DNA of 35,232 bases, from IMG/VR virus record IMGVR_UViG_3300005077_000062, positions 1 through 35,232 of that record. One strand, 5' to 3'. The translations under genes and the position numbers were made by a program. Below the pieces are notes generated by a model. That model searched no databases and was not told the origin of the DNA. It saw only the letters and a program-made list of their open reading frames with translations. Source of the stretch: a virus (taxonomy: Duplodnaviria; Caudoviricetes). This document shows positions 1 through 35,232 of this stretch, piece by piece. Positions within the stretch are counted from its first letter, which is position 1, and the number at the start of each line of letters is the position of its first letter.

Positions 1-99
1 GAAGAGGAGAAGCCCGACGGAAGCTCCCGTGAGAAGAAGGGGAGCCGCCGCGCAATCGAAACCACGAAGGCACCGCACCAGCGGCTCGCTGATGCCCTC
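1..99. repeat. Terminal direct repeat, copy 1 (circularity overlap)
   Basis: Bases 1-99 are identical to 35134-35232; the scaffold ORF reads in frame across the junction. Confidence 0.97.
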
Positions 100-114
100 G
101 GGAAGCACAAGTAG
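1..114 (+). CDS. C-terminal end of the capsid scaffolding protein (continues from 34636 across the circular junction)
   Basis: Frame 1 reads EEEKPDGSSREKKGSRRAIETTKAPHQRLADALGKHK, stop TAG 112-114, in frame with the ORF starting at 34636. Confidence 0.85.
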   Translation, partial: EEEKPDGSSREKKGSRRAIETTKAPHQRLADALGKHK

Positions 115-157
115 ACGAGAAGAGCGGGCCGCGCGTATCACAAGGAGAACCTGACCC

Positions 158-1066
158 ATGCCGACCTACATCACACTCGCCGAGATGGCGAAGCGCGAGA
201 AGGCGGGAAGCGCCATCGCCGAGCAGCTCAACCGCATCAGCCCGCTCATGTCCATGTTGCCGTTCGAGGTCGTCCCCGGCGGCATCAAGGAGTACGGCGT
301 GCGCGAGGCCCTGCCCAACATCGCCTTCCGTGGCGCGAACGAGACGCTGACGGCCAGCGTCTCCGTGATCAACCCCTACGCCGAGTCCTGTGCCATCGCG
401 GAGTCCAACCCGTGGATCGACCGCGCCGTGGTCACGGGCAACCCTGCCGAGGCGCTGGCGCTCGAGATGCTGGCGCACGTGGAGAAGATCAAGCAGCTCT
501 GGACCGACAGCTTCTTCTACGGCGACCGCGAGGTCACGCCGAAGGGACTGGACGGCGTGAACACGCGCGTGCTGGGCACGGGCAGCCAGTTCGTGAGCGG
601 CGGCGGCAACGGCAGTGACACCATGTCGTGCTGGATCTTCTCCTTCGGCCCGAACCGAGTGCAGGGGATCGTGCCTGACAACCAGGACTACCTCGACGCC
701 CAGATGCTCCCCGGCCTCGTGAAGCACGAGACCCTCAAGGTCATGGGTTACCAGGGGCACGTCTACTTCCGTGCGGGCATCGCGGTGTGTGATCCCCGCG
801 CCATCGCGCAGTACGGCAACCTCGAGTACACCACGAGCAACATGTTCTCGCTCGACGGCTTCGAGGAAGCTCTGTCGCTGGTGAGCCAGCCGAGTGCGGT
901 GTTCATGCCGCGCAAGTGCTGGCTGCGCTTCCAGTCGCAGGCCCGCAGCGCCGTGTCCGCGCTGATGCGGAACGAGCTGGGCCAGTGGTTCGCGGACTAC
1001 GGCGGTCTCCCCATCTTCATCGAAGAGGCGCTGACCATCACCGAGACCGTGAAGGCCACGAGCTAA
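158..1066 (+). CDS. Major capsid protein (HK97-fold)
   Basis: 302 aa; RBS AAGGAG; follows the scaffold gene; motifs TLAEMAKR, LPNIAFRGANE, FFYGD...PKGLDG and YGGLPI are typical of this MCP type; very high GC3. Confidence 0.85.
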   Translation: MPTYITLAEMAKREKAGSAIAEQLNRISPLMSMLPFEVVPGGIKEYGVREALPNIAFRGANETLTASVSVINPYAESCAIAESNPWIDRAVVTGNPAEALALEMLAHVEKIKQLWTDSFFYGDREVTPKGLDGVNTRVLGTGSQFVSGGGNGSDTMSCWIFSFGPNRVQGIVPDNQDYLDAQMLPGLVKHETLKVMGYQGHVYFRAGIAVCDPRAIAQYGNLEYTTSNMFSLDGFEEALSLVSQPSAVFMPRKCWLRFQSQARSAVSALMRNELGQWFADYGGLPIFIEEALTITETVKATS

Positions 1067-1110
1067 CCGACAACCGGCGCTCGTAGCGCCTCAGAATGGA
1101 GGGCAACACC

Positions 1111-1518
1111 ATGCCCAAGATCGGAACGGACATCAAGACGCGGTTCATCCCGCCCGTCGACGCGCAGGCCCTTTGCAGCGATGCGACCGCCTTCACGACC
1201 GATGCGACCGTCATCGGCAGCGGCTACGTGGACATCGGCTCCTCCGTCGTGGGGAGTCCCAGCGGCATCGGCGTGTGGTTCGTGCCGAAGCACGTGAGCG
1301 GCGGAACCAGCGTGACCTTCAAGCTCTACGGGGACGCCAGCGGCACCGCCGGATCGGAAGTCCTCGTGATGACCAGCAAGACCTACACGGTCGCCACGCT
1401 GGAGCCGATCTTCATGCCGATCCCTGACAACTTCGGCTACCAGTACGTGGCCGCGGGCGTCACCACGGTCGGCGCGGTCACCGGGACGTGGACGGCGTGG
1501 GTGGGCCGCAACCAGTAG
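1111..1518 (+). CDS. Probable capsid cement/decoration protein (Bbp16-like beta-sandwich)
   Basis: 135 aa, beta-rich, immediately after the MCP; GGAGGG RBS before ATG 1111; C-terminal YQYVAAGVTTVGAVTGTWTAWV pattern. Confidence 0.6.
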   Translation: MPKIGTDIKTRFIPPVDAQALCSDATAFTTDATVIGSGYVDIGSSVVGSPSGIGVWFVPKHVSGGTSVTFKLYGDASGTAGSEVLVMTSKTYTVATLEPIFMPIPDNFGYQYVAAGVTTVGAVTGTWTAWVGRNQ

Positions 1519-1519
1519 A

Positions 1520-1586
1520 CTCGTCTCGCAGCCTCCTGCCTGTCTGTGACGAGAGGGGAGCCGTCGTCTTGGCCCGGCGGCTCCCC
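1520..1586 (+). other. Tandem intergenic hairpins after the capsid genes (mRNA stabiliser or attenuator)
   Basis: CTCGTC..GCAG/CTGT.GACGAG at 1520-1553 and GGGGAGCCG/CGGCTCCCC at 1555-1586; no U-tract. Confidence 0.5.
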
Positions 1587-1618
1587 ACCCTACCAACGCC
1601 AAAGCGAGGATGTATCAC

Positions 1619-1915
1619 ATGATCATCGTGTGCAAGAAGGACAAGAAGGGCAACCCGATTCCCGGCACGGTGAGGGAGATCGGCGACTGCTATCTGAAGA
1701 GCTACCTCGCATCCGACGAGTGGATGGTCGTCCCTGTCGGCTCGAGCCTCGCCAGCGAAGCGGTCAAGCCCGTGCTGAAGGCCCAGCACGCCGAGAAGAA
1801 GGGCGACGTCAAGCCCGTGTTCGGCCCGCCCTCCAAGATGGTCGCCGTGTCTCACGAGCCTCCGGCTGAGCCTGCCAATCCTGCGAAGCCTGCGGAGCCT
1901 GCGAAGGGAGCGTGA
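1619..1915 (+). CDS. Hypothetical virion-module protein with Pro/Ala/Lys-rich tail
   Basis: GAGGA RBS before ATG 1619; 9-nt repeats encode PAEPANPAKPAEPAK. Confidence 0.7.
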   Translation: MIIVCKKDKKGNPIPGTVREIGDCYLKSYLASDEWMVVPVGSSLASEAVKPVLKAQHAEKKGDVKPVFGPPSKMVAVSHEPPAEPANPAKPAEPAKGA

Positions 1916-1918
1916 CGC

Positions 1919-2323
1919 ATGGCACTCTCGAACCCTGCTGTCTACTCGGATGTGGTGGCCCTGATGAGCCGCTACGCCGACTACGGCCTCTCGACCTCGA
2001 TGCTCACGACGTACTTGGCAAGCGCGTACAACTACGTGCAGATGCTCCTCTACGAGCAGGGCGTGGACCATGCCAAGATCGACAGCGACGACAGCGTGGC
2101 GTTCAAGCGCGTCATCGTGTTCAAGGCCCTCGAGCTGATCTACCAAGACCTGCAAGTCGGGAGCGGAGAAGGCAACGAGCGGTTCGCAGAGCAGCAGGCC
2201 GACTGGGAGAGGCGCTTCGACGACGCGTGGCCGAACATCCAATACACCGTGGACACCGACGACGACGGGACAGGTGACACGGAGGTCGAAGGCCCGACCA
2301 TCGTGACCCTCAGGCGGAGCTGA
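1919..2323 (+). CDS. Probable head-tail adaptor/connector
   Basis: 134 aa helical acidic protein in the usual adaptor position after the capsid genes. Confidence 0.6.
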   Translation: MALSNPAVYSDVVALMSRYADYGLSTSMLTTYLASAYNYVQMLLYEQGVDHAKIDSDDSVAFKRVIVFKALELIYQDLQVGSGEGNERFAEQQADWERRFDDAWPNIQYTVDTDDDGTGDTEVEGPTIVTLRRS

Positions 2324-2327
2324 CGCC

Positions 2328-2801
2328 ATGTCCTTCACGACCCCTACGTGGAAGAACCACACCACCGTCATCAGCGAGCGTGTTACAAGCGCCCTCGTTC
2401 CTGCCACGGGCTATGCGTGGCAGAACGCCGAGCCGGGGTTCATCCCCACTCCTGCAAACCTCGACACGCCGAAAGCGTGGATCGAGTTCCTTCCGCAGGA
2501 GCCGATAGAGGAGTTGGGCACGGACTTCCATTGGCTTCAGCCCGTCGAACTCAATCTCGCAACGCTCGTGAAGCGCAGCGGTGTAACACGACAGGCCGCG
2601 ATTGACAGCGTAGGCTTTGCCGTGCAGACACTCCTCAACCCGCTCGATGAGGACTACGTGGTGGACGCCTTCCATCGTGGGGTGGTCAGCGACTACGAAA
2701 TTGACTGGCACCAGAACACGCCGGAACTGCTGTGGGCGAAGGTTCTCCTGCGGTACCGCTGCGTGCGCCCGTGGAAAGAACCCGAGACCCCGAAAGAATA
2801 G
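2328..2801 (+). CDS. Probable tail terminator/neck protein
   Basis: 157 aa upstream of the tail tube gene; synteny and size. Confidence 0.55.
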   Translation: MSFTTPTWKNHTTVISERVTSALVPATGYAWQNAEPGFIPTPANLDTPKAWIEFLPQEPIEELGTDFHWLQPVELNLATLVKRSGVTRQAAIDSVGFAVQTLLNPLDEDYVVDAFHRGVVSDYEIDWHQNTPELLWAKVLLRYRCVRPWKEPETPKE

Positions 2802-2813
2802 GAGACGGCTACG

Positions 2814-2954
2814 ATGCCGAAGACCCAGTATCGTGACGAAGAGGGCAACCTCGTCAACACCGGGAGTCCGGCCCCGAAGCCGCCGGAAGAGGAGAGCGCG
2901 AAGCCTGTGAAGCCCGCGCCGAAGGAACCGGCCAGCCCGCCGAAGGAGGCATAG
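2814..2954 (+). CDS. Small Pro/Lys/Glu-rich protein (46 aa), absent from the ORF track
   Basis: AGGAG RBS, ATG 2814, MPKTQYRDEEGNLVNTGSPAPKPPEEESAKPVKPAPKEPASPPKEA, TAG abutting the next ATG. Confidence 0.7.
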   Translation: MPKTQYRDEEGNLVNTGSPAPKPPEEESAKPVKPAPKEPASPPKEA

Positions 2955-3968
2955 ATGGGCCACATGCACCTCGTCAATCGGTCGTTCCTGCTCGCCAAGC
3001 GTGAGACGACCTACGGCACCGACAGCAGCCCTGCCGCCGCAGACCTGATCGAGGTCTACGACTTGCAGATGAAGCCGTCGCTGGAGTCGGTCGTGCGAAC
3101 GACCAACAAGGCGAACATCAGTCCCGAGAAGCCTCTCATCGGGAAGCGCAGCAGCGGCGTGTCCTTCAAGGTTCCGCTGTGGGCACAGCCTTCCGGGGCC
3201 ATCTTCGCCGCGCCGCGCTGGACGCGGCTGCTCAAGGCGTGCGGCGTCCTCGGCACCGTGGGCACCAACGTCATCGCCTGCGCCCCGAGTAGCCTGACGC
3301 CGCCGCAGACGAACGGCCCGGACTCCCTGACCATGCTGGTGCTCGACAGTCCGCAGAGCACGAACCTCGGCACGGTGACGAAGCTGCTGGGCTGCGTGGG
3401 CACCGCGAAGTTCGTCCTCGTGAACGGGACGCTCCCCTACATCGAGTTCGAGTTCAGCGGGAGCTACGTCACGCCCGTGGCGTACAACAGCAGCACCCAC
3501 GTCTACTCGGGCAGTGAGGAGACGCTGACGGAGGTTCCGTGGTTGGCGACCCTGCTCACCGTCCGCAAGAACGTGGACTCCACCCCGGTCAACCTCTCCT
3601 CCAGCCTCGCTGCGATCCAGAGCATCGAACTCGATCTCGGCATGACGGTGGCGATGCGCGAGAGTTGTATCACGGCCAGCGGCGTCCTCGGCTTCTTCCA
3701 CTCCAGCCGTGCGCCGAAGATGACCATCAATCCCGAGCGTGATACACCGGGGACCATCGACTGGTGGACGCTGATGACTGCGGGCACGGTCATCGACGTG
3801 AAGGCTACCTTCGGCAGCGGCAACCGCGGCTACGTCTATGGGAAGTATGGGGTCATCACGGCGATCACTCCCGGCGACCGCAACGGCGTGGCCGTGGATC
3901 AGGTCGAGGTCAGCCTCTTCGGCGACGACAACGAGTTCGAGGTCTACACTACCTACGCCGCATCGTAG
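2955..3968 (+). CDS. Major tail (tube) protein
   Basis: 337 aa; N-terminal LLAKRETTYGTD and PRWTRLLKACG motifs typical of tail tube proteins; precedes chaperone and tape measure genes. Confidence 0.8.
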   Translation: MGHMHLVNRSFLLAKRETTYGTDSSPAAADLIEVYDLQMKPSLESVVRTTNKANISPEKPLIGKRSSGVSFKVPLWAQPSGAIFAAPRWTRLLKACGVLGTVGTNVIACAPSSLTPPQTNGPDSLTMLVLDSPQSTNLGTVTKLLGCVGTAKFVLVNGTLPYIEFEFSGSYVTPVAYNSSTHVYSGSEETLTEVPWLATLLTVRKNVDSTPVNLSSSLAAIQSIELDLGMTVAMRESCITASGVLGFFHSSRAPKMTINPERDTPGTIDWWTLMTAGTVIDVKATFGSGNRGYVYGKYGVITAITPGDRNGVAVDQVEVSLFGDDNEFEVYTTYAAS

Positions 3969-3997
3969 CGGCACAACCAGACAGGCAGGAGCAGGCC

Positions 3998-4483
3998 ATG
4001 CTGTTCAACGCAAGACAACCGAAGACGCTCGTGGAGGATGGCGTGACGTTCACGCTCACGCCTCTCCCCGGGCAGGTTTCGAGCTACCTGAGTGAACTCC
4101 AGCTCGACGTTGCGAAGGCGGAACTGAGTGCGGATGAGCCGTGGATGCCGGGAGGCTTCTCGAGCCTGATGTGGGACTATCTGCGCTTCGGTCTCACGGG
4201 CTGGGATGGCGTGGAAGACGCAGAGGGCAACCCCGTGCCGCCCGTGTTCGACACGATCACGCTTGGCACGATGAAGGTGCGCCGTCTCAGCGACCAGTCG
4301 ATGGACCTCTTCGTGGGGCGTGAGACGCTGGCGACGAAGCTCGGGCTTGAGATTCTCAAGCTCTCCCAGCTCACGCTCGAAGAAAAAAAAGCATCTGGTG
4401 CGTCATCCACCGCACCGAGTTCACCGTCACGCAGCAGGGGCGGCAAGTCCCGCTCTCGTGTGAAGGATGCACGCAGCAAGTAG
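3998..4483 (+). CDS. Tail assembly chaperone (gpG-like)
   Basis: AGGAG RBS, ATG 3998; GLTGWDGVEDAEGNPVP motif; lies between tube and tape measure; contains an A8 slippery run. Confidence 0.8.
   Translation: MLFNARQPKTLVEDGVTFTLTPLPGQVSSYLSELQLDVAKAELSADEPWMPGGFSSLMWDYLRFGLTGWDGVEDAEGNPVPPVFDTITLGTMKVRRLSDQSMDLFVGRETLATKLGLEILKLSQLTLEEKKASGASSTAPSSPSRSRGGKSRSRVKDARSK
4384..4390 (+). other. Programmed -1 ribosomal frameshift slippery site (A AAA AAA)
   Basis: GAA GAA AAA AAA GCA; a -1 slip enters a stop-free frame ending at TGA 4785, just before the tape measure gene. Confidence 0.8.
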
Positions 4484-4785
4484 AGCGCGGCTGCGGGTTG
4501 GTCGGGATGGAGTGTGACCCTCACAACAGGTCGCACTACGCTTGGCCGTGGATGAACCCGAACACGGGCATGATGCCGCAAGACCGCTCTGGATGGGAGC
4601 GGAAGTGTCCCCTGAGTCTCATCACGCATCGTGCTGTGTCACAAGTCAACACCGCGCTGATGGTAGACGCGAAGACGATCACGATAGGCTATGACGAGGC
4701 GTGTAGCCTGCCGAGAATCTTCTGGGATGTCTTGGAGTACGTTCGCAGCGAGCGTCAGGCTATCCAAAGCGAGAGGACTGAGTGA
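4390..4785 (+). CDS. Frameshift extension of the tail assembly chaperone (gpT-like, Cys-rich)
   Basis: The -1 frame reads SIWCVIHRTEF...CEGC...GCG...KCP...SERTE and includes track ORF 4498..4785. Confidence 0.75.
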   Translation, partial: SIWCVIHRTEFTVTQQGRQVPLSCEGCTQQVERGCGLVGMECDPHNRSHYAWPWMNPNTGMMPQDRSGWERKCPLSLITHRAVSQVNTALMVDAKTITIGYDEACSLPRIFWDVLEYVRSERQAIQSERTE

Positions 4786-7625
4786 TGGCTGCGGAAGCCG
4801 GTGCCCGTAAGATTCAGATCGTCCTCGGTCTCGATGACAAGGCCGCAGCGGCGGCGTGGCAGCGGCAGCAGGAACACCTCAAGAAGCTCCACTCCGTTGC
4901 CAACTGGACCTTCGCGGCGATGGGCGCAGCGATGGCTGGCGTGGTCGCCACGGCCTACAAGCTCGGCAGCGCCTACGAACTCCAGATGGCTCGCACAGCA
5001 GGAAACATCAAGGCGACCGCTGCCGAGTTCGACCTGCTCAACGCCGCTGCGAAGAAGGCTGGGCGTGAGACAGTCTTCGGCAGCACGGACGCCGCCCGCG
5101 CCCTCTACAAGCTCACCAGCAGCGGCCTCAATGCGAAGGAGGCCGTTGAGGCTCTCACACCCGCCATCGTTCTCGCCAGCAGCGAGATGATCGACCTCGA
5201 GCAGGCCAGCGGATGGGTGGTCAACACGCTCGGGCAGTTCCAACTCGGCACGAGCCAAGCCATGCGGGCCGTCAACGTGCTGGGCGCAGCGATCACGCTC
5301 GGAAACCAAGACGCGAACGACATGGAAGAGGCGATGAAGTACGCAGGCAGTTCCGCAGCGATCCTCGGAGTATCGCTGGAGGAGACGGCTGCGATGACGG
5401 ACGTGTTCGCCGCCATGGGCATCAAGGGAAGCATGGCAGGCACGAGCATGGGTCAGGTCTTCGCCCAACTGCACTCGCGCACGAAGGACATGTGGCCGTA
5501 CCTCGAAGGCGTGAACGTGCGGACGCAAGGCATGGCAGGCGCGTTGGACAAGATGAAGGAGAACGGTCTCACCGCCGAGAAGGCTCTCGAACTGCTGGGG
5601 CGCAGGGGCGGGCCCGCGCTGGCTGTCATGCTGCGGACAGGCAGCGATGTGCTACGCGAGTTCACGGAGAAGCTGACGGACACGACGTTCGCCGAAGACA
5701 AGATGCGTTACAGCTTCGACAACCTTGCCGGCGACATCATGAAGAACAAAAACGCCTTCAAGGGCATCTTCGTCTCGCTCTACGATGCGGCGAAGCCTGC
5801 GCTCAGGGATGGCGTGCAGATGTTGACCAAAGCCTTCCGCGACTTCGCCAACGAGATCGAGAAGCGGAAGGGAGAGGTCCGCGACTTCGTGAAGACGGCG
5901 CTCAACGGGATCATCGACTTCGGCACCTTTATCGTTAGGAACGGGGACAAGATCAGGAACGGCCTGATGATCATCGTGGCAGGTCTCGCCGCCCTCAAGG
6001 CTGTGAAGATCGCCACGGAGATCATGGCGATTGCGAGTGCGATCAAGCTCTTCCTGCTCATGAATCCCGAGATCGCCGTCATCGCTGCCTTGGCTGCTGG
6101 TCTCACGCAGCTCGGGTTCGCCGTCTCGTCGTACTTCTCGAAGACCAAGGACGCTCCGAAGGAACTCGACGCAGAGGGTCAGGCTTTCCGCAAGCTCGCG
6201 AAGGACATCGAGGACACGCAGAAGGCCATTGATGCCGCGCCTCATGGAGCCGAGCGCGGCGGGATGCTCATGCGGATGAAGGAACTCAAGGCCGCGATGC
6301 ACAGCGTCGTCGTTGGTGAGACATCCGCCACGCAGGCCATTGAGAACCTTGCCGCCGCTGAGAGGCAGGCCGCGCAGGAGACCGCCGACAGGCTGGCAGA
6401 ACAAGTGCGTGAGCGCAATCGCATCCTCGAGGAGGAAGAGGGCGAGCGCATCGCGAAGCAGCGTGAGGCGCAGGAGCGTAGGCTCGAGCTGCTGAAGCAG
6501 GGTCTCACCGAGGAGGAAGCGTGGTACTCGGAGTGGAAGACCTCGGTGCAGAAGAGCGAACTCGACCGTGACCTCGAAGCCGCGAGAGAGAAGGGAGACG
6601 CGATTCGTGACGCGCACCTTCAGCAGTACGAGTTGGAGAAGCTGGACAAGATCAAGTTCAACGACGAACTCTACGAGCTTGAATCCTACTCGTGGCAGCA
6701 GCGGTCAGCGGACAGAGCCTTCTACTACAACGCGTGGATGAATCAGGAGCACTTCTTCCTCGACCAGATGGTGAACGCTTGGCAGTCCGCAGGGAGTGCG
6801 TTGATTGCTGGTGAGACAAGCGGGCGCAAGATTCTCAAGTCGATCAAGCAGGCCGCGCTGAACGAGGTGCTGGGCGTTGTGACACGCTACCTCGCGACCT
6901 CGCTGAGGGTGTGGATGGCAAACCGATTCGCCGAGACGCAGGTCACGAAGATCGCTGAGGCGCAGAAGACGCTGGCGACCGTGAAGGGCACCGCCGCTCG
7001 TGTTGCTGCCCGCACCGCTGACACCGTTGCCAGCACGATCCTCAAGGCCAAGCAGACGGGAGAGATGGCCGCAGCAGTCACGGCGTACTACGCCCGCAGC
7101 GGCCCGCTGGGAATCCCTCTCGCGGCTGCGACCATCGCGGCCTACATCGGAGAGATCAAGTCGGCGCAGGTGGCCGGTACCTTCGCCGAGGGCGGGCGCA
7201 TTCGTGGCCCGGGAAGTGACAAGAGCGACAACCTTCTCATCAAGGCCAGCCCCGATGAGTTCATCATCAACGCCGCTGCCGCTCGCAGCATCGGCTACGA
7301 AGTGCTGGAGCAGGCGAACCGCAGGAGAAGGCTTCCCGGCTACCAGAATGGCGGCGTCGTGATGGACGGGGAGTTCGGTGTGCCACGAACCAACCTCTTC
7401 GATGGCGGGCTTGGAAGGGCCGTGCGGTGGATGAACGCGCCGTGGCAGGCGATCCAAGGGATGTTCCGCCCGCCCACGCCAGAGGGGAGAACGCTTGCGT
7501 TCAACATGGACATCCGGCTCGGGCCGAGCGACATCGAGCGCCGGATTCGCCAATACTTCACTCGTGAAGAAGGCCGCGACTTCTTCCTCGAACTGCTCGA
7601 AGAGTCCAAACTGAGGACAGTCTGA
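4785..7625 (+). CDS. Tape measure protein (TP901/PhageMin_Tail-type core)
   Basis: About 946 aa, Ala-rich helical; GIKGSMAGTSM core motif; hydrophobic segment; C-terminal FAEGGRIRGPGSDKSD...EFIINAAA motif. Confidence 0.92.
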   Translation: MAAEAGARKIQIVLGLDDKAAAAAWQRQQEHLKKLHSVANWTFAAMGAAMAGVVATAYKLGSAYELQMARTAGNIKATAAEFDLLNAAAKKAGRETVFGSTDAARALYKLTSSGLNAKEAVEALTPAIVLASSEMIDLEQASGWVVNTLGQFQLGTSQAMRAVNVLGAAITLGNQDANDMEEAMKYAGSSAAILGVSLEETAAMTDVFAAMGIKGSMAGTSMGQVFAQLHSRTKDMWPYLEGVNVRTQGMAGALDKMKENGLTAEKALELLGRRGGPALAVMLRTGSDVLREFTEKLTDTTFAEDKMRYSFDNLAGDIMKNKNAFKGIFVSLYDAAKPALRDGVQMLTKAFRDFANEIEKRKGEVRDFVKTALNGIIDFGTFIVRNGDKIRNGLMIIVAGLAALKAVKIATEIMAIASAIKLFLLMNPEIAVIAALAAGLTQLGFAVSSYFSKTKDAPKELDAEGQAFRKLAKDIEDTQKAIDAAPHGAERGGMLMRMKELKAAMHSVVVGETSATQAIENLAAAERQAAQETADRLAEQVRERNRILEEEEGERIAKQREAQERRLELLKQGLTEEEAWYSEWKTSVQKSELDRDLEAAREKGDAIRDAHLQQYELEKLDKIKFNDELYELESYSWQQRSADRAFYYNAWMNQEHFFLDQMVNAWQSAGSALIAGETSGRKILKSIKQAALNEVLGVVTRYLATSLRVWMANRFAETQVTKIAEAQKTLATVKGTAARVAARTADTVASTILKAKQTGEMAAAVTAYYARSGPLGIPLAAATIAAYIGEIKSAQVAGTFAEGGRIRGPGSDKSDNLLIKASPDEFIINAAAARSIGYEVLEQANRRRRLPGYQNGGVVMDGEFGVPRTNLFDGGLGRAVRWMNAPWQAIQGMFRPPTPEGRTLAFNMDIRLGPSDIERRIRQYFTREEGRDFFLELLEESKLRTV

Positions 7626-8023
7626 TGGTGTTCAAGAACGCCGCGCTCCTTGAGGTCGTCTTCGACGCCGTTGTCGAAGTAGAGACCGAAGAAGAGATCG
7701 GCCAGATCATCAACCGCGCAGACGACGGCAGCGTTCTCGTCTACACCACGCCTGAGGGAAACACGCGGCGGTGGGACGTGCGCTGCGAGAACATCACGTC
7801 GTCCATGCGCGGTCTCCTCATCGAGTTCTTCCGGCACGGCGCGACGAACTATTACCAATCCTCGTTTCAATGGACTCCCAACAGCGACACGGCGAGCGGG
7901 ACGCCGAACACGGATGACGAGAACTGGAACGGCTACTTCACCGTGCGGCTCGAGAAGCAGTGGAGTGACCGCCTCGTGGGGATCAACCGCCACAACATGG
8001 TCTTCCACTTGGTAGAGGCGTAA
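7625..8023 (+). CDS. Probable distal tail protein
   Basis: 132 aa coupled (TGATG) to the tape measure gene; synteny. Confidence 0.55.
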   Translation: MVFKNAALLEVVFDAVVEVETEEEIGQIINRADDGSVLVYTTPEGNTRRWDVRCENITSSMRGLLIEFFRHGATNYYQSSFQWTPNSDTASGTPNTDDENWNGYFTVRLEKQWSDRLVGINRHNMVFHLVEA

Positions 8024-8024
8024 C

Positions 8025-10370
8025 GTGCGAACCCTTAGCAGCAACGTCAGCGGAGGTATCACGGGCGGCGGGAGCAAGCCTGTGCTTCTCGTGCAGGTCA
8101 CGCTCGCCAGCGCTGCCGCCACCTTCCGCTGGGCGCAGCGTGGGACAACCACGTTCGGCACGACCACGGGCACGCCGCATTGGTCAGGCACGGCCTTCGT
8201 GGGCGGCTGGATTCTCGACAAGGGGATCGGGCAGGCCCAGCAGCAGATTGACCTTCCCGGCGGGAAGCACATGAGCAGTCTCGGCGGCATGACGCTGCGC
8301 GTCAACAACCTGTTCCTCACGGGCGGGCTGCGCTTTGACGAGTACCTCGTGGACGAAGGCTACGAGCTGGAAGGTGCAGCGGTCGAGATGCGGCTCATCT
8401 TCGATGCGCCGAATGCCTCGTGGGCCAACGCCGTCACGATGTTCTCGGGCGTGGTCAACAGCGTGAAGTGGGACGTGGCCGAGTTCGAGATCGAGGTCAG
8501 GGAGGAGGGCGTGACGGCATGGCCTGATGTGCCGAAGACGCCGGTTGATCCGCAGCACTTCGCCAACGTGGACGCAGGGAGTCACGGACGGCTCCAAGAC
8601 CTCGGGAAGCCCGTTCCCATCGCCTACGGCCAGCCGTTGAAGGTTCCAGCGTACCTCGTGGACAGCACCACGGGGAGCCAACGCTACGCCGTGGACACCG
8701 TGAAGTGGAAAGCCGTAGAGCCGACCACCGTGGTTGCAGAGGTGAGCGACGAACTCGGCAACATCCCGGTCTACCGCTGGGCGATCTACGCCGACAACCT
8801 GAGCGCCTTCACGGATGCCGTGAGCCTCTACTTCGACGGTGTGACACGCGCAGCGGAGAGCTTCAATCTGCTCCCGCTTGAGTGGCAGATCGGGATGAGC
8901 GCGGAATCCTACACCACGAGCACGCTCGGCGGTGACTTCGACTCTATCGCTGACGCCGATTACGTGTGGGACAACGACATCCGCACCAAGGGCATCTTCA
9001 CCGAGGCAGGATACTCGGCGGTCTACCGTCACTTCAACTGCGGCGTCGACCTCGACGAGATGACCCTCTACGACCCCGTCAACGTGAGCCTCTACACCGA
9101 GCTGTTTTACGGGCTTCGCGCCCGCTTCTTCGTGGAAGAGTTCACGGCACTCAAAAAGCTCACGCGCTTTCAGTTCTTCTTCTGGGACGAGACCTACACC
9201 AACGAATACTCGGCGGCGTACTACGACCACGCCGACAACCGCGTCTCGGTCGATGAGACGGGCTACCCGAGCGGCCACGTTGACAACGACGGCTACGTGA
9301 CGTGGCAGCAGGGAGTCGGCCCGCTGAGTTGGCAGAACGGAGGCTTCGACTACGAGCAGACGCGCCAAGTGGGTGCGAGCTACGATGGCGTGCACTCGAT
9401 CTACGAGGTCTGGGTGGACGCCCTGCTGGCGAAGCAGATGAACACGATCCCCGTCTATCTGGTCTCTCCTGAGACGCGGGCCTACGGCACCAGCAGCGGC
9501 TTCACCGGCAGCGGGCGCTACGGCAGCGCGACCACCACCACGCTTGTCTCACGCCCAGCCGCCATCGTGGAGGGGTTTCTCAGGCATGAGATAGGTCTCA
9601 CCACGGAGATCGACACCGGGAGCTTCGACGGCGCGGATACCGATGGACAGGCGTGGGCCTACGAGACCGCCACGAACTACGGCGGCTGCGTGGACAGTTG
9701 GAGCGGAGGCGGCGTCCTCACGGAGAAGCAGAACCTCAAGAACGTGCTCGACGAGGTGTGCTCCAACTTCGGCCTCGCGCTGACGACAGGCTACGATGGG
9801 AAGCGGCGTTGCGGCCTCATCGCTCCTGCTTCCTCTGCTGACGCCACGCTCGTCACGGGAGACGTGGCGAAGAGAGGGATCAAGAAGCGGGCCCGCACTT
9901 CGCTGAGTGACGTCAAAAACCGCTTCGTCATCAACTACGCGTGGGACGCCCAACTCGGCGTGTTCACGAAGGCCCTTCTCATCAACAAGGACACGGGACT
10001 CGCCAGCGGCACTCCCTTCCGCTACCTTGAACTCGAGTGCGCCCGCAGCTACGCAGCCTACGGGGTGGAGAACGAGCACACGGCGAACGCCAAGTGGATC
10101 GTGGAGGATGATGATGCCTACAAGCTCGCGGACTGGCTGGTGTGGCGGTACGCAGCGCCTGCTGAGACGCTGGAGATGGAGACGGCGGGCCTTGCCGACC
10201 TCGCGCTGGAGCTACTTGACACCGTGATCGTGCAGCACGAGGAGACGGAGCCGACCACGGGCCTGAAGTACCTGCTGCACGGCGTGGTGTTCAATCCGAA
10301 AGAGTACCGACTGAGCCTCAAGCTCATGCGGATTCGCGACCTTGACCGCAACAACGGGATGCCCACATAG
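8025..10370 (+). CDS. Tail tip/baseplate hub protein
   Basis: 781 aa; GKPVPIAYG and KNRFVINYAWD...SYAAYG motifs seen in tail hub proteins; position after TMP and Dit. Confidence 0.7.
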   Translation: MRTLSSNVSGGITGGGSKPVLLVQVTLASAAATFRWAQRGTTTFGTTTGTPHWSGTAFVGGWILDKGIGQAQQQIDLPGGKHMSSLGGMTLRVNNLFLTGGLRFDEYLVDEGYELEGAAVEMRLIFDAPNASWANAVTMFSGVVNSVKWDVAEFEIEVREEGVTAWPDVPKTPVDPQHFANVDAGSHGRLQDLGKPVPIAYGQPLKVPAYLVDSTTGSQRYAVDTVKWKAVEPTTVVAEVSDELGNIPVYRWAIYADNLSAFTDAVSLYFDGVTRAAESFNLLPLEWQIGMSAESYTTSTLGGDFDSIADADYVWDNDIRTKGIFTEAGYSAVYRHFNCGVDLDEMTLYDPVNVSLYTELFYGLRARFFVEEFTALKKLTRFQFFFWDETYTNEYSAAYYDHADNRVSVDETGYPSGHVDNDGYVTWQQGVGPLSWQNGGFDYEQTRQVGASYDGVHSIYEVWVDALLAKQMNTIPVYLVSPETRAYGTSSGFTGSGRYGSATTTTLVSRPAAIVEGFLRHEIGLTTEIDTGSFDGADTDGQAWAYETATNYGGCVDSWSGGGVLTEKQNLKNVLDEVCSNFGLALTTGYDGKRRCGLIAPASSADATLVTGDVAKRGIKKRARTSLSDVKNRFVINYAWDAQLGVFTKALLINKDTGLASGTPFRYLELECARSYAAYGVENEHTANAKWIVEDDDAYKLADWLVWRYAAPAETLEMETAGLADLALELLDTVIVQHEETEPTTGLKYLLHGVVFNPKEYRLSLKLMRIRDLDRNNGMPT

Positions 10371-10382
10371 GAGGGGACGACG

Positions 10383-10667
10383 ATGGCTTTCAGGATGAGC
10401 GAAAGCGAGTGCCTGCTGGCAAGCCTTGGTGCATACGGCGTCAAGAAGTTCGCTGACACCGCCGCCCACACAGGGATGGCCGTGGCCGTGCGGGCCAACG
10501 GAGGAGACGTGACGTGTCACCTGATCGACGACACGGGCACGACGTGGAGTTCTCACGTTCTCAAGGACGGCGAGACGCTCCCCGGCTGCTGGACGAGCGT
10601 GCAGCGCGTGAGCGGCGGCACGGCTCTCATCGTCTTCACGGCACCGAATGCTCCTGCGTGGACGTAG
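10383..10667 (+). CDS. Small tail-associated hypothetical protein
   Basis: 94 aa; strong RBS GGAGG; in the tail module. Confidence 0.7.
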   Translation: MAFRMSESECLLASLGAYGVKKFADTAAHTGMAVAVRANGGDVTCHLIDDTGTTWSSHVLKDGETLPGCWTSVQRVSGGTALIVFTAPNAPAWT

Positions 10668-10682
10668 GAGAAGGAGGGCGTC

Positions 10683-12230
10683 ATGCTCCTCAGCAACGGG
10701 GTTCTCCTCCAGCAGAGCGGGCTCGCTGCCGACGTGGTTGCGGCGGGTCTTGTCCACGACTGGAAGTTCGACAGCGACACGACAATCGTCGACCGTGTGA
10801 GCGGCATCAATCCCACCATGTACGGCGGGCAGGCGCTTGAGTTCAGCGGCTTGACGGCGAACTTTGGGATCGTCTACGACACGAACGCTGGCGACTACCA
10901 GATGGCGTTCATCAACAGCAAGGCGACTGCCAGCATCGGCGCAACCTTCCGGCCCGACAGCGTTCACAACGGGCACCTCATTGGCGGGTGGTACGGCTCG
11001 GCCACGAGCGGGCTTCCGCTGAGTACGCGGTGGCGCGACGAGAGCGGAGTCGCCTACATCGAACTCGGCTTCTACAAGACGCCGCTCACGTGGACGCAAT
11101 GCTTCTACCGCGTGGCTGGCGGCTCTGCCGGATCGTGGCGGCGAGTGTGGTGGCAGCTTGACTCCTCGCAGACGACGCATCTCGGCACCAGCGGCGGCAT
11201 CCCGGCGCGAGTCCGCTGCTGGGTGGACGGCTCCGAGGTCAACGTGTCGGCCTACTCTGGAGGCACATTCGATCAGGGCGACCTGCTGACCGCTCATGCA
11301 ACGGTGGCGCGGAACCGCTTGAGCATTGGCGCGGGCAGCGAGGACGCTGTTCATCCCGTGACGGACTCCGCGAAGATCAAGACCCCGTTCGACGGCCTGA
11401 TCCAGCGCGGTTTCGTGACGAGCAACCTTGTATCACGAGCCGATGCCGAGACGTTGCTCACGGGCCACCCCTACCAGTTCCCAACGCTCACGGACGGCCA
11501 CATTTACGTTCTCGATGAGGGCACGGGAACCGTTGCCACCGACTATCGAGACGGCAGCAGCACAATCACGGCGGCTCACGCTGGTGCGCTTCCAATCGAC
11601 ACAGCGTGGCAGAACGGAGGGCGTCAGCAGACTCCGTGTCCGCAAACGATTCTGCGGCGACACGGAGCTGGTGGTCATGGTGCATCCGGCGGCAACTCTG
11701 CGCTGGTATACAACGGCGCAGCCTACACTACGGCAGGCTGGTCTCTTCCTGCCGCTCCGCTCACTATCGAGGTGTGGTTGCGGCAACCCTCCGCAACGGG
11801 AGTCATCTCGCGTCTGTGTTATCTGCGCGACGCGAGCAGTCCCTACTACGGCGTGGCGTTCTTCGCTGACGCTGCGAACGCCCACATCTACGCCTTTACG
11901 GACACGCCAGCAGGAGGAGAGGTGGGTCTGTTCTGCTACGCCGCGTCACACAACGGCGAGTGGATTCACTTCGTGTGTCGCTCGAACGGGACTGCTCTCT
12001 ACGGCTACTTCGCCAAGGCAAGCGCGAGCGTGTTCACCGCTACCACTCCCGCATCGGTAGCAGGTGCGGCAGCCTTGACGACCGCCAATCAGTCTGTTCG
12101 CTTCCTCGCCCACTCGTCTGGAGATCGAGCGCGGCTTGGAAGCGTTGGCCGCTGCTTGATCTACAACCGAGAACTCACGGACGCCGAGCTTCTCGTAAAC
12201 CACAAAGCGATGAGGAGCCAGTATGTCTGA
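10683..12230 (+). CDS. Tail fibre/receptor-binding protein with LamG (concanavalin-like) domains
   Basis: LVHDWKFD, TIEVWLR, WIHFVC and LIYNRELTDAELLVNH are LamG_3-type motifs; last large gene in the tail module. Confidence 0.75.
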   Translation: MLLSNGVLLQQSGLAADVVAAGLVHDWKFDSDTTIVDRVSGINPTMYGGQALEFSGLTANFGIVYDTNAGDYQMAFINSKATASIGATFRPDSVHNGHLIGGWYGSATSGLPLSTRWRDESGVAYIELGFYKTPLTWTQCFYRVAGGSAGSWRRVWWQLDSSQTTHLGTSGGIPARVRCWVDGSEVNVSAYSGGTFDQGDLLTAHATVARNRLSIGAGSEDAVHPVTDSAKIKTPFDGLIQRGFVTSNLVSRADAETLLTGHPYQFPTLTDGHIYVLDEGTGTVATDYRDGSSTITAAHAGALPIDTAWQNGGRQQTPCPQTILRRHGAGGHGASGGNSALVYNGAAYTTAGWSLPAAPLTIEVWLRQPSATGVISRLCYLRDASSPYYGVAFFADAANAHIYAFTDTPAGGEVGLFCYAASHNGEWIHFVCRSNGTALYGYFAKASASVFTATTPASVAGAAALTTANQSVRFLAHSSGDRARLGSVGRCLIYNRELTDAELLVNHKAMRSQYV

Positions 12231-12558
12231 GACACGGAAAGTCGGCACCTACGTCGTGCTGAAGGCGCAGCGTCTCACGCAGCCGCTCACGCTCCCAGCG
12301 TACACCAACGCCATCACAGGCGAGGCCGTGCCCGCTGCCCAACCCTACGGTGTGACACCGCTCGGCGAGGCCGTGGGTCATCAGGAGAGCTTGGACGGCA
12401 CCCTCACGCTGTTCGGCGGCGAGTGGACGGCGCACCAGATGTTCGGCCTTGCCCTGTTGTCTCACGCGGATGGCACGGGCGGCAAGGTTCTTACCCACAC
12501 CGAGGCGGTGGCGGTGTCGCGCAGCGAGGAGTGGCGACCCGTGGCCGAGGAGGAGTAG
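12223..12558 (+). CDS. Hypothetical protein (possible fibre chaperone)
   Basis: 111 aa; GAGGAG RBS; overlaps the fibre stop codon. Confidence 0.65.
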   Translation: MSETRKVGTYVVLKAQRLTQPLTLPAYTNAITGEAVPAAQPYGVTPLGEAVGHQESLDGTLTLFGGEWTAHQMFGLALLSHADGTGGKVLTHTEAVAVSRSEEWRPVAEEE

Positions 12559-12560
12559 CC

Positions 12561-12911
12561 GTGTGCAAGCTGCCCGACCTCAAGGACTACCTGAAGCAAC
12601 AGCCCGAGGAGCGCGATGAGACGGCGTGGCAGTTCATGAGCGACGTGAAGACCACGCTCGGCTGGCATTGGAAGGCCGGGGCCGCCGTGGTGAGTCTGCT
12701 ACTCCTCGCATCAAGCACGGGAGTCGCCGTGATGTACCGCGTGGGAGACGCCCGCGACGAGAAGCTCCAGGCCATCAGCGACAAGGTGGACGGGCTGGCT
12801 GCGCTGCACTCGAAGGCCGATCTGCGCTGGGCCGCCGACAGCGCATTCCAGGTCGAGGTCCGGCGATGGATGGACAGGCAGGACGGACGCCGGAGGTCGG
12901 ATCGGCGTTGA
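12561..12911 (+). CDS. Single-TM membrane protein (holin/antiholin-like)
   Basis: GAGGAG RBS before GTG 12561; one hydrophobic span AGAAVVSLLLLASSTGVAVMY; upstream of the lysis genes. Confidence 0.55.
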   Translation: MCKLPDLKDYLKQQPEERDETAWQFMSDVKTTLGWHWKAGAAVVSLLLLASSTGVAVMYRVGDARDEKLQAISDKVDGLAALHSKADLRWAADSAFQVEVRRWMDRQDGRRRSDRR

Positions 12912-13014
12912 CTCGGTGCGGGTGCGCGGCGGTGTCACAGAGTGGCTTGACCCGCGCATCGGTTGGTACGACCCGGACGCGGAAGACCCAGGCAACAGGT
13001 GAGAGGCGTGATAC

Positions 13015-13452
13015 ATGGGACTCCTCAAGGGCATCTTCGGGGTCGGAAAGGCGGTTGGTGGCGCTCCCGTGAAGGTTGCCACCAGCGTCATCGGGCAAGT
13101 GATGGAGGGCTTGGACGCCCTCACCACCACGAGCGAAGAGAAGGGCGAACTCGGTGTCCGCATCGCCGAGATCAAGGCGCGACTGTCCGAGGCGCAGACG
13201 GCCATCAACCTCGCCGACGCCGGGAGCGCAAGTCTCTTCCGTGGCGGCTGGCGGCCAGCCGTTGGCTGGGTGTGTGCGACGGCCTTGGCCTGGGAGTTCG
13301 TGGCACGCCCGATCGTGGTGTGGGTGGCCGGGATGTTCGGCTACATCACGCCGCCGCCGGTGATCGACACGGCTGCGCTGTGGCCGCTGCTGATGGGAAT
13401 GCTGGGCCTCGCCGGTCTGAGGACGGGCGAGAAGACGAGAGGGCTGGACTGA
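13015..13452 (+). CDS. Holin (3TM, GTA-holin-like family)
   Basis: SLFRGGWRPAVGWVC...LWPLLMGMLGLAGLRTGEK matches the 3TM holin pattern; coupled to the endolysin. Confidence 0.85.
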   Translation: MGLLKGIFGVGKAVGGAPVKVATSVIGQVMEGLDALTTTSEEKGELGVRIAEIKARLSEAQTAINLADAGSASLFRGGWRPAVGWVCATALAWEFVARPIVVWVAGMFGYITPPPVIDTAALWPLLMGMLGLAGLRTGEKTRGLD

Positions 13453-13868
13453 TGAATCGAGAGTCGTGTCTCACGGCGCTGGACATCCAGCGTCTTCAGG
13501 AGGTCGATCCCACGCTGCGACGCATCGTGGTGGAGGCGAGCCGCTACATGGTCTTCCGTGTCACATGCGGGCATCGTGGGAAGGCGGAGCAGGATGCCGC
13601 CGTCGCCGCAGGCAAGAGCAAGACGCCGTGGCCCACCTCGGCCCACAACTCGCTTCCGAGCCGAGCGGTTGATCTCGTGCCGCTGGAGGGCACCCGAATC
13701 GACTGGAGCGACCGAGAGCGCATGACGTACCTCGGCGGGCTGGTGCGCGGCATCGGCGCGGCCCTCGGCGTGTCGGTTCGCTGGGGCGGCGATTGGGACG
13801 GCGATGGAGAAGTGAAGGACAATAACTTCGACGATCTTCCGCACTTCGAGATCGCCAAAACCGCGTGA
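13452..13868 (+). CDS. Endolysin, peptidase M15 (L-Ala-D-Glu peptidase type)
   Basis: ATG 13452 overlaps the holin stop; Zn motifs SAHN...AVD and DLPHFE; RWGGDW. Confidence 0.9.
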   Translation: MNRESCLTALDIQRLQEVDPTLRRIVVEASRYMVFRVTCGHRGKAEQDAAVAAGKSKTPWPTSAHNSLPSRAVDLVPLEGTRIDWSDRERMTYLGGLVRGIGAALGVSVRWGGDWDGDGEVKDNNFDDLPHFEIAKTA

Positions 13869-13980
13869 GCCTTGTGCCAGAGCGAAGCCGTTTCCGTGGA
13901 AACTCGTCCAACCTTCTCCGGTAAACGCTTCCCAAACGTCGGTTTTTCCCAAAACTGACAAAACCAACGACAATCCACGC

Positions 13981-14009
13981 AAAACCCGCTGGAAACGGCG
14001 GGTTTTTTT
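13981..14009 (+). terminator. Intrinsic terminator ending the late operon (possibly bidirectional)
   Basis: AAAA-CCCGCTG-GAAA-CGGCGGG-TTTTTTT. Confidence 0.8.
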
Positions 14010-14076
14010 CGTGTGGAAGTCGTTGTCTGCCTTGATGTTCCAAGATTCTGGAAGAAAATCGTGGTTTTTCCATGTT

Positions 14077-14110
14077 TTCGACTTGATTAGATCAACCCAC
14101 TCACTACTTT
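14077..14110 (+). promoter_or_regulatory. Early promoter P1 with overlapping palindromic operator
   Basis: TTGATT-16-TACTTT; TTGAT-TAG-ATCAA palindrome over the -35; shares TCACTAC(T/A)TT and downstream TGTTCT with P2. Confidence 0.65.
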
Positions 14111-14151
14111 GTGGCCGTGTTCTTTCACATCGTGAGTGTTTTGATGATCGA

Positions 14152-14496
14152 GCGCCAGCTTTCTCATTGAGACGCCCACGAAGCCGAGAGCGAGGCGAAG
14201 GCCGACGACACTACTCCGCGAGGAGCAAGCGACAAGCCACTCAATCTCGAGCGAGTCCGCGACAACCGGAAACGGGAAGACCAGCAGCGGGCGCAACTGT
14301 TCCTTGACATAGCGTGTCGGCAAGTAGAGAGACGGGAAACAAGAGACACCGTTGAACGAACACCGAGGCTGGTAGATCGCTTCCTTGTGTAACACGCCCA
14401 GCAGGAGCCGCCACGTCGTGAGACGTTGCGCCCGCAGTCGAGAGCGGGTGGGCATTGCGGGTCACAAGCTGCCCACAACGGACAGCAGGCACCGCA
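14152..14496 (+). ncRNA. Putative structured 5' leader RNA of the first early operon
   Basis: No credible ORF; nested stems GCGCC-A-GCT/AGC-G-GGCGC and ATTGAG/CTCAAT; GNRA hairpins at 14214-14225, 14266-14275 and 14413-14426. Confidence 0.5.
14298..14309 (+). promoter_or_regulatory. boxA-like antitermination element
   Basis: TGTTCCTTGACA versus rrn boxA TGCTCTTTAACA (9/12 identical), downstream of a promoter in a long leader. Confidence 0.45.
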
Positions 14497-14508
14497 GAGG
14501 AGACACAG

Positions 14509-14616
14509 ATGAAGACGACCAAGACGCAGCCGAAGACGCAGCCCAAGAGGGTTCGCCGTGACATCATCGACCTGCTTCGTGAGAACGAGGCGAGCGGTTG
14601 CGGGGTGGCACGATGA
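14509..14616 (+). CDS. Small early peptide (35 aa), absent from the ORF track
   Basis: GAGGAG RBS; MKTTKTQPKTQPKRVRRDIIDLLRENEASGCGVAR; ATGA overlap with the next ORF. Confidence 0.6.
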   Translation: MKTTKTQPKTQPKRVRRDIIDLLRENEASGCGVAR

Positions 14617-14813
14617 AGGCGACAGTAGAGGCAATGATCCTCGCCCAGGCGCGGATCGGCATCATCCCCGAGGTCACAACGAGCAACCTCAACGCCTTCG
14701 AGAAAGCCTGTCGTCGCTTCGGCGGCGGGCACTTCCACGAGATTGACAGCGACGGCGGGTGGTGGACGTGGGAGTCCACACAGCGTGTCACGAGAGTTCT
14801 GGTTCGAGAGTAG
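14613..14813 (+). CDS. Hypothetical early protein (66 aa)
   Basis: ATGA-coupled start; GC3-rich codons. Confidence 0.65.
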   Translation: MKATVEAMILAQARIGIIPEVTTSNLNAFEKACRRFGGGHFHEIDSDGGWWTWESTQRVTRVLVRE

Positions 14814-14936
14814 CCTGAGAGCGGTAACCAAGCCGCCCGCCCCGGTTCGAGATCGGGGCAGGCATTCCCACGCAAAGGTCGACAGCCACCAAGAAGGTGG
14901 CGGGCACGGAGCGGGGAGCAACACAAGGAGCGACTG

Positions 14937-15701
14937 ATGAAGACCAACAAGACCACCAGCACGGCCACCACCAAGGCGACCGAGACCAAGGCGACCAAGG
15001 CCGACACGAAGGCCGCTGCCACGGTGAAGCTCACCAAGGAAGAGCGTCGTGCCGCCGCCTACGCCAAGGCGAAGGCGAAGCGAGCCGCCATGACGGACGA
15101 GGAGCGCAAGGAGCGCAAGGCGATGGGTCGCCAGATGGCGAGCAAGCGCCTGTCCAAGGGCTGGGTAGAGATCGGCAAGGAGAAGCGGGCGCGGCGGGAG
15201 CGTGGCGACGTCCTCGAGTTGACGGGCAGCGCCAAGGGCGGGAAGATCGCCGTGACCATCCGCCACGACGCCGAGTCCGACTCCTTCGGACTCAACGTCA
15301 CCGGCCTCGCCGTCTGCGGAATCCCCTGCGGTCTCAGCTTGGCTGCCGCCAAGGCGCTCGCCAAGCGGGTCGCCATGACCGACATTGATTGGGACAAGGC
15401 GACCGAGTCCGCGTCCGAGTCCGTCAAGACGACCGACGGCAAGCCCGCCGTCCGCGTGTTCGAGTACGTCCGCGGCGGTGAGACGTGGCGGATGCACTTC
15501 AACGGCGACACCGAGCGGGCCCAAGAGTTGACGGTTTACACCGACACCGACCCGGAGACGTACTACGGCACCTTCTGCCAGCCCGTCTTCCACGGCGGCG
15601 TGAAGGCCCTCACGAAGTCCGTCGCCGACATGATCGAGTCCAACCTGCTCTGCTACTTGATCGGTTCGCGGCAGATGGAGCGTGAGACGTTCGGCGAGTA
15701 A
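14937..15701 (+). CDS. Early hypothetical protein with Lys/Ala/Thr-rich basic N-terminus
   Basis: 254 aa; AAGGAG RBS; strong codon bias; TKAT repeats. Confidence 0.8.
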   Translation: MKTNKTTSTATTKATETKATKADTKAAATVKLTKEERRAAAYAKAKAKRAAMTDEERKERKAMGRQMASKRLSKGWVEIGKEKRARRERGDVLELTGSAKGGKIAVTIRHDAESDSFGLNVTGLAVCGIPCGLSLAAAKALAKRVAMTDIDWDKATESASESVKTTDGKPAVRVFEYVRGGETWRMHFNGDTERAQELTVYTDTDPETYYGTFCQPVFHGGVKALTKSVADMIESNLLCYLIGSRQMERETFGE

Positions 15702-15742
15702 CACGAAGGGAAGCGATCTACCAACACGCTATGTCACACACC

Positions 15743-15774
15743 GAGGCCCCGCCAGCAACGGCGGGGCCTTTTTT
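15743..15774 (+). terminator. Intrinsic terminator of the first early operon
   Basis: AGGCCCCGCC-AGCAAC-GGCGGGGCCT followed by a T-run. Confidence 0.85.
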
Positions 15775-15809
15775 GTGGTCGGTCGGCGAAGAAGATAGAT
15801 CGTCTCGCA

Positions 15810-15840
15810 ACTTGATCTAATCAAGTCGAATCACTACATT
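15810..15840 (+). promoter_or_regulatory. Early promoter P2 with palindromic operator
   Basis: TTGATC-17-TACATT; ACTTGAT-CTA-ATCAAGT palindrome; 15812-15830 is the exact reverse complement of 14077-14095. Confidence 0.7.
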
Positions 15841-15919
15841 CGGGAGATGTTCTGGGACTGCGGTTGTATCACGCAAGGGAGCGTGGACGGCACGTTGTCC
15901 ACAACACAAGGAGAGACCG

Positions 15920-17152
15920 ATGGAACGCACCTACGAGCCGGGAGAGCGGGCGTATCACCACAGCGCCGAGACCTACGAGAACAAGCTGGCGGCGGCGGCT
16001 CCCGTGGTGAAGGAGAAGCTGGACAACATGGTGGGGCGGGCCCGCGCCGAGAGCGCAGCCGTGGTGGAGAAGCTGCTGCACGAGGCGGAAGTCCGGCGCG
16101 ACTTCCTGCTGCCGGGAGAGGAGTTGGATTGGGGCTGGGAGGATGGCAACGTGGTCGTGACACACGACCGCATCGCCGCCGCCACGCAGCGCCCGCACTT
16201 GATCGCCACCGATTGGGCGCGAGGTCAACTTTGGCAGCGGCTCCGTGTTCCCGCCGCGTTCATGGACGGCCTCGTCGCTGAGGCCCGTGAGACGTTCGAC
16301 GACGGCCAGCCGAAGCCCGTCGCCGTGCTGGCCCGTGGCACGATGCACGATCTGCTCGACAACCTCAAGTATCGGTGGGACGACAAGCGAGTCCTGCTGC
16401 GCGAGGTCGATGGCGCGGTGCGGGGTCTGCTCTCCGACTCCTACCAGCCCGTGGATCAATCGGCGCTCGTCAACGGCTTCGTCAGCGCCTGCGAAGAGAT
16501 CGCCGCACGTGACGCGGTGGAAGTGCTGCCGCTGTCCGGCAGCTACATCACCGATAAAGCCTACGGCCTGCGGGCGCTGCGCGGTGAGATCATCGAGCCG
16601 CTGCCCAACGAGCCGATGGTGCTGGGCATTCAACTCAGTTCGAGCGAGTACGGCTGCGGGTCCACCGAGGTGCGTCTCACGTTGACGCGGATGTGGTGCA
16701 CCAACACGGCCATCGGCGAGAGCGTTCTCCGCAAGGTTCACCTCGACGCGGGACTGCGGGAGTCCAGCGGTGGCCTCATTGAGTTCAGCGAGCGCACTCT
16801 GCGGCTGAACTCGGCGGCGGTGGTGAGCGGCATGAAGGACAGCATCGCCAGCGTGTTGTGTGCCGCTGGCCGCGACCGCGTGATGAAGCACATCCGCGAA
16901 GCCGCCGAGACGAAGGTGGACGCCAAGTCGCTGGCCGAGGGCGCGGCGCGGCGCGGCGTTCTCCGCAAGAGCGACGTGGAGCGTGTCGTGGAGATCGTCC
17001 GCAACGAGGATCGCTTCGACGTGCTGCCCAACACCACTAATCGGGAGTCGCGGCTCCGCTACGCCAACGCTCTGTCGTGGCTGGCCCAGCAGAAGCCCGC
17101 CGACGAGCGGCTGGCGCTGGAGGCCGAGAGCGGTCGCGTGTTGGTCGGGTGA
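15920..17152 (+). CDS. DUF932-like protein
   Basis: 410 aa; RGLLSDSY and GIQLSSSEYGCGS...RMWCTN...LRKVH motifs recalled for the DUF932 family. Confidence 0.7.
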   Translation: MERTYEPGERAYHHSAETYENKLAAAAPVVKEKLDNMVGRARAESAAVVEKLLHEAEVRRDFLLPGEELDWGWEDGNVVVTHDRIAAATQRPHLIATDWARGQLWQRLRVPAAFMDGLVAEARETFDDGQPKPVAVLARGTMHDLLDNLKYRWDDKRVLLREVDGAVRGLLSDSYQPVDQSALVNGFVSACEEIAARDAVEVLPLSGSYITDKAYGLRALRGEIIEPLPNEPMVLGIQLSSSEYGCGSTEVRLTLTRMWCTNTAIGESVLRKVHLDAGLRESSGGLIEFSERTLRLNSAAVVSGMKDSIASVLCAAGRDRVMKHIREAAETKVDAKSLAEGAARRGVLRKSDVERVVEIVRNEDRFDVLPNTTNRESRLRYANALSWLAQQKPADERLALEAESGRVLVG

Positions 17153-17173
17153 TGTGAGGTCGTGATACAAAGT

Positions 17174-17213
17174 AGCCCCGGCGGTTTGGGCTTCCACCCA
17201 TGCCCGCCGGGGC
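17174..17213 (+). other. Strong intergenic hairpin (processing site or terminator without U-tract)
   Basis: 10-bp stem GCCCCGGCGG / CCGCCGGGGC with inner TGGG/CCCA. Confidence 0.55.
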
Positions 17214-17238
17214 CGACAACCTGTGCAGGAGGTTCGAC

Positions 17239-17535
17239 ATGAACTTGGCACTTCGACAGCAGAGATGGTACTCCCGCGCCGATGTGCGGGCGAAGATCGA
17301 GAGCGCAGTCAACGCCCGCGAGGCAGCGGATGCCCTGTGGATCGCATCGTCTCACCGCGACCTCGAGCGTGTGGATCACGCCAACGGCCTCACGGTCGAC
17401 GGCGTGGATGCCATCATCGAGAGAGAGGCCCGCATCCACTATCAACGGGTGGCGCAGCGTCCCGCGCCCGCGTGTCTCACCATCGGCTGGCTATTCAGCC
17501 ACCACGACAACGGAGCGATCCCATGCGAAAGTTGA
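17239..17535 (+). CDS. Hypothetical protein
   Basis: AGGAGG RBS before ATG 17239. Confidence 0.7.
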   Translation: MNLALRQQRWYSRADVRAKIESAVNAREAADALWIASSHRDLERVDHANGLTVDGVDAIIEREARIHYQRVAQRPAPACLTIGWLFSHHDNGAIPCES

Positions 17536-17993
17536 CACCCATCACCATGAACGCCATGAGCGAGAGCTTCTACGACAAAGCCTTTCGCGGCGTGTCCATT
17601 CCCGCTCGCCTGAAAGCCGTGGCCGTTCGCATCTGTGACACCTACGGCATTCGCGGCGACGCTGACCCGCTCTACATCTGCAACGTCGTGGCCTACGAGA
17701 TGGCGGTCGGCGACGGGGAGGGTCTCTTCTGGGAGGAGGCTGGCCGTCGCTGGCGCGTGGATCGCATCGGCAACGCTTGGTGCGTGGTGGACACGGCGAC
17801 CAACGGGGTTGTGTCACGCCACGAAGTCACGGCAGAGTTCAGCGTGAGACAAGCGATGCAGGCGGCGATGGCGGAAGCCATGCGCCTCGACGACGTGTGG
17901 ATCACCACGTGGCTGGCTCGGCTCGCAGCCGAGCGTGGCGCGGTCGGTGTCGGCAGGGATCACATCTTCGCCAGCAGAGGAGACGGACGATGA
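17523..17993 (+). CDS. Hypothetical protein
   Basis: GGAG RBS before ATG 17523; ATGA-coupled to the next ORF. Confidence 0.7.
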   Translation: MRKLTPITMNAMSESFYDKAFRGVSIPARLKAVAVRICDTYGIRGDADPLYICNVVAYEMAVGDGEGLFWEEAGRRWRVDRIGNAWCVVDTATNGVVSRHEVTAEFSVRQAMQAAMAEAMRLDDVWITTWLARLAAERGAVGVGRDHIFASRGDGR

Positions 17994-18430
17994 ACGTGCA
18001 GCAGGGTCTCGTCATGAGGCTGGAGAGCAAGCTCCGCAGCCTGTCGGTCACGCTGAGAGAGATCGACCTCGCCATCGATTGTATCACCAACGTCGACGGC
18101 GTTCCCGAGCGCATCCTCAGCGTCTACGTCTACACCGCAAGCAGTCTTGAGGACGGCCAGCCGATTCGCCGCATTCCCATCAGCGACCTCGATCCCGGTT
18201 ACAACATGGGGTGGTTGCTGTGGCTGCGAGGTGGCGTCGTGTCACAGATCAACGCCACGGGCTACCAGATCGCGCGTTCCCTGCGAGACTTCCCGCACTC
18301 CTTCACGGAGGATGAGGCAACACACGCAGCAGACCTCGCTCTCGAGGTCGTCTCCAAGTGTCACAACAAGGCGGTCGCCAATCTCTGCTTCCCCGTGGTG
18401 GTTCCCAGCAGCAAGGAGACCAACTCGTGA
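17990..18430 (+). CDS. Hypothetical protein
   Basis: GAGGAG RBS; ATGA overlap. Confidence 0.7.
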   Translation: MNVQQGLVMRLESKLRSLSVTLREIDLAIDCITNVDGVPERILSVYVYTASSLEDGQPIRRIPISDLDPGYNMGWLLWLRGGVVSQINATGYQIARSLRDFPHSFTEDEATHAADLALEVVSKCHNKAVANLCFPVVVPSSKETNS

Positions 18431-18636
18431 GACGCCGCGACAACAAGCCCGTGAGCCTTCGTCGTGACCCCTTTGCGCGGATGACGCTGGAGCGCACCCG
18501 CTGCGAAGCCGGTAAGACGTGCCGCGAGTGCGGCCAGCCCGCTCGCTTTCACTATGGCTGGCGCAGCGATGGCGGTGGTGGTGGCGTCATGAGCTTCTGC
18601 GGCGTGGACTGCTTCGAAACCTACTGCCGCCCGTAA
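18427..18636 (+). CDS. Small zinc-finger protein (CxxC...FCxxxC)
   Basis: AAGGAG RBS, GTG start overlapping the previous stop; CRECG...FCGVDC. Confidence 0.65.
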   Translation: MRRRDNKPVSLRRDPFARMTLERTRCEAGKTCRECGQPARFHYGWRSDGGGGGVMSFCGVDCFETYCRP

Positions 18637-18679
18637 CCAAGAAGATCGTCGTGAGACGCCAAGACGTGGACAACATCTC

Positions 18680-18708
18680 TTGGTGATTAGACTTGATTTT
18701 ATTATCTT
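18680..18708 (+). promoter_or_regulatory. Putative promoter P3 with operator half-site
   Basis: AT-rich island TTGGTG-17-TATCTT containing GACTTGATT (same half-site as P1/P2), upstream of the RHH gene. Confidence 0.5.
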
Positions 18709-18747
18709 GTGACACGCTGGAAACCAACTGTCAGAAAGGAGAGAGCG

Positions 18748-18978
18748 ATGCGAAAGGTCGCCGCCGAAGATGAGCGGGTGCGTCCCGGCCCGCGTCGGAA
18801 AGCCGTGAAACTCAGCGAGAAGGTGATGCTGTGTCTCACGCCGTCGGCTTTGCTTCGCGTGGAGCGAGCCGCAACCGTGCAGGGCAAGTCCATCTCGGAG
18901 TTCTGCCGAGATGCCGCAACATCCCGAGCCGACAAGGTGTTGGCTGGAATGACAACCAAAGCAGGAGGGAACGACTGA
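18748..18978 (+). CDS. Ribbon-helix-helix DNA-binding protein (DUF1778-like)
   Basis: AAAGGAG RBS; KVMLCLT (strand) followed by LLRVERAATVQGKSISEFCRDAA (helix-turn-helix of RHH). Confidence 0.7.
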   Translation: MRKVAAEDERVRPGPRRKAVKLSEKVMLCLTPSALLRVERAATVQGKSISEFCRDAATSRADKVLAGMTTKAGGND

Positions 18979-19745
18979 TGGCGAGGGCAAAGAAGAACGA
19001 AGGCGCGGAGGCCGCGCTGCCGCTGGTGGACGCGCCTACCGCGTGTGACACGCAGACCGAGGGAGAAGCCGTGGTGGAGACGCTGCTTGTGGACGCACCC
19101 AGCGAGATTCCCGGAACAGACATCCGCGACGACGGGACGGTGGAGCGCGAGATCGCTGCCGCCACGTGGGACGGCAACACGCTCTTCCAGATCATTTGCG
19201 ACGTGGTGGAGCCGTGGCACGAGGACCTCGGCTGGAGCTACTCGACCCACGCCGAGTACGCGGCGGCGCTGCCTCTCCTGCTGGAGAAGGCTGTGCAGAT
19301 GAACCTCGACGTGCGACCCCTGCAGGAGGCGCTCGCTGCCGAGGTGGCGGGTCTCGAAGCGCAGGCGAGCCACTACAACGAGGTCGCCAACACCTTCGCG
19401 GGCAAGGCAGCGAAGCGCGAGGAGGTGTTGTCCAAGCTCGACGCCGCGTTGCTGGGTCTCGTGCTTCGACAGGGCATGGAGTTCGGCAAGGCGGGCAACA
19501 AGCGTCTCACGCTCGGCGACACGACCTACAAGTCGGCGAGTAGCCAGCGGCTCCTCGTGGATCACAGGAGGCGTGACCAGATCGAATTGGAGCAGCCGTT
19601 GTGGCTGGAGGAGCCGAAGGAGCCGCAGATCAGCACGAGCAAGGTCAAGGCCGCGCTGAAGACGATGAGCGAGGACGAGCAGCGTGAGACCCTCAGCCGC
19701 TACGGCATGAAGGTGACGACCACGTGGCGGCTGGACTACAAGTAG
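18978..19745 (+). CDS. Gam/Gp157-like coiled-coil protein (possible host-nuclease inhibitor)
   Basis: Acidic N-terminus, coiled coil and C-terminal PQISTSKVKAALK motif; directly before the SSAP gene. Confidence 0.55.
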   Translation: MARAKKNEGAEAALPLVDAPTACDTQTEGEAVVETLLVDAPSEIPGTDIRDDGTVEREIAAATWDGNTLFQIICDVVEPWHEDLGWSYSTHAEYAAALPLLLEKAVQMNLDVRPLQEALAAEVAGLEAQASHYNEVANTFAGKAAKREEVLSKLDAALLGLVLRQGMEFGKAGNKRLTLGDTTYKSASSQRLLVDHRRRDQIELEQPLWLEEPKEPQISTSKVKAALKTMSEDEQRETLSRYGMKVTTTWRLDYK

Positions 19746-19758
19746 TGGAGACACCGAC

Positions 19759-20736
19759 ATGGAAGACAACGTGCAGGAAGTCCTCAACGCGGTGGTGGAG
19801 GTGCTGGAGCGGGGTGGCGTCGTGTCACACGATAGCCCTCGCCTCGGCAATCTTCGCCACTACAACGCTCTTCGCAGGCCGGACAACTCGGCGCTGAAGA
19901 CGATCACGGGCGGCAACCTCAACGGGAAAACCGACATCAATCCGCAATGGCGGCTTGAGGCGATGACTCGCCAGTTCGGCCCCGTCGGCATCGGCTGGGG
20001 GTGGCGGCTCGTCCGAGTGTGGATGGAGAAGCCGAGCGACGCCAGCGGTGTCGTGCTGGCCTTCGCTGAGGTCGCTGTGTGGTACCGCGACCCTGTGACA
20101 CACGATCGCAGCGAAGACATCCCCGGCATCGGCGGCAACGAGATCGTGAAGGTCGAGGGAGGCTTCGTCGAAGACCCTGACAACCCTCGCGAGAAGGTGC
20201 GTCGCGCCTTCGTCTGCAAGCCAAACGACGAGGCTTACAAGATGGCCGTGACTGATGCGCTCTCCGTCGCGTTCAAGACCATCGGCGTCGGCGGCGACAT
20301 CTACGCCGGAGCGTGGGACGGCAGCAAGTATATCCGCCCGATGCCCGACGACGAAGGGGAGCCGCCGCAGCCGGAGACGTTGCGCCAGCCCGCTCGCCAA
20401 GCGGGACAGCCAGCAGCCACTCCTTCTCCCCAGCCGCAGAAGGGCATCACCGACGCCGAGGCTGAGAACCTCGTCGCCGCTGTGTGTGACAAGGTTCTCA
20501 AGTGTGACACGGCGACGGCTGCCAAGGCGGCGGCGAATGCGTGTCTCACGCACGAGTTGGCTCTGCTGAAGGCGCGGCCCAAGGATCGACAGAAGGTCAT
20601 GGGAACGATCCGCGAACACATCGAGATGCTCGAGGGCATGGCCGCTGCCGCCGCGCCCGCTGCTGGTGACGAAGGCCCGCTGAGTGCGGGACACGGCAGC
20701 AGAATCCTCCGCAGCGAAGAAGGGGAGCAAGCCTGA
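19759..20736 (+). CDS. Single-strand annealing recombinase, Rad52/Sak-like
   Basis: GKTDINPQWRLEAMTRQFGPVGIGW and DEAYKMAVTDALSVAFKTIGVGGDIY motifs; adjacent to SSB. Confidence 0.8.
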   Translation: MEDNVQEVLNAVVEVLERGGVVSHDSPRLGNLRHYNALRRPDNSALKTITGGNLNGKTDINPQWRLEAMTRQFGPVGIGWGWRLVRVWMEKPSDASGVVLAFAEVAVWYRDPVTHDRSEDIPGIGGNEIVKVEGGFVEDPDNPREKVRRAFVCKPNDEAYKMAVTDALSVAFKTIGVGGDIYAGAWDGSKYIRPMPDDEGEPPQPETLRQPARQAGQPAATPSPQPQKGITDAEAENLVAAVCDKVLKCDTATAAKAAANACLTHELALLKARPKDRQKVMGTIREHIEMLEGMAAAAAPAAGDEGPLSAGHGSRILRSEEGEQA

Positions 20737-21173
20737 TGGCACTCGACCACAACATCGTCGTCCTCTGTGGACGCCTCGGCAAGGACGCCGAGAACCGTGT
20801 CGCAGGAGCGACAGGGAAGAGCGTGACGACTCTCAGCGTCGCCACCAGCGCAGGCAAGGACAAGACCGACTGGCACAAGGTGATCGTGTGGGATGCCCAC
20901 GACAGCGTTCGCAACGCTCGCAAAGGTGACACGATACTCGCCGAGGGGCGTCTCACCTACAACGAGTGGGAGGACAAGGAGGGACGACGTGTCCGCACAG
21001 CCGAGGTCTTGTGCTTCCGATGCAGCGTGTTCGACAAGCACCAGCGGCCCGACTACGACAGCGGAGCGGGAGTGCCGCATCAGCCCGCCGCGCAGAACTA
21101 CGGTCTCGACGCCAACGGCAACGACCCGAGTTGGCAGGGCGGTGGCGCAGTCGATGAAGACTTGCCGTTCTGA
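20736..21173 (+). CDS. ssb: Single-stranded DNA-binding protein
   Basis: OB-fold motifs NIVVLCGRLGKDAE, TDWHKVIVW, KGDTILAEGRL; acidic tail DEDLPF. Confidence 0.93.
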   Translation: MALDHNIVVLCGRLGKDAENRVAGATGKSVTTLSVATSAGKDKTDWHKVIVWDAHDSVRNARKGDTILAEGRLTYNEWEDKEGRRVRTAEVLCFRCSVFDKHQRPDYDSGAGVPHQPAAQNYGLDANGNDPSWQGGGAVDEDLPF

Positions 21174-21187
21174 GATGTGTCACACGA

Positions 21188-21213
21188 GGGCGGCGGGCTT
21201 CGGTCTGCCGCCC
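21188..21213 (+). terminator. Hairpin with C(UUCG)G tetraloop after ssb (weak terminator or attenuator)
   Basis: GGGCGGCGGGC-TTCG-GTCTGCCGCCC; poor U-tract. Confidence 0.5.
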
Positions 21214-21233
21214 GTCTTCATCGGAGGTGCTGC

Positions 21234-22022
21234 GTGGGTTTCAACATGGTGCCAGACACCACGCTCGACCAACTGACCCTCCTCAAGCCGAAGGAGCGAC
21301 ACGTCGTCCTCTCCTGCTGGTGCCTGCCGGATCGTCGCTGGGGCGGTCTCTTCACCGTGTCGGCGAAGCGGCTGGCGTACTACACGGGTCTCTCCGTCCG
21401 CGAGGTTGAGAGCGCTCTCACAGGTGACACGCCAGCGAGAAAGCTCATCGAGTGGGACGCCGCGCTCGATCTGCTGTGGGTTCCCGGCATCGCTGCCGCC
21501 GACATGGCTCGTTGCAGCAACGAGAAACAACTCAAGGGTCTCGTCTCCAACATCAAGCAGGCACCGGCGTGTCCGCTGCGTGAGACAGCGGTGGTCTATC
21601 TCATGAGTCTATCCCATCCCCTATCGAATGCCCTACGGATAGCCCTATCGAATGGGCTATCTGGTGACCTATCGAAGACCCTACCGATAGGGTTCGTAGA
21701 CGTAGACGTAGACGTAGACGTAGAGGGCGGGTGCGCGGCAACCGACGAGGAGTGTGCCGCTGCGGTCGAGCGTGTCACGGCGTGGACACGCATTCTCAAG
21801 GGAACACGTCACGAGGTGACACAGCAGCAGATCGACAACTACGGCGACGACTTCATCCGCGCAGTTGCCGCCGTGTCACAAGAAGACATCGAGCAGATGG
21901 CGCGGGCGGTTCGTGCGAGCAAGTGGCTCAGGGAGGACGCTGGAGTCGTGAGCTTCCCGTGGGCGATCAAGAACCGAGAGCGGCTTCTCCGAGGGGAGTG
22001 GTCGCCCGACGCGAAGAGGTGA
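21234..22022 (+). CDS. Replication initiator (lambda O-like organisation)
   Basis: GGAGG RBS before GTG 21234; N-terminal wHTH-like AKRLAYYTGLSVREVESAL; internal DNA repeats and VDVDVDVDVE linker; C-terminal SFPWAIKNRERLLRGEW. Confidence 0.7.
   Translation: MGFNMVPDTTLDQLTLLKPKERHVVLSCWCLPDRRWGGLFTVSAKRLAYYTGLSVREVESALTGDTPARKLIEWDAALDLLWVPGIAAADMARCSNEKQLKGLVSNIKQAPACPLRETAVVYLMSLSHPLSNALRIALSNGLSGDLSKTLPIGFVDVDVDVDVEGGCAATDEECAAAVERVTAWTRILKGTRHEVTQQQIDNYGDDFIRAVAAVSQEDIEQMARAVRASKWLREDAGVVSFPWAIKNRERLLRGEWSPDAKR
21596..21725. repeat. Iteron-like array (probable replication origin) inside the initiator gene
   Basis: CTA(T/C)(C/G) units at 21609, 21621, 21633, 21645, 21657, 21669 and 21681 (12-bp period, plus 21596), then (GTAGAC)x4 at 21696-21719. 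Confidence 0.7.
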
Positions 22023-22027
22023 CACAC

Positions 22028-22312
22028 ATGGCCGAAGTGATTGCATTGCCGCCCGTGGAGCCGGTTGCCGTCCACGTGTGGGGATTGATGAAGCGCATGA
22101 GCAGCGGCGACCGAGAGATGGTGGAGGCACTCATGCTGTTCCACGGCAAGCGCGACGCACCGACGACCGTGTGTCACGACACGGTGAAGCGAGCGCAGCG
22201 AATCCTCGCTCGGCTTGTGCAACAGCTTGACGAGACGCAGTTCGGCGGCAGCGGCAAGTTCAGCACACAGCGGTCGCCCTACTTGGGCGTTCTCTACATC
22301 GTGAAGAGGTGA
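22028..22312 (+). CDS. Hypothetical protein
   Basis: GAGGTG RBS before ATG 22028. Confidence 0.65.
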   Translation: MAEVIALPPVEPVAVHVWGLMKRMSSGDREMVEALMLFHGKRDAPTTVCHDTVKRAQRILARLVQQLDETQFGGSGKFSTQRSPYLGVLYIVKR

Positions 22313-22315
22313 CAC

Positions 22316-22603
22316 ATGATCGAGTGCAGGAGTTGTGGCGAGAGGCTTCGCAGCATCAACGTCTGCGGCCTCATGACCGACGACGAGGAGCGTGGTCTCG
22401 TGGGAACGGCGTGTCCGCGCAGCGGGGTCCGCGATGACTGCCCGCTCACGCCCAGTCAGCAGGAGGAGGCGCAGACGCGGCGTGTTACAGCTACGCCGCT
22501 CGTGAACTCGTGGTGGCCCAGCGACACACGGGTCGAGATCGCAACGACGAGAACACAGGGTGGGCGTGTGTTGTCCACCACGCAGTTGACGCTGGAGGTG
22601 TGA
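22316..22603 (+). CDS. Cys-rich hypothetical protein
   Basis: GAGGTG RBS; CRSC, C, CP and CP residues. Confidence 0.6.
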   Translation: MIECRSCGERLRSINVCGLMTDDEERGLVGTACPRSGVRDDCPLTPSQQEEAQTRRVTATPLVNSWWPSDTRVEIATTRTQGGRVLSTTQLTLEV

Positions 22604-22605
22604 CG

Positions 22606-22869
22606 ATGCTCAGACAAGAGGATTGGTTGGAGTTCGAGTCCGCTTTCCCGTCTGCTGCTACGTGGTTGCGCGGTCGCAAGTTGTGGCGAGAGCGTGACAC
22701 GCTGCGAAAGGAGAAGGATCGCACCTCGTACATCGAAGACGAAGGCAACGCCACGGTCGCGTTCATGGTCGGAGACAGAGTGCGAAGAGCTTGGGTTCTG
22801 CGCAGACTGGCAGAGCTTGAGGAGTTGAGGTGGCTTGACGAACACAAACCGATGGGAGACCCCGCATGA
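22606..22869 (+). CDS. Hypothetical protein
   Basis: GGAGGTG RBS before ATG 22606. Confidence 0.65.
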   Translation: MLRQEDWLEFESAFPSAATWLRGRKLWRERDTLRKEKDRTSYIEDEGNATVAFMVGDRVRRAWVLRRLAELEELRWLDEHKPMGDPA

Positions 22870-23180
22870 GCAAGCTGAAAGACCTACTCGACGCCGTGGA
22901 CGCCCGCAGCGGCGACCGTGAGCCGGGGTTCGTGGCCGCGCTGCTGAAGAAGCTGCGGAGCCAGCGCAAGCCGCAGACGCGAAAGCGTGTGGGCAACACG
23001 GGCAACGGACGCAACCGCGCCGAATCCCGCGCAGAGGAGTTCGGCCACTACGCCGTGATGGGTGGCGGAAGCAGCGGCGTGACACACCACCGTCCGAGGC
23101 AGCAGGAGAAGCGCAGCCGCAGGGGACGCCGCCGCAAGGCCGCGATCAAGACCAAGGCGAGGAGGGCGCGTCATGCGTGA
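22866..23180 (+). CDS. Basic Arg/Lys-rich hypothetical protein
   Basis: ATGA-coupled; GGAG RBS. Confidence 0.55.
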   Translation: MSKLKDLLDAVDARSGDREPGFVAALLKKLRSQRKPQTRKRVGNTGNGRNRAESRAEEFGHYAVMGGGSSGVTHHRPRQQEKRSRRGRRRKAAIKTKARRARHA

Positions 23181-23583
23181 GTTCAACTTCGACGACATCG
23201 AGGTCGGGATGTTGCTTCTGTGTCACGGCAGCACCCCTCGTGAGACTGGCGTGGTGGAGGTGGTTCGCAAGACGAAGACGCAGATCACGGTCGTCCCTGA
23301 GTTCACGAAGCCCGAAGCGATCAAGCGTCGCAGTACACGCTTCAACAACCGTGGGTGGGAAGTCGGCGGCACCGTGTATCACAAGGCGCGACTGGAGAGC
23401 GTGGATGACGCCGCGCTTGACGCCGCCCGCGTGGAGACGACAAGGCGAATCAAGGTCGCCCGCCTTTCAAGTGTGCAGCCTGTGGAGTGGCGAATGCTGT
23501 CCACGGAGGCCCTCATCTCCATCTGCAACATGCTCGACGCCGCTGCAGCCGAGGTGCGCGAAGAGAGGGAGTCGCAGCGATGA
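23173..23583 (+). CDS. Hypothetical protein (SH3/beta-barrel-like N-terminus)
   Basis: GAGGAG RBS; DIEVGMLLL...VVEVVRKTKTQITV pattern. Confidence 0.65.
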   Translation: MREFNFDDIEVGMLLLCHGSTPRETGVVEVVRKTKTQITVVPEFTKPEAIKRRSTRFNNRGWEVGGTVYHKARLESVDDAALDAARVETTRRIKVARLSSVQPVEWRMLSTEALISICNMLDAAAAEVREERESQR

Positions 23584-23729
23584 GCGTCTCCTCATTCCTT
23601 GCTGGCGTCGTCACGGGCTGGGCTGTGACACGCCTCTGGTGGTGGCTGCGCCCGCACCTTGTGTTGGCGCTGGTGGTGTGGACGGTGAAGAAGCGGCAAC
23701 GCAGGGAGGCTCGCAATGACGCGGCGTGA
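23580..23729 (+). CDS. Small membrane protein (49 aa)
   Basis: ATGA-coupled; hydrophobic SFLAGVVTGWAVTRLWWWLRPHLVLALVVW. Confidence 0.5.
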   Translation: MSVSSFLAGVVTGWAVTRLWWWLRPHLVLALVVWTVKKRQRREARNDAA

Positions 23730-23985
23730 CCTTCTCCACGTGGACAAGCTGGCGGACTTCACTGCTTGGCTGAGTGAGCGCGGCATCCCGTGGCGCGAGG
23801 GGCGCGGCTACTTTCAGGTGATACAAGTGCAAGTCGAACTCCCGTTCTCGAAGCGCATGGCGTGGCATTGCGTGTTCAAGCGGCTCCCGCGAGAGAACGC
23901 CCAGCACTACACGGTGGCCGCTCCGCTCGTGCCGCTCGTCTTGGCATTCATCCGAAGCAACCGGGAGGCAGCGTGTCGCAGGTGA
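23716..23985 (+). CDS. Hypothetical protein
   Basis: GGAGG RBS; 89 aa. Confidence 0.7.
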   Translation: MTRRDLLHVDKLADFTAWLSERGIPWREGRGYFQVIQVQVELPFSKRMAWHCVFKRLPRENAQHYTVAAPLVPLVLAFIRSNREAACRR

Positions 23986-24236
23986 TTCTCAGGCGCGTGG
24001 CGTGTGTTCCCTACAACCGCAGGCCGCGAGACCGTGCAGCCGCCAATTATCGAGTGGACGGCGTGGATCGCTGCCGCTTCTGCGCTCCCACCTACCGAGA
24101 CGGGCGTGACACAGCACTCTGCGGGAGCTTCTGGAAAGGGAGCGTCTGCACGCGCCTTGCTGGACACGCAGGAGAGCACGTTGCCTGCGCGGACGGTGGC
24201 TCGTGTGACATCAAGCGATGGAGGAACGTCAGGTGA
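23973..24236 (+). CDS. Cys/His-rich hypothetical protein
   Basis: GGGAGG RBS, GTG start; CRFC and CTRLAGHAGEH metal-binding pattern. Confidence 0.55.
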   Translation: MSQVILRRVACVPYNRRPRDRAAANYRVDGVDRCRFCAPTYRDGRDTALCGSFWKGSVCTRLAGHAGEHVACADGGSCDIKRWRNVR

Positions 24237-24520
24237 CACAGAAGCGAAAGCGGGCGACGGGTCGGCTCATCAGCTACTCCGAGGCGCGGCGGATTCTCCA
24301 CGACGGAGGCTACTCCCGAGTGGGCGACAAAGAGCTTGCCGACCTCGAGGCCGCGCTGCGTGAGACGCTCGAACACCGCATCAGGATCACGCGAGGGCAC
24401 CGCGCCACGCGAAAGCGGGGCTGGAGGCTCAATGGCTGGGAGGCCGTCTTCATCGGCGGCGTGGACACACCGAGAGCGAAGAAGAAGGGAGGAGACATTG
24501 AAGAACCGAGCGACCGCTGA
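24233..24520 (+). CDS. Hypothetical protein
   Basis: GGAGG RBS; GTGA overlap with the previous stop. Confidence 0.55.
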   Translation: MTQKRKRATGRLISYSEARRILHDGGYSRVGDKELADLEAALRETLEHRIRITRGHRATRKRGWRLNGWEAVFIGGVDTPRAKKKGGDIEEPSDR

Positions 24521-24740
24521 CAAGCAATGCGAGCAGCTTCTCGAGCTGCTTCGCGAGCAACCTGTGACACAACTCGATGCGATCCGCGAACTCGGTTGCC
24601 TGCGCCTTGCCGCCCGTGTCTACGACTTGCGGCGGCGTGGGCACGTGATCACCACGAAGCGCATCCTCATGCTGGGCCGCTTCGGCAGCAATCAGGTTGC
24701 TGAGTACCAACTGGTGCGAGAGGCAAACGGTGGGCGGTGA
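24498..24740 (+). CDS. Winged HTH protein (HTH_39-like)
   Basis: GGAGGAG RBS, TTG start; QCEQLLELL...VTQLDA...CLRLAARVYDLRRRGHVI motif. Confidence 0.75.
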   Translation: MKNRATADKQCEQLLELLREQPVTQLDAIRELGCLRLAARVYDLRRRGHVITTKRILMLGRFGSNQVAEYQLVREANGGR

Positions 24741-25029
24741 GCGGCACAAGGTTCCGCCGCCACCCGCTGCCGCTGCGACCACGGTAGAGGTCAACGTCCA
24801 GCGCGGGTTCACGCTCGTCGTGAACTGCGGTTTCGCCTCGTGGATGACGCACCAAGCCGCCCGCAGAGCCGCCAAAGAGCTATCGCTGTCGATGGGGTGT
24901 GAGGTCGTGATACGCCGAAGCCGCGCACCGGAAGAGGATGAGCCGCCGCCGCCGCCAGAGGCGCACGTTCCATGTGGAACATCAAAGCCTCATCGACACC
25001 CGCCGCCCCTCGACGCCGAGGAGTGGTGA
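24730..25029 (+). CDS. Pro-rich hypothetical protein
   Basis: GAGG RBS before GTG 24730; fills the gap between HTH and MazG genes. Confidence 0.45.
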   Translation: MGGERHKVPPPPAAAATTVEVNVQRGFTLVVNCGFASWMTHQAARRAAKELSLSMGCEVVIRRSRAPEEDEPPPPPEAHVPCGTSKPHRHPPPLDAEEW

Positions 25030-25060
25030 TACACGCAAACCAAGTGCAGGAGAGCCCGAG

Positions 25061-25510
25061 ATGGATGACAAGACGAGAGCGGTCTACTACGAGTGGGCCG
25101 AGCACCTCTACGGAGAGAAGCAGCAGATGATGAAGGCCGCTGAGGAGTTGTGCGAGTGTGCGGCAGCGATCATGAGGCTTCTCACAACGCATCGACCGGA
25201 GGCGCTTGAGGAGGCGCAGGGTGAGGTGGCCGATGCGGGGATCATGGTGCAGCAGATGAAGCGGCTCCTCGGTACTGCCGTGGTCAACACCGTGGAGGCT
25301 CACAAGCTGCGGCGGCTGCGCGGTCGCCTGATTGACACGCTTGTGGAGCGGCAGATGGAGTGGGCACACGAACTCGGCTACTCGCTTCTCCGTGAGACAG
25401 CGGGAGCGGACGCGAAGGCCGCGCTCGAAGCCGAGCCGCCGATGAGGCCGCGAGAGTGGTACTCGCGGAAGGGCGCTCCTCACGTTGGTGGTTGCGAGGC
25501 CCGGCCATGA
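25061..25510 (+). CDS. MazG-like nucleotide pyrophosphohydrolase
   Basis: AGGAG RBS; KAAEELCECAAAI...EEAQGEVADAGIM metal-binding motif. Confidence 0.75.
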   Translation: MDDKTRAVYYEWAEHLYGEKQQMMKAAEELCECAAAIMRLLTTHRPEALEEAQGEVADAGIMVQQMKRLLGTAVVNTVEAHKLRRLRGRLIDTLVERQMEWAHELGYSLLRETAGADAKAALEAEPPMRPREWYSRKGAPHVGGCEARP

Positions 25511-25737
25511 GCGCCCCGGTGTGCATGCTGTGCAAAGGGAGCGGCGAGCGGGAACGGCTGATTGGCCTCGGCCTGTTGGCGATCGTGCCTTGCTTTGCCT
25601 GTGACGGCACCGGCCGCATCGAGAGGCGCGTGGCCGTGGCCGACACAAGCTGGGACGGCAATGGCTATCTGTCGCCTGTCACGGGAGGCTGGAGAGAATG
25701 CCGCCGCCTCGCCGAGCGGCGAAAGGGGGACGAGTGA
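25507..25737 (+). CDS. Small Zn-finger protein (DnaJ-type CxxCxGxG x2)
   Basis: CMLCKGSG and CFACDGTG. Confidence 0.65.
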   Translation: MSAPVCMLCKGSGERERLIGLGLLAIVPCFACDGTGRIERRVAVADTSWDGNGYLSPVTGGWRECRRLAERRKGDE

Positions 25738-26474
25738 GCCAGAAGTTCAAAGTCGGGCGGCGACTCTGGCGGCGTGTCGGCAGAGAGTGGGTCGAGATGC
25801 AGGTGGTCGGAGTCAGCACCAACATCGGCCTCATCTCAGGCGGGCCTTCGAACGTGTGGGCGCATCCCGTGGACAAACCCGGCGAGGCTGAGATGTGGCC
25901 CGGGCTGGTGGTGAAGACGTGGCGCATGACCAAGCCCAAGGCAACGGCGAGGGAGCGCGGCGTGACACACTCCCTGCTGGTGGAACTTGCACGCAAGTGG
26001 CTGTCCTCACGAGGCTGCGTGGTGATCGTGACCGAGCCTCGTGCAGGATGGCGCAACGAAACGGGCGAGTCTCCTGACCTGCTTGGCTGGGAGGCCGACG
26101 GCACGTGCTGGGTTCTCGAAGTCAAGACGAGCCGCAGCGACTACCTCGCAGACAAGCTCAAGCCGTGGCGGCAGGCAGGGGTTGGACTTGGAAACCGAAG
26201 GTGCTACGTTTGCCCGCAAGGTCTACTCAAGGCCGAAGAATTGCCTTTCGGCTGGGGCCTCGTAGAACTCCCCGCCGAGGCAAGCGACTACCGTGCAGCG
26301 CGTCTCTCACAGGCTCATCATGGACAAGCATTCGATCACAACGAGAGGGAGAGCCTGATCTTTCTCCTCTCTGCGTGCCGCCGCCTTGGCAGCAGGGACA
26401 GCCGTGTGGTCTGCACGGCCTACCGAGTCCCGAATAAGGGAGCGACCACGGTCACGACGGAGGACGAACCATGA
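25734..26474 (+). CDS. PD-(D/E)XK nuclease-fold protein (MmcB-like)
   Basis: ESPDLLGW...VLEVKTSRSDYLAD...LPFGWGL motif. Confidence 0.7.
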   Translation: MSQKFKVGRRLWRRVGREWVEMQVVGVSTNIGLISGGPSNVWAHPVDKPGEAEMWPGLVVKTWRMTKPKATARERGVTHSLLVELARKWLSSRGCVVIVTEPRAGWRNETGESPDLLGWEADGTCWVLEVKTSRSDYLADKLKPWRQAGVGLGNRRCYVCPQGLLKAEELPFGWGLVELPAEASDYRAARLSQAHHGQAFDHNERESLIFLLSACRRLGSRDSRVVCTAYRVPNKGATTVTTEDEP

Positions 26475-26716
26475 AGCTCGACAGGCCATACCACATCGTC
26501 TGGCAGGGAGCGCGACGCATCTGCCGCGAGAGCTTCCCCAACGAGGACGCCATGAATGAGCGCTATCGAACGCTGGAGCGCATTCTCACCAGAGAGGCCG
26601 CTGCCACGCTTCACCGAGAATACCCCAAGGAGACGCAGCGAGGGCTGTGTCACAGTTCGATCAACGGGACGTTGTTCCCAAGCGAGGAGGTTCACCGTGA
26701 CGAAGCCGAAGACTGA
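26471..26716 (+). CDS. Hypothetical protein
   Basis: GGAGG RBS; ATGA overlap. Confidence 0.55.
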   Translation: MKLDRPYHIVWQGARRICRESFPNEDAMNERYRTLERILTREAAATLHREYPKETQRGLCHSSINGTLFPSEEVHRDEAED

Positions 26717-27248
26717 GAAGCCGAGCGGGATGAAGACCGTGCCGAGAGCCGATGTTCCCGCCAAGCCCGTTCCGCCAGCGCCGAAAGCCGAGACGCTCGT
26801 TGAGCGTGACGATCCGGCAAGCGACGCCGGAATTGTCGTGGACGGCGACATCGCTCCCTACTACCGACAGGTGTGTTCGCTGGTGGACAGCGCGGAGACG
26901 ATGAACAGCGGCGGCTGGGGCGAGTTCTGGCGCATGGTGCGCGGCATCGAGAAGGCGGCCCGCGAGGGTCTCGTCACCGCCGAGAAGATGAACGACGTGC
27001 TGCGGATGCAGAGCGCCATCCAGTTCGTGGACCACATCGTCGAGTGGTACACGCAGCGTGTCACGGAACTCAATGGCTGGGCCAAACGTAGCCCGCTCTT
27101 CGCCGAGCGCTACTGCTACGAGGCGCGGCTCACCGAGGCCGACGGTGTTCTGCGTGTCACGGTGGTGAACACCACCACGGGCGAACTCATCGGCGGCGGC
27201 TCCGCGCTTCCCAGCGAAGTGCTGGCCGTTCTCGACGCGAAGGCGTAG
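26697..27248 (+). CDS. Hypothetical protein
   Basis: GAGGAGG RBS before GTG 26697; GC3-rich codons. Confidence 0.65.
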   Translation: MTKPKTEKPSGMKTVPRADVPAKPVPPAPKAETLVERDDPASDAGIVVDGDIAPYYRQVCSLVDSAETMNSGGWGEFWRMVRGIEKAAREGLVTAEKMNDVLRMQSAIQFVDHIVEWYTQRVTELNGWAKRSPLFAERYCYEARLTEADGVLRVTVVNTTTGELIGGGSALPSEVLAVLDAKA

Positions 27249-27254
27249 CCGATC

Positions 27255-27749
27255 ATGCGATGCATCCTCGGCGTCGACCTCGGCACAACCTTCGGCTGGG
27301 CCCTTTCAGCGGGAGGAGTGTGTCACAGCGGGAGCGTGAGCATCGCAGTCCGCAAAGGGGAGTCGCCGGGGATGCGCGGCCTTCGATTCTGGCAATGGCT
27401 GGACGGCCTTCACTCTGCTGGGTGGAGGCCGTTTCTCGTGGCCTACGAGAAGGTGGAACACCACGGGCAACGCGGACGCACCAACACGCAGGCCGCGCAT
27501 GTCTATGGCGGGCTGGAGATGATGTTGCAGGCGTGGTGCGCCCAGCACGGGATTCTCCACACGCACTTCACGCCAGCCGAGATCAAGAAACACGCCACCG
27601 GGAAGGGCAACGCCGACAAGACCGCGATGCTCGCCGCTGCCAAGATTGCGGGCTGGGCACCCGTTGACGACAACGAAGCAGACGCCCTCTGGATTCTCGA
27701 TCTTGCCCGCAACACCTACCACACGACAACCAAGGAGACGACACCGTGA
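27255..27749 (+). CDS. RuvC-like Holliday junction resolvase
   Basis: ILGVDLG, VAYE, IKKHATGKGNADK and DDNEADA catalytic motifs. Confidence 0.85.
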   Translation: MRCILGVDLGTTFGWALSAGGVCHSGSVSIAVRKGESPGMRGLRFWQWLDGLHSAGWRPFLVAYEKVEHHGQRGRTNTQAAHVYGGLEMMLQAWCAQHGILHTHFTPAEIKKHATGKGNADKTAMLAAAKIAGWAPVDDNEADALWILDLARNTYHTTTKETTP

Positions 27750-27985
27750 CACAGGAAGAGATCGCCAAGGCGAAAGCCGAGACGGAGCTTGCCATTCTCG
27801 TGGCGTTGAACGCTCTGCAACGCAAGACCGGCAAGCGTGTCGGCTACGTCAGCACCGACACGGGCCGCAGCTTCTACCCGATGTCGGGAGAGCGAGCGCA
27901 GCCGACGACGGGGAAGCCCGCCCCGGCGTTGACGCCCAAGCCGCTGCTGGGAGTGCAGATCGCACTCGAAGACGTGAGAGCGTGA
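27746..27985 (+). CDS. Hypothetical protein
   Basis: AAGGAG RBS; GTGA overlap. Confidence 0.6.
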   Translation: MTQEEIAKAKAETELAILVALNALQRKTGKRVGYVSTDTGRSFYPMSGERAQPTTGKPAPALTPKPLLGVQIALEDVRA

Positions 27986-27988
27986 CAC

Positions 27989-28561
27989 ATGGCAGGGAAG
28001 AAGGCAGAGACGCCAACGCTCTCGCTCGTGAGTCTTCGCGTGGACGACCTCGTCCCCTACGCCAAGAACTCCAGAAAGCACAACGAGGGGCAGATTCGAG
28101 CGATTGCGGCGAGCATCAAGGAGTTCGGCTTCACAACGCCCATTCTGGTGAGCGACGACAACGTGGTTATCGCTGGACACGCAAGGCTCGACGCTGCGAG
28201 ATCGCTCAACATGGAGACCGTGCCGTGTGTGCGGTCTTCGCGTCTCACGAAGACGCAGATCGCCGCCTACAACATCGTGGACAACAGACTTGCCGAGATG
28301 GCGTCGTGGGACCACGAGTTGCTCGCCGCCGAGATCGAGATGCTTTCCAGCGAAGACTTCGACGTGAAGCTCCTCGGATTCTCGCAAGACTTCCTTGATC
28401 GAGTCCTGCTGCCGGATCGCGGGGAGTCCTCGCAGGCTGGCAACGAGAACATGAGGCCCAAGTTTTCGGTCATCGTTGAACTCGAGAACGAAGAGCAGCA
28501 GGCGAAGTTGCTCGAAGAACTCGAGGAAAGGGGGTTCGAGTGCCGAGCGTTGATGTTGTAG
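27989..28561 (+). CDS. ParB/Srx N-terminal domain protein (no HTH)
   Basis: LVPYAKNSRKH...IAASIKEFGFTTPILV...IAGHARLDAA...DNRLAEMASWD. Confidence 0.88.
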   Translation: MAGKKAETPTLSLVSLRVDDLVPYAKNSRKHNEGQIRAIAASIKEFGFTTPILVSDDNVVIAGHARLDAARSLNMETVPCVRSSRLTKTQIAAYNIVDNRLAEMASWDHELLAAEIEMLSSEDFDVKLLGFSQDFLDRVLLPDRGESSQAGNENMRPKFSVIVELENEEQQAKLLEELEERGFECRALML

Positions 28562-29694
28562 TCCACGGCCAAGCGCCAACCGGGGCGAGAGCGCGACAGA
28601 TCGAGGCGCTCTTCGACGTGCCGCCACGACAGAAGCAGACGCTTCGCTGGGTCGGCGACGTGCCGCTTGATGATCGAGAGTGGAGCGTCGGTCTCATCGT
28701 CGGCCCGTCTGGCAGCGGGAAGACAACCGTTGCCAAGCACCTATTCGGCGAGAACGCGGTTTGCAAGTCCTACGAGTGGGGCAGCGGCTGCGTGGTAGAC
28801 GACTTCCCGAAAGGGTTGCCGATGGCCGACGTGGCGGCGATCTGCCAGTCGGTGGGCTTCAACACGATTCCCGCGTGGCTGCGCCCGTATCACGTCCTCT
28901 CCAACGGCGAGAAGTTCCGCGTGGACATCGCTCGCAGACTCGCCGAACACAAGCCCGACGAGATCGTGGTGGTCGACGAGTTCACGAGCGTGGTGGACAG
29001 ACAAGTGGCGAAGATCGCCAGCCACGCTGTCGCCAAGTACGTCCGCAAGACGGGCGGCAAGTTCGTGGCCGTTGGGTGCCACTACGACGTGATCGACTGG
29101 CTCCAGCCCGACTGGATTCTCGAGCCGACGGAGATGCGCTTCCAATGGAGGTCACTTCAACGACGACCAGCCATTGAGGTCACGATGGAGAAGGTCGTCC
29201 ATGAGTCTTGGCGGCTATTCGCTCCGTTCCACTACATGAGTCACGAGTTGCACACCGCCGCCCAATGCTATTGCCTCTTCATCGACGACGCGCCCGCCGT
29301 TATCGGTGCGATGCTGCACAGACCGCACAGACTCGTCTCCGACATCTGGGGATTGAGCCGCATCGTCACGCTGCCAGACTTTCAGGGCATGGGTTTGGCG
29401 TTCGTGCTGATGGATCGACTTGCCGAAGCGTTCTCCGCTTGTGGGAAGCGATTCCACGCCTATCCGGCACACCCCGCTCTCATCAACTCCTTCAAGCGGT
29501 CGCCGAACTACAAGATGGTCCACGACGCAGGCTTCAGGACGCCCAATGCGAGGTACATCAAGGGAACGGCTCACAAGGGACTCGGCGTCGCTGGGAAGTT
29601 CGGCGGGCGACCGTGCGCCGTGTTTCAGTACGTCGGCCCGAAGATGGAAGATCGGTCGGCGGCGAGACGCTTTCTCGCCATCAAGAGCATCTGA
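28540..29694 (+). CDS. ABC-type ATPase fused to a GNAT acetyltransferase
   Basis: Walker A GPSGSGKTT, signature LSNGE, Walker B VVVDEFTSVVDR, H-loop GCHYD; C-terminal acetyl-CoA motif SRIVTLPDFQGMGLA; no TM partner nearby. Confidence 0.85.
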   Translation: MPSVDVVVHGQAPTGARARQIEALFDVPPRQKQTLRWVGDVPLDDREWSVGLIVGPSGSGKTTVAKHLFGENAVCKSYEWGSGCVVDDFPKGLPMADVAAICQSVGFNTIPAWLRPYHVLSNGEKFRVDIARRLAEHKPDEIVVVDEFTSVVDRQVAKIASHAVAKYVRKTGGKFVAVGCHYDVIDWLQPDWILEPTEMRFQWRSLQRRPAIEVTMEKVVHESWRLFAPFHYMSHELHTAAQCYCLFIDDAPAVIGAMLHRPHRLVSDIWGLSRIVTLPDFQGMGLAFVLMDRLAEAFSACGKRFHAYPAHPALINSFKRSPNYKMVHDAGFRTPNARYIKGTAHKGLGVAGKFGGRPCAVFQYVGPKMEDRSAARRFLAIKSI

Positions 29695-29709
29695 AGTTTA
29701 CACCCCTCC

Positions 29710-30261
29710 ATGGCAAAGCTGAAACGGCAGGAAACTCCAGCAAAGGCCAAGGCAGCGCCCAAGACGAAGCCAGCGGCCAAAGCTGTGACACGCAAGACGG
29801 CGGCGAAGCCCACCAAGCGACCCGCCGCCGCTGCTCCTGCCGCGCCAGTCGTGGCAGAGAAGACCGAGCGCAAGCCGTGGACGCGACTGACCGATGAACG
29901 CCTCGAGGTGATACTTCGGGGCATTCAAACGGGTCTCGGCATTGACGACGCCTGCTTGATCGGCGACGTGTCACCGGAGGCGTTGGTGAAGCTGCGAAAG
30001 CGCGACCCCGACGTGGACTTTCGAGTGAGAAAGGCTCTCGCGCAATCGAGAGCCTTTGTCGTGACACAGGCTGTCAAGCTGCTGCGCGACGGCGACGGGC
30101 CGACGATCCGCTACTGGCTCGACCGCCGCAACGTCCACTTCAACCCCGAACTGGTGGAGGCCCAGCGGCGGGCAGGCACAGGAGACGACGTGGAGAACAG
30201 CATCGAGGTCGTGGGCTTCAAGTTCGTGCCACGCAAGCGCAAGGACGAGGAGACCCCGTGA
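29710..30261 (+). CDS. terS: Terminase small subunit (with Lys/Ala/Pro-rich N-terminus)
   Basis: HTH-like GLGIDDACLIGDVSPEAL segment; overlaps the terL start. Confidence 0.7.
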   Translation: MAKLKRQETPAKAKAAPKTKPAAKAVTRKTAAKPTKRPAAAAPAAPVVAEKTERKPWTRLTDERLEVILRGIQTGLGIDDACLIGDVSPEALVKLRKRDPDVDFRVRKALAQSRAFVVTQAVKLLRDGDGPTIRYWLDRRNVHFNPELVEAQRRAGTGDDVENSIEVVGFKFVPRKRKDEETP

Positions 30262-31613
30262 GACAAGAGGTTGACGCCGAGGTCGAACTCAACCCGACGC
30301 AGATCGCCTTTGCCGAGAGCGACGCCAAGCACTCGCTGATGGTGGCGGGCATGGGCGCGGGCAAGTCTCACGGGCTTCGTGCCAAGCTGCTTCGCCGCAT
30401 CGAGCAGAACCACCGCCACATGACACGCAAGAGTCCCGGCGTGTACCTTGCTCCGACCTACGACATGATCTCCAACCTCGTGCAACCGAACCTCATGGAT
30501 CTGTTCGACGCCTACCGCATCCCGCACCGATACAAGCAAGACGACCACCTCCTCACCTTCACCTTCGGCGGGCGCGAGTGTCACATGCGCCTGCTCTCCG
30601 CTGAGAACTACGACCGATACATGGGGCCCGCCTTCCCGTTCATCGTTGGCGACGAGATCGAGTTGTGCTTCCGCACCCGCGTCTCCAAGATCGAGGTGAT
30701 GTGGAAGAAGTTTCTGAGCCGCCTGCGTGTGCCGGGAGCCACCAACAGCTTCGACGTGGCGGGCACTCCCGAGGGCTTCGGCTTCTTCTGGGAGTGGTGG
30801 GAGAACAGGCTTGTGACACAGCCCTCGCTGGCGAAGCAGTACCAGCTATTTCGCGCCAGCACCTACGAGAACGCCGACAACCTTCCCGAGGACTACATCG
30901 AGGGCTTGCTGCGCGACTACGACCCGCAGCGCATCAAAGCCTACATCTTCGGCGAGTTCGTGAACCTGACGACGGGCGCGATCTACACCAGCTTCCGCAG
31001 GGACAAGCACGTTCGGCGCGGCGTCTACGAGATGCGAGACCCTCACCTTCCGCTTGAGTTCTGCTTCGACTTCAACGTGAACCCGATGACGGTAGTCGTG
31101 TCACAGTACCAGCATCCGCGCCTTCTCGTCCTTGCTGTGTTACAACCGAGGTCGAGCCATACCGAGGACGCTTGCAACGAAGTGCTGGGAGAGTTCGGCG
31201 GGCATCCCGGCCCCTGCCTGATCTACGGCGATGCGACTTCGAAGGCACGCAAGTCCAGCAGCGCAGGCCGCAGCGACCGCGACATCATCGACGCCATTCT
31301 CGGAAAGGCGTGGGCCTCCAAAGGCTACGACACGCGGTGGACGAAGACGAACCCTTGGCAGCCTGATCGACACGCAGCCGTCAACACCTTCCTTGCCTCT
31401 GATAGGGCGCTGATCGATGAGGAGCGCGGCAAGCCGCTGGTGATCGACCTCGTGAGACAAACCTACCGGGAGGGCACACGCGAAGAGGACGACCAAGGAG
31501 GGACGCTGGGCCACGCCGCTGCCGCATTCGGCTATCGTGTCTTCCGCGACTTCAAGGCAGGGCCAACGATTGAAGAGCGCATGAGCGGCAGAGGCAGGAA
31601 GAGTGCAGCGTGA
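30258..31613 (+). CDS. terL: Terminase large subunit
   Basis: Walker A AGMGAGKS, YLAPT, Walker B IVGDE, GTPEG, ASTYEN, nuclease FCFDFNVNPM and YGDA. Confidence 0.93.
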   Translation: MRQEVDAEVELNPTQIAFAESDAKHSLMVAGMGAGKSHGLRAKLLRRIEQNHRHMTRKSPGVYLAPTYDMISNLVQPNLMDLFDAYRIPHRYKQDDHLLTFTFGGRECHMRLLSAENYDRYMGPAFPFIVGDEIELCFRTRVSKIEVMWKKFLSRLRVPGATNSFDVAGTPEGFGFFWEWWENRLVTQPSLAKQYQLFRASTYENADNLPEDYIEGLLRDYDPQRIKAYIFGEFVNLTTGAIYTSFRRDKHVRRGVYEMRDPHLPLEFCFDFNVNPMTVVVSQYQHPRLLVLAVLQPRSSHTEDACNEVLGEFGGHPGPCLIYGDATSKARKSSSAGRSDRDIIDAILGKAWASKGYDTRWTKTNPWQPDRHAAVNTFLASDRALIDEERGKPLVIDLVRQTYREGTREEDDQGGTLGHAAAAFGYRVFRDFKAGPTIEERMSGRGRKSAA

Positions 31614-31902
31614 GACACGACAGGAGGCTCGTGTGGATCAGAAGACCAAGAGGATGCTCAAGCTGTTGGAGACGCTTCACGAGAGCGGCGTGGTGTCTTC
31701 GAGTAGGCTGCGGATGGTGCGAATCCATTGCGCCTACTGGGAGCTTCGTGCAGCAGATGTGCATCCGACCCCTGCGCGTGACATCGTAGCAGATGCGTTC
31801 GGTGTCACGCCCGACACGGTAGAGACTTACGCGAAGAGGAGGAACCGCTACTCTCTCAGCGGTGAGGTGATAGAATCATCCCTTGACAGCGAAGGGCAAT
31901 AG
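31603..31902 (+). CDS. Small HTH protein between terL and portal
   Basis: ARDIVADAFGVTPDTVETY helix-turn-helix pattern; exact start uncertain. Confidence 0.55.
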   Translation: MQRETRQEARVDQKTKRMLKLLETLHESGVVSSSRLRMVRIHCAYWELRAADVHPTPARDIVADAFGVTPDTVETYAKRRNRYSLSGEVIESSLDSEGQ

Positions 31903-31916
31903 AAGGACAATCAGCC

Positions 31917-33437
31917 ATGAGCATCGGCGCATTCACCAGCACTCTCGGGTTCTCAGCGCAGTCGCAATGGGCAGCGGATGAGAAGCGGCGTCGTGACGCG
32001 GCGGTGGCGCGTGAGACAGTCTACTACCATTGGCATGATGAACTCCTCGCCCTCGTGCAGGCAGAACTCAGCCGCGTGAGCGACGTCAACCTTGACACGA
32101 TCCCGTTCCAGCCGCTCAATATCTGCGGGCGCATCATCAGCGACCTCGCGATGATCTACAAGAAGCCTGCCCGCCGCCGCGTTGGCGACGTTGACCCCTA
32201 CGAGGGGATCAAGAGCAACATCAACGTGCAGGCGCGGGCATGGGATGCGCTGGCGCGGCTGCACAATACCGTGCTCGTGCGGCCCTTCTGGTGGAAGGAC
32301 GAGGAGCGACTCGAGTACCGCATCTACACTCCGGCGCACACGGAAGTGAAGTGGCGTGAGGACGACTACACGCGCCCTGAGAGCGTGGTGTACTACACCA
32401 GCAGGCTCTCGCCGAGCGGCATGTACGAGAGTATCGCCTACGAGTGGACCTCTACCGATGCTCGCATGATTACGGCAGAAGGTGAGGATGTGATCGACGG
32501 GCTGCGTGATACAAGCAACCCGTATGGAGAGCTTCCCTTCGTGGTGCTACGCCTGCAAGACATGGGCGACTTCTGGGGAGAGGGAGCGACCGAGCTGACG
32601 CAAGCCAACGTGCAGTTCCTCGCGCAATGGAGCCTGCTGCTCGAGAACGCCCAGCAGCAGGGGTTCTCCATCCCCTTCGGCATCAACACGGGACTCGGGC
32701 GCAGGGTTCTCAGCCAGAGCGAGACGGGATCGAACGAACTGCGAACGGTCGGCATCGGCCCACGCAAGGGCATCTTCGTCGAGAACGTGGCAAGCGAAGA
32801 GGCAACGCCAAGCCTCACGTACATCACGCCGCAGCCGCTTCTCGACGCCACGGGGCGGCTGCTGGACAAGAGCCTGAGTCTCGTCTGCTGGAGGTACGGC
32901 CTCTCGATGGACCGGCTCGCGATCATCAAGAGCGATGCGGGACTCAGGAACGGGCAGTCAGGCGTGGCGAAGGCGCTCGACAACGCAGACCTCGAAGAGA
33001 TCAGGGAAGCCGCGCTCGAGACCTACCGCGAGTTCGAGAGCGAACTCTATCGCGTGACCGCCATGGTGCTTGCGAAGGACGGCGGGCCTACGCTGCCAGA
33101 CCCGAAGGAGTTTCGCATCGACTTCGCCGAGCTTGATGTCAAGCGCACCTTCGACGAGATCAAGGCCGAGAGGGAGTTCAAGCTCGCAAACGGCATGGCG
33201 ACGGTGCCCGAGTTTATGGTCGAGGACAACCCCGACCTCAAGCTCCCTGACGCGCAGAAGAAGTGGCGTGAGAACATGGCGCTCAACGAGGAGTTGACCC
33301 TTGCAACCGGGATTCGAGGAGCACTACAACCGGACGACGAGCCTGCACGAGAAGGTGAGGACGCTGACGAAGGAAGGGATGCCGAGACCGAAGGCGAGGG
33401 CGCTCCTGACCGAAAAGGGAAGGGCGGCTTGGTTTAA
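31917..33437 (+). CDS. Portal protein (SPP1-like)
   Basis: 506 aa after terL; NPYGELPFVVL, SGVAK and FRIDFAE motifs; acidic tail. Confidence 0.88.
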   Translation: MSIGAFTSTLGFSAQSQWAADEKRRRDAAVARETVYYHWHDELLALVQAELSRVSDVNLDTIPFQPLNICGRIISDLAMIYKKPARRRVGDVDPYEGIKSNINVQARAWDALARLHNTVLVRPFWWKDEERLEYRIYTPAHTEVKWREDDYTRPESVVYYTSRLSPSGMYESIAYEWTSTDARMITAEGEDVIDGLRDTSNPYGELPFVVLRLQDMGDFWGEGATELTQANVQFLAQWSLLLENAQQQGFSIPFGINTGLGRRVLSQSETGSNELRTVGIGPRKGIFVENVASEEATPSLTYITPQPLLDATGRLLDKSLSLVCWRYGLSMDRLAIIKSDAGLRNGQSGVAKALDNADLEEIREAALETYREFESELYRVTAMVLAKDGGPTLPDPKEFRIDFAELDVKRTFDEIKAEREFKLANGMATVPEFMVEDNPDLKLPDAQKKWRENMALNEELTLATGIRGALQPDDEPAREGEDADEGRDAETEGEGAPDRKGKGGLV

Positions 33438-33573
33438 GGCCGTCCGCAAGTTCCTCGTGCAAGTGGCTGGCGAAGCCTTGCGAGAGGCGGATGCGCTCGG
33501 TGATACATTCGGCAAGGAAACGAGGGCGGCGTGGCGGAAGAGATCACGGTCAAGTGGCCGAAGCTCAACCTGA
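33301..33573 (+). CDS. Possible overlapping small gene between portal and morphogenesis gene
   Basis: GAGGAG 7 nt before TTG 33301; spans the otherwise empty 33438-33530 gap. Confidence 0.4.
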   Translation: MQPGFEEHYNRTTSLHEKVRTLTKEGMPRPKARALLTEKGRAAWFKAVRKFLVQVAGEALREADALGDTFGKETRAAWRKRSRSSGRSST

Positions 33574-34025
33574 CCTCTACGCTTGAGCGTGTATCACGCG
33601 CATTCGTGAGGACGATGAGAACCTTCGTGACACAGCAGAAGGCCATCGACTTTGGTCCGGTTGCGAAACTTGCTGCGAGTACTCTGGCAGCGCGGAAACG
33701 CAGAGGGAACGACAGCGAGGAGCGGTTGCGTGACACAGGCAAGCTGCTTGAGGATGGGTTCAAAGAGACCGTGAAGCCTCTCTCTCTCACGCTTGCGCTG
33801 CGAAACGCAAAGCACCCGGGGAGCAAAGCGACATACGCAGAGATCGGAGCCTACAACCAGTTGAGCCATCCTGACCACAACACGAGGACGACAACGCACA
33901 ACTGGTTCGGCGTGACACAAGCAGAGGCGACGTGGTCTTCCGACTTGGTGCTCGCTGAGGCTGTGAGCCAGATACGCAAGGGCGCTGTATTCAAGGGCAA
34001 GCTCAAGGTCAACCTGAAGTTCTGA
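33531..34025 (+). CDS. Virion morphogenesis/tail completion protein (Mu gpG-like)
   Basis: LAASTLAARKRRG...LRDTGKL...WFGVT pattern typical of this family. Confidence 0.65.
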   Translation: MAEEITVKWPKLNLTSTLERVSRAFVRTMRTFVTQQKAIDFGPVAKLAASTLAARKRRGNDSEERLRDTGKLLEDGFKETVKPLSLTLALRNAKHPGSKATYAEIGAYNQLSHPDHNTRTTTHNWFGVTQAEATWSSDLVLAEAVSQIRKGAVFKGKLKVNLKF

Positions 34026-34486
34026 TGGCACTCTCTCGAAGGCTCATCATCTCGCTCCTCGTGAGCGAACTCGATAGCGACCTTGACAGCAGGTCCGACT
34101 TGCTTGCTGCCGACCTGACCCGCTTGGCTTCGAGCGGGATGTCGGCTGCGGCTGTGACACGCCTCATGCAGGCTCGCATCGAAGAGATGATCAGCAGCAT
34201 GGCGCACGCTGCGACAACGCAGATTCGTGAGAGCATCAACAGCATGGTCTTCACGAGCTATTGGGAGAAGGTCGCGCAGGAGAGCGATTACTTCCTGTGG
34301 GAGATGGAGCCGAGCGCGAAGCATTGCGATGACTGCGTGGACCGCTCTGGCAAGGTCGGCACTGCAGCGGAGATGGGCAACGTAGGCTTTCCCGGCAGCG
34401 GCGCAACAAAGTGCCGACAGAACTGCCGATGCGCTATCATTCCCATCACGCGAGAGGATTACGAGAACGGCACGAAGATCAGTTAG
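34025..34486 (+). CDS. Minor head protein (Mu gpF/SPP1 gp7-like C-terminal domain)
   Basis: HCDDC...PGSGATKCRQNCRC motif. Confidence 0.7.
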   Translation: MALSRRLIISLLVSELDSDLDSRSDLLAADLTRLASSGMSAAAVTRLMQARIEEMISSMAHAATTQIRESINSMVFTSYWEKVAQESDYFLWEMEPSAKHCDDCVDRSGKVGTAAEMGNVGFPGSGATKCRQNCRCAIIPITREDYENGTKIS

Positions 34487-34557
34487 CGGGTTGGCCCAGA
34501 GGTACGGCACCGGTCTCATACGCCGGATGGACGCGGGTTCGACTCCCGCACCCGCTA
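34485..34557 (+). tRNA. tRNA-Met (CAT), no encoded CCA
   Basis: Acceptor AGCGGGT/ACCCGCT plus A73; D arm GCC/GGC; anticodon arm CCGGT-CTCATAC-GCCGG; T arm GCGGG-TTCGACT-CCCGC. Confidence 0.88.
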
Positions 34558-34635
34558 TGCGATGCCGACTGCGATAGTGTCGGGCGGGCTGGTCCGCATA
34601 ACCTGTGGCCGCAGGGCCGAAATCTGGAGAGACCC

Positions 34636-35232
34636 ATGTTCGAGAAGCTCTGGTGGTGTAACACGCGACTGCTGGCTCCCGAAGGAGACGAGGGCGGCGG
34701 CGGTGGCAACGGTGAGAAGGACGGAGAAGGTGGCGGCGAGAAGGACGCCGTGCAGAAGCGCATCGACAGGATGACGGCGAAGCACAAGGCCGAGATGGAG
34801 AAGGCCGACGCGGATCGGAAGGCTCTCTCCGAGAAGCTGGCGAAGCTCGAAGAAGCCGAAGCGAAGCGCACGGGCGACCTCACGACCCTTCTGGAAACCC
34901 AGAAGGCGACCATCAAGACGCTCGAGCAGAAGGTCGAGACCTTGACCGCCGTAGAGCGCAAGTTCCTCGACGATCAGAAGGCTCGGTGGGCGAGGGTCAC
35001 GAAGGCTCTCGAGGAAACCGAACTCGGAAAGAAGGCGCTCACCACGGGCGTGTTCAAGACGGGCGACGAGCCTGAGATCATCGAAGCCAACCTCGCGCAC
35101 TACGAGAGCTTGGAGGCGGCAGGCTTCTTCGGCGAAGAGGAGAAGCCCGACGGAAGCTCCCGTGAGAAGAAGGGGAGCCGCCGCGCAATCGAAACCACGA
35201 AGGCACCGCACCAGCGGCTCGCTGATGCCCTC
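34636..35232 (+). CDS. Capsid scaffolding protein (about 203 aa; ends at 114 across the junction), absent from the ORF track
   Basis: GGAG RBS, ATG 34636; Gly/acidic N-terminus, then coiled coil VQKRIDRMTAK...; directly upstream of the MCP on the circle. Confidence 0.85.
   Translation, partial: MFEKLWWCNTRLLAPEGDEGGGGGNGEKDGEGGGEKDAVQKRIDRMTAKHKAEMEKADADRKALSEKLAKLEEAEAKRTGDLTTLLETQKATIKTLEQKVETLTAVERKFLDDQKARWARVTKALEETELGKKALTTGVFKTGDEPEIIEANLAHYESLEAAGFFGEEEKPDGSSREKKGSRRAIETTKAPHQRLADAL
35134..35232. repeat. Terminal direct repeat, copy 2
   Basis: Identical to 1-99. Confidence 0.97.

Follow-up and report, generated by a model that had tools for sequence, protein, structure and literature searches.

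The window, a 35,232-nucleotide stretch comprising a complete 35-kb siphophage genome with ~56 genes, contained 121 copies of a short word, GTGA[C/G/T]AC or GTAACAC, dispersed over both strands. The word was in strong excess, nearly symmetric and tolerant of change at its inner bases, it turned over at constant density, its copies avoided close neighbours, and it was restricted to one phage family. The reading that we tentatively favour is a lattice that was selected for coverage and whose reader is a dimeric protein belonging to the phage family. The sequence YGTG-W-CACR would be written genome-wide through codon and amino-acid choice and would likely dock a protein that binds double-stranded DNA with two-fold symmetry and that probably comes from the phage family itself; this protein would organise and mark the phage DNA over its whole length. 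The selected quantity would be coverage, such that most positions lie no more than one or two hundred bases from a site, and no single site would matter. As a guess, the downstream purpose might be discrimination of phage from host DNA in replication or packaging, or compaction.

Abundance and shape of the word

The copies comprised GTGACAC (54), GTGAGAC (40), GTGATAC (20) and GTAACAC (7), with 66 on the plus strand and 55 on the minus strand. The density was 2.36/kb in 1–14 kb, 4.57/kb in 14–28 kb and 3.3/kb in the remainder (~3.2–3.4/kb for the whole window), and the zero-order expectation was 13.8 copies. These values were close to those of a preliminary description of the window, which gave ~118 copies (66 forward, 52 reverse), ~14 expected, and ~2.3/kb and ~4.5/kb in the structural half and in 14–28 kb, and its example coordinates were exact in 18/18 cases. 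When 7-mers were counted against Markov models, as that description had proposed, GTGACAC ranked first at orders 3 and 4, and the motif excess over the Markov-2 null was 7–11-fold. The GTNNNAC words other than the motif were near expectation. The single copy of GTGAAAC noted earlier was found at 18805, and its rarity was not a significant avoidance (expected 1.4–2.3), so that this variant was neutral.

Approximately 97–98 sites (~80%) were located inside genes, 13 were intergenic and 11 lay at start or stop junctions. The 98 genic copies compared with 12.9 under a global synonymous shuffle, 21.7 under a per-gene synonymous shuffle and 22.3 when junction dinucleotides were also preserved, a 4–8-fold excess over the codon nulls, and the maximum in 500 codon-preserving shuffles was 35. 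The enrichment, whose loss under codon- and dinucleotide-preserving shuffles had been named as a refutation, therefore persisted, and the earlier claim that selection acts on the DNA rather than the protein was upheld by the genic excess.

The motif was better described as a 9-bp quasi-palindrome, YGTG-W-CACR, without a second half. Adenine was avoided at base −1 (2/121 sites) and favoured at base +1 (56/121 versus 21 expected with frame matching), T at −1 and A at +1 were preferred in all three motif-bearing phages, and no sequence information was present beyond ±1 base. The outer GT and AC were invariant and the three inner bases varied with graded tolerance; with the outer bases fixed, the near-cognate counts of 54, 40, 20 and 7 are suggestive of an affinity landscape. 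A bipartite site, indicated by raw over-representation of A at ±12 and of CTAC at −14, was rejected because the flank excess dropped to z 1.9–2.8 after frame matching. No 10–11-bp phasing of the sites was found.

Protein cost, spacing and turnover

The relative G001, with 70–80% nucleotide identity to the window, carried 119 motif copies, mostly at positions other than those of the window, so that both genomes had approximately one site per 300 bases. Sites were held by 98 of the 201 synonymously possible positions in the window, and four control words occupied 0–2% of their possible positions in the window and 0–4% in G001. GTGWCAC was possible at 95 positions in the window and 104 in G001, each versus 54 with the amino-acid order shuffled; the protein sequences themselves are biased toward fitting the motif.

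A possible position with another site <50 bp away was used less, both in G001 (7/81 versus 31/101, p = 0.0004) and in the window (17/98 versus 27/92, p = 0.065; permutation p = 0.03), with no consistent effect of strand. The gaps of the array had a mean of 288 bp; gaps of ~1 kb in the window and of 2.1 kb in the tape measure region of G001 were tolerated, a point against the coverage lattice. The lack of strand polarity stated in the preliminary description was borne out by the use of both orientations, by in-place flips and by the strand-independent exclusion.

In orthologous columns the variants interchanged, including five GTGTCAC/GTGACAC flips, three of which were Ser/Thr changes (Table 1). 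Site retention exceeded chance (21/31 versus 6/26 where both proteins permit one, p = 0.001), and 76 of the 97 site columns were present in one phage only. The Que cassette of G001, which is not shared, was fully tiled by 11 sites in 3.45 kb. An operator or stoperator network of fixed 13–17-bp sites in intergenic or start positions was rejected from the absence of information beyond the flanking base, from these unshared columns, and from the absence of start enrichment (13 sites at most 30 bp from gene starts versus 11.7 expected).

Enrichment in related phages, suggested earlier as a check, was present in G001 and, more sparsely, in G003, whose signal was chosen post hoc from 53 loci and amounted to ~1.1 sites/kb with few between 2.6 and 13 kb; such a density would not suffice for a coat and counts against the favoured reading. 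The word occurred in 3/3 syntenic family members with differing dialects, and a distant member preferred the form GTGSCAC; of the three distinct motif-bearing phages known, two are too closely related to be independent. The word was absent from 101 loci sharing one or few genes (51 terminase, 50 portal/tail-tube), a single-protein scan gave no further relatives, and a metagenome scan returned G001 again and nothing else. A gene-content comparison of CCTAGG loci gave no convincing associated gene. A literature search of partial coverage found nothing relevant on the word or on such a phage pattern, which may be published.

Table 1. Sites and genes considered in the window
Feature	Position	Strand	Remark
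Array of dispersed sites GTGA[C/G/T]AC / GTAACAC, n = 121	135..34664	.	Consensus YGTG-W-CACR
Site flipped in G001 (GTGTCAC vs GTGACAC; Ser vs Thr)	17811..17817	-	Orthologue comparison
Intergenic site kept in G001	18709..18715	+	Just past AT-rich stretch upstream of RHH gene
Ribbon-helix-helix-like (RHH) protein, candidate only	18748..18978	+	TacA1/NikA-like, weak Arc-like match
Site with central base swapped, GTGCCAC in G001 (Asp vs Ala)	20504..20510	+	Orthologue comparison
Site flipped in G001 (VSQ vs VTQ)	21873..21879	-	Orthologue comparison
Basic 95-aa protein, weak histone-fold resemblance, candidate only	24233..24520	+	70% identical in G001
Helical 183-aa protein, candidate only, pI 5.2	26697..27248	+	Homologues in all three phages
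ParB N-terminal-domain (ParB-N) protein, acidic, pI 4.9	27989..28561	+	Heads modification cassette in all three phages
ABC-ATPase/GNAT fusion, likely DNA modification	28540..29694	+	Holds only 1 site
Terminase small subunit (TerS), candidate reader under packaging	29710..30261	+	Weak PHROG match
terL site flipped in G001 (VSQ vs VTQ)	31098..31104	-	Orthologue comparison

Candidate readers and competing explanations

The gene set common to all three phages consisted of packaging and virion genes, and no recognisable DNA-binding gene had detectable homologues in all three, a further point against the favoured reading. Besides ParB-N, the 26697 protein was the sole non-virion, non-packaging gene detectable in each; its family was acidic in two of the three phages, fold searches gave generic helical bundles only, and the atlas gave no usable match. 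The 24233 protein was carried by both motif-dense genomes, was not detected in G003 and had no Pfam match. Its low-confidence model (pLDDT 54, helices 15–24 and 32–56) best matched a nucleosome chain in VIA (Z 4.5, rmsd 3.4 over 53 residues), approximately half of 50 rows of the fold search were histone folds, and the atlas score was 0.77. The candidates put forward in the preliminary description, namely RHH 18748 (70% in G001), wHTH 24498 and the basic protein 14937, occurred in G001 and were undetectable in G003; therefore none was confirmed as the reader.

An abundant host dimer of nucleoid, partition or regulatory type could also read the word, coating incoming phage DNA immediately or being titrated by replicated sites, and we consider this unlikely. 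It would agree with the lack of a common DNA-binding gene and would be independent of phage gene expression, and the dialects could track different host species. However, the enrichment of GTGATAC (11.5x versus 1.7x) and of GTGSCAC (0.7x versus 2.6x) differed between two fairly close phages, a shift more rapid than a conserved host protein would be expected to show, and no unrelated phage with genome-wide dispersal was found in IMG/VR pattern scans of 22 and 27 loci, which had low power and did not retrieve G001. In the titration variant, the replicated sites would number thousands. A functionless ratchet of the HIP1 type, in which host methylation-directed mismatch repair fixes mutations toward a methylated word up to a set point, is improbable. 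Elhai (2015, PMC4390886) predicts for this model that sites saturate and that new ones arise less often close to existing ones, which matches the neighbour avoidance observed here, and no DNA polymerase was found among 67 ORFs scanned, so that host repair could act on the phage DNA. On the other hand, the host chromosome should share the word, and 0/45 whole bacterial genomes (0.04–0.41/kb) and 0/115 GTDB pattern loci (for 35 of which the flanks covered only ~300 bp) came near the density of the window, in a scan powered only for hosts with at least ~2 sites/kb. Equal enrichment across a host chromosome, named earlier as a refutation, was thus seen in none of the 45 genomes within that power. 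The best cultured terminase matches were ~30%, and 0/6 capsid relatives came from NCBI genomes. The ratchet is further opposed by the lack of an invariant methylase core, by deviations that are tolerated at inner bases instead of the outer bases of HIP1, and by a predicted set point of ~1/kb, compared with 3.4/kb here. That a set point is also predicted by the repair ratchet is a point against the coverage lattice.

Distributed packaging signals, through which the small terminase, or some other component of the packaging machinery, could start anywhere on phage but not host DNA, are very unlikely. The three phages share their packaging genes and site use in G001 was highest in the terminase-portal region (20/29 possible positions), but in the window this region (22/43) was not above the early region (47/88), few sites would be enough, and conservation of TerS with G003 was not detectable. 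A single-strand signal, either a Chi-like nuclease attenuator or a primase start site, is extremely improbable. The word occurs in both orientations, and Chi of lambdoid phages (PMC3784561) is likewise a short word over-represented in some phages that exploits a DNA-processing machine; Chi is, however, asymmetric, shared by the host and present at ~0.2/kb with O/E ~3 (PMC3784561). An asymmetric word of the Chi type with orientation-dependent action was rejected from the in-place flips and from the absence of a strand effect, and a primase array was rejected from irregular per-strand spacing (CV 0.9–1.13) and no primase match among the 67 ORFs scanned.

We also give hardly any credence to the word marking where the modification cassette of the phage itself acts or is loaded, perhaps through the shared ParB-N, despite the position of ParB-N in the three phages (Table 1). 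The ABC-ATPase/GNAT fusion, which we take to be a modification module of the ParB/ABC-GNAT kind reportedly described by Iyer and co-workers in 2013, has as counterparts a TGT-like/QueD/QueE/FolE set in G001 and a TAGT glycosyltransferase with a radical SAM protein in G003. These three cassettes are of unrelated chemistries and the core of the word is the same; the word is therefore an unlikely target for them. No methylase domain was found among the phage ORFs scanned. The acidic ParB-N protein matched ParB_N only (residues 14–102) with no HTH match, and such proteins are frequent in phage families (20 PHROG matches). Of the dispersed "binding or modification code" proposed earlier, the word behaves like the former. 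In parS, two GTGAAACA-type halves form a palindrome of 16 bp. The link to parS was not supported, as there were no abutting site pairs, the smallest start-to-start gap (16 bp) was between sites of the same orientation, and GTGAAAC, linked earlier to a parS half-site, was neutral and without paired half-sites.

Beyond the coverage lattice, the genes of these phages might carry a chromatin map, in which a phage-encoded dimer, possibly with the histone-like 24233 protein, would nucleate at YGTGWCACR sites at least one footprint apart and form a sequence-addressed nucleoprotein that packages the whole phage genome and that the host chromosome cannot form. We regard this as improbable. Shielding of restriction-type sites nearby was looked for in both genomes and was not seen. 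Residual restriction-type palindromes were not nearer to sites in the window (p = 0.89) and lay farther from sites in G001 (114 versus 74 bp, p = 0.0002), which argues against such shielding.

Comparison with known hyper-abundant words

The word resembled HIP1, the cyanobacterial GCGATCGC, which two papers (PMC5861425, PMC4390886) present as a short palindromic hyper-abundant word in ORFs, conserved beyond chance and with a proposed structural role. A strong excess inside ORFs that was kept beyond chance was also found here, for a quasi-palindrome. HIP1 is chromosomal, tied to GATC/CGATCG methylases, deviant at its outer bases and in 15–300-fold excess, whereas the word of the window belongs to a phage family, is of odd length, has dialects and inner-base degeneracy in place of a methylase core, and showed the lower Markov-2 excess given above. 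Hyper-abundant words of the HIP1 kind cannot be stripped out of a chromosome, and for this reason what they do has stayed unsettled for decades. The word studied here is comparable and occurred once per 290 bp in a small genome, with natural dialects and a measurable protein bias; a screen of a few dozen proteins could reveal its reader, and the entire site set could be recoded. Such work would show a phage addressing its whole genome via a second code over its genes.

The stoperators of Cluster A are symmetric sites that are particular to a phage family and lie scattered over its genomes. The 17-bp dyad repeats of Cluster O mycobacteriophages are also family-specific, scattered and symmetric with unproven function and reader, but invariant, mostly intergenic or near starts and fixed in position, with ~34 copies in 70 kb (PMC4351075). 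Compared with both clusters, the word was shorter (7–9 bp), denser, largely genic and variable in position. DNA uptake sequences of Neisseriaceae and Pasteurellaceae are genic at a codon and amino-acid cost, evenly spaced and divided into lineage dialects; they are non-palindromic 9–12-mers of competent hosts, and we know of no uptake route for phage DNA. The word shares with them the codon and amino-acid cost, the even spacing and the dialects, and differs in its near-symmetry.

Abundance and anatomy of the dispersed word

The word (GTGACAC, GTGAGAC, GTGATAC, or GTAACAC on either strand) occurred at 121 sites in the window against a zero-order expectation of 13.8, which bore out the genome-wide iterated heptamer of the preliminary description. 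The excess persisted under codon-preserving shuffling: genes contained 98 sites, compared with 12.9, 21.7, and 22.3 in three synonymous shuffles, and the shuffle maximum was 35 in 500. The sites were spread over reading frames and orientations as had been claimed, occupying five of the six frame/orientation classes, the sixth of which would give a stop. They were realised at 98 of the 201 positions permitted by the protein, compared with 0–2% for four control words, and ten of the 27 TCA codons lay inside sites. Positions permitting GTGWCAC numbered 95, compared with 54 after shuffling of the amino-acid order, so the bias extended to the protein sequence. Sites were sparser in the head and tail genes because these offered fewer possible positions and used them less (27/68 versus 47/88).

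GTGACAC and GTGTCAC were the two faces of an odd palindrome, GTG-W-CAC, in which the outer GT and AC never varied and the three inner bases tolerated substitution. After frame matching, only the two immediate flanks were clearly informative, with T or C but not A at −1 and with A rather than T or C at +1, and no other position within 30 bases exceeded a |z| of about 3. The site was therefore a 9-bp YGTG-W-CACR without a second half. Sites were not enriched at gene starts (13 within 30 bp, versus 11.7).

The gaps between sites were evener than random at 14.3–28 kb (CV 0.70 versus 0.98, p=0.0006), with p=0.04 for the window overall and p=0.24 for the entire genome of a close relative, G001. A possible position was less used when another site lay within 50 bp (7/81 versus 31/101 in G001; 17/98 versus 27/92 in the window). 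This neighbour avoidance had no consistent strand dependence, and the sites showed no helical phasing. The spacing fits selection for coverage; alone it does not decide against a ratchet, because the HIP1 repair ratchet, in the account of Elhai (PMC4390886), likewise predicts a set point.

Site turnover among related phages

The capsid search gave six relatives (50–63%), among which the genome comparison covered the one fetchable genome, G001 (36.5 kb); G002 was the same phage. G001 was syntenic with the window, with a DNA identity of 70–80% over 17 kb and 52% identity at four-fold sites. It contained 119 sites (GTGACAC 95, GTGAGAC 20, GTGATAC 3, and GTAACAC 1), and GTGSCAC stood at 31 versus 12. 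In codon alignments with GTGSCAC counted as a site, 21 site columns were common to both phages and 76 were found in one only; in 60 of the latter, the protein of the other phage was unable to encode a site. Where both proteins permitted it, a window site predicted a G001 site (21/31 versus 6/26, p=0.001). Variants swapped at shared columns, including five in-place flips.

Among 53 further terminase loci, GTGSCAC was the top word in two, which represented one distant phage (G003/G004), and the remaining 51 showed nothing comparable. G003 (33.5 kb, 52% G+C) proved to belong to the family, its capsid, portal, tail, and connector genes being homologous to those of the window at 24–35%. GTGSCAC occupied 13 of its 39 possible coding positions, versus 2.4–2.6 in shuffles, with T/A flanks as in the window and an overall site density of only about 1.1/kb. 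G003 constitutes weaker evidence because it was picked out post hoc among many loci. No word excess was found in 50 loci related through nothing but a portal gene, a tail tube gene, or a small number of head genes. The word is real, strongly maintained, and family-specific.

Another dispersed palindrome, CCTAGG, was likewise lineage-specific but unrelated to the word: five related phage loci (L172, L178, L179, L185, and L192) carried it at 0.9–1.5/kb, compared with 0–0.18/kb in 13 other loci of that group.

Candidate readers and alternative explanations

The symmetry of the word, its graded near-cognates, its turnover at constant density, and the neighbour avoidance suggest that it is probably read by a putative dimeric binder of double-stranded DNA. 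This reader might be phage-encoded, a tentative reading favoured over a host protein because dialects drifted between close phages and no host signature emerged from the genomes scanned. A host protein as reader appears less likely. The 115 loci from a three-copy pattern scan of GTDB, 35 of them with only about 300-bp flanks, included none with flanks tiled like the phage. Equal enrichment, the sign of a host signature, was not found in 45 of the hit genomes, counted whole (0.04–0.41 sites/kb versus 3.2). Simulated scans yielded 1–9 hits per 4 Mb at 3.4/kb, 0–3 at 2/kb, and none at 1/kb; a dense host present in GTDB would probably have surfaced, whereas one with a modest excess, or absent from it, would not. 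No unrelated tiled phage appeared among the 22 and 27 loci matched in two pattern scans of IMG/VR, the power of which was low since neither recovered G001.

None of the previously proposed RHH, wHTH, and basic-protein readers could be confirmed, all three being common to the window and G001 only. In profile searches of G003, homologues were found for the virion and packaging genes and, beyond these, for ParB-N and ORF 26697 alone. ORF 26697 was detected only in motif-bearing IMG/VR records (4/4 loci); it had a generic fold of a helical bundle with a small sheet, was acidic in two of three phages, and is a family-marker protein. The basic ORF 24233, whose sole homologue was found in G001, was weakly histone-fold-like on visual inspection, in its atlas neighbours (0.77), and in the composition of its weak structural matches (Z at most 4.5), and is a histone-like candidate as a lead only. 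Phage histones as described in PMC11390915 carry an additional C-terminal helical domain, which was absent from the low-confidence ORF 24233 model.

The suggestion that the word is a modification target became unlikely, because one core word was accompanied by three cassette chemistries. The cassette behind ParB-N is swappable (see table), and all three versions are presumably for DNA modification, as assigned from family names; for the TGT-like cassette, QueC was not seen among the called ORFs. CTAG was absent and more than 20 palindromic 5–6-mers were strongly avoided in the window and G001, with many 6-bp palindromes avoided in the window, which suggests that the hosts carry numerous restriction systems. 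The residual restriction-type palindromes were no closer to sites, and simple shielding from type II enzymes was thus unsupported. HIP1 and uptake sequences resemble the word in how they are written, and Cluster O repeats are likewise phage-specific, but the word departed from each in a defining test.

Gene content and minor elements

Recovered as a single contig with a terminal repeat of 99 bases, the window represents the complete genome of a circularly permuted siphophage, with 63.3% G+C and about 56 called genes, all on the + strand. Among 67 ORFs, scans with PHROG and Pfam identified the terminase, capsid, tail tube, tape measure, holin, endolysin, SSB, resolvase, ParB-N, and an ABC-ATPase/GNAT fusion, with no match to an integrase, primase, or polymerase. 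The closest terminases of cultured phages were ~30% identical.

A promoter scan made no call at either copy of a 19-bp element with the core TTGAT-N3-ATCAA. By eye, each copy overlay a sigma70-like −35, and the element is a possible operator. A single tRNA-Met (CAT) gene was flanked by MuF-like and scaffold genes, and a peptidase C10 family protein was located beside the lysis region of G003.

Coordinates of features in the window and related phages
Feature	Sequence	Coordinates	Remark
ABC-ATPase/GNAT	window	27989-29694 (ParB-N included)	cassette behind ParB-N
TGT-like + QueD/QueE/FolE/transporter	L140 (cassette of G001)	14488-18522	cassette behind ParB-N
TAGT glycosyltransferase + radical SAM enzyme	L198 (G003)	4307-6895	cassette behind ParB-N
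ORF 26697	window	26697-27248	183 aa
ORF 24233	window	24233-24520	95 aa
19-bp element	window	14077-14095	
19-bp element	window	15812-15830	opposite orientation to the other copy
19-bp element	G001	2785	variant
tRNA-Met (CAT)	window	34484-34558	
Peptidase C10 family protein	L198 (G003)	1935-2972

Follow-up and report, generated by a model that had tools for sequence, protein, structure and literature searches.

A split leader-trailer RNA duplex that starts at a boxA-like site encloses a phage operon and may gate translation of its third gene

Introduction

In the phage genome analyzed here, the end of an operon is complementary to two separate segments of its own leader, the outer of which overlaps a boxA-like element, and this arrangement raises the question of why a protein-coding message should be laid out like the precursor of a ribosomal RNA. 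The window, i.e., the whole stretch of 35,232 nucleotides that was analyzed, is a circular phage contig of 35,133 bp with a 99-nt terminal overlap and 63% GC, in which genes for the capsid, tail tube, tape measure, holin, endolysin, SSB, and terminase were annotated. An initial annotation had proposed an rRNA-mimicking, end-paired transcript, possibly circularized or translationally gated, and had missed another boxA-like site, located at 14118, as well as a covarying RNA fold with several domains (in the leader and in the gap that separates ORF2 from ORF3) and the ribosome-binding region of ORF3 as a pairing partner of the inner leader arm.

The transcription unit

The unit, all of whose features lie on the + strand, is 1.66 kb long and starts directly after the lysis terminator, an intrinsic-terminator-like hairpin (13981..14006) located 3' of the holin and endolysin genes, which forms its upstream boundary. 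A likely sigma70-type early promoter (TTGATT, 16 nt, TACTTT; 14083..14110) was recognized by eye, below the threshold of the scan, and would place the transcription start near 14117. The unit ends at a second intrinsic-terminator-like hairpin followed by a T run (15743..15776), the lower 9 bp of which are the same in a related phage, and the terminator scan returned no + strand terminator between the promoter-like site and 15743, which agrees with the earlier description of a single operon. Its early status is presumed from its position, and the next gene downstream is DUF932-like.

The palindrome TTGAT-N3-ATCAA (14083-14095) overlaps the -35 element of this promoter, and is found again at 15812-15824, so that it overlaps the -35 of both early promoters. 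A weaker copy (18693-18705) precedes an ORF (18748-18978) for a 76-aa TacA1-like protein, which we take to be of the ribbon-helix-helix type and which is likely to be a repressor. The first promoter of the relative carries another palindrome.

A leader-trailer duplex split by a folded insert

The trailer strand (15708..15736) is complementary to both leader arms, and its positions 15709-15736 match, as an exact reverse complement, the segments 14305-14317 and 14370-14384 placed end to end, which bears out to the nucleotide the 28-bp split complementarity, the overlap of the outer arm with the boxA-like TGTTCCTTGACA, and the 52-nt insert between the arms that had been reported. The outer arm (14305..14317) pairs with 15724-15736 over 13 bp, with two compensatory changes in the relative and a predicted pair probability of 0.99. 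Within the inner arm (14370..14390), positions 14370-14385 pair with trailer positions 15708-15723, and positions 14377-14390 may pair alternatively with the ribosome-binding site of ORF3. The insert (14318..14369) is predicted to form a 3-bp stem, an AGTA/GAA internal loop that we take to be loop-E-like, a purine-rich loop, and a 5-bp hairpin with a 13-nt loop, with one compensatory and one G-U change between the two phages. The helix totals 28-29 bp, but it is split into 13 and 15/16 bp by a three-way junction.

Nine exact inverted repeats of at least 15 bp occur in the genome, so that a single 15-bp repeat is ordinary. The split arrangement of 28 bp was reached in none of 60 Markov-simulated genomes (best 19-25), the next best split arrangement in the window being 21-22, and in whole-transcript folding the probabilities of the long-range pairs were 0.96-0.99 for both phages. 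Two smaller features proposed earlier fared less well: the 10-nt repeat ACACCGAGGC is indeed present at 14360 and 15738, but it is not conserved in the relative (GCCGAAGC vs CACGAGGC) and a role for it was not supported, and the bulged extension of the inner helix to 14390/15701 is likewise not kept there.

Covariation in a related phage

One distinct relative was found (L001/G001), with 80% identity in the next protein and approximately 74% DNA identity over 15865-17953, and it keeps both the layout and the two long-range helices. Among the 29 long-range pairs, 23 are unchanged, four show compensatory changes of the kind predicted for an RNA-level 5'-3' pairing, one is a G-U change, and one, located at the helix junction, is broken; a combinatorial estimate for the four matched changes is ~8e-6. 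The 77 pairs of 17 local helices comprise 65 unchanged, eight compensatory, four G-U, and no broken pairs, counts which stem from two genomes only and which are favored by the choice of helices through folding of the same two sequences.

Given the four long-range and eight local compensatory changes, the duplex is very probably a selected RNA structure of the + strand and not a DNA scar. The competing proposal is that the arms are DNA-level inverted repeats, left by an inversion or insertion or serving as protein sites, and homogenized between copies, which would also be expected to yield covariation. Against this, however, the genes between the arms are oriented alike in both phages, a 52-nt hairpin interrupts one of the arms, both arms lie within one promoter-terminator unit, and of the six non-compensatory changes five are G-U pairs, which hold only on + strand RNA, so that a DNA-level origin appears highly improbable.

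The same comparison bears on the circularization that had been suggested. If the ends were to be ligated to give a circular or spliced RNA, the trailer would act as a splint across the 52-nt insert, in keeping with its perfect complementarity in the window to the two joined arms; on the other hand, the relative has a mismatch in place of the pair at the helix junction, the insert has a conserved fold of its own, Rfam recognized no ribozyme or intron, and the annotated genes include no RNA ligase. We consider ligation to be very improbable, and the suggestion of a circular product was not sustained.

Homologue scans of viral contigs returned two and then seven loci for a 410-aa gene and 55 for the terminase, and those with ORF3 and the capsid yielded no relatives. 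Terminase homologues with 38-55% identity are also present on contigs P0005-P0009. DNA-pattern searches gave 79 and 15 loci, one of them true, and another gave one locus; in metagenomes, two of 18 loci were true, both being the same phage as L001. RNA models retrieved nothing new in 86 sources and no match among 47 virus records, the latter run having no positive control, and blastn against phages and plasmids gave short chance matches only. A distant DUF932-bearing phage (L002) contains long GC-only repeat tracts (400-670, 3460-3820, and 6180-6262) that flank its early region.

The boxA-like sites and rrn leaders

The duplex begins at the 3' end of a boxA-like site (14298..14309, TGTTCCTTGACA), which reads TGTTCTTTCACA in the relative. 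In the window, TGTTCTTTCACA itself occurs at 14118..14129, where it is followed by a local hairpin (14130-14181) and where the relative has a version with three mismatches. These two sites are the only ones in the window that are one mismatch from the rrn element TGTTCTTTGACA, and both lie in this leader; considering both phages, three of the four copies are one mismatch from it and the fourth is three mismatches away, none being perfect. The available part of PMC13753749 gives UGCUCUUUAACA as the boxA consensus for E. coli and AUGAUCUUUGAAA as that for B. subtilis.

The boxA-like 12-mer differs by one base from the rrn boxA in two MAGs, one from the Bacteroidetes and one from the Verrucomicrobiae. 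In the 3.8-Mb Bacteroidetes MAG, TGTTCTTTGACAT occurs exactly twice, before the 16S and before the 23S gene, and ATAGTGTG pairs with the 16S trailer CACACTAT in the same manner as ATAGCGTG pairs with CACGCTAT in the phage, the boxA and the first stem bases being near-identical. A genome scan for boxA plus the first stem bases gave 120 loci, four of which were flagged by primer motifs; one is a confirmed 16S leader (that of the Bacteroidetes MAG), and rRNA linkage was not established for the other 119. The same pattern was present in two of 151 genomes of one phylum, one of these occurrences being not rRNA-linked. For the 23S gene, 29 loci were fetched and the 12 full-length, non-duplicate ones were examined, of which seven have a boxA-like 12-mer up to 260 nt upstream, one being exactly TGTTCTTTGACA. 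This exact copy belongs to the Verrucomicrobiae MAG, and there, as in others, leader-trailer pairing is predicted from the 3' end of boxA.

Given these matches in sequence and helix position to the rrn leaders of the Bacteroidetes and Verrucomicrobiae MAGs, the phage site probably works like an rrn boxA. Against this function, boxA 2 is predicted to be paired in most folds, with partners that are non-conserved and differ between the phages. Upstream of it, a 6-bp helix that encloses a GAAA-loop hairpin (14255..14292; one compensatory pair) occupies the position that boxB has in rrn leaders, and the order of GAAA hairpin and boxA resembles the boxB-boxA-boxC leader as presented in the accessible sections of PMC10250234, PMC8632103, and PMC13753749. 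In this layout, the long-range helix starts at the 3' end of boxA and closes ~1.4 kb later, so that the pre-rRNA-like architecture originally proposed is upheld by the rrn leaders compared here. Unlike an rrn operon, the phage unit encloses three ORFs and no rRNA, and it ends at an intrinsic terminator; its helix is interrupted by a folded insert, and its leader strand has a second partner, a ribosome-binding site. By membership, the unit belongs neither to the rrn operons nor to the lambda nut systems or the type I toxin loci. That it works like an rrn operon leader with an added switch is a reading which we advance tentatively, at slightly less than even chances.

The enclosed genes and RNA domains

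The inner arm is followed by a conserved leader domain (14396..14496), a multi-helix junction with a GTGA-loop hairpin and then a bulged hairpin just before the Shine-Dalgarno of ORF1. ORF1 (14509..14616; 35 aa) has a basic N-terminus and no family was found for it, and ORF2 (14613..14813; 66 aa), coupled to it by ATGA, has no counterpart in the relative by tblastn, an unrelated 64-aa ORF being present there instead. The intergenic element that follows (14813..14917) consists of a three-way junction with a hairpin, which we take to be T-loop-like, and a bulged stem-loop, with five compensatory pairs.

ORF3 (14937..15701; 254 aa) has Lys/Ala/Arg-rich N-terminal helices, which suggests that its product may bind nucleic acid. 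The search with this protein gave two proteins only, i.e., one homologue that is ~30% identical, and neither a family nor a fold was assigned: no fold match was present at E 0.001, nothing usable was found in the Atlas or PDB, and the AlphaFold pLDDT was 42.

Two side observations concern these domains. The last 21 nt of ORF1 (14596-14616) are the same in the relative even at synonymous positions. This stretch can pair with mid-element positions 14832-14844, a pairing that would leave the exchangeable ORF2 looped out and would compete with the three-way junction. In addition, an asymmetric internal loop, GTC-ACAA/GACA-GC opposite GC-A/G-GGC, occurs at 14461-14490 and 14878-14905 in both phages, in the stems before the Shine-Dalgarno sites of ORF1 and ORF3, and is possibly a protein-binding site.

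The non-coding blocks are 80-85% identical between the phages, whereas ORF2 has been exchanged for another ORF and ORF3 has 30% identity, and tertiary-type motifs are conserved (the AGTA/GAA loop, the T-loop-like hairpin, and the repeated GTC-NACA/ACAA-GC internal loop). Both features would be expected if the folded RNA itself (~500 nt in three pieces) were the product, as a scaffold, a decoy, or a protein-binding RNA, with the ORFs as loop cargo and with the long-range helix closing the fold as in ribosome assembly. However, every domain stands directly before a Shine-Dalgarno, as cis-regulators do, there is no Rfam match, and the sequence and RNA-model searches revealed no free-standing homologue, which leaves the RNA as product a rather improbable account.

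At the gathering score, Rfam recognized one tRNA only in the whole window and no rRNA, and the eight weak matches at E up to 10 include none in the leader or mid element, the exception in this region being a weak - strand match in ORF2. Presumed motif resemblances to a T-box, group I/II intron, RNase P, tmRNA, and cobalamin/FMN riboswitch were rejected, as these motifs are not conserved in order or the family was absent by Rfam.

The inner arm and the ribosome-binding site of ORF3

Listing the helices common to both phages revealed that the ribosome-binding region of ORF3 (RBS3; 14921..14933, ACACAAGGAGCGA) is a 13-bp complement, with one bulge, of 14377-14390 in the inner arm. The helix has predicted energies of -22.0 and -21.2 kcal/mol in the two phages, and it formed in six of six folds of transcripts that end 25-165 nt into ORF3, with an unpaired probability of the Shine-Dalgarno of at most 0.05 in all six. 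In the full-length RNA, the state in which the arm is paired with the trailer is 13.7 kcal/mol lower in both phages. RBS3 ranks second (window) and first (relative) for the arm among 103 candidate sites, and the top-ranked candidate of the window is not kept in the relative.

The leader contains an invariant block of 14 nt, with substitutions exactly at both ends of the arm/RBS3 pairing; the compensatory changes of the inner helix fall outside it, and TTGTGT is kept in the leader although the relative's trailer leaves part of it unpaired. RBS3 lies in a 15-nt identical block, the joint longest among 20 orthologous RBS regions (28 genes given). Both strands being identical in the two phages, the arm/RBS3 helix shows no covariation, and RBS3 may have been retained simply for its strength as an RBS, because CACAAGGAG-type sites are found before the capsid gene and before the next early gene as well. 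Genome-wide, pairing of equal or greater strength is available to the arm at three other sites in the window and at two in the relative. The release of RBS3 is also not clean in the relative, since the arm masks the site only by about half when the entire ORF3 is folded without the trailer, and since the predicted partner of the site in the full-length fold is a non-conserved coding segment. As a separate observation, the arm has another strong predicted partner in the next unit's 5' UTR, a conserved hairpin (CACGC-loop-GCGTG, 15870-15885) that ranks first in the window and fourth in the relative.

A completion gate and its alternatives

The pairing of the arm with RBS3 supplies a concrete mechanism for the earlier suggestion that the transcript is translationally gated. 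The best reading of the locus, which we hold tentatively and at somewhat below even odds, is a Nus-assisted, completion-gated translation of ORF3. In the nascent RNA, folding predicts that the inner leader arm would mask RBS3, ~540 nt downstream, until the trailer is made. By analogy with rrn biology (PMC10250234 and PMC8632103), host NusB/S10 may bind boxA and hold the leader near the polymerase, and the boxA-bound Nus factors may protect the untranslated stretch of ORF3 from Rho, a resistance that would be needed because of the 390-nt leader and the silenced 765-nt ORF. Once the RNA is finished, the trailer would displace RBS3 from the arm by strand exchange, with the outer 13 bp as an extra anchor, and the ORF3 protein would be made from finished transcripts only; a cut of the final helix by RNase III is possible in this scheme, and not required. 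The wider proposal, that the host rRNA transcription machinery is used as an mRNA quality-control gate through a boxA-tethered leader, trailer strand exchange, and completion-licensed translation that is deliberately uncoupled from transcription, is more tentative still, with perhaps one chance in three.

The main rival is a plain closure in the style of pre-rRNA, in which the duplex would serve antitermination, folding, protection, or RNase III processing, and the complement of the RBS would be incidental. Its layout is the same as that of rrn leaders, and the E. coli leader-trailer helices, of 25-40 bp, hold an RNase III site (PMC10250234, partial text); similarly, a 14-bp pairing that links the 5' with the 3' UTR modulates RNase Y cutting of hbs mRNA from B. 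subtilis (PMC5737220, partial text). The arm/RBS3 helix without covariation also fits. However, the longest unbroken helix of the phage is 15-16 bp, separated from the outer one by the folded insert, and a plain closure leaves the end-to-end match of the invariant leader block with the RBS pairing unexplained, for which reasons it seems somewhat unlikely. The hbs mRNA itself resembles the phage unit in its ~14-bp leader-trailer pairing and structured 5' UTR, but it differs in controlling RNase Y access and in being a single-gene mRNA, and the portion of PMC5737220 consulted names no boxA or RBS exchange.

Silencing of the hok/aapA type would have the opposite sense, in that the full-length, end-paired message would be inert and 3' trimming or cutting would activate a harmful early protein. 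Long-distance 5'-3' pairing and nascent Shine-Dalgarno masking define such systems (PMC6733600, as far as its available text goes), and the phage unit shares with hok and aapA3 both the masking, which is predicted here, and a 5'-3' rearrangement on completion. The predicted logic is nevertheless reversed: the trailer pairs with the leader arm that acts as anti-Shine-Dalgarno and not with the Shine-Dalgarno, so that RBS3 of the window is predicted to become accessible on completion, and simulated cuts, including within the inner helix, failed to re-mask RBS3 in eight of eight folds. Furthermore, ORF1 is basic and not a hydrophobic peptide, and the unit is polycistronic, with a boxA and a 254-aa target of soluble type. 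Silencing of this kind is accordingly a very unlikely account, and hok and aapA3 serve the completion gate as a precedent for masking followed by 5'-3' refolding, with the opposite outcome.

Lambda provides another precedent, in the Nus-linked translational repression of N across a 200-nt structured leader (PMC5725501, in part). Like the pL-nutL-N leader described there, the phage leader has an operator-overlapped early promoter, a boxA ~200 nt before the first gene (14309 to 14509), and extensive structure, and Nus-linked translational control is known from both lambda N and the boxA repression of E. coli suhB (PMC5725501; 10.1101/091223, both in part). In contrast with nutL-N, there is no N family match for ORF1-3 and the GAAA hairpin lies upstream of boxA; in contrast with both lambda and suhB, the long helix is a 5'-3' long-range one, and silencing is proposed to occur via base pairing.

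Under the plainer reading, the locus would still be a covariation-supported, protein-coding phage operon built like a pre-rRNA, and an uncatalogued multi-domain RNA fold. Bacterial translation normally begins on the growing message. If the completion gate is true, it would be a natural switch in which translation is on only once the 3' end exists, i.e., the mirror image of hok-type silencing, and it would put Nus factors to a new use outside rRNA. A further gain would be a small reporter for the question of whether boxA tethering helps to deliver the leader strand to the trailer (PMC10250234, PMC8632103, available parts). In the literature covered, which mostly excludes subscription journals, there was no description of a phage mRNA with a boxA and a leader-trailer helix, nor of an RBS freed by a 3' trailer, and a phage structured-RNA catalogue (PMC10690425) gave no match in the parts covered.

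Other features of the genome

The region 21609-21724, inside a gene after SSB, contains short direct repeats together with a tandem run of GTAGAC and is a possible replication origin. The one tRNA has a CAT anticodon (34484-34558), and the record of the relative is without a tRNA. Finally, GTGA[C/G/T]AC heptamers occur far more often than expected on both strands throughout the window (GTGACAC 54 vs 9.8 expected; GTGAGAC 40 vs 10.3; GTGATAC 20 vs 2.7). A host search based on GTGANAC-type enrichment found it absent in all 49 bacterial genomes tested. The relative is also enriched (GTGACAC, 95), and palindromic hexamers such as CGGCCG are depleted in the window.
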